From Pyrolobus fumarii 1A (GTDB taxonomy: Archaea; Thermoproteota; Thermoprotei_A; Sulfolobales; Pyrodictiaceae): a stretch of 32,000 bases of DNA. A program made the translations under genes and the position numbers. The notes beneath the pieces are model-generated. The model did not search any database. It was given only the letters and a program-made list of their open reading frames with translations, and was not told the origin of the DNA. Below are positions 1-32,000 of the stretch, one piece after another. How positions within the stretch are numbered: the first letter of the stretch is position 1; each line of letters begins with the position of its first letter. The stretch covers positions 1,230,001-1,262,000 of the forward strand of contig NC_015931.1 of the NCBI RefSeq assembly GCF_000223395.1. Direction: 5' to 3'.

Positions 1-636
1 CCCACCACCAGGGGCTCTCTTTCACCGATTCGAGGCCTAGAGAGGAGCATACGCGTGATACTAGCTGGGTACGGGTTCCAAGAGGTGTATAGCTTCACGC
101 TGACAAGCTGCGAGAGACAAGAGGAGCTAGGAGCAGTACCTACAACGATGCTCGTGAGGGTCGCAAACCCAGTCAGCAGGGAGCTAGCCTGCCTGCGCGC
201 CTCGATAACCCCCCAGCTCCTAGAGCTGGCCGCCCAGAACCAGCACATCGTGCCACTCCGCATATTCGAGATGGGGGATGTGGCCCTCGTGGACGAGAGT
301 CGACCCGAGAAGGTAAGGATTGAGAAACATCTAGCAATACTATTGATGGATGAGCGCGTAGGCTATGAGGATATCCAGTCGTACGTGTGGGGTCTTGTAA
401 GGCTCCTGGGCGACGAGATAAGGGAAGTTGAGGAGGTAGACCATCCGCTGTTGATACCAGGTAGGGCCGCGAGGATAAAGACACGAGACGGCCTGGAGGG
501 CATCCTAGGCGAGGTACACCCAGCACACCTAGAGAAGCTAGAGATACGCTACCCAGTCGCAATAGCCGAGCTAAGGTATGACACAGTAGCAAAACCGCGC
601 CTAGCCAACCCCTACAAAGCTCTCCACAGCAGCTAG
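1..636 (+). CDS. pheT: Phenylalanyl-tRNA synthetase beta subunit, C-terminal part (5' end lies outside the window)
   Basis: Frame 1 is open from base 1 to the TAG at 634-636. The translation (...ILAGYGFQEVYSFTLTS...ANPVSRELACLRASITPQLLELAAQN...IFEMGDV...) matches the conserved C-terminal core of archaeal/eukaryal-type PheRS beta chains as I remember them. The GTG at 55 used by the ORF track is probably internal. Confidence 0.8.
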   Translation, partial: PTTRGSLSPIRGLERSIRVILAGYGFQEVYSFTLTSCERQEELGAVPTTMLVRVANPVSRELACLRASITPQLLELAAQNQHIVPLRIFEMGDVALVDESRPEKVRIEKHLAILLMDERVGYEDIQSYVWGLVRLLGDEIREVEEVDHPLLIPGRAARIKTRDGLEGILGEVHPAHLEKLEIRYPVAIAELRYDTVAKPRLANPYKALHSS

Positions 637-708
637 AGCATCAGACAGACATATATGCGGTGCAACAACTAGAGCGCTGGCAAGCAACTACTAGAATTAA
701 CAGAAAGT

Positions 709-2173
709 CTAGTGTATCGTCCTTGATGCGAATCTCTTTGCAATTCTCCACTTTACTGTATAGTCTGCCTCGCTGAGCTTTACACCCAATATCCTCTCTA
801 TAGCTCGTCTCGGCGTGCCACGTTGCAAAGGCAGACCGAGAAGAGCGAACTGAACCCCCCCAATAATAACCGGGTTAACTACTCGAAGCTTCATGTTAAT
901 ATTGAACCCGGCATCCTGAAGAGCATCCATGGGATACACAGAGAAGACACCATCTGGGTGATGATCGGGAGTCAATCTTTCAGTTATAATGTCACTTGAA
1001 TAGTAATGAGATATCGTATAGCCTTTATCATGATCAGGTAACACGATAACATGCGGATACCTCTCATTGAACGGGCCCGGGTCATAGAACTCTCGTGGCT
1101 CGACAAGACGTACACCCTCTATCTCAGACAATATGCGGATAACATGATCTATAAGCTCAGCCTTACGTACAACAACACCATACATATGACATGGTTGTAA
1201 GGCTTCAGAATTAACCCAATCTAGAAACATACTACGCATCACCACCTTGCTTCTCGTCATCCTTGAAACGAGTCTAGCAGCTCGCCTCGCTACACCTCTA
1301 AGCCGAAGCCTCTCAAGTAAATACACTAATCTAGGGTTGACACAGAGCACTGTACGTTTGTGCAGCTCAGGTGTATGCGGGGGTGCCCTGGTGGGGTCAC
1401 TGGTAAAGCGCGCCAATCCAGCCTTGTGCAGTGCCACGTTGACATGTATAACACGCTTGTATAGTGTAAAGCCGTGGTCCGATACAACCATTACCACATC
1501 GAACTTCGATAGACCTTCCTCTACAATTGCATCGATAGCTTCAAGGAATAGCTTCTCACCCTCAACGAACCTCTCTACTGCATCCGGACATACATGCAAA
1601 AGCCTATCCGGATAGTTAGTCGCGATCCAGACATAATCAAAGTTTTCAGCTTTCTCTAGAAGCTCGAGATAACCATTAGCAATAGCAGCATAATCTTCTA
1701 CATCACACTTCTCGGGAGCTGGTGCCTCGCGAGGGAATAGCCGGGCATATCTCTTAACAAATTCACCATGGTAGACTAACTTGTGCGAAAACATTTCCAA
1801 TGACAATACATTGAGGTTTTTTACTGGTATTATTGGCGTACTTGGCACTGGGTTAACAACCAACACCCTACGACCCATCATAGCAGCCACTTCGAATATC
1901 CGCGGTACTTCAAGATCATATGCCGTCACAAGCTGCCCATCTAACGTGTGGAAATCTATGATTCCATGTTGCGACGGACGTAGCCCAGTCTCTATGCTTG
2001 CCCAAGAAGGCCATGTTATCGGGGGGTACCGGTTTGTACACACGATTTACAGCGAAGAGCGCATCATTTGAAGCGAATATGCGAAGGTGTTTATACGCCA
2101 ATAGCTTCCGTTTGAGAAAGTTTGGCGACAACCCATCAAGGCCAACCACAAGTACTTTGAGCTTCTTTGGCAA
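709..2173 (-). pseudogene. Alkaline-phosphatase-superfamily type I phosphodiesterase/nucleotide pyrophosphatase, split by a -1/+1 frameshift (true pseudogene or sequencing error)
   Basis: Two minus-strand ORFs lie in different frames. ORF 1916..2173 (TTG start, MPKKLKVLVVGLDGLSPNFL) carries the N-terminal metal-binding DG motif. ORF 709..2043 (YPPITWPSWASIETGLRPSQHGI, VMVVSDHGF) carries the nucleophile-Thr motif and the distal metal-site motif. The second frame has a stop at 2047-2049. Removing one base from the G6 run at 2021..2026 joins the frames as ...NRVYKPVPPITWPSWASIETG..., which fits the family consensus around the nucleophile. Confidence 0.6.
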
Positions 2174-2197
2174 TACTTTTGCCCTTGTATTGTGCCT

Positions 2198-3025
2198 TTA
2201 GAGCCAAACCTCTTCTTTAGTCTCGCTCTTCAACTTCCTCATGTACTCTTCGGGTGGCACGTAGAAGTTCAGCTTTGCCTCGTGATAGTCTCTTATCACT
2301 TGGCGCGCCGCCTCATCTATGTTCGGCTCGCCTGTCGTCTTGTACCTCCACCCTCTCTTGATGGCTATCAATTCTAGTATGCGAAGGGGGTCCGTCTCCT
2401 CGATGCCGTACGCGTCGACAACTGCGCGCGGGTTGTAGCGGAGCGCCTTCTTGAGCAGTTCTATCGCAGGGTTTACCGGGTCCTTCAGTTGCTCCGGCGG
2501 TTTACCGCGAATCACGGCTTCGAGGCTACCACCCTCAACCGGTATCACGCCGGGAGAGTCGAGCATGTACATACTCTGACCGATACGGTAGAGCTGCACG
2601 TGCCGCGTGTACCCTGGGCTACCGGGTATGGGGCTCGTTGATGCCGCGTGTTTGCCCTTAAGCGCGTTTATCACAGTGGACTTGCCGGTTTTCGGGAATC
2701 CGGTCACAGCTACGATGATGGGCCTCGCCTCTACAGCCCTCTTTATCGCCACTCGTAGCTTGCGCGTACCCATATGCTCCCTAGCCGCCATGTAGACCGC
2801 TGTGTACCCCATATCCTCGAAGAGCCTCTTCCACTTCTCAGCAACCTCCCGGGGCACCAGGTCAGACTTGTTTATCACGATGATGAGCTTCTTGCCAAGA
2901 GCCTCTACTAGACGCTCAAGACGCCTACTCCTGGTTGCCATAGGATCCCTCGCGTCAACAACCTCCAGTACAACGTCAGCCCTCCTCACGAGCCACGCAA
3001 TGGTCTTCCACGACGCCAGTATCAA
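2198..3025 (-). CDS. Circularly permuted GTPase of the YlqF/RbgA (MMR1/HSR1) ribosome-biogenesis type
   Basis: The G-motif order is permuted: G4 (VINKSDL) precedes G1 (GFPKTGKST) and G3 (DSPG). The start is TTG, immediately after an in-frame stop. The stop lies 25 nt upstream of the phosphodiesterase start, so the two are probably co-transcribed. Confidence 0.85.
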   Translation of the reverse strand: MILASWKTIAWLVRRADVVLEVVDARDPMATRSRRLERLVEALGKKLIIVINKSDLVPREVAEKWKRLFEDMGYTAVYMAAREHMGTRKLRVAIKRAVEARPIIVAVTGFPKTGKSTVINALKGKHAASTSPIPGSPGYTRHVQLYRIGQSMYMLDSPGVIPVEGGSLEAVIRGKPPEQLKDPVNPAIELLKKALRYNPRAVVDAYGIEETDPLRILELIAIKRGWRYKTTGEPNIDEAARQVIRDYHEAKLNFYVPPEEYMRKLKSETKEEVWL

Positions 3026-3137
3026 CTATGCTGCACCCCAGCCCTACTCGTCAAGTACCATGCACCGCCTCGGCCCTAATTTAGGAGGCTATCATCAACT
3101 AGCGGGGCCCATCCTTACGCGTCAGCCCCAAGGTCCA

Positions 3138-3533
3138 ATGGTGGAAGGTGGAAGAGCGCAACAATGCGTGTATAGCTTGCTGGGGTCAACCACCCAAGAG
3201 GGGTGCGCTACCATCGCCGAGTATGAGGGCGAGACGCTACGCAAGAGGATAATCTCGCTCCTAAAGGAGTCTAGCAGGCCTCTGACCGCCAGGGAGATCG
3301 GGGACCTCCTAGGCCTCGACCCGAGGGAGGAGAAGAGGGTATACGAGGAGATTATGCATGCAGCCAAGAGCCTAGCTAGGCAGACGAACCTCAGGATATA
3401 CATGGTGCCCCCGAGGTGCGCGAAATGCGGCTACACATTCACAGACCTAAAGAAGGCTAAGAAGCCCAGCAGATGCCCAAAATGCAAGAGCGAGAGGATA
3501 CTCCCACCAGCCTTCTACATAGACGAGGCGTGA
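3138..3533 (+). CDS. Small transcriptional regulator with a winged-helix domain and a C-terminal zinc ribbon (COG3357-like)
   Basis: LRKRIISLLKESSRPLTAREIGDLLGLDPREEKRVYEEIMHAAKSLAR is HTH-like. It is followed by CAKCGYTF...RCPKCKSERI, a CxxC...CxxC ribbon. The track ORF starts at 2802, but its first ~110 codons are antisense to the GTPase gene. ATG 3138 is the first start downstream of a TATA-like 'ctaatttagg' (~3076-3087). The true start could also be 3060, 3168 or 3177. Confidence 0.6.
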   Translation: MVEGGRAQQCVYSLLGSTTQEGCATIAEYEGETLRKRIISLLKESSRPLTAREIGDLLGLDPREEKRVYEEIMHAAKSLARQTNLRIYMVPPRCAKCGYTFTDLKKAKKPSRCPKCKSERILPPAFYIDEA

Positions 3534-3740
3534 CGAGAGGAGGTTGACACCGGCCTCGCCGGACCCCCGCCCATCCAGGGCCCACGGCCCAGTAGCGGGG
3601 AGTCCCGGGGTCCACCCACTAGGGTATAGCCCGACCAGTTTTCAGCATCATCGCCTTGGGGCCGCGCGGCAGACGCATCAACCTAAGAAGCTAGAAAGCC
3701 TAAAACGGGGACCTATTGTCTTAGAGGAGCCACGGAAGCT

Positions 3741-3828
3741 GCGGGGGTGCCCGAGCCAGGTCAAAGGGGGCGGGCTTAGGACCCGCTGGCGTAGGCCTGC
3801 GTGGGTTCAAATCCCACCCCCCGCACCA
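3741..3828 (+). tRNA. tRNA-Leu (anticodon UAG) with a long variable arm and genomically encoded CCA
   Basis: Manual cloverleaf. The acceptor stem GCGGGGG pairs with CCCCCGC. The anticodon stem GCGGG/CCCGC encloses the loop CTTAGGA, giving anticodon TAG. There is a ~15-nt variable arm. The T arm is GTGGG-TTCAAAT-CCCAC. The discriminator is A, followed by CCA at 3826-3828. No intron is present. Confidence 0.9.
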
Positions 3829-3972
3829 CACGCCTTCTGCCCCTAGAAACACGCGGGATAGCCGCTCGCTGTTTACCTGGCTTTGCCTTTGTCCACCCAT
3901 CTGCACATTCTGTGGCAAAGTACATTGATAATAAGGATGGGTGTGGGCTTAGAGCTAGTTAGGGGTTAGGGT

Positions 3973-4326
3973 TTGCCCTTCGCATCGGGGTTTGTGCTAC
4001 TAACGGCAGAGTACAAGGATGAGCCGAAGAGAAGCGAGGTTAAGAAGCACCTGGAGAGTCTGGGGTTCGAGGTTTATGACATAGGCGACCCTTACCGTAT
4101 AGTCTTCTACGTGGAGGTCGACGACCTGGGCGGGTTAGAGCGGATTATAAAGGCTGCCGAGACCCACGAGGGTATCGCGAAGGCGTACATAGTCTATGGC
4201 TTCCTGGGCGACAGTGAGACTAAGAGGAGAATAAACGAGGCTCTCCTGAGTGGAGAGGCTGAGCTAGACGAGTCTACAAGGGAACTTATAGAGTGGATAC
4301 TCTCGAGGCTGAAAGCTCAGGGCTAA
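3973..4326 (+). CDS. Small cytoplasmic protein with a ferredoxin-like beta-alpha-beta-beta-alpha-beta pattern (NapD-like or stand-alone RAM/ACT-like) plus a helical tail
   Basis: 117 aa with no signal peptide. The segment FVLLTAEY...EVKKHLESLGFEVYDIG..YRIVFYVEVDDLGGLERIIKAAETHEGIAKAYIVYG follows the pattern I remember for NapD (and for RAM domains). The start is TTG 3973, with GTG 3991 as an alternative. A TATA-like 'ttgataataa' sits at 3925-3934. The 3' end overlaps the convergent napH-like gene by 4 nt. Confidence 0.5.
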   Translation: MPFASGFVLLTAEYKDEPKRSEVKKHLESLGFEVYDIGDPYRIVFYVEVDDLGGLERIIKAAETHEGIAKAYIVYGFLGDSETKRRINEALLSGEAELDESTRELIEWILSRLKAQG

Positions 4327-5258
4327 GCCTTTCTTCTCTCGTCTCCTCCTCTTGTTCTACGCCGAGGCAGGCCTATTGTAAGGGCTAGTACCCTCTCTGG
4401 ACATACTTCGACGCACCTACCGCACCTGAAGCACCGGTAATCTCTGATATCCTCACCTCTCTTCGCGATATTCGCGACATCTATTGTCATTGGGCACACT
4501 ACGCTACACAATTGGCAGAATGTGCACCTATTACTGGCTACTGTTTTTACGGTCAACAGGCTATACTTGTTCATCACGTGGCCGAATATGTTGCCCGCGG
4601 GGCATATGAACCTACACCATAGCCTCTTTACGCCGAACACTCTCTCAGCAACAATGTTGATCGCGAGCGCCGCTAGCGTTGTGGTGACCCATGCGATTGC
4701 CAGGCTTATTGTCGCCCCGGGCACGTTATACAGTATACCGACTAGCGTCGCAGCTAGCTTCGTGGTACCTGCGATCGGCGATATTGTCGTGAAGAATGGC
4801 TGAGCGAACACTACGCTAAGCAGTAGGAATGCTATCATCGCCGCAACTGGCACCAGCTTCTCTAAACGCCCGGCCTCATGTGGCCTTGCGAATCTCGGGC
4901 TTCTAGGCGTTGCCAGTTTACGCTCGAATATCGAGAATAGCATGTCCATCGGGCAGACCCACCCGCAGAAGAATCTCCCGAGCACACTATAGAGGGTGAA
5001 CACCACGAGAACAGCAATGATAGACTCTAGCGTCGCTTGGTGCGAGGCTACGAGCTGCTCGAGCCACGCGAATATATCGAGCATTGGTATCGTCTTGAGT
5101 ATCCTCGAGGAGGCTAGGCTACCCTCTATTATTGCCCCGTGGAACAACACCTGCGTGGCAAACAGCAACAGCAATGCTACCTGCATAGAGCGTCGTAGTA
5201 GCGTGTACTTGCCTCTAGGCGGCCTGCCTCTCAGGATAGCAAAGAGTTTCCTAACCAT
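4323..5258 (-). CDS. napH: NapH/MauN-type membrane polyferredoxin (quinol dehydrogenase membrane subunit, COG0348)
   Basis: About four TM helices are present, with the two family-typical CxxCP motifs (FFCGWVCPMDMLF and LWCRFICPAGNIFG). The C-terminus carries two CxxCxxCxxxCP ferredoxin motifs (CTFCQLCSVVCP, CFRCGRCVEVCP). I prefer ATG 5258 as the start: it is preceded by gagggtga and lies 11 nt after the napG stop. The track's 5321 start would overlap napG by 53 nt. Confidence 0.8.
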   Translation of the reverse strand: MVRKLFAILRGRPPRGKYTLLRRSMQVALLLLFATQVLFHGAIIEGSLASSRILKTIPMLDIFAWLEQLVASHQATLESIIAVLVVFTLYSVLGRFFCGWVCPMDMLFSIFERKLATPRSPRFARPHEAGRLEKLVPVAAMIAFLLLSVVFAQPFFTTISPIAGTTKLAATLVGILYNVPGATISLAIAWVTTTLAALAINIVAERVFGVKRLWCRFICPAGNIFGHVMNKYSLLTVKTVASNRCTFCQLCSVVCPMTIDVANIAKRGEDIRDYRCFRCGRCVEVCPERVLALTIGLPRRRTRGGDERRKA

Positions 5259-5268
5259 GCTCTCACCC

Positions 5269-6279
5269 TCAACTCTCCTCATTCTCTGTCTCGAGAGTCT
5301 CAACAACTTTCTCGGAGACAATACCCCTAATGTTTATGATATAGTCGCTATTGACTATCATCGCCCTGAACGTCGCCTTTTCAGGATTCTCGCGCTCAGT
5401 ACGAAGTATCAACTCGAGATACTCTTCATAGCTCATACCAGTATTCTTGAAGTTCTTGGCTCTCCTCTCGTACTCCTCCCTAGGCAGAACGTGAATCGCA
5501 CTACCGTTTACCGGGCAGGCCGACACACACTGCCCGCAACCAGTGCACTTCTCTGGCCTCACCCGCGTGTGGACACCCCACTCGTTAAACGTGAACTCGA
5601 AAACCTCGGTGCCGAAGGGACACGCCTTTGCACAGCTGTAGCACTCGCCGCTGTTCCAAGCCCAGCATAGATCCGGGTCTATCATAGCGACGCCCATCCT
5701 AACCTCCTTGGGCTTAACTTCTCTCAATGCACCAGTGGGGCACACAATAGTACACTTCATGCACAGGGTACACGGGTAATGCATAACATCTGGCACTATG
5801 GGCGTCCCTACACGCTCAAGCCCGCCCTCAACGCCAACGAGCCTTATAGCATAGTATCCCTCGTACAGGCAGGCATAGTAGCACAACCCGCAACGTACAC
5901 ATTTTGCATAAAAGTCTTCATCAGCACCTGGCGGTAAAAGCTCAAACCTATCCTCCTCGTAGGGCTTCACGTATGTCATGCACCGGTCGGGAAGCAAAGG
6001 ATTAGCAACACAGATCTTACCGTCACGCTCTATAAGTAGTCCAAGCGACTTGTAATACTCGTACCTTTCCCTATCACGCTCCGCATCAATCTCAAACTCC
6101 ACATAGTATACATTTTCTCCGCTTCTCTCGTTGCCGGCGCCGCGAGTCCCCTCTCCAGCCGCGAAGGAGGATGCCACGCTTCCAATACTAGCTGCTACTA
6201 CACCAGCCCCTACTGCCTTCAGAAACTCTCGACGTGAAAGGCGTGTAACACCACTTTTATCCATTACTCTTACCCCCAC
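5269..6279 (-). CDS. napG: NapG-like Tat-exported four-cluster [4Fe-4S] ferredoxin
   Basis: The N-terminus has a twin-arginine signal (SRREFLKAVGAGVVAAS). Four Cys clusters follow: CVRCGLCYYAC, CTLCMKCTIVCP, C..x7..CYSCAKACP and CTGCGQCVSACP. The gene sits directly upstream of the napH-like gene. Confidence 0.8.
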   Translation of the reverse strand: MGVRVMDKSGVTRLSRREFLKAVGAGVVAASIGSVASSFAAGEGTRGAGNERSGENVYYVEFEIDAERDRERYEYYKSLGLLIERDGKICVANPLLPDRCMTYVKPYEEDRFELLPPGADEDFYAKCVRCGLCYYACLYEGYYAIRLVGVEGGLERVGTPIVPDVMHYPCTLCMKCTIVCPTGALREVKPKEVRMGVAMIDPDLCWAWNSGECYSCAKACPFGTEVFEFTFNEWGVHTRVRPEKCTGCGQCVSACPVNGSAIHVLPREEYERRAKNFKNTGMSYEEYLELILRTERENPEKATFRAMIVNSDYIINIRGIVSEKVVETLETENEES

Positions 6280-6419
6280 ATCGCTTGTTTTTCACGACTC
6301 TCTCAATGTCGAAGGTTGTCTTGAAAACATTTCCCCAGATAGGACAGTAGTTTATCATCGGGAGGAATGTAGATGAGGATAACGAAAAGCAGGAAAGAGA
6401 CCAAAAAGTGTATTTAGTT

Positions 6420-6428
6420 AAAAAAAAA
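6420..6428 (-). terminator. T9 run 25 nt downstream of the NapA-like stop codon (archaeal oligo-T terminator candidate)
   Basis: The plus strand reads A9 at 6420-6428, which is T9 on the coding strand. It lies within a 174-nt spacer between the napA-like and napG-like genes. Confidence 0.4.
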
Positions 6429-6453
6429 GTATGTAGTGTGCGAAACTAACCGG

Positions 6454-9400
6454 TTAGTAGGCTAAGCTGTACTTGGGCTTACCAGTCTGCTCGGCCTCGG
6501 ACTTTGGTATCTCGTCGGGCCTTGCCTTCCTTATCCTCGCTGCACACGTCTTGAAGTCTGGCTGGAAGAAGTACGGCTGCACGTCGTAGTTGTCTAGTGT
6601 TAGCGCGTTGGCTAGCTTGTTCGGATCGAACCATGGCACGAACACGTAGTCGATTCTTGGGCCGCCTAGACCGGTCTTCGGGTCTAGTATGACCGCCTTC
6701 ACGGTCAGCTTACCGCGTGGGCTCTCAATCGTCACCCAGTCGCCCTTCTTGATACCGAGCTTCTCGGCTAGCTCCTTGGGTATCTCGACGTAGGCCTCTG
6801 GCTTCGACTTCATAATCTCTGGCACCTTGCCGGTCATTGTCGCCGTGTGCCAGTGCTCGACAATCCTACCTGTGGTTACCACAAGTGGATACTCCGTCGC
6901 ATCCCTCACAGTGATGACACGCCCGTCCTCAGTCCTGTATCTTAGCGCGAAGCCCGGCACCTCAGCAGGCGCTAACGCAATCTCGAAGAGCGCCTGGATG
7001 TCACCCTTGTACTTCTTTACAGCCTCGCCCCAGCTCATCGTCTCGAGTATCTTTAGCGCCTTCTCTGGGTCGCCGCTGGCTGGGTACGCCTTGTACGTCT
7101 TCACGACAGTGAATGGTCCCTTGGGCGCCGCGAATACCGATATCTTGCCCTGCTTCAATACTAGGTTAGCGTCTAGCTTCATCTCTTGTATTATCACCTC
7201 CTTGTTGATCTTGACCTCGCCAGTCTCATGGTCCATCTTGATTGGTAGCCATGGCCTCGCCCAGATGGTCATCCTACCGGTCGGCTTGGCGTAGAACACC
7301 ACATACCAGCTCTCTGGCACCTTGCTAGCCTTCTTGTACTCGATGTCATCTATCTCCTCTACGATGTGCTTGAGCACCCACTTCATGAGCACTGGGTTCT
7401 TGGCTAGGCTGCCAAGCCACTTGTGCTTGTGTATCGGGTGCACCACGTTCTCGTCGAGGCTCTCTATGTACTTCTGTATCTCCTCGGGGCTGTTCATGTT
7501 CTTAATGTCATTGTATATCTTCTTGATGACGTCTGGGTCGGGCATTAGCGGGTCGTACGGGTAGGAGTACCTGCCGCAGGACTTGTACTTCTCATACCTC
7601 GCTTTGACGCTCGGGTTAGTCGCATACTGCTCTGGCCATGGCCACCTGAAGCCAGCCTCCAGCTTCCTGAATAACTCGCGCTTCACGTAGCTGAAGTCGT
7701 AGTAGGTGTTCTTGGCTAGGCTTAGTATGTCACGGTCCCATATCCTAGTGACGAACTCCTGGTGCCACTTCTTGTCACGGCTCTTCTCCACGATGTACTG
7801 GACCCAGCTCTTGCCTGCAGCCTTGGCCGCCTTGTCGACATCCTCTGGGAAGAAGCCGCTCACAAGACCCTTCGCAATTATACCCTCGTCTTCAAGCGCC
7901 TTACCGACCATCGCGAAGATTATGTGGTCAGCTACGGCCTCGCCCGGCGGTGTTATCAGGTACCTTGCTACGCTGTAGCGCCTCTCGCTACAACCGTACT
8001 TGAACTCCTTCTCGGACCAGGCCGCCGCCGGGAGTATCAGGTCTGCGACATCGGTGGTCCTTGTTGGGTAGATGTCGCTCACTATAACGAATGGGAACGC
8101 GGGATCATCGTCGTGCGGCTTTACCATACCAAGCCTGAACTTGTATACATTTGGTAGGCTGTGACCTGGGTTCGTCTCAGCGATCCACACTACCTTGATG
8201 ATACCCGCGCCAATCCTGCGGAATAGCTCAACAGCGTGTGGACCCGGAACCGGGTGCACATATACCTTCTCGATCTCCTTTTTGATCTGCTCTGGCGAGT
8301 AGCCACGCTCCTTTAGGTATTCCTCGGTGAGCTTCCTCCAGATCTTCTCCACCTGCTCCCTTGCTGCCTTCTTGGCGATCAGCCTACCGTATGGCAGGAC
8401 GTGAGCCAGGCCACCCTGGTCTCTAATGCCGCCACAGGCGTTCGGCTGACCAGTCAAGCTCCAAGTGCCGGAACCATACTTGCCAATCTTGCCTGTGAGC
8501 GCTAGTAGGTTGATTATGCTGTTAACAGCGTGCACACCCTGTATCTTCTGGTTGATGCCCATAGTCCAGAAGACTAGGATCCTGCCCCTCGCTATCCACT
8601 TCGCAGCAAGCCTAAGCGCCTCTACCGGGTCGATCTCAATGAATGGCGTGTCCTCCATCTTCACCTTGTCTGGGCTCAACTCGCCAGCCTTGATCAGCTT
8701 CTCAGCAGTCTCCTTGTTGATGAGTGGCTTCTGGTCGCCGAAGAGTATCTTAGCCATAACCTCCGGCTTGTAGAACTCAAGGAACTTGAGGTATAGCGCG
8801 AATCCTCTCCACCAGTCCTTCTCTATCTCCTCCTCACTCGTGTACTTCTTACCGATGCTCGGGTACACCTTGTAGTTGGCAGCGTTGCTGGCAGTGGTAC
8901 CCATGTCCCAGACCTTATTCAAGTCGCCAAGGTTGTTCAGCGGTGTGTTGTAATCCTTGAGTGCCCAGGTCTTCGCGGTCTCAACGGGTATCGCGAAGTC
9001 CGCGTGCCTCTTGAGCCACTTTAGGTCGATGTACTCGCCCTTGCACTCAACCTTACCCTCCTTGACGTCAATCACCTTACACTTGTCTAGCTCGAACGCC
9101 ACTATGTGGGCGAGCGTGTGGAGAAGCGCAACGTCCATACTCCAACGGATTGGCAGCCATAGGTCGGCAATGGTACCGCTCCTGGTCTTCCTGGGGTCAG
9201 CTAGTATCACCTTGGCATTCGGGTTTTTCTTCTTCACCTCAGAGATGCGGCCGAAGAGTATTGGATGCGCCTCAGCAGTATTGCTACCGATTATCATGAA
9301 TGTATCTGCATGCACGCCCAGATCGGGCTCCGGCACGTCTATGTAGTCGTAGCTTACCTCAGGCTCATCAGCACCAAAGCTGGATATGTAACCGCCAACG

Positions 9401-10206
9401 GCGCTAACCATACAGAGCCTTGGGTTACCGTCGAGGTTGTTGGTGTGTATACCGCCCTTAGTCAGCTTGTTGATAACGTAGCTCTCCTCGGTGCCAAGCT
9501 GACCACTTCCATAGTAGGCGAAGCTGTGTGGACCATACTTGTTCAGAGCATACTTTAGCACCGCGGTTAGGAACTTGATCGCGGTGTCCCAGTCGATCTC
9601 GACGAAGTTCTCCTTGACGTGCTCCTCTACGGTCTTGGTTGCATCTAGGTTCTTGCTTACCTGGCGCTTCTTGACCCTAGGCGCCTCGGGTATCTCCTCG
9701 GGGGTTATTGGTGGCCTGTTCTTACCTGGGATTATCCAGTCCTTGTTGACTAGAGGTTTCTTGAAGCGTAGCTCCATAGCCCTCTTGTTACCGCCGTAGC
9801 CTAGAGCCTTGTGGATGTAGAAGGCCTTGACGCAGAGGGCACCCCTGTTAACCGGGTAGTTCGGGTCGCCGATAACCGCGAGAATGTCCTTAGCCATGCC
9901 AGTAGCCGGGTCCATTACTACCTGGAGCTTCACGCCACAACCAGTACCGCAGTACCTGCAGGGACCGAGCAGAAGGGTGGATATCTTCGGCCTGGCGGTT
10001 GTCGTCGCGGTCTCTGTTGGAGTTGCACCCACGGTTGTCGTGATAGTCTTAGTCTGGGTTAGAACCTCTGTAAGTGTGGTCGTTACAGTCTCGACGATTT
10101 TCTCCTTGCGACCGGTCATATAGTAGGTCGCGGCTCCGCCCACAGCTGCTAGCGCGGCACCAAGGGCAATTGCTTTTAGAATATCACGACGCGTTTGGTC
10201 GGGCAA
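6454..10206 (-). CDS. napA: NapA-like (periplasmic-nitrate-reductase-type) Mo/W-bis-pyranopterin oxidoreductase catalytic subunit; Tat signal/anchor, Thr-rich linker, unusually long at 1250 aa
   Basis: A twin-arginine motif is present (TRRDILKAIALGAALAAV). The [4Fe-4S] motif CRYCGTGCG (9934-9960) is followed by ...CVKAF. The motif GNPRLCMVSAVGGYISSFGADEP contains a Cys (codon 9412-9414) at the NapA Mo-ligand position. Other NapA-like segments are IIGSNTAEAHPILFGRI, SLTGQPNACGG, EHWHTATMTGKVPE and FVPWFDPNKLANALTLD. All resemble NapA signatures as I remember them. The start is TTG 10206, preceded by aggaggggt. Confidence 0.85.
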   Translation of the reverse strand: MPDQTRRDILKAIALGAALAAVGGAATYYMTGRKEKIVETVTTTLTEVLTQTKTITTTVGATPTETATTTARPKISTLLLGPCRYCGTGCGVKLQVVMDPATGMAKDILAVIGDPNYPVNRGALCVKAFYIHKALGYGGNKRAMELRFKKPLVNKDWIIPGKNRPPITPEEIPEAPRVKKRQVSKNLDATKTVEEHVKENFVEIDWDTAIKFLTAVLKYALNKYGPHSFAYYGSGQLGTEESYVINKLTKGGIHTNNLDGNPRLCMVSAVGGYISSFGADEPEVSYDYIDVPEPDLGVHADTFMIIGSNTAEAHPILFGRISEVKKKNPNAKVILADPRKTRSGTIADLWLPIRWSMDVALLHTLAHIVAFELDKCKVIDVKEGKVECKGEYIDLKWLKRHADFAIPVETAKTWALKDYNTPLNNLGDLNKVWDMGTTASNAANYKVYPSIGKKYTSEEEIEKDWWRGFALYLKFLEFYKPEVMAKILFGDQKPLINKETAEKLIKAGELSPDKVKMEDTPFIEIDPVEALRLAAKWIARGRILVFWTMGINQKIQGVHAVNSIINLLALTGKIGKYGSGTWSLTGQPNACGGIRDQGGLAHVLPYGRLIAKKAAREQVEKIWRKLTEEYLKERGYSPEQIKKEIEKVYVHPVPGPHAVELFRRIGAGIIKVVWIAETNPGHSLPNVYKFRLGMVKPHDDDPAFPFVIVSDIYPTRTTDVADLILPAAAWSEKEFKYGCSERRYSVARYLITPPGEAVADHIIFAMVGKALEDEGIIAKGLVSGFFPEDVDKAAKAAGKSWVQYIVEKSRDKKWHQEFVTRIWDRDILSLAKNTYYDFSYVKRELFRKLEAGFRWPWPEQYATNPSVKARYEKYKSCGRYSYPYDPLMPDPDVIKKIYNDIKNMNSPEEIQKYIESLDENVVHPIHKHKWLGSLAKNPVLMKWVLKHIVEEIDDIEYKKASKVPESWYVVFYAKPTGRMTIWARPWLPIKMDHETGEVKINKEVIIQEMKLDANLVLKQGKISVFAAPKGPFTVVKTYKAYPASGDPEKALKILETMSWGEAVKKYKGDIQALFEIALAPAEVPGFALRYRTEDGRVITVRDATEYPLVVTTGRIVEHWHTATMTGKVPEIMKSKPEAYVEIPKELAEKLGIKKGDWVTIESPRGKLTVKAVILDPKTGLGGPRIDYVFVPWFDPNKLANALTLDNYDVQPYFFQPDFKTCAARIRKARPDEIPKSEAEQTGKPKYSLAY

Positions 10207-10265
10207 AGCTTACCCCTCCTGCTGCGCAACTATTCCTAATTCCACATGACACATAACGATGCTTC

Positions 10266-10275
10266 TATAAAAATA
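10266..10275. promoter_or_regulatory. TATA-like element in the divergent napA-like / 10361 intergenic region
   Basis: 'tataaaaata' is the only strongly AT-rich box in the 154-nt divergent spacer. It lies ~60 nt from the napA-like TTG and ~90 nt from ATG 10361. I cannot tell which strand it serves. Confidence 0.35.
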
Positions 10276-10360
10276 CATTATCTGAAAAGTTTTCGGTCCC
10301 TACATGATTAAGGCTCGTTAACGACGACTAGCTACGATCCAATGTGGGGTCTGCCCAGAG

Positions 10361-11320
10361 ATGAGCGATTTCGCCCGGATTGGAAGCGTGGCTTTGGTTA
10401 GGGGTGTCGGTATTGACGATATACTCGAGCCAGGCTATAAAATAGTACTCGCCGACGACGAGTACGTTGATATTTACGAAGAGTACTTGTTTAGAGGCTT
10501 TGATGTGATGAACGCAGACGTGAACGAAAATAAGGCTGATCTCGTAGGCATTTATAGCATTGCAAGCTTCGTTGGCGACGATCCTGCCGTCATAGTATGC
10601 GGGTCTAATAGTGTGCTCTGTGCCGGGATTGCGGCATCAATCCTCGTGTATAAGGGGTGGAGTGCACAAGAGGCTATCGAAAAAGCCGAGCATGCAACTG
10701 CAAGCCTCTATGGCGTTGGGCGTATCACACGCCAGCTCAGGGCAGCTATAGAGGCGCTGGGCGGGCTACTAAAAGCCGCGAAGAACCGGGATATCGTATC
10801 AGTGTTGCTAGGAGCAGGAGAAATGTATGGTTACGGTAAGGGGAGATTGCACTATGGCGAGTTCCTATCATGGCTTTACATCGTAGAGCAAGAGTGGACC
10901 GTGCTATTGGCGGGTGCCCTTCACTTCCTAACAGAGGGTGCCGACGAGCCACGCAAGTTGCTAGATATGAGGCTACAGGCGATAGGCAAGGAGCTAGCAT
11001 ACGCTATTGACGAGACACAATTGACGGAAGCCATAGACATTCTACGAGACTATGCTATGGAGGATGTTAAACGCCGTGAAGCGAGAATACTACGACTCGT
11101 AGAGAGCCTAGAGCCTGGCATGCCCTACGTATCATTCATAGATACAATGTCTGATAAGCTAGTGGTTGTATGCCGCTGCGGCGAGTACAACGAACCTCTT
11201 AAGGAGTGCGTAAACGCTGCCAACAAAGCATCAAAGTATCTTGACGCGACCAGGTTCAACGAGCTAAGAATAGCGCTAGATTGTACAGGAAAAGTTAAAA
11301 GCAGAATCGAACATGTCTAA
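10361..11320 (+). CDS. Hypothetical cytoplasmic protein (319 aa) transcribed divergently from the NapA-like gene
   Basis: This is a long ORF with codon usage like its neighbours. It has no signal peptide or TM segment. The segment VIVCGSNSVLCAGIAASILVYKGWSAQEAIEKAE faintly recalls a dual-specificity phosphatase P-loop region but lacks the Cx5R arginine. The C-terminal two thirds look helical, with a CRCG...C...C cluster near the end. I recognise no family. Confidence 0.6.
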   Translation: MSDFARIGSVALVRGVGIDDILEPGYKIVLADDEYVDIYEEYLFRGFDVMNADVNENKADLVGIYSIASFVGDDPAVIVCGSNSVLCAGIAASILVYKGWSAQEAIEKAEHATASLYGVGRITRQLRAAIEALGGLLKAAKNRDIVSVLLGAGEMYGYGKGRLHYGEFLSWLYIVEQEWTVLLAGALHFLTEGADEPRKLLDMRLQAIGKELAYAIDETQLTEAIDILRDYAMEDVKRREARILRLVESLEPGMPYVSFIDTMSDKLVVVCRCGEYNEPLKECVNAANKASKYLDATRFNELRIALDCTGKVKSRIEHV

Positions 11321-11486
11321 CCATTCCATCTCTTGGGCCGCTTACATACCGTAATCGGAGCCCGGCGTTTCTCTCCGAGAACCTCAAGTTGTAGGAGCTC
11401 CCTAGCAGGGTAGGCGGGACACCAAGGAGTAGAGGGGCAAGAACGTCAACTATGTTAAAAAGTTGAAATGGAGGAGGGCCTTTCTA

Positions 11487-12170
11487 TTACTTACGAGATA
11501 CTGCTAGATACCCGCCAGCACCTATCACGAACAATAGAGCAGCGATAGCAATTGCCAGTGTTACATCATGCTTTACTACCTCGCCCTTGGTGACTACCGT
11601 CGTTGTCGGCTTGGTCGTTGTCACTAGAGTGGTTGTCACGATTGTCGTGGTGGTTACCTTTGGTTCGACAGTGATCTCCTTGAAGCCGTAATAGTCGCCA
11701 ACGACGCTAGCGCTACCATCAGCCGCTAGAACAGCTATCTTGAAGGTCACTGGCACTGGTTTTTCAGGGGCTTTCCACTCGAATGTCCACTCGCGCTTAG
11801 TGGCACCCTGCGCGGTGTGAGTCAACATCCTGCCATCTGGCGTCTCGGAAACTTGAGTCGTATCATCGACAGGCTTTAGTTCGCCAGCATTCACCAGGAC
11901 TGCAAAGCCGCCACAATAGGCGCCTTCGGGGCACTTGGGCCCTTTCGTTATCTTTATCGTTATCTTGTAGACTTTACCGGGTTCGTATTTGCTGGGCAAA
12001 CCGGTGACAGTAAACTCGGCAGTTCCCGCTGGCTGGTGACACTGGTTACATTCTAGTCTTGGGGCGCCGCTGCTCATCGCGCCAACATGCACTGCAACTA
12101 GGCCGACAACTACTAGTACAGCCACCAGGGCAGTCAATAATGCGTACTTCTTCAACATCAATATGCTCAC
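11487..12170 (-). CDS. Monohaem c-type cytochrome with a beta-rich (DOMON/reeler-like?) domain, a Thr-rich stalk and a C-terminal TM anchor
   Basis: An N-terminal signal/TM segment is followed by a single CNQCH haem-c motif (12036-12050). A ~120-aa beta-strand-patterned domain follows (FTVTGLP..YKITIKIT..GGFAVLV..WTFEWKAP..FKIAVLAADG). Next is the linker KVTTTTIVTTTLVTTTKPTTTVVT (11586-11657). The protein ends with the TM LAIAIAALLFVIGAGGYLAV and the tail SRK. Confidence 0.75.
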   Translation of the reverse strand: MSILMLKKYALLTALVAVLVVVGLVAVHVGAMSSGAPRLECNQCHQPAGTAEFTVTGLPSKYEPGKVYKITIKITKGPKCPEGAYCGGFAVLVNAGELKPVDDTTQVSETPDGRMLTHTAQGATKREWTFEWKAPEKPVPVTFKIAVLAADGSASVVGDYYGFKEITVEPKVTTTTIVTTTLVTTTKPTTTVVTKGEVVKHDVTLAIAIAALLFVIGAGGYLAVSRK

Positions 12171-12468
12171 TCCTCCAATGCGAGGCTCAGTGGCATAGAT
12201 CAGACAAAATTAGTATTATGCCTCAAATCTTCGGATATTTTTTACTTTTTCCTTTGGTTTTGATAGTCATCATAATATCTGCATGATTAACGACAATTAA
12301 GCATACCATCACCTTTCTAGCCAATTGTGGTGAAGCGAGCCACTACGATAGATTTGCAATATTCTTTAGCTATACATTATTGTTGTTAACATCCGAGTCC
12401 GAAAAATTATGGTTGAAGATATAACTGGATGCGTCACGCCGCCCGCCTTATGGAATAGTGGGGTGACC

Positions 12469-14988
12469 ATGAGTATGAGCCGTGTTGTAACTCTTGTTTT
12501 CGTTGTATCGATCCTAGCACTTCTAGCGGTCAGCGCTACGGCAGCCGCAGCAACCGTACCCTTCGGTGACGAGGTAGTCAAGAAGGTAGATGAACTGCTT
12601 AAGAGCGACATTGTCAGCCCACAGACCAAGGCGTGTATCCAGTGCCACCTGTCAGTCACCCCGATGATCGTCTACGAGTGGGCTATGAGCAAACACGCTC
12701 AGATGACACCAGCTCAGGTTGCCGAGCTGTACAAGAAGCTTGGCGAGCCTCAGTGGGCTAACATGATTGCCGAGAAGTTCAAGAACTACAAGTACGTCGT
12801 CGGCTGCTACGAGTGTCACGGCATGTTCGCCGACACCGACAGACCCGATGCCGTCGAGCACATACCTGGCGTCAAGATCGTCGCAGTTGTGACTAGGAAG
12901 GACTGTGGTCAGTGCCACCCGAAGGAAAACATTGAGATCAGCTGGACCTGGCACGCCACTGCTGCATTCGCACCTATCAAGCCATGGTACACTGCCATAA
13001 TCAAGTACGCTGTGAGCGAGGGCGCGAACCCGTTTGGCGATGAGAATGCAAAGGCGCTCTACGAGAAGTACCTGCCACCATTCCTAACCAAGCAGCGCGA
13101 CAAGGAGCCAGTCTACTGGAACTTCTACAAGGAGATTGCAAAGGCCGTAATGGAGTACATGATGACCGGCAAGGAGAACGACATAGTGAAGATGCTCAAG
13201 GAGGCCACCGGCATGGTAACGCCGTACGACCTTGACTGGAAGAAGTGGATTAGCCCACTATGGCCAGCTAGCGGCGTCCTCAACAACACTATCCTCGGCA
13301 AGCTAGGCATTAAGATAACCATTGCCGCGATGGACGGCACTGTCGCAACTGTGAGCAACGTGATGTCCCACCCAACCTTCCGCAACGCCTATGTCTATCA
13401 CGCATGTCTAGAGTGCCACGGCGCTGCCGTGATACCCTATGGTTATGCTGAGGACCCAACCTACAAGGTGAAGATAGTCAAGCTATGGGGCTGGCCGAAC
13501 AACGGTGCTGGCCGTATCGACCCGGACGGTAGCATTGGCACCTGCACTGCATGCCACCCACGCCACATGTTCAGCGTGAAGCAGGCTAGGGAGCCATGGA
13601 CCTGTGGCCAGTGCCACCTAGGCTACGACCACCCACACATCGAGATTTACGAGGAGAGCAAGCATGGTAACATCTACGACGCTTATGGCGAGGAGTGGAA
13701 CTGGGAGCAGATACCGTGGAGGCCGGGCATTGACTTCAACGCGCCAACCTGCGCAACCTGCCACATGAGTGCGCTAGCCGACAAGGATGGCAACATTATC
13801 GTGCCAGGCACTCACGACCTAGTGAAGAGGCTAGTATGGGACCAGATGCACTTCTTCAGTCACCCGAAGCCAGTGATACCAGACAACTTCCAGACTGCCA
13901 CCTTCCTCAAGTTCAGCATGCTGAAGGGCAAGTACCCAGAGGATGTAATGAAGGCATATGAGCAGACCGGCAGGTATCCGGTCTTCATGGGTCTAAAGAT
14001 CGTTGACGAGTGTCAGCCGGGCCAGGTGTGCTTCCCAAGGCTACCGAAGGTCGAGCTTACCGGCGAGCTAGCCAAGCACCGTGAGGAGATGAAGAAGGTC
14101 TGTAGGTTCTGCCATGCAAGCCAGTGGGTCGACAACTACTTCAGAACCGCCGACCAGAACATAATCGAGTACGACATTGTCGCCAGGTTCGCGTTTAGCC
14201 TACTACAGCTAGCATGGGCCGAGGGCATCCACGACAAGAAGAACCTGCTAGACGAGTACATGGAGATCATGTGGTACTACATCTGGCACCACGACGGTAG
14301 GAGGTGGAGGAACGGCGCCACCATGATGGGTCCAGACTATGCACACTGGCTTGGCATCGTTGACACTGTGATGGACAAGCTCGGCAGGATGATAAACTAC
14401 CTAGCAACCGCACTCAAGGTCAAGAAGCTCGAGACCGAGCTAGCTGCCCTCAAGCAGCAGGCTGCTGGCGCGCCATACGCGCCAGAGCTGGTCGAGAAGA
14501 TTGCAAAGCTAGAGAGGATGATAGAGGAGCTGAAGAGCAAGCTAGCAGCCCTAGAGGCGCAGGTGCCGACCCTAAAGGCTAAGCTAACCGAGCTATCCAG
14601 CGACGTGTCTGCACTTGAGAGCGACTACACGAGCTTCAAAGGCGATGTGAGCGAGATCGTGAAGAGAGTTGAGGAGCTTAGCAAGCAGCTAGAGACCATT
14701 GCACCCGAGGCTAAGAAGATAACCGAGCTTGTCAGTCAGGTCAAGGACATTGTCGCCAAGCTAGAGACTCTCAACAAGAAGGTTGAGGAGGTGAGCGGCA
14801 AGGTCGAGAAGATGGGCGAGGAGGTGGGCACCGTCAAGTCCAAGGTTGAGAAGGTCAGCGAGGAGGTAAGCAGCGTCACCGAGCAGCTAGGTGCCGTGAG
14901 CGCCAACAGCTACACGCTAGCCGGCATCGCACTAGCAGTAGCTGCTATCGCACTAGGCCTAGCGGTTATACGAGGCAGAGGAGCCTAA
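12469..14988 (+). CDS. Octahaem c-type cytochrome of the hydroxylamine oxidoreductase (HAO) family, fused to a long coiled-coil stalk and a C-terminal TM anchor (paralog 1)
   Basis: Eight CxxCH motifs are present: CIQCH, CYECH, CGQCH, CLECH, CTACH, CGQCH, CATCH, CRFCH. There is an HAO-family block, WGWPNNGAGRIDPDGSIGTCTACHPRHMFSVKQAREPWTCGQCHLGYDHPHIEIYEESKHGN. The signal peptide is MSMSRVVTLVFVVSILALLAVSATAAAA. I prefer ATG 12469 as the start because ggggtga precedes it; the track start is 12409. A coiled coil spans ~14410-14904 and a TM helix spans 14911-14970. Confidence 0.85.
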   Translation: MSMSRVVTLVFVVSILALLAVSATAAAATVPFGDEVVKKVDELLKSDIVSPQTKACIQCHLSVTPMIVYEWAMSKHAQMTPAQVAELYKKLGEPQWANMIAEKFKNYKYVVGCYECHGMFADTDRPDAVEHIPGVKIVAVVTRKDCGQCHPKENIEISWTWHATAAFAPIKPWYTAIIKYAVSEGANPFGDENAKALYEKYLPPFLTKQRDKEPVYWNFYKEIAKAVMEYMMTGKENDIVKMLKEATGMVTPYDLDWKKWISPLWPASGVLNNTILGKLGIKITIAAMDGTVATVSNVMSHPTFRNAYVYHACLECHGAAVIPYGYAEDPTYKVKIVKLWGWPNNGAGRIDPDGSIGTCTACHPRHMFSVKQAREPWTCGQCHLGYDHPHIEIYEESKHGNIYDAYGEEWNWEQIPWRPGIDFNAPTCATCHMSALADKDGNIIVPGTHDLVKRLVWDQMHFFSHPKPVIPDNFQTATFLKFSMLKGKYPEDVMKAYEQTGRYPVFMGLKIVDECQPGQVCFPRLPKVELTGELAKHREEMKKVCRFCHASQWVDNYFRTADQNIIEYDIVARFAFSLLQLAWAEGIHDKKNLLDEYMEIMWYYIWHHDGRRWRNGATMMGPDYAHWLGIVDTVMDKLGRMINYLATALKVKKLETELAALKQQAAGAPYAPELVEKIAKLERMIEELKSKLAALEAQVPTLKAKLTELSSDVSALESDYTSFKGDVSEIVKRVEELSKQLETIAPEAKKITELVSQVKDIVAKLETLNKKVEEVSGKVEKMGEEVGTVKSKVEKVSEEVSSVTEQLGAVSANSYTLAGIALAVAAIALGLAVIRGRGA
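14779..14904 (+). repeat. Six consecutive 21-nt (heptad) imperfect repeats inside the stalk-coding region
   Basis: The repeats translate as KVEEVSG/KVEKMGE/EVGTVKS/KVEKVSE/EVSSVTE/QLGAVSA. Hydrophobic residues (V/L) sit at fixed heptad positions. The DNA shows the matching 21-nt periodicity (aaggttgaggaggtgagcggc / aaggtcgagaagatgggcgag ...). Confidence 0.6.
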
Positions 14989-15063
14989 ACTCACACGTAC
15001 CACCCGGTTTAAGCCCCACCCTCTTTTTCCCTACACGATCCTCCTTGGGGGGCTGCACCTGGG

Positions 15064-16629
15064 ATGCGTATCCTCTATTCTCATCTTTTTACCATCCTTC
15101 TCATACTGGTATTCACGCAGTATGCTTTTGCGTCTCTGATATCGAACTATCCGGGTCAACCCATAGCGTATGAACTCGTGATCAACTTTACACACGCCTC
15201 AGAATCACAAGAGTGGCGCGTTCACATTGAACTTGTAGGATACAACGCAAATTTCACGTGTTCATCGTCTCTGAAGCCTAACCCGCTCTACATGCAGACT
15301 AGGAGTATCTCCCCTCGACTAATCGCCACGTCGTTATACTATGTGCTTGACAGCGTGTGCCCAAAAGTGATAGATGTTTTGAAGAGCGCGAAAAACGGCT
15401 TACTGGAGCTTGTGATGACAGCACCCAAAGACTATGTTGTAAGGAGCGCGCTAGACTGGCGGGGTTACGGGGCACCCGGCGGGCCATACCTACTACCGGT
15501 CACCCTTTTCAAGAGGTACTACATGTATGACGGCATTGTGGTCGCCTATACTAGGGTCTACGAGACGATCGACAATCCGTCGTTGAACCTGAGTATAGTT
15601 CTGCCGAGAGGGTTTAACACTGCACAGCTTGATGCTGTTGTCGAGACTGTAACCGCAGTTAGAAACGGGCTGAGCAGGTGGCTTGGCCCCAGTCCTAGGA
15701 GCCCCGTTGTAATCGTGATCGCTTCGCCAGAGGAGAGTGACTACATGCCTCCCGGTACCGCGCATAGTACAGGAGCCATGCTCTACATAAAACCTGACAT
15801 TGATGTCGACCTGGCTGGTCTAATCCATGCTGTTGCGCATGAATCTGCTCATGGTTGGTTCAACTTTGGGCTATTGTACGGCGACTTTGGGTTCCAAGAG
15901 GGTCTTGCAGAGTTCCTTGCGTTGAACGCGCTCCGTGTATATGCGCCAAGGTTGTTCGGGATAGCAGAACGCTATGTGTTATTCTCGTTGAAGAGCGACG
16001 ATAGGTACGCGACGTGGCTCAAGGTTCATGCTGCCATATGGTACTCTGTGATATACGCGTGCAACGAGAGTTTATACACAGATCTCTTACGTGGTTTGTT
16101 CCGCCAGGCTCTCGCGGAGAACGGCAAGTACGTTACATTGTTCGATTTGATTAACTCCCTTGTGGCACACGCACCACAATATTGTAGACAGAGGCTCAGG
16201 TCTCTGTTAGGCCCTACTCTACTATCCGCTGCCGAGGGTAGTAGCAGCTGGCCGTTCGTGAACACTACTGTGATAGAGGATGCCCTTAGGCTGCTCAACA
16301 GTCCAGTTTCTTCAAACTTCACCGTTAACGGGACGTGTAGAGGACAGCCGCTAGAGGAGCCACCAGCGAGGATTAGCCATACACGCACAGGTGTCAATGA
16401 AATGCCACGCGAAAAAGTTACCCTCAACAGCACCTCAACCGAGAAGAGCGTTACACACGCCCCACAATCGCCTACTCGCACACAGAACGTTGAGAGGGGC
16501 GGACCAGCTGGCAGTTTCTCATTAGAGCCTAGCAGTTCTCTTTACGGGCAAATACCATATCTCGCGCTACTAGCTTTTATAGCGGTGTTTAGCATTTTTG
16601 CGTTTCGTGCGAGAATAAACCGTGAATGA
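15064..16629 (+). CDS. Membrane-anchored extracellular gluzincin (M1-like, peptidase clan MA) zinc metalloprotease, N-glycosylation-sequon rich
   Basis: An N-terminal signal/TM segment is present. The motif HAVAHESAHGWFNFGLLYGDFGFQEGLAEF contains HExxH (15838-15852) followed by a downstream QEGLA. This resembles the M1 HExxHx18E / NEGFA arrangement, but the spacing is 3 residues shorter. There are many NxS/T sequons. The C-terminal TM is IPYLALLAFIAVFSIFAF, with the tail RARINRE. Confidence 0.65.
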   Translation: MRILYSHLFTILLILVFTQYAFASLISNYPGQPIAYELVINFTHASESQEWRVHIELVGYNANFTCSSSLKPNPLYMQTRSISPRLIATSLYYVLDSVCPKVIDVLKSAKNGLLELVMTAPKDYVVRSALDWRGYGAPGGPYLLPVTLFKRYYMYDGIVVAYTRVYETIDNPSLNLSIVLPRGFNTAQLDAVVETVTAVRNGLSRWLGPSPRSPVVIVIASPEESDYMPPGTAHSTGAMLYIKPDIDVDLAGLIHAVAHESAHGWFNFGLLYGDFGFQEGLAEFLALNALRVYAPRLFGIAERYVLFSLKSDDRYATWLKVHAAIWYSVIYACNESLYTDLLRGLFRQALAENGKYVTLFDLINSLVAHAPQYCRQRLRSLLGPTLLSAAEGSSSWPFVNTTVIEDALRLLNSPVSSNFTVNGTCRGQPLEEPPARISHTRTGVNEMPREKVTLNSTSTEKSVTHAPQSPTRTQNVERGGPAGSFSLEPSSSLYGQIPYLALLAFIAVFSIFAFRARINRE

Positions 16630-16693
16630 TTATCTATAGGGAAACCTATGTATCCAGCTTAAAGAGAAGAGTGCGGAGCGGGGCAAGGCTGAA

Positions 16694-17572
16694 ATGTCGT
16701 ACACTACTTCTAAGCCACTGGTAGCATATTACGTTTGTAAGTTTAGGTGTCCCCTTTTCACGCTCACCCGCGAGGCATACACCTTAGCAATGAATACTCC
16801 GTTCTCCGAGGATGCCTGTTTTAATGGCGCGTTCTCCAGTTTGGCTATTCGCATCCTCAGGGTTAACATATCCGTGAACGATGGGTTCACAGAAATCTGG
16901 GCGAGAGTTAGTGGCAAAAAGCAGTTTGTCGAGAGCTATGTAAAGGCGCTTACAAAGGCTAAGGGCATTTACTTTCAACTGATATATGCTAACAGCTTTG
17001 GAAGGATATTGCGCATTCTAGTGCCGAGAGAGTATTGTAAGAATTGCATCGCTAGCCTGGGAGGCGACAACGGGTGGTGCTGCTGTCCTCTACTCTCTGC
17101 CCCAGTAGGGTCAATGGCCAAGACGACAATCATAACTCCCTGCGGCGCGGTATACGAGCTTGTGGTGTCGAAGAGAAGTGTGCTAGAGAAGCTCGAGAAA
17201 ACATGTTGGGACTGCGAGCTCATACTAACACATGCTGTCGACGAGTACGACTATATGCTGACTGAGAAGCAGGAAAGGATTCTCATCGAAGCCTATTTGC
17301 GCGGCTATTTCAGCTTCCCCCGCAAGATTAGCATGAAGGACCTTGCTAAGGAGCTTGGCATGAGCGTCTCGTCGCTAGCCGAACTCCTTAGGAAGGCTGA
17401 GGCTAAGGTGGTTGAAGCGTTTGTTAGACACGAGCTGCCGCATTATCTAGTCGAGCATATAATCAGGAGAGGATCTGAGACTAGCGACATTGTAGGTAAA
17501 CACGCTAGGCGCACACCCAAGGATACTCACAAAGCCGTTGAAGAGGATCGGGCTATACTGGTCAGGAAGTAA
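16694..17572 (+). CDS. Transcriptional regulator with an N-terminal Cys-rich sensor-like domain and a C-terminal HTH_10 (Bat/DmsR/NarO-type) DNA-binding domain
   Basis: The C-terminal segment LTEKQERILIEAYLRGYFSFPRKISMKDLAKELGMSVSSLAELLRKAEAKVVEAF is the classic bacterio-opsin-activator-type HTH. The N-terminal ~190 aa hold clustered cysteines: CKFRCP, CKNC, WCCCP, CWDC. Confidence 0.75.
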   Translation: MSYTTSKPLVAYYVCKFRCPLFTLTREAYTLAMNTPFSEDACFNGAFSSLAIRILRVNISVNDGFTEIWARVSGKKQFVESYVKALTKAKGIYFQLIYANSFGRILRILVPREYCKNCIASLGGDNGWCCCPLLSAPVGSMAKTTIITPCGAVYELVVSKRSVLEKLEKTCWDCELILTHAVDEYDYMLTEKQERILIEAYLRGYFSFPRKISMKDLAKELGMSVSSLAELLRKAEAKVVEAFVRHELPHYLVEHIIRRGSETSDIVGKHARRTPKDTHKAVEEDRAILVRK

Positions 17573-17584
17573 ACACGGCCTCGA

Positions 17585-17608
17585 TTTTTCGAAAAAAGCT
17601 CTATATAT
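17585..17608 (+). promoter_or_regulatory. Perfect 12-nt palindrome TTTTTCGAAAAA (possible terminator or operator) followed by a TATA-like ctatatat
   Basis: The palindrome at 17585-17596 starts 13 nt after the regulator stop; its T5 run could terminate transcription. The 'ctatatat' at 17601-17608 is a plausible TATA box for the 12-TM gene (start 17701). Confidence 0.3.
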
Positions 17609-17700
17609 CCGCACTAACACTGCCCTTGCTGTCTTGATTACGCGTGTAGTACCTGTGTTGTAGTGCATGTTGTTCCCGATTAAACTGCCGCGCTGGTTCT

Positions 17701-19101
17701 GTGTGGCTCTGGGCGTTGATTGTGACGAGGGGCCGCATAGTCAAGATTCACGTTATTGTTGCATACACATTGGTCGCCCTGGTGTTGCTATGGGGTGTCT
17801 TGCTCTCCCCGCCATTTAGAGAGCTTCGTGTAGCGCTTGGGTTTCCTGCTGAGTTGCCCGGCTCGAGGTTTAACGGATGGGCTGCTGAGATTATAGCAAG
17901 TGATATAGAAGATGCGAGTTTTTACCTTGCAAGGGTTTCTCACTATTATCACGTTGTGTTTGCCGCTCTACTCTACGCGTCTCTAGTTCTCAGCGCCGGT
18001 GTACTCGGGGACCGCATACCTCTGAACACGCTGACCTTGGCTCTAGTCGGTGCTTTGATGACGGCGGTTGGTGGTATTGGTTACGCGTATTTTGCCAGGT
18101 TGTTCTATCTTCACGGTTTATTCATAGCTGGGCTCGCGTTTCTCTTCGCGGCTGGCGTGCTTGTCGCACAGAGTCTCTGGAAACCGCGAAGTGAGATTGA
18201 GATCGGGTTGTTTGCTTCTGTACTCTTGTTGCTTATTGGCGGTGTCGTGGGCGGGTATGTTGGAAGTAGCTACATGGACGATAGCCTCGCAGATGCGTTT
18301 GTGAAGGCGAAGATAGCATCCAGGTTCGATCCGGATCTTGGCGAGCACGTGGAAGTTTGGAGAGCCATGACGGGCCACGCGCATGCAATGGTTACACTTG
18401 TTCTCACCGGCTCTATGCTCGTTGGGTTTGCAGCTACCGGGCCGCGGTGGGCTAGGCCGAGATTGGCGAAGCTCAGCCTCTGGGCCGTAACGCTCTCCCT
18501 GGCTGCGACTGCTGTAGGCTCCTATCTTGTCTGGCCTTTAGGCGGCATCGCACACAAGATAATCACACCATCTAGTCTGGTGCTGCTCATTGCCAGTCTT
18601 CTAGCGGCTTTTGCTCTTAGAGCGCCCCCGCCGATGACCGCTGATGGCGCATTGGTACACGGGTTACGTGTAGGTCTGGTCTCAATGTGGCCTCTTGTGG
18701 TGGTGCCAGGGGCTATCGTCGCTGTTAGCCTACACAAGCCCGTCTTCTTTGACCCGCCTATGCGTGACCCCTCCCGCGACTGGGCCGAGCTAGCCTACAG
18801 TATCGGCCATTGGCATATACTACTAGCAGCATGGGGTGTTACACTGCTAATCACTCTGCTAGCTAGCATAGGTAGGAGTAGGCTAGCCGTACTGTCAGCA
18901 TGGCTGGCTGTAGTTGGCTTCCTGGTGGCTAGCGCAGGGGTAAACCTCTACGCTCTCACAGCGCCGCCGGGGGCCTATAGCCCCAACCCTTACGATAATC
19001 TCTGGGTTCGTCTCCTCATAGAGCCGGGATTGACAATCATGGCCTTGGCAGCGATACTTGGGTATGTCGAGGCTCTACGCTGGGCACTCAACAAGCAATG
19101 A
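17701..19101 (+). CDS. Uncharacterised polytopic membrane protein (~12 TM) with paired histidine motifs in TM helices
   Basis: I count twelve hydrophobic stretches by eye. The His pairs are HYYH (aa 81-84, start of TM2), GHAHAM (aa 225-230, start of TM6) and GHWH (aa 369-372, codons 18808-18816, TM10). Single His residues occur at 138, 285, 320 and 345. The start is GTG. I recognise no family. Confidence 0.7.
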   Translation: MWLWALIVTRGRIVKIHVIVAYTLVALVLLWGVLLSPPFRELRVALGFPAELPGSRFNGWAAEIIASDIEDASFYLARVSHYYHVVFAALLYASLVLSAGVLGDRIPLNTLTLALVGALMTAVGGIGYAYFARLFYLHGLFIAGLAFLFAAGVLVAQSLWKPRSEIEIGLFASVLLLLIGGVVGGYVGSSYMDDSLADAFVKAKIASRFDPDLGEHVEVWRAMTGHAHAMVTLVLTGSMLVGFAATGPRWARPRLAKLSLWAVTLSLAATAVGSYLVWPLGGIAHKIITPSSLVLLIASLLAAFALRAPPPMTADGALVHGLRVGLVSMWPLVVVPGAIVAVSLHKPVFFDPPMRDPSRDWAELAYSIGHWHILLAAWGVTLLITLLASIGRSRLAVLSAWLAVVGFLVASAGVNLYALTAPPGAYSPNPYDNLWVRLLIEPGLTIMALAAILGYVEALRWALNKQ

Positions 19102-19239
19102 GCTTCTACACCACTACCTGACAACAAGCACGTACAACTGGAGCTATATGAGGTGTAGCGAGTTGACCTGGCTTTACTCTCGTGCATCACATACTACGTA
19201 CGAGTGGAGAAAATAGAGGGGTCGCGGTTCCGTCCCTTT

Positions 19240-19515
19240 CTACTCTCCTAGTATCTCCTTTACCTCCTGCCTGCCCCTTTCCAGTTCCCTAGCCTGCTCC
19301 GGATCCACCTGTAGGAGGAGATGTAGGAACTCGCCAACGTGCGTTTTCTCCTCACGCGCTATATCCAGGAAGACTCTCCTTATACCCTCATCCTCTATCT
19401 GGGACGCCAATTCTTCATAGAGGTTTATTGCCTCAAGCTCCGCAATTATGGCGGTTCTCAATGCCTGCGCAACCGTCATTTTATGCTCATGCTGCTCGAC
19501 TTGTTTCTGAGTCAA
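19240..19515 (-). CDS. Small two-helix ferritin-like protein (EncFtn/rubrerythrin-like half-ferritin)
   Basis: ALRTAIIAELEAINLYEELA ... FLDIAREEKTHVGEFLHLLLQVDP shows the helix-1 Glu plus helix-2 ExxH di-iron pattern. It resembles encapsulated-ferritin sequences as I remember them. The track start is TTG 19515; ATG 19479 (MTVAQAL...) is an alternative. Confidence 0.65.
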   Translation of the reverse strand: MTQKQVEQHEHKMTVAQALRTAIIAELEAINLYEELASQIEDEGIRRVFLDIAREEKTHVGEFLHLLLQVDPEQARELERGRQEVKEILGE

Positions 19516-19704
19516 GGCGTTCCCCTCGACCTCCTAACTAGTCCGCCTTGCAAAGCTATAGCTCTTTCCTTCGCCATTCGGGCTACATCAAAGCCTAAAT
19601 TCCCGTCTATTACTCGAAGCCCTTCTACTTCCAACTTGTTCGGCTACACGAGACGACGTTACCACATACCATGTTTCAAATCCCATGGTTAGAATTCCTA
19701 ACTT

Positions 19705-19724
19705 ATACTCTCTAGTAGGAGTAT
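19705..19724 (+). promoter_or_regulatory. Inverted repeat ATACTC-N8-GAGTAT upstream of HAO paralog 2, followed by TTAAAT boxes
   Basis: ttATACTCtctagtagGAGTATga gives 6/6 matches, or 7/8 when extended by two bases on each side. 'ggttaaatg' (19751-19759) and 'cattaaatc' (19768-19776) follow. The second box lies ~27 nt upstream of GTG 19803, which suggests a leaderless or short-leader mRNA. Confidence 0.3.
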
Positions 19725-19802
19725 GAGCCGGTTAATGGTCTTTGCTTTATGGTTAAATGAGAATAAGCATTAAATCTGCCTACTAACGGTCTTCGTTCAC
19801 AG

Positions 19803-21476
19803 GTGTTGAAGGGTATGGAAGCAAGGCAAATTCTCGTGTTTGCTATTGTCGCGGTAATCGTTGCCGCCGCAGCATACTTCGCTGGCTATAGCGCTGCCCC
19901 GACAAAGACAGTGACATCCACGGTGGAGTCGGTAGCTACTTTGACAGTGACGAAAACGCAAATGCTTACAGAGACTTACTCGGAGATCCGCACGGTGACA
20001 GTGACTACAACACATACGGTTGTAAAGCGAGTCGGCTTCATGCCAAAACAGATAAACGTCCAGGAGGAGGTCAAGAAGATTATGAATAAGCTATCGCCGC
20101 AGAGCAGGGCGTGCGTAAACTGCCACATGAGATACACTCCCGGCATAGTCGCCGACTGGCTGATGAGCAAGCACGCGCGTGTAACGCCAGCCGAGGCCTG
20201 GAAGAAGCCGGAGCTTCAGCGTGAGATATCCGCCCTACCACCGGAGAACATGAGGGATTACATCGTCGGCTGTTACGAGTGCCACGGCCTAAACCCGGAC
20301 AAGCACCCAGATACCTTCGAGCACTTTGGCTTTAAGATCCACACTATAGTGACGCCGCCGGATTGCGCCGTCTGTCACCCCGTGGAGGTCGAGGAGTACG
20401 GCAGGAGCGTGAAGGCACACGCTCACAACAACCTGGTGAAGAACCCGGTGTACATGCTGCTCGTCAACGCCTCAACACAGATAAACATGTTTGGCATCAA
20501 GGCGGGCTACCATCTGGCTGTTGAGAGCGCCTGCTTCGCCTGCCACGGTGCGAAGGTAGAGTTCGTCGGCCTGAAGGAGATCCAGGTGGGCAATCTCAAG
20601 CTAAAGGTGCCAGTCTACAAGGGCTGGCCGAACCACGGTGTGGGCAGAGTAAACCCGGATGGCAGCGAGGGCTCTTGTACAGCATGCCACCCGAGACACG
20701 CCTTTAGCATCGAGGTTGCACGCAGCCCATACACCTGCTCCCAGTGCCACCTAGACCCAGACGTCCCAGCCTTCGACGTCTGGAAGGAGAGCAAGCACGG
20801 CAACATATTCCTAGCACAGTGGAAGACTTACAACATGACTGCTGTGCCATGGGTGCCTGGCAGAGACTTCCGCGCGCCATCCTGCGCGGTCTGCCACTTC
20901 TCGCTACTAGTCGATAAGAATGGCAACGTGATAGCTCCCAGGACGCACGACGTAGGCTCAAGGATATGGATTAGGCTCTTCGGCGTCTATGCGCACCCGC
21001 AGCCGAAGATTGGCGAGACGTGGAAGATTAAGAACAAGGATGGTCTGCCGCTCCCATACTCGCTGCTGGACGCCGAGCCAGCCTGGGACTATGTGATCAG
21101 CAAGGAGGAGATGGCGAAGAGACGCGAGCAGATGATAAAGATTTGTAGTGCGTGCCACTCGGAGAACTACGCTAGAGAGAGGATAGCGTGGTTCGAGGGC
21201 GTTGTCAACGAGACTAACAAGGCGATACTGGCGTCCACCCAGCTACTCGTAGAGGCATGGAAGAAGGGTGTCGCCAAGGGCCTGCTGACCGGCGACAACC
21301 CGTTCGACGAGTACATCGAGAGACTGTGGATAGAGACTTGGCTATTCTACGCTAACAGCATCAGATATGGCGCCGCGATGAACGGCCCAGACTGGACGAC
21401 GTTCAAGAGAGGCTGGTACCAGCTAACCAGGACGCTCGGCGAGATGCAGATGCTAATAGAGCTGCACGGAAAGTAA
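19803..21476 (+). CDS. Octahaem c-type cytochrome of the HAO family with an N-terminal TM anchor and Thr-rich linker (paralog 2)
   Basis: Eight CxxCH motifs are present: CVNCH, CYECH, CAVCH, CFACH, CTACH, CSQCH, CAVCH, CSACH. The HAO block is YKGWPNHGVGRVNPDGSEGSCTACHPRHAFSIEVARSPYTCSQCHLDPDVPAFDVWKESKHGN. The anchor is ILVFAIVAVIVAAAAYFAGY and the Thr/Val linker spans 19899-20018. The start is GTG 19803 or ATG 19815. Confidence 0.85.
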   Translation: MLKGMEARQILVFAIVAVIVAAAAYFAGYSAAPTKTVTSTVESVATLTVTKTQMLTETYSEIRTVTVTTTHTVVKRVGFMPKQINVQEEVKKIMNKLSPQSRACVNCHMRYTPGIVADWLMSKHARVTPAEAWKKPELQREISALPPENMRDYIVGCYECHGLNPDKHPDTFEHFGFKIHTIVTPPDCAVCHPVEVEEYGRSVKAHAHNNLVKNPVYMLLVNASTQINMFGIKAGYHLAVESACFACHGAKVEFVGLKEIQVGNLKLKVPVYKGWPNHGVGRVNPDGSEGSCTACHPRHAFSIEVARSPYTCSQCHLDPDVPAFDVWKESKHGNIFLAQWKTYNMTAVPWVPGRDFRAPSCAVCHFSLLVDKNGNVIAPRTHDVGSRIWIRLFGVYAHPQPKIGETWKIKNKDGLPLPYSLLDAEPAWDYVISKEEMAKRREQMIKICSACHSENYARERIAWFEGVVNETNKAILASTQLLVEAWKKGVAKGLLTGDNPFDEYIERLWIETWLFYANSIRYGAAMNGPDWTTFKRGWYQLTRTLGEMQMLIELHGK

Positions 21477-21512
21477 GCAAATCATTTCGCGATACTCCCC
21501 ACGCCCGCGTTC

Positions 21513-21545
21513 TTTTTCCCCCTTTCTACAGCTTGCCTTGCAAGC
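21513..21545 (+). terminator. T5 run plus a short hairpin (gcttgc-ctt-gcaagc) downstream of HAO paralog 2
   Basis: 'tctttttccccctttc' begins 35 nt after the stop codon. The 6-bp inverted repeat lies at 21531-21545. Confidence 0.35.
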
Positions 21546-21593
21546 TTCTCCCTTTTCGACGAGGTATGCACCATACCCGCGGCATAACCTTGC

Positions 21594-22844
21594 ATGATTG
21601 GTTGTACCCGCGTTTCTAGCCCTGGAAGCCGGGCTAGCGTGGTGCTAGCTTCAGCCTGCCTCACCACGTCTTTCGTCAACGTAGTTTCGCATTACGATAG
21701 TTTCTTGTATCCCTCGTCGCTTCCTATAACCCCCCTTGTACTTGTCGTACTGGGTGGGGTTGTGGTGCTCTGGGTGGTTGGATACTGGCTGGAGATGCTA
21801 GTGCTAGGGTTGGTACTAGGGCTTGTCGTCGGCCTCGCTGCCAACTCTAGCGTCGTGCGCGGCTTGCTACGCAACCCGAGAAGTCTAGGAGAGCTTAGAC
21901 TGATGATGATAGTGATCGCTGTTGCAACCGTCCTTGTTGGCGTTGGTCTCGTTGGCCTTGTCGCCGAGTATCTAGGGCTTGGTGTTACACCGGCGTTACT
22001 GGCTGCAGGTGTAGCCGTGTTTATGCTGCTTCAGTGGCTATTCTCGCCCGTCATAATCAACGCGATTTATGGAGTGCATGAAGCAGGGCCAGAGCTAGAA
22101 TGGCTGCGCGTGGAGGTCGAAAGGCTGGCTAGAGAGTCGGGGCTACGTTCCCCGCCGAAGCTAGTAGTTGCCGACATGGATGCGCCTAACGCTTTCGCCT
22201 ATGGCAGCCCCCTCTTCGGTAACTACGTTGCTGTGACTAGAGGCCTGCTTCATCTACTACCGCGAGAGGAGATTATCGCGGTCATAGGGCATGAGATAGG
22301 CCACCTTAAGCACCGTGACGTGGTGGCGATACTCGCGCTGGCAACAATACCGGCAATCGTCTACTTCATGGGCCGCGCCCTGCTACACTACGCGTGGTGG
22401 GCCGGCGGTAGTCGCGACGAGAGAGCAAGCCCAGCTACACTGTTTGCTGTCGGCGCGGCGCTAGTGGCGCTAGGCTTCCTTCTACACTTGGTAGTACAGC
22501 ACTTCTCGAGGCTACGCGAGTACTACGCGGATGCCCACTCCGCGCTTGTCACGGGCGCCCCGAGGCTGCTACAGAGGGCATTGGCGCGTCTATACGCAGC
22601 GTATCACTCTGTGCCACGCTACCGCGACGAGATAAGCGCCAAGGGCTTCACAACCTACCTCTTCATAGTCTCGGGGCTGCTTGAGCCCCTATACACCCCA
22701 TGGAGTGGCGACATTGACACTCTGGTAGAGGAGTTGAAGAGGACAGAGCCAAGTGTATTAGAGGAGCTATTCTCGACGCACCCGCCAATACCGAAGCGTC
22801 TAAGGTTCCTGGATGCCCTGGCAGAGAGGCTATCAAGCTTGTAA
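21594..22844 (+). CDS. htpX: HtpX-like M48-family membrane zinc metalloprotease
   Basis: NAFAYGSPLFGNYVAVTRGLLHLLPREEIIAVIGHEIGHLKHRD contains the HExxH motif in the typical HtpX context. TM helices flank it. The C-terminal segment FSTHPPIPKRL is also typical of HtpX. The N-terminal start is uncertain, because the first ~30 codons overlap a reverse ORF and may be non-coding. Confidence 0.8.
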   Translation: MIGCTRVSSPGSRASVVLASACLTTSFVNVVSHYDSFLYPSSLPITPLVLVVLGGVVVLWVVGYWLEMLVLGLVLGLVVGLAANSSVVRGLLRNPRSLGELRLMMIVIAVATVLVGVGLVGLVAEYLGLGVTPALLAAGVAVFMLLQWLFSPVIINAIYGVHEAGPELEWLRVEVERLARESGLRSPPKLVVADMDAPNAFAYGSPLFGNYVAVTRGLLHLLPREEIIAVIGHEIGHLKHRDVVAILALATIPAIVYFMGRALLHYAWWAGGSRDERASPATLFAVGAALVALGFLLHLVVQHFSRLREYYADAHSALVTGAPRLLQRALARLYAAYHSVPRYRDEISAKGFTTYLFIVSGLLEPLYTPWSGDIDTLVEELKRTEPSVLEELFSTHPPIPKRLRFLDALAERLSSL

Positions 22845-23010
22845 GAGTAGCATCTGTTGGTCACCCGCTTGAATAGCACAAATTCTAAACGATTTTTGAC
22901 GGTGCCTCGCCAGCTGTCTATGCTTTTTAATTAAGACTATAATACTAGCCTTGCTCATACCGCAGCTGATCTTTTGAAAAGCCTTCGAGTTGAAAACTAG
23001 GATATGACGT

Positions 23011-23592
23011 TCATTGTTTTATTTCGCCCTGAAGGCTTTCCCTTAGCTCTCGTTTGAGCATCTCCAGTTCACGTTCGTGTTCGTCGCTCCATGCTAGTCT
23101 TGCTTTGAGTTGTTCAACGCGCCTTATAATCTCTGATGCAAGAGCTATGATGTCGTAGGCGGCTTCTTCCCTACTACGGTATTTGGAAAGAGCTAGGTCG
23201 GGATCGGGACCATGATTCTGATAGTCGTGAAGATTTAGTGCTTTATCTGTCCAGGCGGAGATCGACGTATGGCCTATCTTTTCAAGCAGCTGTGATAGTA
23301 CTTTGAGCCTTGTTGTGGGTAAGCGTGGCACAGCTCTCTCACTTAACCACTTCCGTTCCTCCTCGCTCTTCACTCTCCTCATCAGCTTGTCTAGCTCGAG
23401 TCTTAGCAAAGCTGCAAGCAGTGCCCTCCACGCTTGGAACACTTTTCCGGCAGCGTTTCTCGTCAACCCCTCGTTAAGGAACTTTAATGCAAGCCTGGCC
23501 TCTGCAAGAGCTTCAAGAATACGGGCTGAGGCATACGCTTCGCTCGTAGGTTTCGGCAGAGGGGCTTCCAGCAGAGTATACTCTTTGCCCAA
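23011..23592 (-). CDS. PaREP1-family protein (crenarchaeal, HEPN-superfamily-like)
   Basis: LEALAEARLALKFLNEGLTRNAAGKVFQAWRALLAALL and ALNLHDYQNHGPDPDLALSKY match the PaREP1/PaREP8 family pattern as I remember it. AT-rich non-coding DNA flanks the gene on both sides. Confidence 0.7.
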   Translation of the reverse strand: MGKEYTLLEAPLPKPTSEAYASARILEALAEARLALKFLNEGLTRNAAGKVFQAWRALLAALLRLELDKLMRRVKSEEERKWLSERAVPRLPTTRLKVLSQLLEKIGHTSISAWTDKALNLHDYQNHGPDPDLALSKYRSREEAAYDIIALASEIIRRVEQLKARLAWSDEHERELEMLKRELRESLQGEIKQ

Positions 23593-23870
23593 TGCCTAAC
23601 CCACACTACCAATGGACACAAAACGTCAATAATAGCTTGTTTCAAGGTGAGGAAGACTAGGGTTGAAGCTACGCTCAGGGCTGTTATAACCGTCAGGAAG
23701 ATGATAAAGTACACCAACGTGTCTATCAGCTACGCGTAGCGGGCTGCAAACCTCCCAGAGGCTCAGTTCCTCACCGTGCATCACTCCCTGGGCGCGTTTT
23801 CACATGCAACCGATCTCTCCATACACCTGAACCGCTAGAACACACCCATGCCCTCTTATAATCAAGTGTT

Positions 23871-24713
23871 TTAGCCTTGCCTTAGCCTCTCCACTATCCT
23901 CATGAGCCTCTCTACTCTCTGGGGGTCAACGGGGTTGGTTGTAACCCCGTCTTTCTTGAAGTAGGAGCCCACGATGAAACCATCCACGAGCCTCCAGTAT
24001 AGTCTTATGTTGTCGGGCGTGACTCCACTCCCGAGTAATAGCTTAGCGTGTGGCACGGCCTCGCGGATAACCGCTACGTAGCCCGGCTCGGGGGCCTCAC
24101 CCGTCCTGGCTCCTGTTACCACCAGTGCATCTGGCTTGCAGCGATGCAGTACCTCTCGTGCTGCGAGCCTAGGGTTGTAGCCTTCACCTAGGGGGAGACT
24201 GTGCTTTACGTCGATATCTGCTAGCACTAGCCCCTTCCACCCGAGCAGACGCCGTTTCAGCTCGACTTCTCTTGCAACCGGCTCGAGTATACCCTCGGGG
24301 GCGACCCGCGCCTCACAAAGAGCGTTAACGCGTATGAATGCCGCGCCAGAGGCGTATGCTACTGCTACGGCCTCTGGGCCCGAGTTACGCAGTAGGCTAA
24401 CACCCACGGGTATCGAGACGCTCCTTACAACCTCTCGAACGACCACCGTCATCGCTGCTATGGTCTCGGGCTCACGCACCCTGACAGCAAAAGGCGCGTC
24501 ACCGTAATTCTCTACTATCACCGCGTCGACACCGCCCTCTTCGAGAGCCTTCGCGTCGGATACCGCACGTTCGATTACATCCTCCAGGTTGCCGCTGAAT
24601 CGAGGCGACCCTGGTAACGGAGGAAGATGCACCACGCCTATCACAGGCTTACCCTCGATTGCGAGTAGCTCGCGCAAACCACTACACCTTCCGTGCAGTC
24701 TATCGCAACTCAA
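23871..24713 (-). CDS. btpA: BtpA/SgcQ-family TIM-barrel protein
   Basis: PVIGVVHLPPLPGSPRF...DAKALEEGGVDAVIVENYGDAPF is the characteristic BtpA N-terminal signature. Confidence 0.8.
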   Translation of the reverse strand: MSCDRLHGRCSGLRELLAIEGKPVIGVVHLPPLPGSPRFSGNLEDVIERAVSDAKALEEGGVDAVIVENYGDAPFAVRVREPETIAAMTVVVREVVRSVSIPVGVSLLRNSGPEAVAVAYASGAAFIRVNALCEARVAPEGILEPVAREVELKRRLLGWKGLVLADIDVKHSLPLGEGYNPRLAAREVLHRCKPDALVVTGARTGEAPEPGYVAVIREAVPHAKLLLGSGVTPDNIRLYWRLVDGFIVGSYFKKDGVTTNPVDPQRVERLMRIVERLRQG

Positions 24714-24829
24714 CCAGCTTAGACTATTTCACGGGTACCAGCCGAGGCGCAGGAAGCCGTCTCATCTCGCAACAAACCCACGAGGCTTAATGTCGAGCTG
24801 CGTAGCGTCTTAACCAACTGTCATGCCTC

Positions 24830-25606
24830 CTAAGGCGGCAGTCCGATGTGCGGCCTCAACCCTAAGGGCGCGCTTACCGCTATGGCTGCTGCTAGCAACG
24901 CAACTGCTCTTACGGTCTCGTACGTGAATCCTGCCGTGTCCCCAGTTGAGAATCCTACGCGCTTCTCTACATCCCTCCTCACGAACTCGCCGGTGACAAT
25001 CCCCGTCACGACAGCCGTAGCGGTTGCCAGTGGGTCAAGGAGCGCTGCTAACGCTATACACGCTATCGTTACGATCATCGCTCTTGTTATGCTCTTTGGC
25101 GCGGCTTCTTGCAGTGCCCTAGCCATGCCTGCGTATGGCTCCGGCCTCGTGAAGGCAAGTAGATACACCATTGTGTAGCACGCAACGGTATACGATGATA
25201 TCATCGCAGCTAGTATTGTCTCTAGCCGCGCCGATGCTATTGTAGAGGCGGAGGCGTATACCAGGATAGAGTGTATCGCGAGGGCAGCTGCGGCTAGCGA
25301 GCCCCTCCTCGGATCTTTCATCACTCTTACTGCCTCTAGCCCCCTCCTACCAGAGGCAATAGCATCAACATAGTCCGCAAAACCGTCCAGGTGGAGACCA
25401 CCCGTAACCAGCAAGTGCAACACAAGGTATACTGCTGCTGCAATGCCCGGATTGCCTAGCAGGAGGATAAACGCCAGACTAACAATCAAAGCCTCGATCA
25501 ACCCCACGAGCGGCACAAGATGCAGGCATCTTGCTACCTCATCAAGACTCGCGTAGCCTACGGGAAGCCGCGTCAAGAGTGCTAGAAGAGTACGCATACA
25601 CGCCAA
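24830..25606 (-). CDS. cobS: Adenosylcobinamide-GDP ribazoletransferase (cobalamin-5'-phosphate synthase)
   Basis: This is a polytopic membrane protein. It contains LLTRLPVG..., LVPLVGL..., TGGLHLDGFADYVDA and MKDPRRGS, which are CobS hallmarks. Confidence 0.85.
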   Translation of the reverse strand: MACMRTLLALLTRLPVGYASLDEVARCLHLVPLVGLIEALIVSLAFILLLGNPGIAAAVYLVLHLLVTGGLHLDGFADYVDAIASGRRGLEAVRVMKDPRRGSLAAAALAIHSILVYASASTIASARLETILAAMISSYTVACYTMVYLLAFTRPEPYAGMARALQEAAPKSITRAMIVTIACIALAALLDPLATATAVVTGIVTGEFVRRDVEKRVGFSTGDTAGFTYETVRAVALLAAAIAVSAPLGLRPHIGLPP

Positions 25607-25879
25607 GAGCCTACATCACCTGCTACAAGGGGCGTAAGCGAAAAGCCCCGATTACATGCCACTCATCTTAACCATTTACACACTTCCATAACGTCTCTAG
25701 CCACGGGATTTCAGCAACATTTGACGAGACGCATATCACAAGATCATGTTTTGAACACTATACATTTGTTTATCAGATTTAAGCACGCAGCCGTCAAAAG
25801 ATTATCTGAACTGTACTAACCAACTAGCATTTAACATCTAGATCGGAAGTGATAAAAACTAAATCCGGGAATAAGGGGC

Positions 25880-27331
25880 ATGAAAAAATCTGCACAATCA
25901 CCTTCCTTACACAATACCAATAAAAGTGGTAACAAGGTTATCTTAGCGTTTGTATTAGCAATTGTAGCATTATTCGTCATAACAATCTTAATGCCCCGAT
26001 TTAGTGTGGACGTCACCAGGCACCGTGCATACCTCGAGGTTACACCGCTGGTGCGTAAATCCGGTATCCACGTGTATATATCCCTCGATGCAGCTAGGTA
26101 CATCAACATTACAAGCCTGGAAGAGCTTGGACTTAATGTTACAATTTTCGATGTTAACACGTTTCCTAAGCTAGAGCAAAAGAGCATTCTCATAGTAAAC
26201 GTTACTGACTTCTCACACAACCCTGCTGCAATACTATCACAACTCATTGATTCATCACGTAACACATCACACCTTGTGATTGTCGTGCTGAATCCTAATA
26301 GGGATGAAGTGCTTTCAAAGAAAGCAATGCAAGTAATGCTTAAGTATTATGGTTACAGGCACACTAGGCCGTTGTTGATACTCGAGCCGCCAAAGGATAG
26401 TGGCAAGAGTCACCGCGCATTAGAGGTTAAACGTAGCGTGTTTACAGCACAGGCGCTAGTGTTTTCTATAAACCCCATAGGCATGGTTGTTGTTTACGAT
26501 ATTACTGATTTTGAGCAGACGCTGCTACTTGTAGTCAAGTGGGCAAGGCTGATAAACATCAAAGATGCGGAGGGCAACGCTACGTTCAGCGGTATCTTTG
26601 GTTCTCCGTCTATGCTCAGTATCGAGAACTTTAAGCACGTTGGTTATGTTGGGTGGATAACAAGTAACTTCATTGGCTCGGATTGCGGCGAGATAACAGG
26701 GTACATGGCCGTAAAGGTTGACTACTATTATGCTAATAGGAGTACATCCATTGGCGTGTATCATGCTTGGCTTGCACATATAGAGCACTCGGCTAAAGGC
26801 TACCAAACACTGTGTTGTAATCCATGGCCTTTCTGCTTCACATATAACCACTATCCGAAGGTCTTTGTCTCGAAAACCGATTGGAACACCGACATGTGGC
26901 CTGGGCAGGTGCTAGACGATCACCAGCCGAAGAACGCCGGCACGGCGAAAACAGTGACGTACACAATAGCGTGGCAACTGGATCTAGAGCTAGGCGGAGA
27001 AGCCAAAGCTGTGGTTTCATACACTGCTCTTGCCGTCTCAACAACATCCGTCAGTCCATACTACGAGTGGTACGATATTTCCGATCCGCCTCTAGGCGTT
27101 GCAGCTGCAAAACACTACTTGAAAGTACCGAGTACCGTTGACGAGTCTAAGTTGAGCGGTGTGCTGTTCACTGTAGAGTCGTCTTCCATAGGCTTCCTCG
27201 ACCCGAACAGGGATGGCGGCTTTCTGCCGATGATCGTCTCTCACGAGTTTGAGACGACGCTAAACACCGGTGATAAAGCGAGTATATCATTCAGCGTCGA
27301 GCTATGGCCTGATACCATCGTGGAGGGGTAG
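25880..27331 (+). CDS. Hypothetical N-terminally anchored extracellular protein, rich in N-glycosylation sequons, in an AT-richer segment
   Basis: The N-terminal TM segment is VILAFVLAIVALFVITILMP. There are many NxS/T sites (NITS, NVT, NVTD, NTS, NATF, NRST). The C-terminal half is patterned like beta strands. I recognise no family motif. Hand counts on 60-nt lines give about 32-48% G+C here, against about 55-62% in the flanking cob genes. Confidence 0.6.
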   Translation: MKKSAQSPSLHNTNKSGNKVILAFVLAIVALFVITILMPRFSVDVTRHRAYLEVTPLVRKSGIHVYISLDAARYINITSLEELGLNVTIFDVNTFPKLEQKSILIVNVTDFSHNPAAILSQLIDSSRNTSHLVIVVLNPNRDEVLSKKAMQVMLKYYGYRHTRPLLILEPPKDSGKSHRALEVKRSVFTAQALVFSINPIGMVVVYDITDFEQTLLLVVKWARLINIKDAEGNATFSGIFGSPSMLSIENFKHVGYVGWITSNFIGSDCGEITGYMAVKVDYYYANRSTSIGVYHAWLAHIEHSAKGYQTLCCNPWPFCFTYNHYPKVFVSKTDWNTDMWPGQVLDDHQPKNAGTAKTVTYTIAWQLDLELGGEAKAVVSYTALAVSTTSVSPYYEWYDISDPPLGVAAAKHYLKVPSTVDESKLSGVLFTVESSSIGFLDPNRDGGFLPMIVSHEFETTLNTGDKASISFSVELWPDTIVEG

Positions 27332-27404
27332 TAGTTTCCTGGCGCAACGCCCGGTTTGACCTGCCCCACGCGTTTCCCATTGTTGACTCGCTTTGCCTGG
27401 TTAT

Positions 27405-28463
27405 TCACCGCTCAATGACTTCGTAGAACGCGTCTATGAGTTTCTTGTTTTCTTCTGGGAGTTTCACTGCTATCCTTGAGTGGTAGGGTGTTAGGAAGGG
27501 GTAGCTTGACGCATCCCTAACATAGACTCCGTGCGCCACAAGCTTTTCTTGTATTGCCGGGTGGGGCTTCGGGTGTCTTACTAGCAGGAGTGGTGCGCTA
27601 GACTCGTATACCAGGAGGCCGAGCTTTGTGAGCCCAGCTGTTAATTGCTGCAGCCCTTTCTCGACTACACGTTGGGCGTTGCTAAGGTATGCTCTGGCTT
27701 CTTCAGCATAGGCTGTTAAGAACTTCTCGAACACGTGTGCTGCTAGACTGTTGACGTTCCAGGCTTGCCGCGCAGCCTCAAGCTTGTACAACACACGCTT
27801 GTTAGTCGTGTACGCATAGCCTATACGGAGGCCGTGGACCGCGAAGCTCTTTGTGAGGCTCTTGACGAGTATTAGCCGTTCGTCACCTATTCTCGTCGCG
27901 CTCTCGCAGCCCGGGGAGATATCGATGAATGACTCGTCAATCACTAGCATCGCGTCGTCCGGGAGTTCTTCGAGGAGTTTCTCGATGTGTGCGGATGGTG
28001 TACAGTAGCCGGTAGGGTTGTTGGGGTTCGATAGTATCACGAGTGAGCCTCTCAGGATACGCTGTGGCACCGAGAGTATATCGTCGGGTTCTAGCCTGTA
28101 CCTGTTGCCCTCCTCTCTCATAGCGATCCTTAGGAGCGGTGTTCTTGCCGCCAGTGTGTGTAGGTGATGGTCGCCGAAGTTAGGCTCTGCTACTACGACT
28201 GCCCTTGGTTTGAGGGCTAGTATGGCTAGCGAGAGGGCCTCGGCTGCACCGTTGAACACTATTATCCTATTCACGTCTAGCCCGTAGAAGCTCGCTAGTG
28301 ACTCGCGGAGCCTGGTGTAGTTGTAGTCGGGGTATGTCGCGTACACCTTCTCTCTAACAGCCTCCTCTAGTAGCTTGTGTAGCGCCGGGTGCGGGCCTAG
28401 CGGGTTTCCAGGCACACTGAAGTCGATTACTCCTGGCGGCGGCCGCCCGCCATGGAATCGCAT
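27405..28463 (-). CDS. cobD: L-threonine-O-3-phosphate decarboxylase (class I/II aminotransferase fold, HisC-like)
   Basis: GNPLGPHP, SNPNNPTG and SLTKSFAVHGLRIGY (the PLP lysine motif) identify a HisC/CobD-type enzyme. I assign it to CobD because it sits inside a cobamide operon. Confidence 0.7.
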   Translation of the reverse strand: MRFHGGRPPPGVIDFSVPGNPLGPHPALHKLLEEAVREKVYATYPDYNYTRLRESLASFYGLDVNRIIVFNGAAEALSLAILALKPRAVVVAEPNFGDHHLHTLAARTPLLRIAMREEGNRYRLEPDDILSVPQRILRGSLVILSNPNNPTGYCTPSAHIEKLLEELPDDAMLVIDESFIDISPGCESATRIGDERLILVKSLTKSFAVHGLRIGYAYTTNKRVLYKLEAARQAWNVNSLAAHVFEKFLTAYAEEARAYLSNAQRVVEKGLQQLTAGLTKLGLLVYESSAPLLLVRHPKPHPAIQEKLVAHGVYVRDASSYPFLTPYHSRIAVKLPEENKKLIDAFYEVIER

Positions 28464-29005
28464 ACCTTCTCGACCTCCATGAGGTCACGCGGCTCGTCTA
28501 CGTCAAGCACGCATGTTAGCTGCATGTTTGTCCAGGTGCCGTCCTCGCCGCTTAGGAATAGTGAGAAGCCCGTGGGCTCGCCCCGTGCAACGAAAGTGAC
28601 GATATCGCTATTCGCATTGAGTGCTTGTGCTACGGCGTTAGCCAGGCACGCCGGGTCCACGATTGCGTCGCTGGGCGCCACTAGTAGGGGCCTGTTTCTC
28701 ACAAGCCGGAGGCATAACCTGAGATCCTCAACATACCCCGAACCCGGCGTGTAGACACACTCTACGTTCGGATTGACACAGTAGCCTTGCACCGCGTTAA
28801 GGGTGTACCCGCTCACTGCGATAACCACGGAACGGCATAGACCTTGCAGGGCGTGCAGCACGTGCTCGATGAGCGTCTTGCCACAGACTCTCAGCGTGGG
28901 CTTCACTACCCCGCCTAGTCTCGAGCCCCTACCCCCAGCCATTACTAGGCACACAAGGCGGATTGCTCCATGCTCGTCTCTAGCCACGCCACTCACTACC
29001 ATCAC
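28427..29005 (-). CDS. cobY: Archaeal adenosylcobinamide-phosphate guanylyltransferase (MobA-like NTP-transferase fold)
   Basis: LVMAGGRGSRLGGVVKPTLRVCGKTLIEHV is the NTP-transferase glycine-rich loop. The size (~190 aa) and the position between cbiZ and cobD fit CobY. Confidence 0.7.
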   Translation of the reverse strand: MMVVSGVARDEHGAIRLVCLVMAGGRGSRLGGVVKPTLRVCGKTLIEHVLHALQGLCRSVVIAVSGYTLNAVQGYCVNPNVECVYTPGSGYVEDLRLCLRLVRNRPLLVAPSDAIVDPACLANAVAQALNANSDIVTFVARGEPTGFSLFLSGEDGTWTNMQLTCVLDVDEPRDLMEVEKVCDSMAGGRRQE

Positions 29006-29913
29006 CTGCTCTTCCCACCATCCACAATGAGCGTCTTCACTAGTTTCTCGGTGTGGGATGCGCTGCTCACCCTCACATTGCGCATCTCGGCTACACCCTT
29101 GGCTATTAGGTCGGGTGTGCGGAGACCACGGGGAAGAGTCCCATACTCAACGTGCAAGTCTAGGTGACGGGCCGCCAACAGCAGAGCGAGTATGTCTGGG
29201 TTTTCCAGTAGCTCTGCCAGCCGCTTCTTCTCGTCAACCTCCAGATTCTCGGCGTAGGGGCCTAGGAGTGTCTCTACAAGCTCCTCTCCGCGTACGAGCC
29301 TCCTCCATAGAGAGATTACCAGAGTCTCTACCGCGTCTGCCACTAGTCCTCCTATTGTTGTGGCTGCTCCTGCTGTGAGGATAGAGCCCCCTAGGCTAGC
29401 TGGCCTAGCGACTATAGCGGCGTCCGTGACTGTACCGAGGGGCCTCCTCCTGCACCAGGGAATGAGCTCGTTTAACGCCGCGGTTTTCGCCTCTACAGCC
29501 ACCCGTAGGAGGTCCACCATCGCCTCGGTGCGTAGAGGTGCTGTCGTCACGACAACGATGTTTATCGTTGATGCTATCGGCTCGTAGAGTTTGCCGGGAC
29601 GCGTGCATATCACTGGTCTCGGCCCAAGCGTTACCAACACGTGTATCTCCTGCTCCCACTCTATGCTCTCGTAGCCGGCGCTAGAGGGTAGCCTAGCAGC
29701 CGTGAGGAGTACCGCGGCCTTATCGAGTCCATACTCCCGCTCAACCTGCTCATAGAATCCTAGCAGGTCGTTGCACCTGAAACCCTTGTCAACCTCTATA
29801 ACGGCTATCGTGTTGATCTTGTCGTGTAGTAGGGGTACCGTCGAGATAGCCACCATTTCTGTAGCGAGCTTGAGAGCGACGATGCCACGGTCAACCTCTA
29901 GCTTTGCTATCAT
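29002..29913 (-). CDS. cbiZ: Adenosylcobinamide amidohydrolase CbiZ, with a ~90-aa C-terminal extension
   Basis: STINIVVVTTAPLRTEAMVDLLRVAVEAKTAALNEL...GTVTDAAIVA...TAGAATTIGGLVADAV resembles the CbiZ family core. It overlaps cobY by 4 nt and cobT by 23 nt, so the genes appear translationally coupled. Confidence 0.6.
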   Translation of the reverse strand: MIAKLEVDRGIVALKLATEMVAISTVPLLHDKINTIAVIEVDKGFRCNDLLGFYEQVEREYGLDKAAVLLTAARLPSSAGYESIEWEQEIHVLVTLGPRPVICTRPGKLYEPIASTINIVVVTTAPLRTEAMVDLLRVAVEAKTAALNELIPWCRRRPLGTVTDAAIVARPASLGGSILTAGAATTIGGLVADAVETLVISLWRRLVRGEELVETLLGPYAENLEVDEKKRLAELLENPDILALLLAARHLDLHVEYGTLPRGLRTPDLIAKGVAEMRNVRVSSASHTEKLVKTLIVDGGKSR

Positions 29914-31003
29914 TGCCCACGAGCCTCGCGTACTCGGAATAGGCAGCCTCTACTACTTCTCGTGGCGCTCTCCCGCCGCGCACTAGTGCCGCGAGCATAG
30001 CCCCACCCATACCTACACCCTCTTTCACATAGCCCTCCTCGTAGGCGCGTAGACCCTTGTACGGCGCGTCATGGAAGGAGATGTCGACCGCTATGAGGGG
30101 GGTGTCCGGTGCTATCTCGGCGATGAGCCCGGGGAGGTCTGAGGAGGGGTCATCAATTAGCCATCTTGTGGTGGCCACGGCTACTCTACTCGTGTCTATG
30201 CCGAGCCTCGATAGTATCGCTAGCACGGATGCCATCTGTGTACCCCCGGCTAGTATCACTGTGGCTCCCTTCTCGACCGCGCCCGCCACGAAGCCTGCAA
30301 CAGAGACGTGGAGCGGGTCACCAACCTCCTCGATCACTTTGAATGGATTGTCGCCACGTCTCAACCCGCTCCTCTCGAGTGCAGCTCTCAGTACCTGCTG
30401 CTTGAGGTTATGCGGGTTGCCTGGCATCGAGCTACTGACCCTACCGGCAGCGTTAAACCCGAGACCCTCCATGATGCACATGGCTGTTGTCGTGCCCGCG
30501 GGTATAGTCTCGCCAACCACTAGGGTGGTGGCGTTCCCCGCCTTCCCCACGAGCATGTGAGCAAGAAGCTTGGCCTCCTCGTAGAGCTTTGATGCTGTGC
30601 CTGGTGGCAGGGCTGGCTCCACGTCTATCCGTCCACCTACACGCCTTGAAGGCAGCTTGACATGCGGTATCAACGGCTCGCGGTAGACGCCAGCATCGAC
30701 AACGACTATTCTTGCGTCGTTGACCAGCTGGAGCGATGCTCTGGTTACAACAGCAGGTGTAGGGATGCCCTCCGGCGTCACCGGGATAACGTCCATAGTC
30801 AACGGCCTACCCGTGACGAGATACTCGATATCAAGCGTTGGCGTGTATAGCGTCGCTTCGGGTGTAGGCCCGGCAGCAGTAATCCCCGGTATTGTCGAGG
30901 TCTTGCTCGACGCCGCGAACACTACAAAGAACATTGTAGGGGCGTTCCTCAACGCATCTAGAGCCCTGCTGGCGTCGCCGCGCACAACTCGATATCCCTG
31001 CAT
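29891..31003 (-). CDS. cobT: Archaeal-type nicotinate-nucleotide:dimethylbenzimidazole phosphoribosyltransferase (UPF0284/TIGR00303 CobT)
   Basis: FVVFAASSKTSTIPGITAAGPTPEATLYTPTLDIEYL matches the archaeal CobT N-terminal signature. The gene lies in an operon with cbiB and cbiZ. Confidence 0.8.
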   Translation of the reverse strand: MQGYRVVRGDASRALDALRNAPTMFFVVFAASSKTSTIPGITAAGPTPEATLYTPTLDIEYLVTGRPLTMDVIPVTPEGIPTPAVVTRASLQLVNDARIVVVDAGVYREPLIPHVKLPSRRVGGRIDVEPALPPGTASKLYEEAKLLAHMLVGKAGNATTLVVGETIPAGTTTAMCIMEGLGFNAAGRVSSSMPGNPHNLKQQVLRAALERSGLRRGDNPFKVIEEVGDPLHVSVAGFVAGAVEKGATVILAGGTQMASVLAILSRLGIDTSRVAVATTRWLIDDPSSDLPGLIAEIAPDTPLIAVDISFHDAPYKGLRAYEEGYVKEGVGMGGAMLAALVRGGRAPREVVEAAYSEYARLVGNDSKARG

Positions 31004-31038
31004 GGCGGAGCCCCAGTTGGGCAGGGAGCCCAGCCAGA

Positions 31039-31998
31039 TCAGAATAAGAGTAGAGCCGCCGCGCCAACAGTGTAGAGCAGCGCCGCTACCCTAGCCAGCT
31101 TTAGGCCTCTAGGTAAATCGCCAGGCTCCGGATCGACACCCTCAGGGTTTATCACATAGTGGCCCGGCTTCTCTAACCATACGCCAAGTGCACCGGCTAA
31201 AGCCGCCATAGGGTGGCCGGCGTTCGGGCTCTCAGTGGCACTTGCCCACCTGCGCCATACCCGCCAGGCTCTCCCTGCATCAAAGCCTGGCAGAGCTAGA
31301 GCCGCCGCTATCATAGTCAGTGCCGTCAGCCTAGCCGGTAGGTAGTTGATCAAGTCGTCCATTCTCGCCGAGAACCACCCGGCTTCGATGTACTCTGGCG
31401 TCTTGTAACCCAACGCGGAGTCCATTGTATTGACGAGCCGCTGGAAGAGGGAACCTATCGGCCCGAACAGCACATAGTAGGTTATGGGAGAGGTGTACCC
31501 GTCAACGAGGCTCTCGGCGAGCGACTCGAGAGCCGCGGAAACCACATGCTTCTCGTCAAGCTTTGCCACATCACGCCTCACGATCCACTGGGTATAGCGC
31601 CTGGCGCACACCCAGTCGCCACTGTACATACACTTGCGTATCTTCTCGACGACGTCGAAGAGCGGGTAGAGAGGACACGATACCTTAACGATATACGCGG
31701 CTATAGCCAGCCACACGAGAGGCGATACCATCCACGCAACATACAACGCAAACGAGTATATGGCTAGGTGGCCCGCCACAACGACAAACCACGCTATCAC
31801 ACCACGCGCTCTGCTTGAGCCCGGTGGCGCAAGCCTAAGCGCCAGGACATATGTCGTCCTCACAGGGTGTATAGCAAGGAGCAGACCGCTATGCCACGGA
31901 TACAACCGATCCAGCAACAATCCCAGGGCAAGCGAGGCGAGGAGAAGACGCGCATCGGGACAAAGCCAGTGCACACCTGCTAGGCTGCATAGTTGCAA
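31039..31998 (-). CDS. cbiB: Adenosylcobinamide-phosphate synthase (CbiB/CobD family membrane protein); the N-terminus is at or just beyond the window edge
   Basis: LLLDRLYPWH..HPVR at the N-terminus and ESPNAGHPMAALAGALGVWLEKPGHYVI near the C-terminus are CbiB hallmarks. The ORF is still open at base 31998 (a TTG), so the true start may lie outside the window. Confidence 0.85.
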   Translation of the reverse strand: MQLCSLAGVHWLCPDARLLLASLALGLLLDRLYPWHSGLLLAIHPVRTTYVLALRLAPPGSSRARGVIAWFVVVAGHLAIYSFALYVAWMVSPLVWLAIAAYIVKVSCPLYPLFDVVEKIRKCMYSGDWVCARRYTQWIVRRDVAKLDEKHVVSAALESLAESLVDGYTSPITYYVLFGPIGSLFQRLVNTMDSALGYKTPEYIEAGWFSARMDDLINYLPARLTALTMIAAALALPGFDAGRAWRVWRRWASATESPNAGHPMAALAGALGVWLEKPGHYVINPEGVDPEPGDLPRGLKLARVAALLYTVGAAALLLF

Positions 31999-32000
31999 GC

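Follow-up and report, generated by a model that had tools for sequence, protein, structure and literature searches.

A long-type Nap module and two HAO-family octahaem cytochromes, candidates for nitrate-to-ammonium respiration in Pyrolobus fumarii

Gene content of the interval

Pyrolobus fumarii is known to respire H2 with nitrate, yielding ammonia. We analysed a window of 32 kb from the chromosome of strain 1A (the whole stretch of DNA considered here), part of which had been read, in an original prediction, as a self-contained respiratory island leading from nitrate through nitrite to ammonium. Every feature listed in that prediction was recovered in place; the features are given below with the evidence for each.

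3973–4326 (+): NapD-like chaperone candidate, 117 aa (Pfam NapD below threshold, BLAST)
4323–5321 (−): NapH-like membrane quinol dehydrogenase ferredoxin subunit, 332 aa (NCBIfam NapH)
5269–6279 (−): NapG-like Tat-exported poly-ferredoxin, 336 aa (NCBIfam NapG, TAT_signal domain)
6454–10206 (−): long-type NapA-like catalytic subunit, 1250 aa (NCBIfam NapA, PDB match, NJ tree)
10303–10325 (+): CATGATTAA-N6-TTAACGAC, in the napA/g319 divergent promoter region (word count)
10361–11320 (+): g319, archaeal Nap-associated cytoplasmic protein, annotated as 308 aa (synteny, predicted fold)
11487–12170 (−): monohaem cytochrome c Pyrfu_1333 (NCBIfam NF041895, Pfam Reeler, one CxxCH)
12409–14988 (+): octahaem HAO-family cytochrome Pyrfu_1334, annotated as 837 aa (Pfam PF13447, eight CxxCH)
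15064–16629 (+): 521-aa protein with an HExxH motif (HESAHGW), signal peptide and C-terminal TM (motif and TM segments from sequence)
16694–17572 (+): Cys-rich HTH_10 transcription regulator, 292 aa, 11 Cys (Pfam HTH_10, 64.6 bits)
17701–19101 (+): 12-TM protein, annotated as 459 aa, seven invariant His, no Cys (sequence, predicted fold)
19803–21476 (+): octahaem cytochrome Pyrfu_1339 (PDB 4QO5, eight CxxCH)

Plausible c-type haem motifs occur in exactly three ORFs, one with a single CxxCH and two with eight each; no NapB-, NapC- or NrfH-like di- or tetrahaem ORF was found in any frame of the window, in agreement with the predicted absence of these subunits. Since the GC content of the interval (0.527) is equal to that of its flanks (0.530 and 0.545) and no att-like repeat accompanies the neighbouring tRNA-Leu, the region is not a compositional island. 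The 15064–16629 protein matched no family in Pfam or NCBIfam, and its gene lies inside the interval with no visible link to respiration.

A long-type Nap module

The 6454–10206 product, which matches “Nitrate reductase [Pyrolobus fumarii 1A]” at 100% identity, carries a Tat-type motif (TRRDILK) followed by a Thr-rich linker, and its N-terminal [4Fe-4S] motif CRYCGTGCG occupies residues 83–91. Its stretch GNPRLCMVSAVGGY aligned to GNPRLCMASAVGGY of Desulfovibrio desulfuricans NapA, the stretch with the Mo-ligand Cys140; the corresponding Cys of the Pyrolobus protein lies within GNPRLCM, and the Cys-Met and QPNACGGxRD catalytic stretches of the D. desulfuricans enzyme are also kept. A Tat-exported, NapA-like Mo enzyme is thus confirmed here, differing from the 723-aa NapA by four insertions that total ~500 aa. 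NapA was its top NCBIfam family at 397 bits, a score below the cut-off of 904, as all Nap HMM scores at this locus fall below the curated equivalog cut-offs, and its best PDB match was D. desulfuricans NapA (429 bits). With PhsA at 33, TtrA at 20.5 and ArrA at 19.8 bits, these same results rule out the polysulfide, thiosulfate, tetrathionate or arsenate reductase identity that the original prediction had set against its own reading.

The genes for NapG- and NapH-like proteins follow napA in the predicted order A-G-H. NapG was the top NCBIfam match of the former (92 bits, cut-off 269), whose gene is syntenic with napG of archaeal and bacterial long-nap loci at 34–64% identity; NapH was that of the latter (147.5 bits, cut-off 234), which has 4–5 TM segments in a TM scan, two CX3CP motifs and syntenic orthologues at 32–60% identity. 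A further gene, missed by the original prediction, is also assigned to the module on sequence and position: Pfam NapD was the top match of the 3973–4326 protein and of three archaeal orthologues, below threshold (E 0.004–0.055), and BLAST against a bacterial NapD in the same position gave E 5e-5. This gene is convergent to napH in Pyrolobus, whereas it follows napH co-directionally in relatives. Across napA, the g319 family adjoins napA or follows napD in 5/5 archaeal loci when the flank is included (the window, L001, L081, L082 and L083), and it numbers just 23 clusters in a set of 1.84 billion representative proteins. Its AlphaFold model (pLDDT 93) matched PTP-fold phosphatases in Foldseek (probability 1.0, target TM 0.5–0.69), with a predicted N-terminal PTP/DUSP-like fold, invariant Cys80 and Cys87, and no CX5R arginine in that fold. 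That g319 might be a maturation factor is a guess.

In a genome scan, Pyrolobus NapA shared 38–42% identity with NapA from the long napAGHD loci in Desulfurivibrio, Nitrospirota and Kryptonia vs 27–33% with the other NapA loci that the scan returned, and the bacterial long NapA clade was its sister in an NJ tree. On this basis we assign it to the “long”, NapB-less type found in Desulfurivibrio alkaliphilus, Nitrospirota and Kryptonia. The epsilonproteobacterial connection proposed earlier is not supported, with these as the nearest NapA and no Campylobacterota among the named best matches of either protein searched.

Very probably, judging from family and active site, this Nap is the nitrate reductase of P. 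fumarii. NapA orthologues also occur in Hyperthermus and Ignicoccus, neither of which is known to grow on nitrate; together with a family score so far under the equivalog cut-off, this could be taken to mean that the ~500 aa of insertions retarget the enzyme to another oxyanion or role in vivo, leaving nitrate to another Mo enzyme. Such retargeting seems to us highly improbable, as the enzyme hardly differs from crystallised NapA along its active-site stretches, napG, napH and napD accompany the gene, and NrfA/ONR-type genes adjoin long napA in two bacterial loci. Published work bears on both sides: napAGHD of D. alkaliphilus is highly expressed on nitrate and not during S disproportionation; the orthologous locus of Pyrodictium delaneyi (Pyrde_1154-1156) was detected in the proteome, and extracts had nitrate reductase activity, but Nap abundance was unchanged between nitrate and iron growth, as retargeting might have it.

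Membrane-anchored Pyrfu_1333, placed in cluster 38 by Kletzin (2015), matched NCBIfam NF041895 at 98.7 bits, above the cut-off of 42, as well as Pfam Reeler. Its reeler/spondin-like “choice-of-anchor V” domain is joined through a Thr-rich linker to a TM anchor at the C terminus. Because long napA is immediately preceded, in 10 bacterial loci, by the gene of a homologue with one CxxCH (30–41% identity), Pyrfu_1333 is probably, with somewhat better than balanced support, the electron donor to NapA in place of NapB. Homologues also lie within 1–3 kb of nap in three archaeal loci, and in one bacterial long-nap locus a small tetrahaem cytochrome fills the same slot.

Octahaem cytochromes and the genes between them

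Both octahaem proteins match exactly the HAO-family sequence block quoted in the original prediction, and as paralogues they are 36–44% identical. Pyrfu_1334 has a Sec signal, a C-terminal coiled coil of ~190 aa, a TM anchor and an Asp-His pair (GYDHP) after haem 5. It scored 86.6 bits with Pfam PF13447, and 278 bits with IhOCC vs ~76 bits with HAO and HAOr in the PDB; its orthologues, the Igni_1359/Hbut_1389-type proteins of Hyperthermus, Pyrodictium, Pyrofollis and Ignicoccus, share 55–74% identity with it. Pyrfu_1339 has an N-terminal TM anchor and a Thr-rich linker, with Asp-Val where HAO has Asp-His; a near full-length alignment of 616 bits to PDB 4QO5 (IhOCC, Igni_0955) identifies it by sequence as the IhOCC orthologue. 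The suggestion that no characterised archaeal system resembles this one does not hold, for the census of archaeal cytochromes c had already filed both proteins in HAO cluster 4, noting the coiled coil of Pyrfu_1334, and the IhOCC structure has been solved.

Bacterial long nap is adjoined either by an NrfA/ONR-type gene (L085, L090) or by an HAO-type octahaem cytochrome (L089, L091), the latter 31% identical to Pyrfu_1334; L091 also holds NiFe hydrogenase genes. This either/or pattern supports a nitrite-reductase role, and chance hardly explains it. In archaea such adjacency is unconserved, being absent in Ignicoccus islandicus and GCA_013540595, and in Hyperthermus ~9.5 kb of housekeeping genes separate the napA end from the octahaem gene. 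Against the same role, neither paralogue is restricted to known nitrate respirers: both types are core in Pyrodictiaceae and Ignicoccus irrespective of nitrate use, Ignicoccus having NapA with both types and Hyperthermus NapA with the coiled-coil type.

These distributions would suit a scheme in which Nap reduces nitrate while the octahaem pair are general extracytoplasmic carriers or reductases (of thiosulfate, sulfite, polysulfide or Fe(III)) connecting the periplasmic hydrogenase to several terminal reductases, their proximity to nap being coincidental. Several reports agree with it: native hydrogenase can reduce Igni_0955, for which an electron-relay role was proposed; an octahaem cytochrome of P. 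delaneyi, Pyrde_0496, placed with sulfur-reductase-like genes, is present in cells grown on nitrate and on Fe(III) (ferrihydrite) alike; a third HAO-cluster member (Pyrfu_0788 type) sits in a complex that shows a 60-fold rise on Fe(III); and sulfur-species reduction has been proposed for HAO-family proteins outside the N-cycle clade. We nevertheless consider this scheme unlikely, if far from negligible, because P. fumarii needs a nitrite reductase that forms ammonium, the census found no NrfA in it (among archaea, NrfA is in Methanoperedens only), and IhOCC, an octahaem cytochrome with no P460 cross-link, is reported to reduce nitrite. Tyr-less HAOs are known to reduce nitrite and hydroxylamine. 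Weighing the other way, the type strain of P. delaneyi is reported to denitrify. On sequence and synteny, the case that one or both cytochromes form ammonium from nitrite in vivo is evenly balanced, with Pyrfu_1334 the prime candidate and Pyrfu_1339 the second.

Between the octahaem genes, the 12-TM protein had no match in Pfam, NCBIfam or PDB sequences, but its model (pLDDT 88) gave haem-copper oxidase subunit I, CcoN or qNOR as the top 27 Foldseek matches (probability 0.99–1.0, TM 0.40–0.56), so that the predicted fold resembles subunit I of haem-copper oxidases and NOR. The IhOCC paper reportedly discusses a detoxifying role in Ignicoccus, which is not known to respire nitrate. Similarly, the octahaem pair could here be detoxifying or partly reducing enzymes (converting nitrite to NO, much as the Tyr-less anammox HAOr of Kuenenia yields NO, not ammonium, from nitrite, or scavenging hydroxylamine and NO), with the 12-TM protein and its invariant His pattern handling NO and ammonium formed by another route, such as a cytoplasmic assimilatory-type nitrite reductase or a hydroxylamine reductase. 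This seems to us rather improbable: ammonia is the end product of P. fumarii, the 12-TM protein has no sequence similarity to NOR, and some archaea have its family but not these cytochromes, the homologues of Archaeoglobus sulfaticallidus and of an ENA contig having none adjacent.

An HTH_10 gene also adjoins the 12-TM homologue in another locus (L087), and the Pyrolobus regulator may act on the downstream 12-TM gene; haloarchaeal tblastn matches to it mostly cover the HTH part only. The monohaem cytochrome, regulator and 12-TM protein assigned to the island are all real, but the last two look like a separate module. Their recurrence elsewhere without cytochromes, together with the unconserved Nap–octahaem adjacency, speaks against a self-contained island. 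Two related words weakly point to a possible shared cis-element: CATGATTAA-N6-TTAACGAC and the contiguous CATGATTAACGAC at 12282–12294, in the Pyrfu_1333/Pyrfu_1334 divergent region, occur nowhere else in the 32 kb (expected 0.26 and 0.57) and were not found in orthologous regions of relatives.

A candidate route and its known counterparts

Gene content, family assignments, orthology and synteny make Nap and the two octahaem cytochromes the best candidates for nitrate-to-ammonium respiration in P. fumarii. From these we infer electron-transfer steps, cytochrome substrates and a trimeric state, in a scheme with two neighbouring yet separately transcribed modules, long-type Nap and HAO-family octahaem cytochromes. 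Electrons from the quinol pool would enter NapH in the membrane and the Tat-exported FeS protein NapG, and Pyrfu_1333 would probably hand them to the NapB-less NapA. On the outer side of the cytoplasmic membrane NapA would then form nitrite from nitrate; in the cytoplasm, the NapD-like and g319 proteins would assist its maturation and export. Octahaem trimers, held above the membrane on a coiled-coil stalk (Pyrfu_1334) or a Thr-rich stalk (Pyrfu_1339), would convert nitrite and any hydroxylamine to ammonium. No quinol-oxidising partner for them is encoded in the window; their electrons could come directly from a periplasmic hydrogenase, or from the membrane tetrahaem cytochrome Pyrfu_1102 encoded elsewhere. 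We give an even chance to the region being, in this way, the outward-facing part of H2-driven nitrate ammonification.

Of the original prediction, the Nap-type enzyme is supported, and host physiology and an IhOCC orthologue favour the nitrate–nitrite–ammonium sequence; the epsilonproteobacterial link and the self-contained setting are not supported. All parts of the cluster have been catalogued or studied in close relatives before: published accounts cover Pyrodictium Nap, the HAO cluster of P. fumarii itself and the IhOCC structure. The closest bacterial counterpart of Pyrolobus NapA is in the clade of D. alkaliphilus napAGHD, likewise without napB, an operon for which the “electron donor is unknown”, and the cluster can plausibly be regarded as a variant of Nap-plus-HAO ammonification.

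Gene content of the region and lineage of its NapA

All genes listed in the original prediction (napA-, napG- and napH-like genes, a monohaem cytochrome, two 8 x CxxCH cytochromes, an HTH_10 regulator and a 12-TM protein) were present in the window, and the Nap module is larger than was described there, also comprising a NapD-like gene, the monohaem cytochrome gene Pyrfu_1333 and g319, an archaeal Nap-associated gene beside napA. The claimed absence of NapB, NapC and NrfH was borne out, because beyond the three cytochrome genes no frame of the window contains an ORF with a credible c-type haem motif. The flanks are housekeeping in nature (PheRS, GTPase, tRNA-Leu, peptidase M48 and cobalamin genes). 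“Island”, the term first applied to the region, is the wrong word, since its GC content equals that of the flanks and the tRNA-Leu gene carries no att-like repeat.

Features of the region (coordinates in the window, strand, description)
3741–3828, plus, tRNA-Leu (anticodon TAG), 145 bases upstream of the NapD-like gene
3973–4326, plus, NapD-like ORF, 117 aa
4323–5321, minus, napH-like gene
5269–6279, minus, napG-like gene
6454–10206, minus, napA-like Mo-enzyme ORF, 1250 aa
10361–11320, plus, g319, 319-aa ORF
11487–12170, minus, monohaem cytochrome Pyrfu_1333, one CxxCH
12409–14988, plus, octahaem cytochrome Pyrfu_1334, 8 x CxxCH
15064–16629, plus, 521-aa ORF with HExxH motif (HESAHGW), signal peptide and C-terminal TM
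16694–17572, plus, Cys-rich HTH_10 protein
17701–19101, plus, 12-TM protein
19803–21476, plus, octahaem cytochrome Pyrfu_1339, 8 x CxxCH

A protein recorded as “Nitrate reductase [Pyrolobus fumarii 1A]” matches the Mo-enzyme ORF at 100% identity, and the top NCBIfam family of this ORF is NapA (397.2 and 380.9 bits; NF010055/TIGR01706), followed by Fdh-alpha (299), PhsA (33), TtrA (20.5) and ArrA (19.8 bits). PDB matches gave a similar ranking, with 274–429 bits for NapA (the top being D. desulfuricans NapA, 429), 79–212 for FDH and 31 for Psr/Phs. We did not file the protein as a canonical NapA, because its scores lie far under the equivalog cut-offs of 904 and 930.55 bits; the HMM match is broken up by four insertions, which in the alignment with D. 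desulfuricans NapA account for the extra ~500 residues. The NapA features themselves are in place: a Tat-type motif (TRRDILK), an N-terminal CxxCxxxC cluster motif (the [4Fe-4S] motif CRYCGTGC, residues 83–90), the Mo-ligand Cys followed by Met (GNPRLCMVSAVGGY, aligning with GNPRLCMASAVGGY of D. desulfuricans NapA) and a conserved active-site Arg stretch (SLTGQPNACGGIRD in the window, SLTGQPNACGGVRD in D. desulfuricans). A Thr-rich linker follows the Tat signal.

Archaeal orthologues from Hyperthermus, Pyrodictium, Ignicoccus islandicus and MAGs, in loci mostly recovered by protein look-up since the genome scan listed few, share 66–78% identity with the window NapA, the 78% belonging to a partial P. 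delaneyi MAG sequence. Next comes a bacterial clade of long NapA (~1100 aa; 38–42% identity over 92–98% of the length), carried by Desulfurivibrio alkaliphilus, Dissulfurispiraceae, Nitrospirota/Thermodesulfovibrionales and “Ca. Kryptonium”; other NapA among the loci listed in the genome scan of relatives reached 27–33%. In a rough NJ tree (no bootstrap, no non-Nap outgroup), the archaeal clade is sister to the bacterial long clade. The NCBIfam and PDB scores do not place the Mo enzyme with Psr, Phs, Ttr or Arr enzymes, the outcome named beforehand as contrary to a NapA assignment. The proposed epsilonproteobacterial link of Nap did not hold up by identities or by the tree: the nearest relatives outside archaea are of the long bacterial type, and it is this D. 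alkaliphilus-type membership that makes the epsilonproteobacterial analogy not the relevant one. In D. alkaliphilus, expression of a napAGHD operon of this kind was reported to be high with nitrate; it encodes a “novel type of NapA”, is devoid of napB and has an unknown electron donor (Thorup et al. 2017, PMC5516251).

A 100-aa ORF at 3544–3846 overlaps the tRNA-Leu gene and is probably spurious. The 521-aa ORF, located between a cytochrome gene and the HTH_10 gene, gave no family match in Pfam or NCBIfam; it may encode a surface zinc metallopeptidase. A 700-base gap (19102–19802) separates the 12-TM gene from Pyrfu_1339, unusually long for this compact genome; it contains just short overlapping ORFs (117 and 91 aa) and gave no match in Rfam. 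Tag numbering indicates that a small gene, Pyrfu_1338, may be annotated there.

The monohaem cytochrome and the accessory Nap genes

Pyrfu_1333 contains a reeler/spondin-like “choice-of-anchor V” domain (98.7 bits) and a Thr-rich linker ahead of a C-terminal TM, and had been filed as cluster 38 in the archaeal cytochrome c census (Kletzin et al. 2015). Homologues with 30–41% identity and one CxxCH each stand immediately upstream of long napA in 10 bacterial loci (L003–L006, L008, L084, L085 and L089–L091), and in each of the three archaeal loci with flanking sequence a homologue lies within 1–3 kb of nap. Given this conserved position upstream of long napA, Pyrfu_1333 is likely the electron donor to NapA and a functional replacement for NapB, a role assigned here from synteny. 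No paper linking a monohaem cytochrome to the long Nap type was found in the literature searched. In a Bacteroidota MAG (L007, 9499–9870), a 123-aa tetrahaem cytochrome c is encoded directly upstream of long napA, and no monohaem of the reeler type; its occupation of the monohaem slot suggests that small cytochrome donors are interchangeable.

The accessory proteins are similarly divergent in score: NapG (92 bits against a cut-off of 269) and NapH (147.5 against 234) fall under their cut-offs, each with its own family ranked top, and the 117-aa protein reaches 15.1 bits against a threshold of 28 for Pfam NapD, again the top-ranked family. We regard this protein as NapD-like from several lines of comparison. 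Orthologues directly follow napH in Hyperthermus, a Pyrodictiaceae MAG and the assembly GCA_013540595; NapD is the top Pfam family in all four archaeal proteins, each sub-threshold; the same slot in bacterial long-nap loci holds bona fide NapD above the Pfam threshold (31 and 29 bits); and pairwise BLAST against bacterial NapD gave an E of 5e-5. The order A-G-H-D recurs in three archaeal and at least six bacterial long-nap loci, and in P. fumarii the NapD-like gene is inverted and thus convergent to napH.

The g319 gene accompanies napA in five of five archaeal loci (homologues in relatives at L001 6404–7348, L081 8876–9841, L082 8908–9927 and L083 16441–17394), and its family, comprising 23 clusters among 1.84 billion representative proteins, is archaea-only. 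A confident model shows an N-terminal PTP/DUSP (dual-specificity-phosphatase) fold in which invariant Cys80 and Cys87 (C-x6-C) are found where the catalytic CX5R is expected, the CX5R arginine being missing. Any part it plays in maturing NapA is conjecture.

Octahaem cytochromes and their relation to Nap

Both Pyrfu_1334 and Pyrfu_1339 belong to the HAO family by eight CxxCH motifs in HAO spacing and by similarity to solved structures (IhOCC, NeHAO, KsHAO, HAOr and HDH), with PF13447 scores (86.6 and 55 bits) that exceed the cut-off of 21.9. Pyrfu_1339 matches PDB 4QO5 (IhOCC, Igni_0955) at 616 bits over nearly its full length, while Pyrfu_1334 reaches 278 bits with IhOCC and is of the Igni_1359/Hbut_1389 type (55% identity with the I. 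hospitalis orthologue, 72% with that of Hyperthermus). Pyrfu_1334 and Pyrfu_1339 are old paralogues (36–44% identity), and both types are widespread in Pyrodictiaceae and Ignicoccus. Together with Pyrfu_0788 they had been placed in “cluster 4 HAO”, and a coiled-coil extension was noted (Kletzin et al. 2015). No CxxCK motif in the window's cytochrome ORFs and no PF02335 (Cytochrom_C552) match was found, so that neither is classed as NrfA/ONR. The few organisms named among the best 120 homologues included Thermoproteota, Planctomycetota, Nitrospinota, Desulfuromonadales and Poribacteria and others; Campylobacterota were not among these few, in a set without an epsilon-Hao reference.

The paralogues differ after haem 5, where the alignments show an Asp-His pair (GYDHP) in Pyrfu_1334, as in NeHAO and HAOr, and Asp-Val in Pyrfu_1339 and IhOCC. 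In alignments of the octahaem proteins with NeHAO, KsHAO and HAOr, the C-terminal region in which the cross-linking Tyr would lie could not be matched by sequence, whether a single protein, a 22-sequence profile or a bacterial intermediate was used. Published work describes IhOCC as a nitrite-reducing octahaem cytochrome without P460 haem, and orthology to it implies that Pyrfu_1339 would likewise lack the cross-linking Tyr and P460; HAOs that lack this Tyr either reduce nitrite and hydroxylamine or produce NO.

Topologically, Pyrfu_1334 combines a cleavable-looking signal, a ~190-aa coiled coil and a C-terminal TM, and Pyrfu_1339 has an N-terminal TM and a Thr-rich linker. Because of such TM segments, the coiled coil and the Thr-rich linkers, NapA and the three cytochromes Pyrfu_1333, Pyrfu_1334 and Pyrfu_1339 are probably anchored to the membrane at its outer face. 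An earlier remark on “archaeal anchors” was therefore sound, given the TM and stalk features of the cytochromes and the linker of NapA. The Pyrfu_1334 coiled coil would form a stalk of three strands, in keeping with the HAO trimer. The window encodes no donor to the octahaem cytochromes. Candidates are a periplasmic hydrogenase (Igni_0955 is reducible by native hydrogenase) and the cluster 6 membrane tetrahaem cytochrome Pyrfu_1102, whose Hyperthermus homologue Hbut_1391 is two tags from octahaem Hbut_1389 (Kletzin et al. 2015).

The octahaem genes might be neighbours of nap without sharing its pathway. In Ignicoccus islandicus napA stands with g319 alone, in GCA_013540595 no cytochrome except the monohaem lies within 10 kb, and in Hyperthermus the Pyrfu_1334 orthologue starts ~9.5 kb past the end of napA, after housekeeping genes. 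Neither Hyperthermus nor Ignicoccus is known to grow on nitrate, and the species Hyperthermus butylicus is not known to use it. The locus of H. butylicus (L081) is a loose respiratory neighbourhood, with a NiFe hydrogenase small-subunit gene (660–2180) ~8 kb upstream of nap and porphobilinogen synthase, a haem biosynthesis gene (19928–20944), between nap and the octahaem gene. Also speaking against a link, a P. delaneyi octahaem cytochrome, of possible kinship to the window proteins, was detected in both nitrate and Fe(III) growth. A shared pathway is favoured, however, by the formation of ammonia from nitrate in P. fumarii and by the distribution of NrfA, which among archaea was found in Methanoperedens alone (Kletzin et al. 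2015).

The most telling point in favour of the link comes from bacterial long-nap loci, where nap has beside it one or the other of two types of candidate nitrite reductase. L085 and L090 carry an NrfA/ONR-type protein (7 CxxCH and 1 CxxCK, Cytochrom_C552), and L089 (Kryptonium) and L091 carry HAO-type octahaem proteins (8 CxxCH, GPDHP, WHHEGRR), 27–31% identical to the window proteins in L089 and 31% identical to a window protein in L091. The gene orders are mono-napAGHD-Rieske-cyt b-octahaem in L089, “mono” being the Pyrfu_1333-type gene, and octahaem-mono-napAGHD-NiFe hydrogenase small and large subunits in L091. By analogy, the HAO-type octahaem cytochrome would carry out the nitrite step, for which this either/or placement of NrfA or HAO is the best support here, and the pattern favours the Asp-His type, Pyrfu_1334, as the nitrite-step candidate. 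L091 looks like a compact H2-to-nitrate/nitrite gene cluster, an arrangement that would mirror the H2/nitrate metabolism of P. fumarii; the whole octahaem-to-hydrogenase set (221–10742, GCA_024449705.1) is on a single strand, with a 90-aa ORF in the napD slot.

Within the window, the Pyrfu_1334 gene starts 238 bp from Pyrfu_1333 on the opposite strand. No exact word of at least 10 bases was common to seven intergenic regions. The words CATGATTAA and TTAACGAC each occur just twice in the 32 kb, forming a contiguous 13-mer at 12282–12294 and a version split by 6 bases at 10303–10325, in the divergent promoter regions Pyrfu_1333/Pyrfu_1334 and napA/g319; they are not conserved in related genomes. 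This gapped 13-mer is a weak hint that the two gene pairs may be co-regulated.

Adjacent genes, a joint reading and known systems

The genes for the HTH_10 regulator and the 12-TM protein seem to form a separate unit. The 12-TM family comprises ~60 clusters, in which every organism-named match is archaeal, with homologues in Pyrodictium, Archaeoglobus sulfaticallidus, Korarchaeota and Methanodesulfokora. At the two further loci inspected, a 197–199-aa membrane protein precedes the 12-TM gene, an HTH_10 gene lies alongside in one, and cytochromes lie in neither. That partner (L086 7395–7994, L087 7406–7999), polytopic and without a family, nearly abuts the 12-TM gene; it is missing from the P. 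fumarii window, where the HTH_10 gene is upstream instead. We rejected the 12-TM protein as the pathway's quinol dehydrogenase and left it out of the mechanism, because no cytochrome genes accompany its homologues in other archaea. The HTH_10 regulator and the 521-aa ORF likewise have no place in the proposed mechanism.

Pfam, NCBIfam and PDB sequence searches returned no match for the 12-TM protein, and none of 23 family members matched Pfam COX1 even at E<=10. Its AlphaFold model (pLDDT 88) nevertheless matches just HCO subunit I, CcoN, bo3 and qNOR folds (prob 0.99–1.0, TM 0.40–0.56). Seven His are invariant, in helices II, IV, VI (HxH), VIII and X (HxH), whereas canonical HCO His lie in II, VI, VII (HH) and X (HxH), so that the protein fits at II and X alone; there the helix II His and the helix X HxH are placed as HCO haem ligands. 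The family may be a very divergent branch of the HCO superfamily. The Cys-rich HTH_10 protein was dropped as a NarO-like denitrification regulator; tblastn against haloarchaeal plasmids gave mostly HTH-only matches and the single match with 80% coverage was not beside nar genes.

Nitrate respiration to ammonium by P. fumarii, at up to 113 °C, has been on record since 1997, and the literature searched contained no paper assigning enzymes or these genes to that process; the locus supplies concrete, testable candidates. Each part has been catalogued before (the nitrate reductase annotation, Pyrodictium Nap, the HAO cluster, the cluster-38 monohaem and the IhOCC structure), and the belief that Nap and HAO-like cytochromes were undescribed in such archaea was incorrect, as Pyrodictium Nap, HAO cluster 4 and IhOCC are published. 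A joint reading, which we put forward tentatively and consider rather doubtful as a whole, is that of an unrecognised cross-domain ammonification module, composed of a long NapB-less NapA, a reeler-fold monohaem as dedicated donor, NapGHD and an HAO-type octahaem replacing NrfA, driven by H2 both in P. fumarii and in L091, where NiFe hydrogenase genes lie next to it, with the 12-TM protein as founding member of a very divergent HCO/NOR-like family acting on an N-oxide or O2. If true, it would supply the “unknown electron donor” that the novel NapA type has lacked so far and identify the enzymes behind nitrate ammonification above 100 °C. More broadly, the monohaem companion of long NapA and its flanking by either NrfA/ONR or HAO suggest that the monohaem cytochrome is the missing donor of long Nap in sulfide-oxidising and subsurface bacteria (Desulfurivibrio, Nitrospirota, Kryptonia) and that HAO-family proteins have a wider role as ammonifying nitrite reductases, which matters for predicting DNRA from genomes without nrfA.

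Among known systems, the Ignicoccus enzyme IhOCC is closest to Pyrfu_1339. Its host I. hospitalis is known to grow by S0 reduction alone; the IhOCC paper reportedly credits Ignicoccus with a nitrate reductase and two octahaem cytochromes. P. fumarii, in contrast to I. hospitalis, ammonifies nitrate. Both proteins are membrane-associated and have the same eight haem motifs and the same Asp-Val (PDB 4QO5; Parey et al. 2016). Within the same family Pyrodictiaceae, P. delaneyi has a Nap-like complex (Pyrde_1154–1156) and nitrate reductase activity in extracts (Demey et al. 2017; Kashyap & Holden 2021). Unlike P. fumarii, its type strain is reported to denitrify, with no report of ammonification, its proteome shows a nitric oxide reductase to be more abundant on nitrate, and no octahaem gene is reported near its nap, unlike in the window.

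The Nap plus epsilon-Hao systems of Nautilia and other Campylobacterota (“reverse HURM”) follow the same logic, a periplasmic Nap without NrfA coupled to an HAO-family octahaem for which nitrite and hydroxylamine reduction has been proposed or demonstrated in vitro (Hanson et al. 2013, PMC3701875; Haase et al. 2017). The window differs in its NapA lineage, in having no NapC/NrfH/CycB-type quinol dehydrogenase and in membrane-tethered octahaem proteins that group with IhOCC and uncharacterised bacterial HAO-likes. Nap-plus-HAO ammonification in the window is plausible and would share this logic, with parts from other lineages and different electron-entry proteins.

The long nap loci of D. alkaliphilus, “Ca. 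Kryptonia” and Nitrospirota have in common with the window the napA-G-H-D set without napB or napC, the monohaem reeler-type cytochrome gene, the link to nitrate ammonification and a NapA of ~1100–1250 aa with the same insertions (38–42% identity). The archaeal NapA, in contrast, exceeds the bacterial one by ~140 aa and bears a Thr-rich stalk behind its Tat signal; in the window napD is inverted and archaea-specific g319 separates the monohaem gene from napA; and the archaeal monohaem protein, unlike its bacterial counterpart, has a C-terminal TM anchor. In D. alkaliphilus, NrfA is presumed to catalyse the second step (Thorup et al. 2017, PMC5516251). NrfA-based DNRA has the same overall reaction and cytochrome superfamily as the octahaem route, whereas the window is without the CxxCK haem motif and NrfH; in L085 and L090, the NrfA/ONR-type genes occupy the slot equivalent to that of the window octahaem.

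Follow-up and report, generated by a model that had tools for sequence, protein, structure and literature searches.

An oversized NapA of Pyrolobus fumarii, probably the catalytic subunit of an extracytoplasmic Nap-type nitrate reductase

In 2017, PMC5516251 described the long-NapA clade as a "novel type of NapA"; it also reports that napAGHD of Desulfurivibrio alkaliphilus is highly expressed only with nitrate. Strong upregulation of NapA on nitrate is described for Desulfurivibrio dismutans in PMC12142623, and the napA locus of this species (L055 in our set) is of the long type. The available parts of both papers give the electron donor of NapA as unknown and contain no description of the insertions or the upstream cytochrome discussed below. 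In Pyrodictium delaneyi, from a sister genus of Pyrolobus, a protein named as a membrane nitrate reductase of Nap-like type (Pyrde_1154) was detected by proteomics in the nitrate-respiring organism, and its abundance was unchanged between nitrate and iron growth (PMC8105010). We analyzed a 32,000-nucleotide stretch of the genome of the hyperthermophile Pyrolobus fumarii 1A (NC_015931.1:1230001-1262000, the window). Its NapA belongs to the long-NapA clade, which is little studied but already known as a type. Members are 1220-1290 aa long in Pyrodictiaceae and Ignicoccus; those of Nitrospirota, Desulfurivibrio, Caldimicrobium, and Kryptonia are shorter, at about 1100-1136 aa. Against the short NapAs, the long forms of archaea and bacteria together are monophyletic.

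The long napA gene occupies positions 6454..10206 on the minus strand (the features of this gene given below with ".." are on the same strand) and encodes a 1250-aa protein annotated here as the catalytic subunit of a periplasmic-type, extracytoplasmic nitrate reductase. Sequence comparison showed 100% identity to an entry named "Nitrate reductase [Pyrolobus fumarii 1A]". As the initial annotation had proposed, translation begins at a TTG (10206-10204) with a Shine-Dalgarno-like box, AGGAGGGG (10213..10220), 8 nt before it, and the start is supported because colinear homologues start with MPDETRRD. The element TTTTTATA at 10266-10273, read by eye, may be a TATA box. Pfam identified Molybdop_Fe4S4, Molybdopterin, and Molydop_binding domains, and the top match in a PDB sequence search was D. 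desulfuricans NapA (2JIO, E 3e-127), with Fdh far weaker than the NapAs. The description of an oversized NapA-like ORF held up in alignment, Pfam, and Foldseek, with the NapA signatures (FeS cysteines, LCMVSAVGG, SLTGQPNACGGIRD, and EHWHTATMTG) present from end to end. The range of 800-830 aa quoted for bacterial NapAs was too narrow, as solved NapAs span 723-924 aa and bacterial long NapAs 1101-1136 aa.

The odd length is the only point in favor of an assembly or annotation artefact, or of a fusion between NapA and another protein, a concern raised in the initial annotation and one to which we assign a negligible probability. More than 100 clusters match the protein in length and colinearity, and for Pyrolobus, Hyperthermus, and two Ignicoccus species the full-length homologues come from complete genomes. 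The extra residues are scattered over four sites, not appended, and the inserted sequence has no homologue that is a separate protein. The AlphaFold (AF2) model of the protein alone is a single compact body with the insertions folded in (pLDDT 91.9, pTM 0.93). The homologues, the interspersed insertions, and the model already refute this explanation; the long ORF is real, and is neither an artefact nor a fusion nor a one-off.

In Foldseek comparisons, the model gave TMt values of 0.92 against D. desulfuricans NapA, 0.83-0.84 against NapAB-type NapAs, and 0.6-0.8 against Fdh, and the D. desulfuricans fold is wholly embedded in it. The [4Fe-4S] domain (residues 73-131, 9814..9990; Pfam PF04879) contains C83, C86, C90, C125, and the relay Lys127, all invariant in our alignment A1 of 75 long and short NapAs. 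Cys265 (9412..9414), in an invariant alignment column, is the predicted Mo/W ligand. The Cys265-Met266 pair aligns with C140-M141 of D. desulfuricans NapA (2NAP), and M549, Q587, and R595 correspond to its M308, Q346, and R354; these residues are likewise invariant across the 75 long and short NapAs. Pfam PF01568 and the alignment place the C-terminal molybdopterin-dinucleotide-binding domain at residues 1103-1228 (6523..6900), followed by a 22-aa tail. Pyrolobus NapA has the complete NapA fold with all cofactor and active-site residues conserved, and its predicted cofactors are a Mo/W-bis-pyranopterin and one [4Fe-4S] cluster.

The mature protein of 1178 aa consists of 737 core residues and 441 extra residues relative to ~780-aa NapAs. 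The estimate of about 400 extra, Lys/Glu-rich residues in the initial annotation is borne out, as these are real insertions with 22% K+E versus 12% in the core. Alignment to NapA structure sequences mapped them to four blocks, and the AF2 model folds about 440 residues confidently into the same globule. Insertion A (residues 132-192, 9631..9813; alignment, block-mean pLDDT 88-98) directly follows the FeS domain and is basic, with a net charge of +4 to +9 in all long NapAs. The other three are delimited by alignment and model. Insertion B (residues 379-526, 8629..9072) forms a beta-rich subdomain and a helical hairpin in the third domain, and the 924-aa NapA 9PXT has a smaller insertion at this site. 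Insertion C (residues 610-645, 8272..8379) is a Lys/Glu-rich helical hairpin (K+E 39%). The insertion D region (residues 758-1102, 6901..7935), the largest of the four, combines about 115 core-equivalent and about 230 extra residues, which form additional helices alongside a helical bundle and a small sheet. For residues 860-1100, a search of 1.84 billion representatives gave no sequence relative outside the long NapA clade, and no PDB entry matched their fold.

Of the extra residues, 321 are common to the long-NapA clade (31% identity to bacterial long NapAs) and 120 are archaeal-only. The insertions are therefore not peculiar to this gene, since three quarters of them are clade-wide and occur in mesophilic bacteria as well. 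The counter-possibility that they are standard in a known, characterised subfamily holds by half: the subfamily is known (PMC5516251) but not characterised. The insertions are inherited within a distinct long-NapA lineage that also includes bacteria, and are not a thermoadaptation.

As had been noted for NapG, genes for Nap electron-transfer proteins follow the ORF. These encode a NapG-like Tat-exported poly-ferredoxin of 336 aa (5269..6279, minus strand; NCBIfam NapG E 2.7e-26, a TAT signal, Pfam Fer4 families), syntenic in related loci, and a NapH-like membrane quinol dehydrogenase FeS subunit of 332 aa with 4 TM (4323..5321, minus strand; NCBIfam NapH E 4e-43, synteny). A weakly NapD-like protein of 117 aa (3973..4326, plus strand; Pfam NapD E 0.025, below threshold) is a candidate Tat-signal chaperone; it is 61% identical to the ORF after napH in Hyperthermus and is also found in L011, L012, and L017. 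Divergent from napA lies a conserved 319-aa ORF (10361..11320, plus strand), found in archaeal loci only and without a match in Pfam, NCBIfam, or the PDB. Homologues are found at the corresponding place in Ignicoccus and Hyperthermus; L010-L012, L016, and L017 contain them as well. Upstream, at 11487..12170 (minus strand), is a monohaem c-type cytochrome gene (cytM). The product has a CNQCH motif, a Reeler-like or 'choice-of-anchor V' beta-sandwich (NCBIfam NF041895 E 3e-28; Pfam Reeler E 2.5e-5), and a C-terminal Thr-rich spacer and TM anchor.

Our scan for CxxCH ORFs agreed with the initial annotation that the window contains no gene for a dihaem NapB. The CxxCH ORFs coinciding with genes analyzed there are one monohaem and two octahaem proteins only, the octahaem cytochromes being HAO-like; a fourth is a 97-codon, one-motif fragment antisense within the start of the octahaem gene at 19803..21476. 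What is new here is that the absence of NapB extends to all 57 loci related to long napA, and that cytM lies directly upstream of long napA in 42/42 informative bacterial-type loci. The gene order cytM-napA-napG-napH-napD is conserved, and two short-NapA loci carry a NapB-like dihaem gene instead. In Ignicoccus, both loci are without the monohaem cytochrome, and the I. islandicus long napA is without adjacent napGH. Comparison of the loci points toward a specific partner, the monohaem 'choice-of-anchor V' cytochrome, which had been named only generically before. It is a candidate electron-transfer partner in place of NapB, and the chance that it is a direct redox partner of Pyrolobus NapA appears about even.

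The insertions most likely provide a NapB-independent complex with surfaces for partner binding and shielding. That they form a docking site for the monohaem cytochrome in particular is less likely than not. The net charge of the cytochrome domain varies from -9 to +2 across species and thus does not complement the basic insertion A in any consistent way. We also considered that the insertions have no partner-binding role and are neutral or stabilizing surface decorations at permissive loops of the NapA fold. Their sites are length-variable hot spots used in 9PXT and NapAB-type NapAs as well, a published survey puts NapA/NasA length differences outside the catalytic regions (PMC7331816), and their K/E composition is typical of surfaces. 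The insertions are also the least conserved part of the protein, with 26-35% identity to the bacterial long forms versus 43-56% in the core. However, both archaea and bacteria have kept the 321 shared residues, and the inserted sequence contains invariant Arg, Trp, Asp, Tyr, and Pro positions. The gain of the insertions coincides exactly with the loss of NapB and the gain of the monohaem cytochrome gene, and insertion A is consistently basic beside the FeS domain. With these points against it, mere decoration seems rather unlikely.

The Tat motif, hydrophobic stretch, and Thr-rich linker first reported at the N-terminus are all present. The twin-arginine motif TRRDILK (residues 5-11, 10174..10194) keeps its RR in every bacterial long homologue examined and in every archaeal homologue with an intact N-terminus, which is 27 of the 30 entries, the remainder being partial or truncated at the N-terminus. 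It is followed by an uncharged Ala/Gly-rich hydrophobic segment, AIALGAALAAVGGAATYYMTG (residues 12-32, 21 aa, 10111..10173), which constitutes the Tat h-region and may serve as an uncleaved membrane anchor. A polar linker with 42% Thr (residues 33-72, 9991..10110) is probably an O-glycosylated spacer. Its Thr-rich core, ETVTTT...ATTT (residues 39-70; 53% Thr in a 30-aa window), spans 9997-10092, three bases more at one end than the 9997-10089 given earlier. The Thr-rich linker is present in 22/22 Pyrodictiaceae-type sequences (44-57 aa in the 20 measured) and absent from the Ignicoccus-type and bacterial sequences compared. The monohaem and octahaem neighbor proteins have the same TM and Thr-rich design, and the NapA spacer resembles those flanking their membrane anchors.

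An uncleaved Tat anchor in Pyrolobus NapA is plausible from these sequence features, and we lean slightly toward it. Alternatively, the signal may be cleaved normally to give a soluble pseudo-periplasmic enzyme held only via NapG/NapH or the tethered cytochrome, with the Thr-rich stretch as just a flexible glycosylated N-terminal tail. The claim that no obvious A-x-A site exists was too strong, as three sites (VGG|A, GGA|A, and GAA|T) are compatible with the -3/-1 rule. The Hessa sum of the segment is intermediate (+2.9), near that of the NapG signal (+4.1, with an SFA-A site) and far from the true anchors nearby (-1 to -2.5). On the other hand, the uncharged stretch is 20-23 residues in most of the 22 Pyrodictiaceae-type sequences, whereas the bacterial long NapAs examined have AxA-like sites and a stretch of 11-16 residues (P0032/33 is an exception, with 19). 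A Thr-rich spacer is sensible only beside an anchor, as in the monohaem and octahaem neighbors and in archaeal S-layer proteins, where Thr clusters beside anchors act as spacers (PMC5744192). In Ignicoccus, where an outer membrane takes the place of the S-layer (PMC5744192), NapA lacks the spacer. Normal cleavage is thus quite possible, though we incline away from it.

Overall, the best explanation, and a probable one, is that the long NapA is the catalytic subunit of an extracytoplasmic Nap-type respiratory nitrate reductase of Pyrolobus fumarii. The cofactor-loaded enzyme would be exported folded via Tat. In Pyrodictiaceae, with only an S-layer outside the membrane, it would remain attached to the cytoplasmic membrane's outer face by the uncleaved Ala/Gly-rich h-region and the Thr-rich, probably O-glycosylated spacer of about 40 aa. 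Electrons would flow from quinol through NapH, NapG, and the FeS cluster to Mo, probably by way of the monohaem beta-sandwich cytochrome that is tethered to the membrane and whose gene lies 1.3 kb upstream. Nitrate would be reduced to nitrite at the long NapA, and the nearby HAO-like octahaem cytochromes would take nitrite to ammonium. The latter step matches the known nitrate-to-ammonium respiration of Pyrolobus fumarii.

The Pyrolobus long NapA is likely a nitrate reductase. An improbable alternative is that the long clade is a NapA-derived reductase for another oxyanion or a sulfur or selenium compound (chlorate, selenate, arsenate, polysulfide), in which case the insertions would remodel the substrate funnel. 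Hyperthermus butylicus and Ignicoccus islandicus/pacificus have homologues that are 68-78% identical, and the Pyrolobus protein scores far under the curated NapA equivalog cut-offs (397 bits vs 904; 381 vs 930). To our knowledge, neither Hyperthermus butylicus nor Ignicoccus has been described as a nitrate reducer; H. butylicus and I. islandicus/pacificus are sulfur reducers or fermenters. The P. delaneyi protein is not nitrate-regulated (PMC8105010), and a second molybdoenzyme is also induced on nitrate in D. dismutans (PMC12142623). However, the long and short clades share without exception all pocket residues specific to NapA (Cys-Met, Met, Gln, Arg), and induction is nitrate-specific in two Desulfurivibrio species (PMC5516251 and PMC12142623). 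Both P. fumarii and P. delaneyi respire nitrate, no other nitrate reductase candidate is reported for P. delaneyi (PMC8105010), and the gene lies among HAO-like octahaem cytochromes suited to nitrite ammonification.

Among known systems, the monomeric NapA of D. desulfuricans ATCC 27774 (2NAP, 2JIO, 2V45) is the best sequence and structure match. Its 723-aa fold is embedded in the Pyrolobus protein, and the two share the FeS motif, Cys-Met region, Met/Gln/Arg pocket, Tat export, and absence of NapB. The structural alignment gives only about 27% identity, and the 1250-aa Pyrolobus protein differs in its about 440 extra residues in four blocks, a probable membrane tether, and the monohaem beta-sandwich cytochrome gene alongside. 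The NapAs of Desulfurivibrio alkaliphilus, D. dismutans, and Ca. Kryptonia (napAGHD) are 38-42% identical over 92-98% of the length. They share the 321 insertion residues, napG/napH (and napD), the absence of NapB, and the upstream monohaem cytochrome gene, and are nitrate-induced (PMC5516251 and PMC12142623). Unlike the Pyrolobus protein, these bacterial long NapAs (1101-1136 aa) have no Thr-rich tether and are without the about 120 archaeal-only residues, and the Tat signal in most of them looks short and cleavable, with an AxA-like site (except P0032/33). The NapAB enzymes (E. coli 2NYA, R. sphaeroides 1OGY, C. necator 3ML1) and 9PXT belong to the same family with the same active site, and some of their insertions fall at common hot spots, following the FeS domain and within the third domain. 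However, they depend on dihaem NapB, are 792-924 aa long, and reach TMt values of only 0.83-0.84, whereas the Pyrolobus window and the 57 related loci have no NapB. Pyrde_1154 is likely the orthologue in P. delaneyi, although it was named from annotation and proteomics only and its abundance is not nitrate-dependent (PMC8105010). A partial protein sequence from a P. delaneyi genome (P0031, an accession not matched to Pyrde_1154) is 78% identical to Pyrolobus NapA, and Pyrde_1151 is the homologue of the monohaem cytochrome. An analogous tether exists in the short NapAs P0109-P0120, where a lipobox (AGC) precedes a Pro/Thr-rich linker; Pyrolobus NapA differs in having no lipobox Cys and a Thr-rich spacer in the style of archaeal glycoproteins. 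Rieske iron-sulfur proteins are inserted by Tat with an N-terminal signal anchor, so that a folded redox enzyme is exported and attached to the membrane by its N-terminus, as we propose for Pyrolobus NapA.

The ORF at 6454-10206 (minus strand, 1250 codons) encodes a catalytic subunit of the NapA type whose active site is intact. It opens with a TTG codon, a start supported by homologues that begin at the equivalent MPDETRRD position, and a Shine-Dalgarno-like box, AGGAGGGG, lies 8 bases 5' of it at 10220-10213. A TTTTTATA box about 60 nt 5' of the start may be a promoter element. The product is 100% identical to 'Nitrate reductase [Pyrolobus fumarii 1A]'. Pfam assigned it three Mo-bisPGD enzyme domains at residues 82-130, 198-768, and 1108-1222, and PF04879, the [4Fe-4S] domain, was matched with an E value of 5e-10. 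NapA was the top-scoring family, although the NapA equivalog cut-offs were not reached (397 bits against 904 for NF010055 and 381 against 930 for TIGR01706); the profile match is split into three stretches because insertions interrupt it. In the sequence search of solved structures, the Desulfovibrio desulfuricans NapA (723 aa) came first (E 3e-127), NapAB-type enzymes followed at about 1e-86, and formate dehydrogenases were far weaker. We rejected a formate dehydrogenase of the FdhH/FdnG/FdhA types, as the ligand region reads Cys-Met and not SeCys/Cys-His and the Fdh profiles and structures scored well under NapA. An assimilatory NasA/NasC/NarB enzyme does not fit either: the protein has a Tat signal, the Nas profiles reached 237 and 205 bits compared with 397 for NapA, and the locus context is respiratory, with napGH and cytochromes.

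The catalytic residues agree with this assignment. The protein has the Cx2Cx3C...C [4Fe-4S] motif with the following relay lysine, and the FeS cysteines (C83, C86, C90, and C125) and Lys127 are invariant among 75 long and short NapAs. The C265-M266 pair aligns to C140-M141 of the structure 2NAP, and M549, Q587, and R595 align to its M308, Q346, and R354; all are invariant in the same 75 sequences. We take the three 2NAP residues to be pocket residues and the cysteine to be the Mo ligand. Residues 73-1250 were modelled with AlphaFold2 on the homologue alignment; the mean pLDDT was 91.9 and the pTM 0.93, with no segment below 50. The top Foldseek match was the D. desulfuricans NapA, with TM scores of 0.92 (target-normalised) and 0.57 (query-normalised). 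Target-normalised scores to 2NAP and 2V45 were 0.91-0.92, and NapAs outranked all Fdh, Aio, and other matches. The four-domain NapA fold is present in the model, and the whole of it sits, as predicted, inside a body about 1.6 times its size. A fused or mis-assembled ORF, which the initial annotation had named as a possible source of the extra length, is excluded by this embedding of the entire fold in one larger body: colinear homologues are known, and the model is a single globule. The NapA-like identification itself was correct.

The alignment to 2JIO falls into five blocks (residues 79-131, 193-378, 527-757, 828-872, and 1103-1228) and yields insertions A (132-192), B (379-526), C (about 610-645), and D (758-1102). 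The roughly 400 extra residues described initially are real insertions at these four sites rather than an appended part, and in the predicted structure the extra length is interspersed folded protein. The 1178 residues of the mature protein comprise 737 common to ordinary NapAs, 321 common only to the bacterial long forms (31% identity), and 120 that are archaeal-only. Invariant Arg, Asp, Tyr, Trp, and Pro residues occur inside the insertions across both domains of life. Lys and Glu make up 22% of the insertions and 12% of the core, a richness expected of surface elements. Adaptation to heat was considered as the cause of the extra length and rejected, since three quarters of it is common to mesophilic Desulfurivibrio and to Nitrospirota.

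A search with residues 860-1100 against 1.84 billion cluster representatives returned only two, an archaeal (E 3e-99) and a bacterial (E 5e-4) long NapA, which argues against a borrowed domain. Modelled separately, residues 861-1086 form a helical bundle, a small sheet, and three more helices (pLDDT 84.7). Against the PDB, the best match of this model had an E value of 1.2 and a TM score of 0.26, giving no recognisable fold; this is weak negative evidence, because modelling a fragment in isolation can go wrong. Smaller insertions at some of the equivalent sites occur in solved NapAs of 792-924 aa; these sites are length-variable hot spots of the NapA fold.

Homologues fall into three tiers. 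Archaeal proteins of 1223-1292 aa (Hyperthermus butylicus, Ignicoccus islandicus, Pyrodictium delaneyi, and many MAGs) show 66-78% identity. Bacterial long proteins of 1101-1136 aa (Nitrospirota/Thermodesulfovibrionales, Dissulfurispiraceae, Ca. Kryptonium, and Desulfurivibrio) show 37-42% identity over 92-98% of the length. Ordinary NapAs of 770-810 aa from various organisms show about 40% over about 28%. A neighbour-joining tree was computed from 761 well-occupied columns of 23 archaeal, 40 bacterial long, and 12 short NapAs. In this tree, which has no bootstrap and a limited outgroup, the archaeal and bacterial long groups were reciprocally monophyletic and together monophyletic against the short NapAs (63/63). 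By sequence, the insertions are thus a clade trait and not unique to the Pyrolobus gene, and the Pyrolobus protein belongs to the archaeal part of a long-NapA lineage, noticed before but never characterised. The initial annotation had allowed that the insertions might be standard in a known, characterised subfamily; such a clade had indeed been noted, yet it was never characterised.

According to Thorup et al. (2017; PMC5516251), Desulfurivibrio alkaliphilus reduces nitrate by a napAGHD operon expressed only in nitrate-dependent growth; the operon has no napB, its electron donor is given as 'unknown', and its NapA is called 'a novel type of NapA' akin to that of Ca. Kryptonia. A second report describes a NapA of D. 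dismutans strongly upregulated on nitrate (PMC12142623), and the D. dismutans locus in our set (L055) is of the long type. The abundance of a Nap-like protein of P. delaneyi was unresponsive to nitrate (PMC8105010). No account of size, insertions, or a partner cytochrome was found in term-searched passages of these three papers, and two DMSO reductase family phylogenies (PMC7331816; PMC10100899) mention neither the long-NapA clade nor these genera.

Downstream of napA, on the same minus strand, are genes for a NapG-like Tat-exported ferredoxin (5269-6279) and a NapH-like four-helix protein (4323-5321). The NapG (E 2.7e-26) and NapH (E 4e-43) profiles were their best matches, each under its equivalog cut-off. 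The NapG-like protein is enlarged too: it has 336 aa in Pyrolobus and 342 aa in Hyperthermus, compared with 250-258 aa in bacterial long-nap loci, and that of Pyrolobus has an additional acidic stretch behind its Tat signal and is extended at the C-terminus. Convergent with napH is a weak NapD-like ORF (3973-4326, plus strand, 117 aa; Pfam NapD E 0.025). It shows 61% identity to the ORF after napH in Hyperthermus, is present in further archaeal loci, and is probably a divergent archaeal NapD. A tRNA-Leu gene (3741-3828, plus strand) lies about 150 nt upstream of this ORF, close to the border of the nap cluster.

The initial annotation reported no NapB, and our search of the window for a dihaem ORF or NapB similarity confirmed this; a hidden NapB, and with it the heterodimeric NapAB class, was rejected. 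What the window has instead is a candidate NapB replacement, proposed from gene neighbourhood and sequence: a monohaem cytochrome (11487-12170, minus strand, 227 aa, one CxxCH), encoded 1.3 kb upstream of napA with one gene between. It has an N-terminal hydrophobic segment, a Reeler-like or 'choice-of-anchor V' beta-sandwich (Pfam E 2.5e-5; NCBIfam NF041895 E 3e-28), and a C-terminal Thr-rich stretch followed by a transmembrane (TM) anchor. A literature search on the 'choice-of-anchor V' family gave nothing. The cytochrome is 32-37% identical to the small ORF immediately 5' of long napA in Desulfurivibrio, Kryptonium, Dissulfurispiraceae, and one further locus, and CxxCH, GGF, THT, and W..W.AP motifs are invariant among the compared cytochromes. 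Corresponding ORFs are found in the related loci L001 (7371-7916), L005 (5447-5983), L006 (5473-5967), L007 (5431-5994), and L020-L066.

This association was surveyed by scanning GTDB species genomes with an insertion-only alignment, which gave 57 long-napA loci. Where at least 800 nt upstream of napA were available in bacterial-type loci, the cytochrome gene was directly upstream on the same strand in every case (42/42), and napG, napH, and napD follow napA in nearly all bacterial-type loci with the cytochrome. Among informative archaeal loci it was within 10 kb of napA in six of eight, the two without it being Ignicoccus genomes. None of the 57 loci had a NapB-like gene. Two short-NapA control loci had the order napD, napA, a 100-aa dihaem NapB-like gene, napG, and napH, without the monohaem cytochrome. 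Charge complementarity between the proposed partners was not consistent: insertion A, which comes directly behind the FeS domain, has a positive net charge (+4 to +9) in all long NapAs, while the net charge of the cytochrome ranges from -9 to +2 across species. An ORF of 319 aa (10361-11320, plus strand) is transcribed away from napA in Pyrolobus, with the same arrangement in Hyperthermus and Ignicoccus; its homologues include L003 6908-7831 (minus) and L004 6876-7841 (minus). In L010-L012 and L016 they sit at other positions of the locus, and the ORF occurs in archaeal long-napA loci only. It had no Pfam, NCBIfam, or PDB relative and may encode an archaeal factor for assembly or regulation.

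The N-terminus of the Pyrolobus NapA carries a Tat motif, T-R-R-D-I-L-K (residues 5-11), that is kept in homologues, and an uncharged Ala/Gly-rich segment (residues 12-32). A Thr-rich stretch follows at residues 39-70 (9997-10092), within which a 30-residue window is 53% Thr; the stretch was described before, with coordinates 3 bases shorter. In the Pyrodictiaceae-type proteins (n=22), the twin arginine is followed by 20-23 uncharged residues, except for one 17-residue case and two mis-parsed low-complexity cases, and, where parsed correctly, by a polar, often Thr-rich linker of 44-57 aa. In Ignicoccus-type proteins, the h-region has 12 residues and the linker is not rich in Thr. Among the bacterial long NapAs examined, the h-region spans 11-16 residues and AxA-like sites are present, with the exception of the homologues P0032 and P0033, in which a 19-residue h-region is followed by RKEE as in Pyrolobus. 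This P0032/P0033 group (loci L007 and L036) is a 1135-aa subgroup and the closest non-Pyrodictiaceae relative; one of its contigs is labelled 'archaeon', and its monohaem cytochrome, at least in L007, has a C-terminal TM anchor.

The uncharged segment was first proposed to stay as an anchor. The Hessa-scale sum over 19 residues was +2.6 for Pyrodictiaceae-type NapA (range 1.25 to 3.45), +4.1 for the NapG Tat signal, about +7.8 for Ignicoccus-type NapA, about +8.5 for bacterial long NapA, and -1 to -2.5 for the true anchors of the neighbouring cytochromes. The Pyrodictiaceae-type segment is therefore intermediate. The statement that it has no obvious A-x-A cleavage site was too strong, since VGG|A and GAA|T sites fit signal-peptidase rules; together with the intermediate hydrophobicity, they make cleavage of the Tat signal possible. 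Retention is favoured by Thr-rich spacers beside membrane anchors in two neighbouring proteins, the monohaem cytochrome (C-terminal) and the octahaem cytochrome at 19803-21476 (N-terminal TM). Anchor-adjacent Thr clusters have been described as O-glycosylated spacers in archaeal S-layer proteins, and Ignicoccus, whose NapA does not have the Thr-rich linker, is a lineage without an S-layer (PMC5744192). On these sequence features, we lean slightly toward an uncleaved membrane anchor. Some short bacterial NapAs use a lipobox and a Pro/Thr-rich linker as a membrane tether. The nearest ordinary NapAs, of about 780 aa (P0109-P0120), have the Tat motif, then a lipobox (AGC), then a Pro/Thr-rich linker, and judged by these motifs are probably Tat lipoproteins. 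In the P0113 and P0116 loci, napA is followed by a 100-aa dihaem NapB-like ORF (L008 7352-7663; L009 7364-7666) with a Cys-containing N-terminal hydrophobic segment, possibly also a lipoprotein. The long NapAs of I. islandicus (L003) and I. pacificus (L017) show 67-68% identity without the Thr-rich tether and without a monohaem cytochrome nearby, and I. islandicus also has no adjacent napGH. These two species are not known as nitrate reducers.

The window also encodes two octahaem cytochromes of the HAO/hydrazine-dehydrogenase-like type, both on the plus strand. The first (12409-14988, 859 aa) carries a TM at each terminus and a long coiled coil in its C-terminal part with weak SlaB-like matches; the second (19803-21476, 557 aa) has an N-terminal TM anchor and a Thr-rich spacer resembling that of NapA. 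Between them are an HTH_10-domain protein, a possible transcription regulator (16694-17572, plus), and a 521-aa protein of no known family with N- and C-terminal TMs (15064-16629, plus). Both octahaem cytochromes are likely nitrite-to-ammonium reductases of a DNRA island.

We propose that quinol would be oxidised by NapH and that electrons would pass by NapG, probably through the tethered monohaem cytochrome, to the FeS cluster and metal of NapA, where nitrate would be reduced. NapA would be fixed to the external side of the membrane through its Tat h-region together with a glycosylated stalk, and the octahaem cytochromes would reduce nitrite to ammonium. This last step fits the respiration of nitrate to ammonium by P. 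fumarii, reportedly described by Blöchl and colleagues in 1997. That the enzyme reduces nitrate to nitrite with a Mo (or W) cofactor is probable by analogy with the nitrate-induced clade members (PMC5516251; PMC12142623) and from the physiology of P. fumarii and P. delaneyi. Most plausibly, the insertions would give surfaces for a NapB-independent complex, which is the least secure step. More broadly, long NapA, the monohaem cytochrome, and NapGH might make up a separate architecture for extracytoplasmic nitrate reductases, which hyperthermophilic Crenarchaeota would share with several bacterial phyla; in it, the insertions would dock an electron-donor subunit of a new type that replaces NapB and NapC. 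The Pyrodictiaceae complex would be tied to the membrane by the uncleaved Tat signal and glycosylated Thr-rich stalks and would work up to about 113 °C, possibly with tungsten. We offer this combined reading tentatively and consider it somewhat doubtful as a whole; it draws on 320-440 insertion residues without a sequence relative outside the clade and on a largest block without a PDB fold (residues 861-1086 only).

The long NapA is not a new kind of system. We found no description of how large the insertions are and how new their fold is, of the tether and the additions confined to archaea, or of the strict linkage to a monohaem beta-sandwich cytochrome where NapB would be expected. Because curated NapA models score long NapAs far under threshold, cut-off-based surveys could miss some nitrate reducers in Nitrospirota, Thermodesulfobacteriota, Kryptonia, and Pyrodictiaceae. 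NapA would catalyse the first step in what is the hottest nitrate ammonification known. The locus suggests an order for the Pyrolobus respiratory chain (NapH and NapG, tethered monohaem cytochrome, tethered NapA, HAO-like octahaem cytochromes) and how cells without an outer membrane could hold Tat-exported redox enzymes. For molybdoenzyme and nitrogen-cycle specialists, the upstream cytochrome gene provides a directly testable hypothesis and a concrete candidate donor for the 'novel type' NapA, whose donor was 'unknown' in the 2017 Desulfurivibrio paper. Solved NapAs have 723-924 aa, and the long lineage adds half again with the active site unchanged. In NapAB systems the donor is NapB, whereas in long-NapA loci this canonical donor appears to be replaced by a monohaem beta-sandwich cytochrome unrelated to it.

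Follow-up and report, generated by a model that had tools for sequence, protein, structure and literature searches.

A gene at 12469..14988 on the plus strand of the window, the whole 32,000-nucleotide stretch of Pyrolobus fumarii DNA that was analysed, appears to encode a membrane-tethered HAO-family octahaem enzyme that stands on a coiled-coil rod; we put the probability of this explanation, taken as a whole, at about 0.6. According to the ORF list, the product comprises 839 amino acids plus a stop codon, and its domain order is a signal peptide, an HAO-family head with eight CxxCH motifs, a heptad region, one transmembrane (TM) helix and the sequence RGRGA. The open reading frame extends over 12409..14988 (+), and the start at 12469 is preceded by a Shine-Dalgarno-like GGGGTGA. 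The NCBI start lies two codons downstream, giving P0001 (837 aa, 100% identity), which is named "multiheme c-type cytochrome [Pyrolobus fumarii]" in the database. The N-terminal signal peptide (residues 1 to ~29, MSMSRVVTLVFVVSILALLAVSATAAAAT; 12469..12555, +) was assigned from the sequence and from an AF2 helix at residues 4-25, and its cleavage site would lie at about residue 29.

The haem head (residues ~30-648; 12556..14412, +) is delimited by its CxxCH motifs, a PF13447 match, sequence and fold matches, and a pLDDT above 90 in an AF2 model of the monomer whose mean pLDDT is 85.7. The eight CxxCH motifs, at residues 56, 113, 146, 313, 359, 379, 428 and 545 (span 12634-14115), are all invariant across 70 homologues, and the PF13447 match reaches 86.8 bits against a cut-off of 21.9 (E 1.9e-24). 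By sequence, no solved structure matches better than Ignicoccus IhOCC (4QO5, E 1.2e-81), and 1FGJ, 4FAS, 6M0P and 6H5L match at E ~1e-21; a family-profile search of solved structures gave 4QO5 at E 4e-112, with NeHAO, anammox HOX, HDH and Kustc0458 next at ~1e-37. HMMER alignments to 1FGJ, that of the family profile included, end at chain residue 402. A Foldseek search with the AF2 model returned 4QO5 (E 8.8e-25, TM 0.74) ahead of 1FGJ, 4N4J, 6H5L and 6HIF, and every one of the top 11 PDB matches is an HAO, HOX, HDH or IhOCC. Assignment of the head to the HAO family, as proposed in the initial annotation, is thus upheld by sequence and by modelled structure, and the model supports an HAO fold. 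Between haem 3 and haem 4, homologue alignment columns define a lineage-specific insert (residues 180-310; 13006..13398, +) of 131 aa, which forms a gap against 4QO5 and is modelled with a pLDDT of 82-98; other archaeal relatives have 86-123 aa at this place and bacterial ones 54 aa.

IhOCC (Igni_0955, Ignicoccus hospitalis) is the closest solved relative and shares the crenarchaeal octahaem HAO-family fold, but its crystallised chain of 521 aa ends directly after the head without a coiled coil and lacks the 131-aa insert. Its true orthologue in Pyrolobus is not the stalked gene but a second octahaem paralogue (19803..21476, +; 4QO5 E 5e-184 over residues 83-554), which has an N-terminal TM helix and a ~50-aa Thr-rich linker, bears no C-terminal stalk, and is 36% identical to the stalked head. 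The closest purified relative is Ignicoccus Igni_1359, to which the I. hospitalis protein P0037 (638 aa) presumably corresponds, by exclusion of Igni_0955. This cytochrome has 55% identity over the head and has the insert and the neck CC0 in common with the Pyrolobus protein, whereas it ends after about 20 neck residues without rod or TM helix, in a host without an S-layer. The bacterial enzymes HAO, HOX and HDH (1FGJ, 4N4J, 6HIF) and the reducing HAO-like Kustc0458 (6H5L) share the eight-haem core and the fold; however, they are soluble proteins of about 500 aa without a stalk. The oxidising HAO/HOX/HDH members carry a Tyr-haem cross-link at catalytic haem 4, and HDH is described as a covalently cross-linked homotrimer.

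The stalk occupies residues 649-816 (168 aa; window 14413-14916). Its heptad score, defined as the strong-hydrophobic occupancy at a/d minus that at the remaining positions in 28-residue windows, averages 0.83 and is at least 0.8 in 99 of 141 windows, which is ~14 SD higher than in shuffled stalks (n=500; mean 0.265, SD 0.039, maximum 0.386). The Fourier peak of stalk hydrophobicity lies at exactly 3.50 residues, and a right-handed (undecad) coil as in tetrabrachion was rejected on that account. The hydrophobic stripe is narrow, restricted to a/d, with charged e and g. Across the family, a is occupied by L (29%), I (22%), V (22%) and A (11%), d by L (51%), V (12%) and I (10%), and e and g are rich in E/K/Q; 22% of d positions are beta-branched, and Asn falls outside the ten commonest residues at a, each of which accounts for at least 1%. 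The heptads had been described as uninterrupted; their periodicity is confirmed (3.50 residues; 0.83 vs 0.27±0.04), but their continuity is not, given four prolines (669, 672, 700, 746), a hinge at 665-673 that breaks the register, and a +3 register shift that the 28-residue window scan locates between ~745 and ~770. CC1 (74 residues) and CC2 (69 residues) each keep a single register throughout.

The stalk can be divided into four segments on this basis. CC0, a short neck coiled coil identified by tail alignment and register track (residues 649-664, LKVKKLETELAALKQQ; 14413..14460, +), occurs in every homologue, the anchorless Ignicoccus forms included, and the last head helix (residues 622-667) enters it unbroken in the AF2 model. 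The hinge AAGAPYAPE (residues 665-673; 14461..14487, +), marked by two prolines, the register break and an AF2 helix break at 668-671, is conserved among long-stalk homologues and varies in length in shorter-stalk ones. CC1 (residues 674-747; 14488..14709, +) follows in a single unbroken heptad register, with A, I, I, L, V, L, V, Y, V, V, L at a and seven L followed by F, I, L, I at d; it carries a conserved LAALEAQVP motif, and Pro700 occupies heptad position b. CC2 (residues 748-816; 14710..14916, +) consists of heptads in the register shifted by +3, with a Val/Val core and beta-branched residues at both a and d, and its DNA contains a 42-bp (two-heptad) tandem duplication at 14799-14878. 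The C-terminal TM helix LAGIALAVAAIALGLAVI (residues 817-834; 14917..14970, +) was recognised from the translation, the Kyte-Doolittle profile (2.72 on average in the best 18-residue window) and an AF2 helix at 817-838, and is followed by the cytoplasmic basic tail RGRGA and the stop codon (14971..14988, +) in a positive-inside arrangement.

Pyrodictiaceae as a rule have the stalked design, which is also common among the remaining Desulfurococcales and amounts to about 50 clusters at 90% identity. The tails fall into four classes that track lineage: Ignicoccus homologues have a short neck only, with neither rod nor anchor; one metagenomic clade has neck and TM helix; Thermodiscus and other Desulfurococcales have stalks of about 75-120 residues; and Pyrodictiaceae have stalks of about 155-195 residues. 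By comparison of sequences, the stalk is thus a family trait whose length varies by lineage, and the view of it as a peculiarity of a single protein is contradicted by the homologue search. Measured from the invariant Pro, the pre-TM aromatic residue lies at a distance that falls into residue classes 6 or 3 mod 7 in 34/50 proteins and in 15/25 distinct lengths (binomial p 0.001, about 0.02 when corrected for class choice), figures that derive from related sequences and are indicative only of stalk length changes favouring heptad multiples. Together with the heptad statistics and the two-heptad DNA duplication, these heptad-biased lengths strongly support the coiled-coil stalk and C-terminal anchor of the initial annotation.

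Regarding the assembly, the protein would be exported by means of its signal peptide, loaded with eight haems outside the cell by the Ccm system, and trimerised via the C-terminal helices typical of the HAO family. The last head helix would continue as the CC0 neck, and therefore the three chains would leave the head together. The conserved proline hinge after CC0 would enable the head to swivel, and CC1 and CC2, about 140 residues, would form a parallel three-stranded coiled-coil rod that passes into three TM helices whose tails follow the positive-inside rule. Judging by family precedent and core composition, the stalk would be trimeric, parallel and fully extended; the core is compatible with a parallel trimer without being diagnostic, and that of CC1 (beta-branched a, Leu d) would fit a dimer as well. 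With a rise of 0.1485 nm per residue, the 168-residue stalk would measure 24.9 nm, so that the previously proposed reach of ~25 nm is plausible against the 40-nm width reported for the P. fumarii quasi-periplasm (PMC3156397). The 24-haem head would accordingly be lifted as far as about 25 nm from the cytoplasmic membrane, into the upper part of this S-layer-bounded space.

As for the catalytic role, reduction of nitrite and/or hydroxylamine to ammonium is most likely, the substrate being deduced, and the gene context points to a reductive rather than an oxidising direction. Genes assigned by NCBIfam and Pfam as NapH-like (4323-5321, -), NapG-like (5269-6279, -) and NapA-like (6454-10206, -; also by its N-terminus) lie 2-8 kb from the stalked octahaem gene, and Nap-like genes are found near the Hyperthermus orthologue too. 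The NapA-like protein, 1250 aa long, carries a Tat motif as well as a Thr-rich linker. Ammonia is the product of nitrate reduction in P. fumarii (PMC3156397), and IhOCC is cited as an octahaem nitrite reductase (PMC9250108); the head could thereby finish an H2-driven nitrate ammonification begun by the NapA/G/H-like enzyme. Electrons would probably reach the head from membrane-level quinol dehydrogenases via tethered or diffusible haem carriers. A monohaem (CNQCH) Reeler/"choice-of-anchor V" cytochrome (11487..12170, -), divergently transcribed from the octahaem gene, is a candidate tethered carrier; it has a ~35-aa Thr-rich linker followed by a C-terminal TM helix, and relates to the Igni_0579/1052 family described in Kletzin 2015. 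It was rejected as a conserved partner, as the adjacency occurs in Pyrolobus only among the genomes compared. The analysis identified no carrier that could take electrons across about 25 nm, and this counts against the best explanation.

The same architecture could serve another purpose, the elevated 24-haem head acting as a terminal reductase or conduit for sulfur compounds (thiosulfate, polysulfide) or extracellular Fe(III). The function of HAO clades I and II is mostly unknown, and sulfur substrates have been proposed for some members (PMC9213671), non-clade-III HAOs having been suggested to act as sulfur reductases. P. fumarii respires thiosulfate as well, the gene is present in Hyperthermus and Pyrodictium, and the P. 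delaneyi orthologue Pdsh_09040 (8 haems, 98.1 kDa) is listed as an iron-respiration candidate in strain Hulk, which does not use nitrite (PMC5556600). Placement near the S-layer would also reach acceptors that stay out of the quasi-periplasm, but the head would still be beneath the S-layer rather than outside it. Considering further that Nap-like genes lie beside or near the gene in Pyrolobus and Hyperthermus and that the nearest characterised relatives, as cited, reduce nitrite, such a role is possible yet doubtful.

A further and unlikely reading would make the stalk a molecular ruler whose length is tuned in each lineage, and also the uppermost stage of a vertical haem relay. The tethers in this locus are graded: ~35 aa of Thr linker in the monohaem cytochrome, ~45-50 aa in the NapA-like protein and the IhOCC-type paralogue, and a hinged, rigid rod of 168 aa in the stalked protein. 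Together, these proteins could hand electrons on step by step through the 40-nm quasi-periplasm to a 24-haem head beneath the S-layer pores. If true, substrates at or beyond the S-layer would be reducible, including extracellular Fe(III) in Pyrodictium, and archaea would have a way of moving electrons over long distances outside the cytoplasm that needs neither nanowires nor an outer membrane.

The gene directly downstream (15064..16629, +) encodes a protein with an M1-aminopeptidase fold and an HExxH...E motif, followed by a ~100-aa disordered linker and a C-terminal TM helix. It was identified by synteny and by AF2 with Foldseek, in which ERAP1, LTA4H and F3 matched at E ~1e-9; a PDB sequence search with the 521-aa protein gave no match, so the fold is known solely from the model comparison. 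The family comprises only 11 clusters. The gene is syntenic in Pyrodictium, Hyperthermus and Pyrofollis, being directly downstream in all four Pyrodictiaceae loci examined, and is missing beside the stalk-less Ignicoccus gene. This pattern would suit a stalk and anchor that serve only as a transient assembly or targeting device, with the head cut off, possibly by this membrane-anchored zinc peptidase, and released in soluble form. M1 enzymes, however, are typically aminopeptidases rather than endoproteases. Ignicoccus octahaem proteins have been found in soluble and membrane fractions (PMC4429474), but the soluble forms lack the anchor already at the gene level; moreover, 168 phase-preserving heptad residues across about 50 clusters and length classes by lineage would be needless in a throw-away tether. 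Shedding is consequently judged improbable.

In the AF2 monomer, the stalk helix is interrupted at 668-671, 719-722, 743-747, 777-782 and 812-816, with the pLDDT dropping to 46-74 past about residue 700; these features, like the four stalk prolines, count against the straight rod of the best explanation. Since these breaks coincide with Pro/Gly sites, they could be taken to indicate that the stalk is a compact antiparallel, MCP-like fold-back bundle, or mainly a thermostabilising trimer clamp, with the head near the membrane. PDB matches include antiparallel designs and MCPs, JGI names homologues "methyl-accepting chemotaxis protein", and the retention of CC0 alone in soluble homologues is consistent with a clamp. 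On the other hand, the heptad phase runs on through the breaks at 719-722 and 743-747, and homologue indels at those breaks measure 3, 4, 7, 14 or 21 residues, steps of the kind that continuous coiled coils show. The narrow a/d-only stripe with charged e and g also disfavours folding back, and the resulting segments of 19/47/20/29/29 residues are too uneven to make good hairpins. CC0 is immediately followed by the TM helix in the short-tail clade, and therefore points at the membrane. No MCP signalling domain appears among the best 25 of 68 Pfam matches, which are to haem and generic coiled-coil families; MCP identity was rejected on this basis, and the JGI names most likely reflect generic coiled-coil similarity. 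A folded-back or clamp-like stalk is accordingly regarded as highly improbable.

The extended rod of the preferred reading resembles SlaB of Sulfolobales (8QOX), in which an extracellular head is followed by a trimeric coiled coil and a C-terminal TM helix (PMC10903991, PMC5744192), the whole spanning about 20-30 nm of pseudo-periplasm. The coiled coil and subsequent C-terminal TM anchor are shared with the Pyrolobus protein, and SlaB matches over coil and anchor are weak (NF040788, E 4.4e-10; 8qox_B, E 1.7e-6), the NF040788 score of 39.1 bits being below the family cut-off of 700. The SlaB head consists of Ig-like/beta-sandwich domains that carry the SlaA lattice and has no cofactors or catalysis, whereas the Pyrolobus head is a haem domain; the protein works like the stalk of SlaB yet is not a SlaB. 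That it is a structural S-layer stalk, a SlaB analogue whose haem head supports or docks the lattice, is barely credible: the C-terminal module is SlaB-like and the tail matches reaching the anchor include P0198, a beta-sandwich and coiled-coil protein as in SlaB, but the head is a conserved enzyme fold, the 40-nm space is too wide for a stalk of no more than 25 nm, and a C3 trimer mismatches the p4 lattice of Pyrolobus, yet the same protein occurs in Pyrodictium and Hyperthermus with hexagonal lattices. In the tetrabrachion-STABLE protease complex of another hyperthermophilic crenarchaeon, Staphylothermus marinus, an enzyme likewise sits part-way up a long coiled-coil stalk; there, the protease is separate and non-covalently bound to a four-stranded right-handed (undecad) S-layer stalk, whereas enzyme and heptad stalk belong to one polypeptide in the octahaem protein. 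Trimeric autotransporter adhesins and Braun's lipoprotein Lpp, which appear as weak PDB and Pfam matches, follow a similar head-stalk-anchor logic or act as trimeric coiled-coil periplasmic rulers, but they are bacterial, have beta-barrel or lipid anchors, and are not redox enzymes.

The initial annotation regarded the design as unusual and possibly undescribed. With about 50 clusters it is not a one-off; that it is undescribed holds within the literature searched, where no prior description of a stalked octahaem enzyme was found, the word "coiled" being absent from Kletzin 2015 and from Soares 2022. The usual picture of a respiratory multihaem enzyme is either a soluble protein of the periplasm or a partner that docks at the membrane. 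A 24-haem head on a rigid rod would be tens of nanometres from the quinone pool and would therefore raise the question of how electrons travel over that distance at about 100 °C. Lineages whose envelopes differ also have stalks of different length, from none in Ignicoccus, which has no S-layer (PMC4429474), to the longest in Pyrodictiaceae, where P. fumarii has a 40-nm space, suggesting that archaea make organised use of the third dimension of the pseudo-periplasm. The stalked head could become an identifiable cryo-ET landmark for hyperthermophile envelopes, and the stalk could provide protein engineers with a hyperthermostable coiled-coil spacer whose length can be tuned.

A stalk-only search of a 5.8-billion-protein index returned nothing at E ≤ 1e-5, and phmmer, run with the stalk alone against 1.84 billion representatives, yielded 739 matches, with only two OCC representatives turning up. 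When ten of these matches were scanned against Pfam, nearly all the families hit were generic coiled-coil ones, and no evidence for a specific portable stalk module was obtained from the 739 matches and the ten scans. P0198, mentioned above, is among the stalk matches. The P. delaneyi genome paper lists its orthologue as having no homology to known cytochromes, and pipelines have named these proteins chemoreceptors, SlyX or nucleases, which the present assignment corrects.

The protein encoded at 12469-14988 (+) combines a catalytic head of a known enzyme family with a hinge, a rod and a membrane anchor, and we hold with moderate confidence that this design is real, conserved and tuned by lineage. 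The product matches the NCBI entry 'multiheme c-type cytochrome [Pyrolobus fumarii]' at 100% identity. The open reading frame has a possible upstream start at 12409, and the NCBI start lies two codons 3' of 12469; the ATG at 12469 is preceded by a ribosome-binding-like GGGGTGA motif, and residues are numbered here from this ATG (839 aa). The eight haem motifs, helical end of the haem domain, heptad stretch, hydrophobic helix and basic tail read in the initial annotation are all present: CxxCH motifs are located at residues 56, 113, 146, 313, 359, 379, 428 and 545, the heptad-patterned stalk spans residues 649-816 (168 aa, (+)), and the C-terminal hydrophobic helix LAGIALAVAAIALGLAVI (residues 817-834, (+)) is followed by the tail RGRGA. 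The assignment of the head to the HAO family also holds. Its Pfam match to PF13447 is far over threshold, and its best solved relative is IhOCC, the octahaem cytochrome Igni_0955 of Ignicoccus hospitalis (PDB 4QO5, E 1.2e-81), followed in the search by Nitrosomonas HAO, the anammox enzymes HOX and HDH, and the reducing HAO-like Kustc0458. An AF2 model with 70 homologues as input reached a mean pLDDT of 85.7 (above 90 in the head), and a Foldseek search of the PDB with this model gave 11 significant matches, all HAO-family proteins with chains of ~500 residues and none (0/11) with a stalk. Haem motifs 3 and 4 of the head are separated by additional sequence (13006-13398, (+)) relative to IhOCC and bacterial relatives. 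This insert measures 131 aa in Pyrodictiaceae and ranges over 86-123 aa among the other archaeal relatives, while bacterial relatives have 54 aa. The IhOCC counterpart is much shorter again, with ~20 residues of 4QO5 opposite query residues ~180-311 in the phmmer alignment. The insert is confidently modelled (AF2 pLDDT 82-98). The final head helix is unbroken from residue 622 to 667 in the AF2 model and directly enters CC0, the first part of the stalk.

The heptad pattern was scored in 28-residue windows as the occupancy by strongly hydrophobic residues at the best a/d register minus that elsewhere. The mean score is 0.83 for the stalk versus 0.25 for the head, and shuffled stalk residues (n=500) gave 0.265 ± 0.039 with a maximum of 0.386. 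Fourier analysis of the stalk peaks at 3.50 residues, indicating canonical left-handed heptads; undecads, as in tetrabrachion, are rejected by this periodicity. The heptad stretch of ~165 residues proposed initially is confirmed at 168 residues, but it is not uninterrupted, as it falls into four parts. From the head side to the membrane side, these are a short neck, CC0 (residues 649-664); a register-breaking hinge, AAGAPYAPE, with two prolines (residues 665-673); CC1 (residues 674-747, 74 residues), in which one register runs on through Pro700 at position b and Pro746 at position f; and CC2 (residues 748-816), in which the register is shifted by +3 and the core is Val/Val. In the AF2 monomer, the stalk is divided into five helices, and confidence drops beyond ~residue 700. 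Because linker length varies freely there among homologues, the hinge break at 668-671 is probably real; the other breaks are not settled by a monomer model. At the DNA level, a 42-bp tandem repeat at 14799-14878 (+) (1.9 copies, 81% match) encodes KVEKMGEEVGTVKS / KVEKVSEEVSSVTE, a duplicated two-heptad unit.

Stalk length was compared among ~64 related archaeal clusters (90% identity) as the distance separating the TM helix from a conserved GPDYAHW motif, and the distances sort into four classes: 43-50 residues without an anchor (Ignicoccus hospitalis and I. pacificus type), 52-56 residues with a TM helix (a metagenomic clade), 105-150 residues with a TM helix (Thermodiscus and other Desulfurococcales), and 185-225 residues with a TM helix (Pyrolobus, Pyrodictium, Hyperthermus, Pyrofollis and relatives). 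CC0 is common to all four classes. Judged from these sequences, the stalk is a family trait of graded length. Its best-conserved part is the head-proximal third (mean identity 0.63-0.71), including the hinge and a LAALEAQVP motif, the proline of which is kept in 48/50 stalked proteins. The distal two-thirds (mean identity 0.44-0.51) behave like a spacer. Measured from the LAALEAQVP proline to the pre-TM aromatic residue, the distance belongs to one of two classes, 6 or 3 mod 7, in 34/50 proteins and for 15/25 distinct lengths (p about 0.001; correction for the choice of classes raises this to about 0.02), and alignment gaps in the rod are 3, 4, 7, 14 or 21 residues. Together with the two-heptad duplication, these phase-biased lengths and gap sizes form the pattern expected of a continuous coiled coil under phase constraint and argue against a stalk made of independent helices with loops between them. 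Stalked homologues (P0009, P0011, P0017, P0019, P0029 and P0052) have been named 'methyl-accepting chemotaxis protein', 'nuclease with TOPRIM domain', 'Zn-ribbon protein', 'SlyX' and 'alanine-zipper protein' by annotation pipelines. These names look like artefacts of coiled-coil similarity, suggesting that the coil was taken for something else and not recognised as such.

C-terminal helices mediate the assembly of HAO-family enzymes (PMC9250108), and a homotrimeric HDH has been described (PMC8840924), so that three neck helices would leave the head together; by this analogy, we infer a trimeric state and the corresponding rod geometry. In the family core, position a is occupied by L/I/V/A (Asn does not figure among the residues common there), position d is 51% Leu and 22% beta-branched, and positions e and g are rich in E/K/Q. 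The V/V core of CC2 is compatible with a trimer but does not single one out. With a rise of 0.1485 nm per residue, the stalk of 168 residues would extend 24.9 nm at most. As the quasi-periplasmic space under the P. fumarii S-layer measures 40 nm (PMC3156397), the rod and a head of several nm would fit beneath the S-layer canopy, and the earlier proposal of a ~25-nm rod on the envelope scale is plausible for an extended state. The Ignicoccus envelope is made of two membranes and lacks an S-layer (PMC4429474), and both rod and anchor are absent from the Ignicoccus orthologues, which agrees with a link between stalk and envelope; stalk presence thus fits envelope type across few independent lineages.

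The closest architectural precedent is SlaB, the S-layer stalk protein of Sulfolobales, in which Ig-like domains are carried on a 132-residue C-terminal helix that forms a membrane-inserted trimeric coiled coil (PMC10903991, PMC5744192); the stalk of the Pyrolobus protein would work likewise. Identity with SlaB was rejected, since the match of the tail to NF040788 is sub-threshold (E 4.4e-10, 39 bits, cut-off 700), the family-profile match to 8qox_B is weak (E 1.7e-6), and generic trimeric coils (Lpp, reovirus sigma-1, P22 needle and TAA fragments) are matched as well. The sole enzyme on an archaeal coiled-coil stalk in a 2017 S-layer review is the STABLE protease, which is attached non-covalently to tetrabrachion. 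Kletzin et al. (2015) described the archaeal HAO cluster and C-terminal anchors, and the word 'coiled' is absent there; the stalk is not mentioned in Soares et al. (2022) or in a 2025 preprint, and combining HAO or multihaem with coiled-coil, stalk or S-layer retrieved nothing relevant. The suggestion of a possibly undescribed design is consequently retained for the searchable literature, which does not extend to the IhOCC structure paper, but the design is not confined to this protein, being a family trait.

Regarding function, confidence in the substrate is lower than in the architecture. P. fumarii grows on H2 and nitrate, which is reduced to ammonia (PMC3156397), and upstream of the stalked gene lie genes for NapH-like (4323-5321, (-)), NapG-like (5269-6279, (-), with a Tat motif) and NapA-like proteins (6454-10206, (-)). 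The NapA-like catalytic subunit, unusually long with its 1250 aa, has a twin-arginine motif, TRRDILK; a hydrophobic segment and then ~45 aa of Thr-rich linker precede the Fe4S4 cysteines, so the protein may be tethered. IhOCC is cited as a nitrite reductase (PMC9250108), and HAO-family proteins of Campylobacterota convert nitrite to ammonium in vitro. Taken together, the most economical reading would be a nitrite and/or hydroxylamine reductase downstream of the Nap-like enzyme. A role in sulfur-compound or iron respiration is less likely, although most non-nitrifier HAO clades are of unknown function with sulfur substrates proposed (PMC9213671), and the P. delaneyi orthologue Pdsh_09040 (8 haems, 98.1 kDa) is listed as an iron-respiration candidate in a strain that does not use nitrite (PMC5556600). 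The most interesting consequence of the architecture is the question of how electrons would get from the membrane level to a head ~25 nm off. A module of tetrahaem cytochrome c, 4Fe-4S protein and NrfD-type membrane subunit adjoins the stalked gene in Hyperthermus butylicus (locus L002, 14330-17400) and a Desulfurococcales MAG (locus L004, 4156-7164); its cytochrome has a signal peptide, a Pro-rich linker and a C-terminal TM helix. The module looks like a membrane-level quinol dehydrogenase and could supply the octahaem enzyme with electrons.

A monohaem (CNQCH) cytochrome of the Igni_0579/1052 family noted by Kletzin (2015) is encoded next to the stalked gene in divergent orientation (11487-12170, (-)). 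It combines a Reeler/'choice-of-anchor V' beta-sandwich with a TTTT-rich linker of ~35 aa and a TM helix at the C-terminus; in the other genomes checked, the two genes are not adjacent. Directly downstream, 15064-16629 (+) encodes a 521-aa protein with an N-terminal signal or TM helix, an invariant HExxH...E, a ~100-aa disordered Ser/Thr/Pro linker beyond the catalytic region and a C-terminal TM helix. Sequence searches of Pfam, NCBIfam and the PDB gave no match; its AF2 model resembles the M1 aminopeptidases ERAP1, LTA4H and tricorn F3 (E ~1e-9). The family comprises only 11 clusters, all Pyrodictiaceae-like. In Pyrodictium, Hyperthermus and Pyrofollis, the gene keeps its synteny with the stalked gene; beside the stalk-less Ignicoccus gene it is missing. 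Its NCBI start (416 aa) looks too late, as the first ~100 residues of the 521-aa protein are conserved. The PaREP1-family gene (23011-23592, (-)) and a run of BtpA and cobamide salvage/assembly genes (23871-31998, (-); CobS, aminotransferase, MobA-like NTP transferase, CbiZ, the phosphoribosyltransferase-family DBI_PRT and CobD) appear to be routine housekeeping genes with no connection to the stalked enzyme. Between an HTH_10 regulator (16694-17572) downstream of the stalked gene and a second octahaem HAO-family gene lies a 466-aa polytopic membrane protein (17701-19101, (+)) without a Pfam or NCBIfam match, which could act as partner to the haem proteins in the membrane. The second octahaem gene (19803-21476, (+)) is the IhOCC/Igni_0955 orthologue (4QO5, E 5e-184); its product is tethered by an N-terminal TM helix and a Thr-rich linker of ~50 aa and lacks a coil at the C-terminus, so that, with the two paralogues anchored at opposite ends, a single locus holds two different tethering solutions.

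Follow-up and report, generated by a model that had tools for sequence, protein, structure and literature searches.

A 12-helix membrane protein of Pyrolobus fumarii with three repeated modules resembles subunit I of haem-copper oxidases

What kind of protein is encoded by a gene that sits between two 8-haem HAO-like genes, with NapGH nearby, and is it a partner of these neighbours? The question arises in Pyrolobus fumarii, in the 32,000-nucleotide stretch of DNA analysed here (the window). An earlier note, drawn up from the DNA alone, had described a 466-aa open reading frame located between the regulator of an 'N-oxide island' and HAO paralog 2, and is right on both counts: the target ORF covers 17701..19101 on the forward strand with a GTG start, preceded by an HTH_10 regulator and followed by an HAO-like gene. 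In the database, the Pyrolobus fumarii protein is 100% identical but begins seven codons downstream (GTG 17722), giving 459 aa. The locus comprises the following features:

16694-17572, forward strand: HTH_10 transcription regulator with a Cys-rich N-terminal domain (11 Cys), directly upstream of the target
17593..17612, forward strand: A-rich/TATA-like element aaaaaagctctatatatccg, spotted by eye only
17701..19101, forward strand: CDS of the 12-TM protein, the target (ORF list, database entry, AlphaFold2 model)
19240..19515, reverse strand: ferritin-like (EncFtn/rubrerythrin-type) ORF of 91 aa, convergent with the target
19803-21476: 8-haem HAO-like gene (HAO paralog 2), downstream of the target

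The aaaaaagctctatatatccg element falls inside the 128-bp gap upstream of the target CDS and is possibly the gene's own promoter.

At the sequence level, the target belongs to no recognised family, just as the earlier note had stated. Searches against Pfam, NCBIfam and PDB sequences gave no match even at E≤10, and the COX1 profile (PF00115) matched neither the target nor any of 29 family members at this threshold. The same 29 members were negative at E≤10 for NnrS (PF05940) and COX15-CtaA (PF02628), and no Pfam or NCBIfam match was obtained for NrfD/PsrC, cytochrome b or NapC/NrfH-type quinol dehydrogenases. When a family profile was searched against PDB sequences (hmmsearch), no oxidase was found; the sole PDB sequence matches, a malonyl-CoA synthetase and a poxin, had E-values of 0.5-2 and were discarded as chance hits. 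About 60 close homologues exist, every one of them labelled 'hypothetical' and encoded by a hyperthermophilic archaeon; ~45 genomes carry the family, and more distant relatives occur in bacteria. Literature searches found no published description. The family is thus unnamed and previously undescribed and, having neither a Pfam nor an NCBIfam model, invisible to current annotation.

The predicted structure, by comparison, resembles a well-known enzyme. The AlphaFold2 model of the target (pLDDT 89.6, pTM 0.92) contains 12 long helices in addition to short helices in loops, in line with the roughly 12 TM helices proposed before. Foldseek matches of this model in the PDB were, from rank 1 to rank 17, all subunit I of haem-copper oxidases (HCOs), with a probability of 1.00 and query-normalised TM-scores of 0.44-0.60, and included the bovine, yeast, R. 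sphaeroides and P. denitrificans enzymes as well as E. coli bo3, B. subtilis aa3-600 and caa3. Matches after rank 17 had probabilities ≤0.25 and TM-scores <0.2. A complex III chain was placed at rank 41 (probability 0.08), no transporter fold was among the confident matches, and the top 50 contained no CtaA structure and no NorB, ba3 or cbb3, the oxidases listed being all of the A-family. Of four candidates that the earlier note had named (HCO/NOR, NnrS, cytochrome b and NrfD), HCO subunit I alone (PF00115; e.g. E. coli CyoB, 7cub_A, and bovine COX1) gave a fold match, and the 12-TM core follows the three-arc (pseudo-threefold) arrangement of these enzymes. The resemblance to HCO/NOR helices, which had been called superficial, thus holds for the fold itself.

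The composition of the target (12 His, no Cys, no CxxCH motif) brings the His residues into focus. Three motifs reside where they had been placed before, namely HYYH at 81-84 (TM2), TGHAHAM at 224-230 (TM6) and IGHWHILLAAWG at 368-379 (TM10). Seven His (H84, H138, H226, H228, H285, H370 and H372) occur without exception in the close homologues (64/64), and 19-21 of the 22 distant relatives of full length retain them. Conservation thus holds for most of the His pairs pointed out earlier but not for H81, the first His of HYYH, which is present in only 35/64 sequences; conversely, H138 (start of TM4) and H285 (TM8) are two further invariant His that the earlier note did not contain. M230 turns the TM6 motif into HxHxM in all 64 close homologues and in 15/22 distant ones. 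Besides, R78, R355 and E363 are conserved, E363 being invariant, E227 (between the TM6 His) is found in 32/64 close members, and the outer loop of module 2 (see below) is conserved as R208/P211/W220/R221. In the model, all invariant His are at similar depth close to one membrane face, with H84 as deep in its own helix (15 residues) as H372 in TM10. They occupy the first third of their helices, probably towards the outer membrane face. The positive-inside rule does not decide the orientation, giving KR values of 7.2 for the presumed inner and 9.3 for the outer side, with the long outer loops dominating.

To what extent do these His correspond to the ligands of HCOs? In hhalign comparisons with E. 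coli CyoB alone and with an 8-sequence HCO alignment restricted to A-type enzymes, TM6-TM12 of the family are in register with helices VI-XII. The GHWH of TM10 (H370/H372) aligns exactly on AHFH of CyoB (H419/H421), the helix-X haem ligands, and the His of TM6 and the TM7/8 junction fall in the regions of the helix-VI and -VII ligands: H226 aligns ≤1 residue from CyoB H284, and H285 aligns 2-3 residues away from H333/H334 (the CuB HH pair). H84 of TM2 may correspond to the helix-II ligand, H106, but did not align convincingly with it, being 6 residues off in the global profile alignment. Module 3 alone aligned with HCO helices IX-XII at E=2e-4 and a score of 30.9; none of 50 column shuffles scored above 17.0, and the reversed template reached 13.9. 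The hhalign probabilities for the family against HCOs were low (5-46%). Very probably, the family shares its ancestry with HCO/NOR subunit I.

On the other hand, the family departs from HCOs in several respects beyond its lack of a detectable COX1 profile match. In place of the helix-VII HH pair there is a single His (H285, at the TM7/8 junction), and TM6 contributes one more His plus a Met, so that the CuB-type region has three His in a different arrangement (HxHxM in TM6 plus H285). An extra invariant His is carried in TM4. A Tyr for the His-Tyr cross-link appears to be missing: in the family alignment, no Tyr is found four residues past H226 or H228, these positions being taken by the invariant M230 (H226+4) and mostly by Ala at position 232 (H228+4). 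Nothing in the family aligned with the Arg pair that binds propionates in loop XI-XII, and neither a subunit II nor a subunit III is conserved with the family.

A further difference concerns the internal architecture. Based on hhalign comparisons between its parts (and, for the third, with HCOs), the target divides into three modules of four helices each, all on the forward strand:

17701..18186: module 1, residues 1-162, TM1-4, with R78, Y83, H84 (17950-17952, TM2) and H138 (18112-18114, start of TM4)
18187..18624: module 2, residues 163-308, TM5-8, with H226 (18376-18378), H228 (18382-18384) and M230 (18388-18390) in TM6 and H285 (18553-18555) in TM8
18625..19098: module 3, residues 309-466, TM9-12, with R355, E363 and the GHWH of TM10 containing H370 (18808-18810) and H372 (18814-18816)

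As judged from sequence comparison, these modules are homologous to one another. Modules 2 and 3 match at E=9e-8, modules 1 and 3 at E=2.9e-5 and modules 1 and 2 at E=6.8e-5, and the alignments superpose the His of different modules (H84~H228~H372, H226~H370, H138~H285). Shuffled and reversed controls scored ≤17. Of 60 column shuffles, two gave aberrant scores (~135), confined to 17-28 columns where the template ends, which we treated as numerical artefacts, and the others scored ≤15. In contrast, the A-type HCO alignment gave no such inter-module signal.

Taken together, the HCO fold, the invariant His and the three modules suggest that this is probably a new haem-metal redox enzyme rather than an HAO partner. 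More specifically, we consider the chances about even that the target is a divergent, HCO-like, single-subunit membrane haem/metal redox enzyme of an undescribed family. Its fold, conserved His, internal repeat and gene contexts are results of the analysis, whereas its cofactors, electron donor and substrate are inferred as follows. The three modules pack into the 12-helix core; each presents invariant His on its second helix (TM2, TM6, TM10), and modules 1 and 2 present another on their fourth (TM4, TM8). By analogy with HCOs, a low-spin haem may be sandwiched between H84 (TM2) and H372 (TM10), while H370, which points away from the other face of TM10, may hold a second haem. Beside this second haem, H226, H228 and M230 of TM6 together with H285 of TM8 could bind a non-haem metal (Cu or Fe), and H138 might serve as the seventh ligand or lie in the second sphere. 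Membrane quinol would be the most likely electron donor, because a survey of 47 loci revealed no conserved subunit II beside the gene, be it a cupredoxin or a cytochrome c; this possible quinol linkage likens the family to bo3 oxidases. As for the chemistry, the enzyme would most likely reduce a small oxide, perhaps NO or O2, either to detoxify it or in auxiliary respiration, although many hosts are strict anaerobes in which denitrification is not known. In P. fumarii, the substrate may be NO leaked from the adjacent Nap / HAO-like nitrate-to-ammonium pathway.

Such an activity invites comparison with NO reductases. qNOR has ~750-800 aa and an N-terminal extension, and matches PF00115. The family resembles qNOR and other NORs in consisting of a single membrane subunit without a cupredoxin partner, in the setting of P. 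fumarii and two relatives in nitrate/nitrite-reducing gene islands, and possibly in its acidic residues, since half of the members place a Glu between the two TM6 His and E363 is invariant. It differs from them in that no NOR structure is among the top Foldseek matches and in that the ligand pattern of FeB (H, HH, E) is not reproduced.

The gene neighbourhoods bear on whether the target serves the nitrogen-oxide enzymes around it. The earlier note had made its reading depend on an association with HAO and Nap genes in related genomes. Nap genes neighbour the homologues in 3-4/47 loci, and the association recurs in three Pyrodictiaceae-type loci (NapGH/NapA being adjacent in the window, L005 and L048); an association with HAO fails, the P. 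fumarii window alone (1/47 loci) having an HAO-like neighbour. Given this single co-localisation and the opposite-strand ferritin-like ORF that separates the target from HAO paralog 2, we rejected a functional tie to HAO. The picture of the 'N-oxide island' changes accordingly, with the target gene no longer a dedicated HAO partner.

These data also weigh on an idea close to that of the earlier note, which had proposed a quinol-oxidising or NO-handling membrane component, namely a multi-haem b electron-transfer or quinol-dehydrogenase module without a catalytic metal site, which we regard as unlikely, albeit the best of the alternatives. Such a module would hold two or three bis-His haems (e.g. 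H84+H372, H370+H228 and H226+H138/H285) and pass quinol electrons to periplasmic partners, in P. fumarii the HAO-like cytochromes or Nap. Seven His spread over three symmetric modules and the lack of a conserved catalytic-type partner in the family would fit this idea, as would the position of the window gene between 8-haem HAO-like genes near NapGH and a NapH-like ferredoxin gene downstream of a fused relative in L060. However, the scarcity of HAO (1/47) and Nap (3-4/47) neighbours argues against it, and the location of all His at like depth near one membrane face leaves no transmembrane haem pair. Moreover, in known proteins the same fold houses a binuclear catalytic site, and the invariant HxHxM and E363 resemble a metal site more than plain haem ligation.

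Haem handling is another matter that the neighbourhoods raise. The bacterial relatives P0094, P0092 and P0099 are encoded in or near operons with UbiA-family genes whose best-scoring model is haem O synthase TIGR01473 (196, 177 and 211 bits, against a cutoff of 210.3). In L057 and L062, haem O synthase lies directly downstream of the relative, and in L060 it is nearby. This link is confined to one bacterial clade (P0077, P0078, P0085 and P0093 are without it), and no haem O synthase was found near the archaeal loci or in the window. CtaA is built from repeated 4-helix units with His in the second and fourth helices and usually neighbours ctaB. The family shares the four-helix repeats, the His positions and, in its bacterial relatives, the haem O synthase linkage with CtaA/Cox15, and might by extension comprise haem-modifying or haem-handling proteins that act, like this haem A synthase, on haem O instead of employing it in catalysis. 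We consider this quite improbable: the 29 members tested lack a COX15-CtaA match, CtaA is absent from the Foldseek top 50 as opposed to TM-scores of up to 0.60 with HCO subunit I, and CtaA has 8 TM helices in two bundles, whereas the family has 12 in an HCO arrangement. Besides, oxidases themselves adjoin haem O synthase, as in the cyo operon (cyoABCDE), a trait in which the bacterial relatives resemble them, and the archaeal members are devoid of this neighbour.

No more probable is a non-haem Cu, Fe or Zn membrane protein (a transporter, sensor or monooxygenase-like protein) that reuses the 12-helix scaffold: the HxHxM motif, the many His in the absence of Cys, some relatives with FGE-sulfatase-type or PD40 beta-propeller periplasmic domains, either by fusion or in a neighbouring position, recurrent ABC transporter neighbours (the ATPase in 14 loci, a 12TM_1 permease in 9) and ferritin-like neighbours in four loci would suit it, but the HxH falls exactly on the helix-X haem-ligand pair, relatives are linked to haem O synthase, conserved Arg residues share the side of the His, as would be expected if they bind propionates, and the confident Foldseek matches include no transporter fold. 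The ferritin-like ORF of the window has homologues no more than a few kb away from those of the target in three other loci (L044, L049 and L050), and no FGE-type gene was detected in the window or the archaeal loci.

If the target is indeed an HCO-like redox enzyme, as we prefer to think, its relationship to HCOs gains wider relevance. HCOs and NO reductases hold a central place in aerobic respiration and in denitrification, and their origin has long been debated, both as to whether NO or O2 reduction came first and as to how the 12-helix subunit arose. Since the family combines the same fold and helix-X ligands with a rearranged metal site and a still detectable repeat, it could serve as a new outgroup and as a test of triplication. 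A bolder proposal, which we advance tentatively and which is more likely wrong than right, holds that the family branched off early from the lineage behind HCOs and NO reductases and has survived: single-subunit, quinol-fed, with its triplication still readable and an active site (HxHxM on helix VI, one His on helix VII/VIII and an extra His on helix IV) unlike that of all known HCO families. If true, this would provide direct sequence evidence for the origin of the HCO fold and make the family a new class of NO/O2 reductase, respiratory or detoxifying, that serves hyperthermophilic archaea living without oxygen and their bacterial cousins. In the metabolism of vent archaea (Pyrodictiaceae, Archaeoglobi, Korarchaeia, Geoarchaeota and others), the family would moreover be a redox enzyme not recognised until now.

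As to the remaining neighbours, the commonest is a ~200-aa 7-TM protein found in 24/46 loci, yet absent from the P. fumarii window; it has no Pfam or NCBIfam match and no member in Pyrolobus or Pyrodictium. Encoded upstream of the homologues, it was considered as an analogue of HCO subunit II/III, an idea that we dropped, since its AlphaFold2 model, a 7-TM bundle with a pLDDT of 93.5, matched only generic GPCR/rhodopsin folds (TM-scores of 0.35-0.54) and is thus uninformative. HTH_10 regulators flank homologues in 8/47 loci, and Crp/Fnr regulators without the Fnr Cys cluster are likewise encoded at the loci of P0094, P0092 and P0099.

The membrane protein gene and its neighbours in the window are arranged as follows.

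Target gene and surrounding genes (window coordinates)
4323-10206: NapA/NapG/NapH-like genes, farther upstream of the target
12409-14988, plus strand: HAO-like paralog 1, 8-haem, with a long coiled-coil tail, farther upstream
16694-17572, plus strand: HTH_10 regulator with a Cys-rich N-terminal domain, upstream
17701-19101, plus strand: target coding sequence, GTG start, 466-aa translation
19240-19515, minus strand: 91-aa ferritin-like ORF, downstream
19803-21476: HAO-like gene (HAO paralog 2) with 8 CxxCH, downstream, beyond the ferritin-like ORF

The P. fumarii database protein matches the target at 100% identity, yet starts seven codons later, at GTG 17722 (459 aa); residue numbers here follow the 466-aa form. 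As the earlier note had it, the protein is unassigned by sequence: searches of Pfam, NCBIfam and PDB sequences returned no match to the family, even at E≤10. Among 5.8 billion proteins we found 60 homologues, all 'hypothetical', from sources that include Pyrodictium, Archaeoglobus, Methanodesulfokora/Korarchaeota and Thermoproteota MAGs. Searched against 1.84 billion cluster representatives, the family profile retrieved only 89 proteins, some of them as distant as 19-26% identity, and when one genome was scanned for each GTDB species, 42 loci emerged, all archaeal, with hydrothermal lineages predominating. The family is described neither in the literature searched nor by curated models.

The target contains 12 His and no Cys, and the His motifs quoted in the earlier note were all located (HYYH 81-84, TGHAHAM 224-230 and IGHWHILLAAWG 368-379). 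In an 86-sequence alignment of 64 close members and 22 distant full-length relatives, H84, H138, H226, H228, H285, H370 and H372 occur in all 64 close members and are retained in 19-21 of the 22 relatives. The His pattern is therefore real and non-random, but the conserved set differs from that originally described, with H81 present in just 35 of the 64 close members. Strong conservation extends to R78, Y83, Y130, G144, G337, R355, E363 and M230.

A confident AlphaFold2 model built from the family alignment (pLDDT 89.6, pTM 0.92) has 12 long helices, and each invariant His sits in the first third of its helix, on the long-loop side.

Helices of the AlphaFold2 model that carry invariant His
TM2, residues 69-105: H84
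TM4, residues 135-158: H138
TM6, residues 218-245: H226, H228
TM8, residues 277-304: H285
TM10, residues 357-390: H370, H372

When this model was compared with the PDB by Foldseek, ranks 1-17 were exclusively haem-copper oxidase (HCO) subunit I (prob 1.00, query-normalised TM 0.44-0.60, identity 12-16%), including mitochondrial COX1, the aa3 oxidases of R. sphaeroides and P. denitrificans, E. coli bo3, B. subtilis aa3-600 and caa3; lower matches had prob ≤0.25 and TM<0.2. Together with the helix-X HxH, which falls in register, this ranking upholds the suspected likeness to HCO and NO reductases.

For residue mapping, the family was aligned by hhalign with eight A-type HCO sequences (E. coli CyoB plus seven plasmid-borne CtaD/QoxB/CyoB-type genes). 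The local alignment sets TM6-TM12 in register on helices VI-XII (E=0.007) and places H370/H372 exactly on CyoB H419/H421, which ligate haems o3 and b; against CyoB alone, SIGHWH was paired with LIAHFH. H285 falls 2-3 residues off the CuB pair H333/H334, and ungapped extension puts G225-H226 no more than one residue away from G283-H284 (GHPEVY, with the CuB His). H84 has no reliable alignment to the helix-II His, and its helical depth is that of H372. At module level, TM9-12 matched helices IX-XII at E=2e-4, scoring 30.9 (column shuffles, n=50, max 17.0; reversed template 13.9). The hhalign probabilities are low (5-46%). Taken alone, the sequence comparison would be too weak to demonstrate homology; it counts because it agrees in register with an independent structural match.

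The protein also appears to be built from three repeats. Pairwise comparison of the family alignment cut into TM1-4, TM5-8 and TM9-12 linked the second and third modules (E 9e-8, probability 94%), the first and third (3e-5, 74%) and the first and second (7e-5, 63%), superposing H84 with H228 and H372, H226 with H370, and H138 with H285. Reversed templates gave 13.6-14.2 and column shuffles ≤17.3 once two clearly aberrant hhalign outputs are set aside. Split in the same way, the HCO alignment lacked inter-module signal (E 0.04-0.49), with less power from only 8 sequences. A second whole-protein match to HCO is displaced by exactly one module, as the internal symmetry predicts.

The best-supported interpretation is a single-subunit enzyme carrying two haems and a non-haem metal, either a divergent member of the HCO superfamily or a sister to it. 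Its metal site would draw on three His arranged otherwise than in known HCOs, from HxH(xM) in TM6 and one His in TM8, and H138 would be an extra residue. With no cupredoxin or cytochrome c partner, the electron donor would be quinol. The activities of enzymes of this fold, the Nap/HAO setting in Pyrodictiaceae and the Crp/Fnr and HTH_10 regulators point to NO or O2 as the putative substrate. As the family neither matches the HCO profile nor has the helix-VII HH pair, both defining for HCOs, we file it as a variant of the HCO kind, not as a member. A rival explanation would make the same protein a multi-haem b electron module.

Distant relatives, judged bacterial by their neighbours (FadL-type outer-membrane protein, spore germination genes), bear on the haem question. 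Locus L057 runs from a Crp/Fnr regulator through the relative and an FGE-sulfatase-type protein to a UbiA-family gene; in L062 a divergent Crp/Fnr regulator precedes the relative, which a UbiA-family gene follows; at L060/L061 an FGE-type domain is fused to the relative, a UbiA-family gene lies 3.7 kb upstream and a NapH-like gene lies downstream. For all three UbiA-family genes, haem O synthase is by far the best-scoring model (TIGR01473: 196, 177 and 211 bits; cutoff 210.3), a linkage likewise found in the cyoABCDE oxidase operon and hence independent support for a haem enzyme. Alternatively, the protein could be a haem O-processing enzyme or, set against that support, a non-haem metal protein. 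Neither regulator has the Fnr Cys cluster, and a link of this kind was not seen in other relatives. Some relatives are fused to or adjoin periplasmic domains: P0099 (L060 8001-10358) has its FGE-sulfatase-type domain after an extra TM helix, and P0111 a fused PD40 beta-propeller, of a kind that forms a separate downstream gene in L065 (1343-2503).

The proposed tie to HAO genes proved wrong, an HAO-like neighbour occurring in this window only among 47 loci. Three loci, the window, L005 and L048, have NapA/G/H neighbours, the homologue lying divergently adjacent to NapGH in the last two. Given the opposite-strand ferritin-like gene before HAO paralog 2 and a TATA-like element in the 128-bp gap 5' of the target, the gene is probably its own transcription unit. 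HTH_10 regulators flank homologues at 8 of the 47 loci, ABC transporter genes at 9-14, and a ferritin-like ORF lies near at 4. The commonest neighbour (24/46 loci) is a ~200-aa membrane protein directly upstream on the same strand, often overlapping; the window has no copy, and Pyrodictiaceae in general lack it. It is modelled as a 7-TM bundle whose structural matches are only generic. This unannotated family (L001 9395-9994, L003 7406-7999 and 22 further loci, one member in Korarchaeum cryptofilum) conserves LHSxSGLI, GGLxISxGGxALA and LHPLLFLSA, and is translationally coupled to the target family in about half of the archaeal loci.

The window's 91-aa ORF is of EncFtn/rubrerythrin type (EncB_fam 77 bits, below the cutoff of 90), with no encapsulin shell gene beside it; at three archaeal loci far apart in phylogeny (L044 4480-4764, L049 5397-5705, L050 3894-4223), a homologue again lies no more than a few kb from that of the target. 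The N-terminal domain of the HTH_10 regulator (~185 aa, 11 Cys, motifs CKFRC, CKNC, WCCC and CWDC, no Pfam match) may sense metal or redox state; HTH_10 regulators adjoining korarchaeal homologues are much shorter (189 aa). Between this regulator and HAO paralog 1, a 521-aa ORF (15064-16629, plus strand) without Pfam or NCBIfam match has a signal-like N-terminal segment, a C-terminal TM helix and HESAH (HExxH), and may be a surface-anchored zinc metalloprotease. Paralog 1 itself (8 CxxCH) carries a C-terminal coiled-coil extension of ~200 residues, with many coiled-coil profile matches at 670-835 and an S-layer SlaB-like match at 761-853, as if the cytochrome stood on a stalk. The NapA-like molybdoenzyme (6454-10206, minus strand) has 1250 aa versus 830 positions in the bacterial NapA models matched, and its full-length 74% identity to the L005 and L048 genes indicates that Pyrodictiaceae-type genomes have kept this long form. 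Adjoining the Nap cluster, a choice-of-anchor V/Reeler-domain protein with one CxxCH (11487-12170, minus strand) has a counterpart of 51% identity beside NapA in L048 (818-1546).
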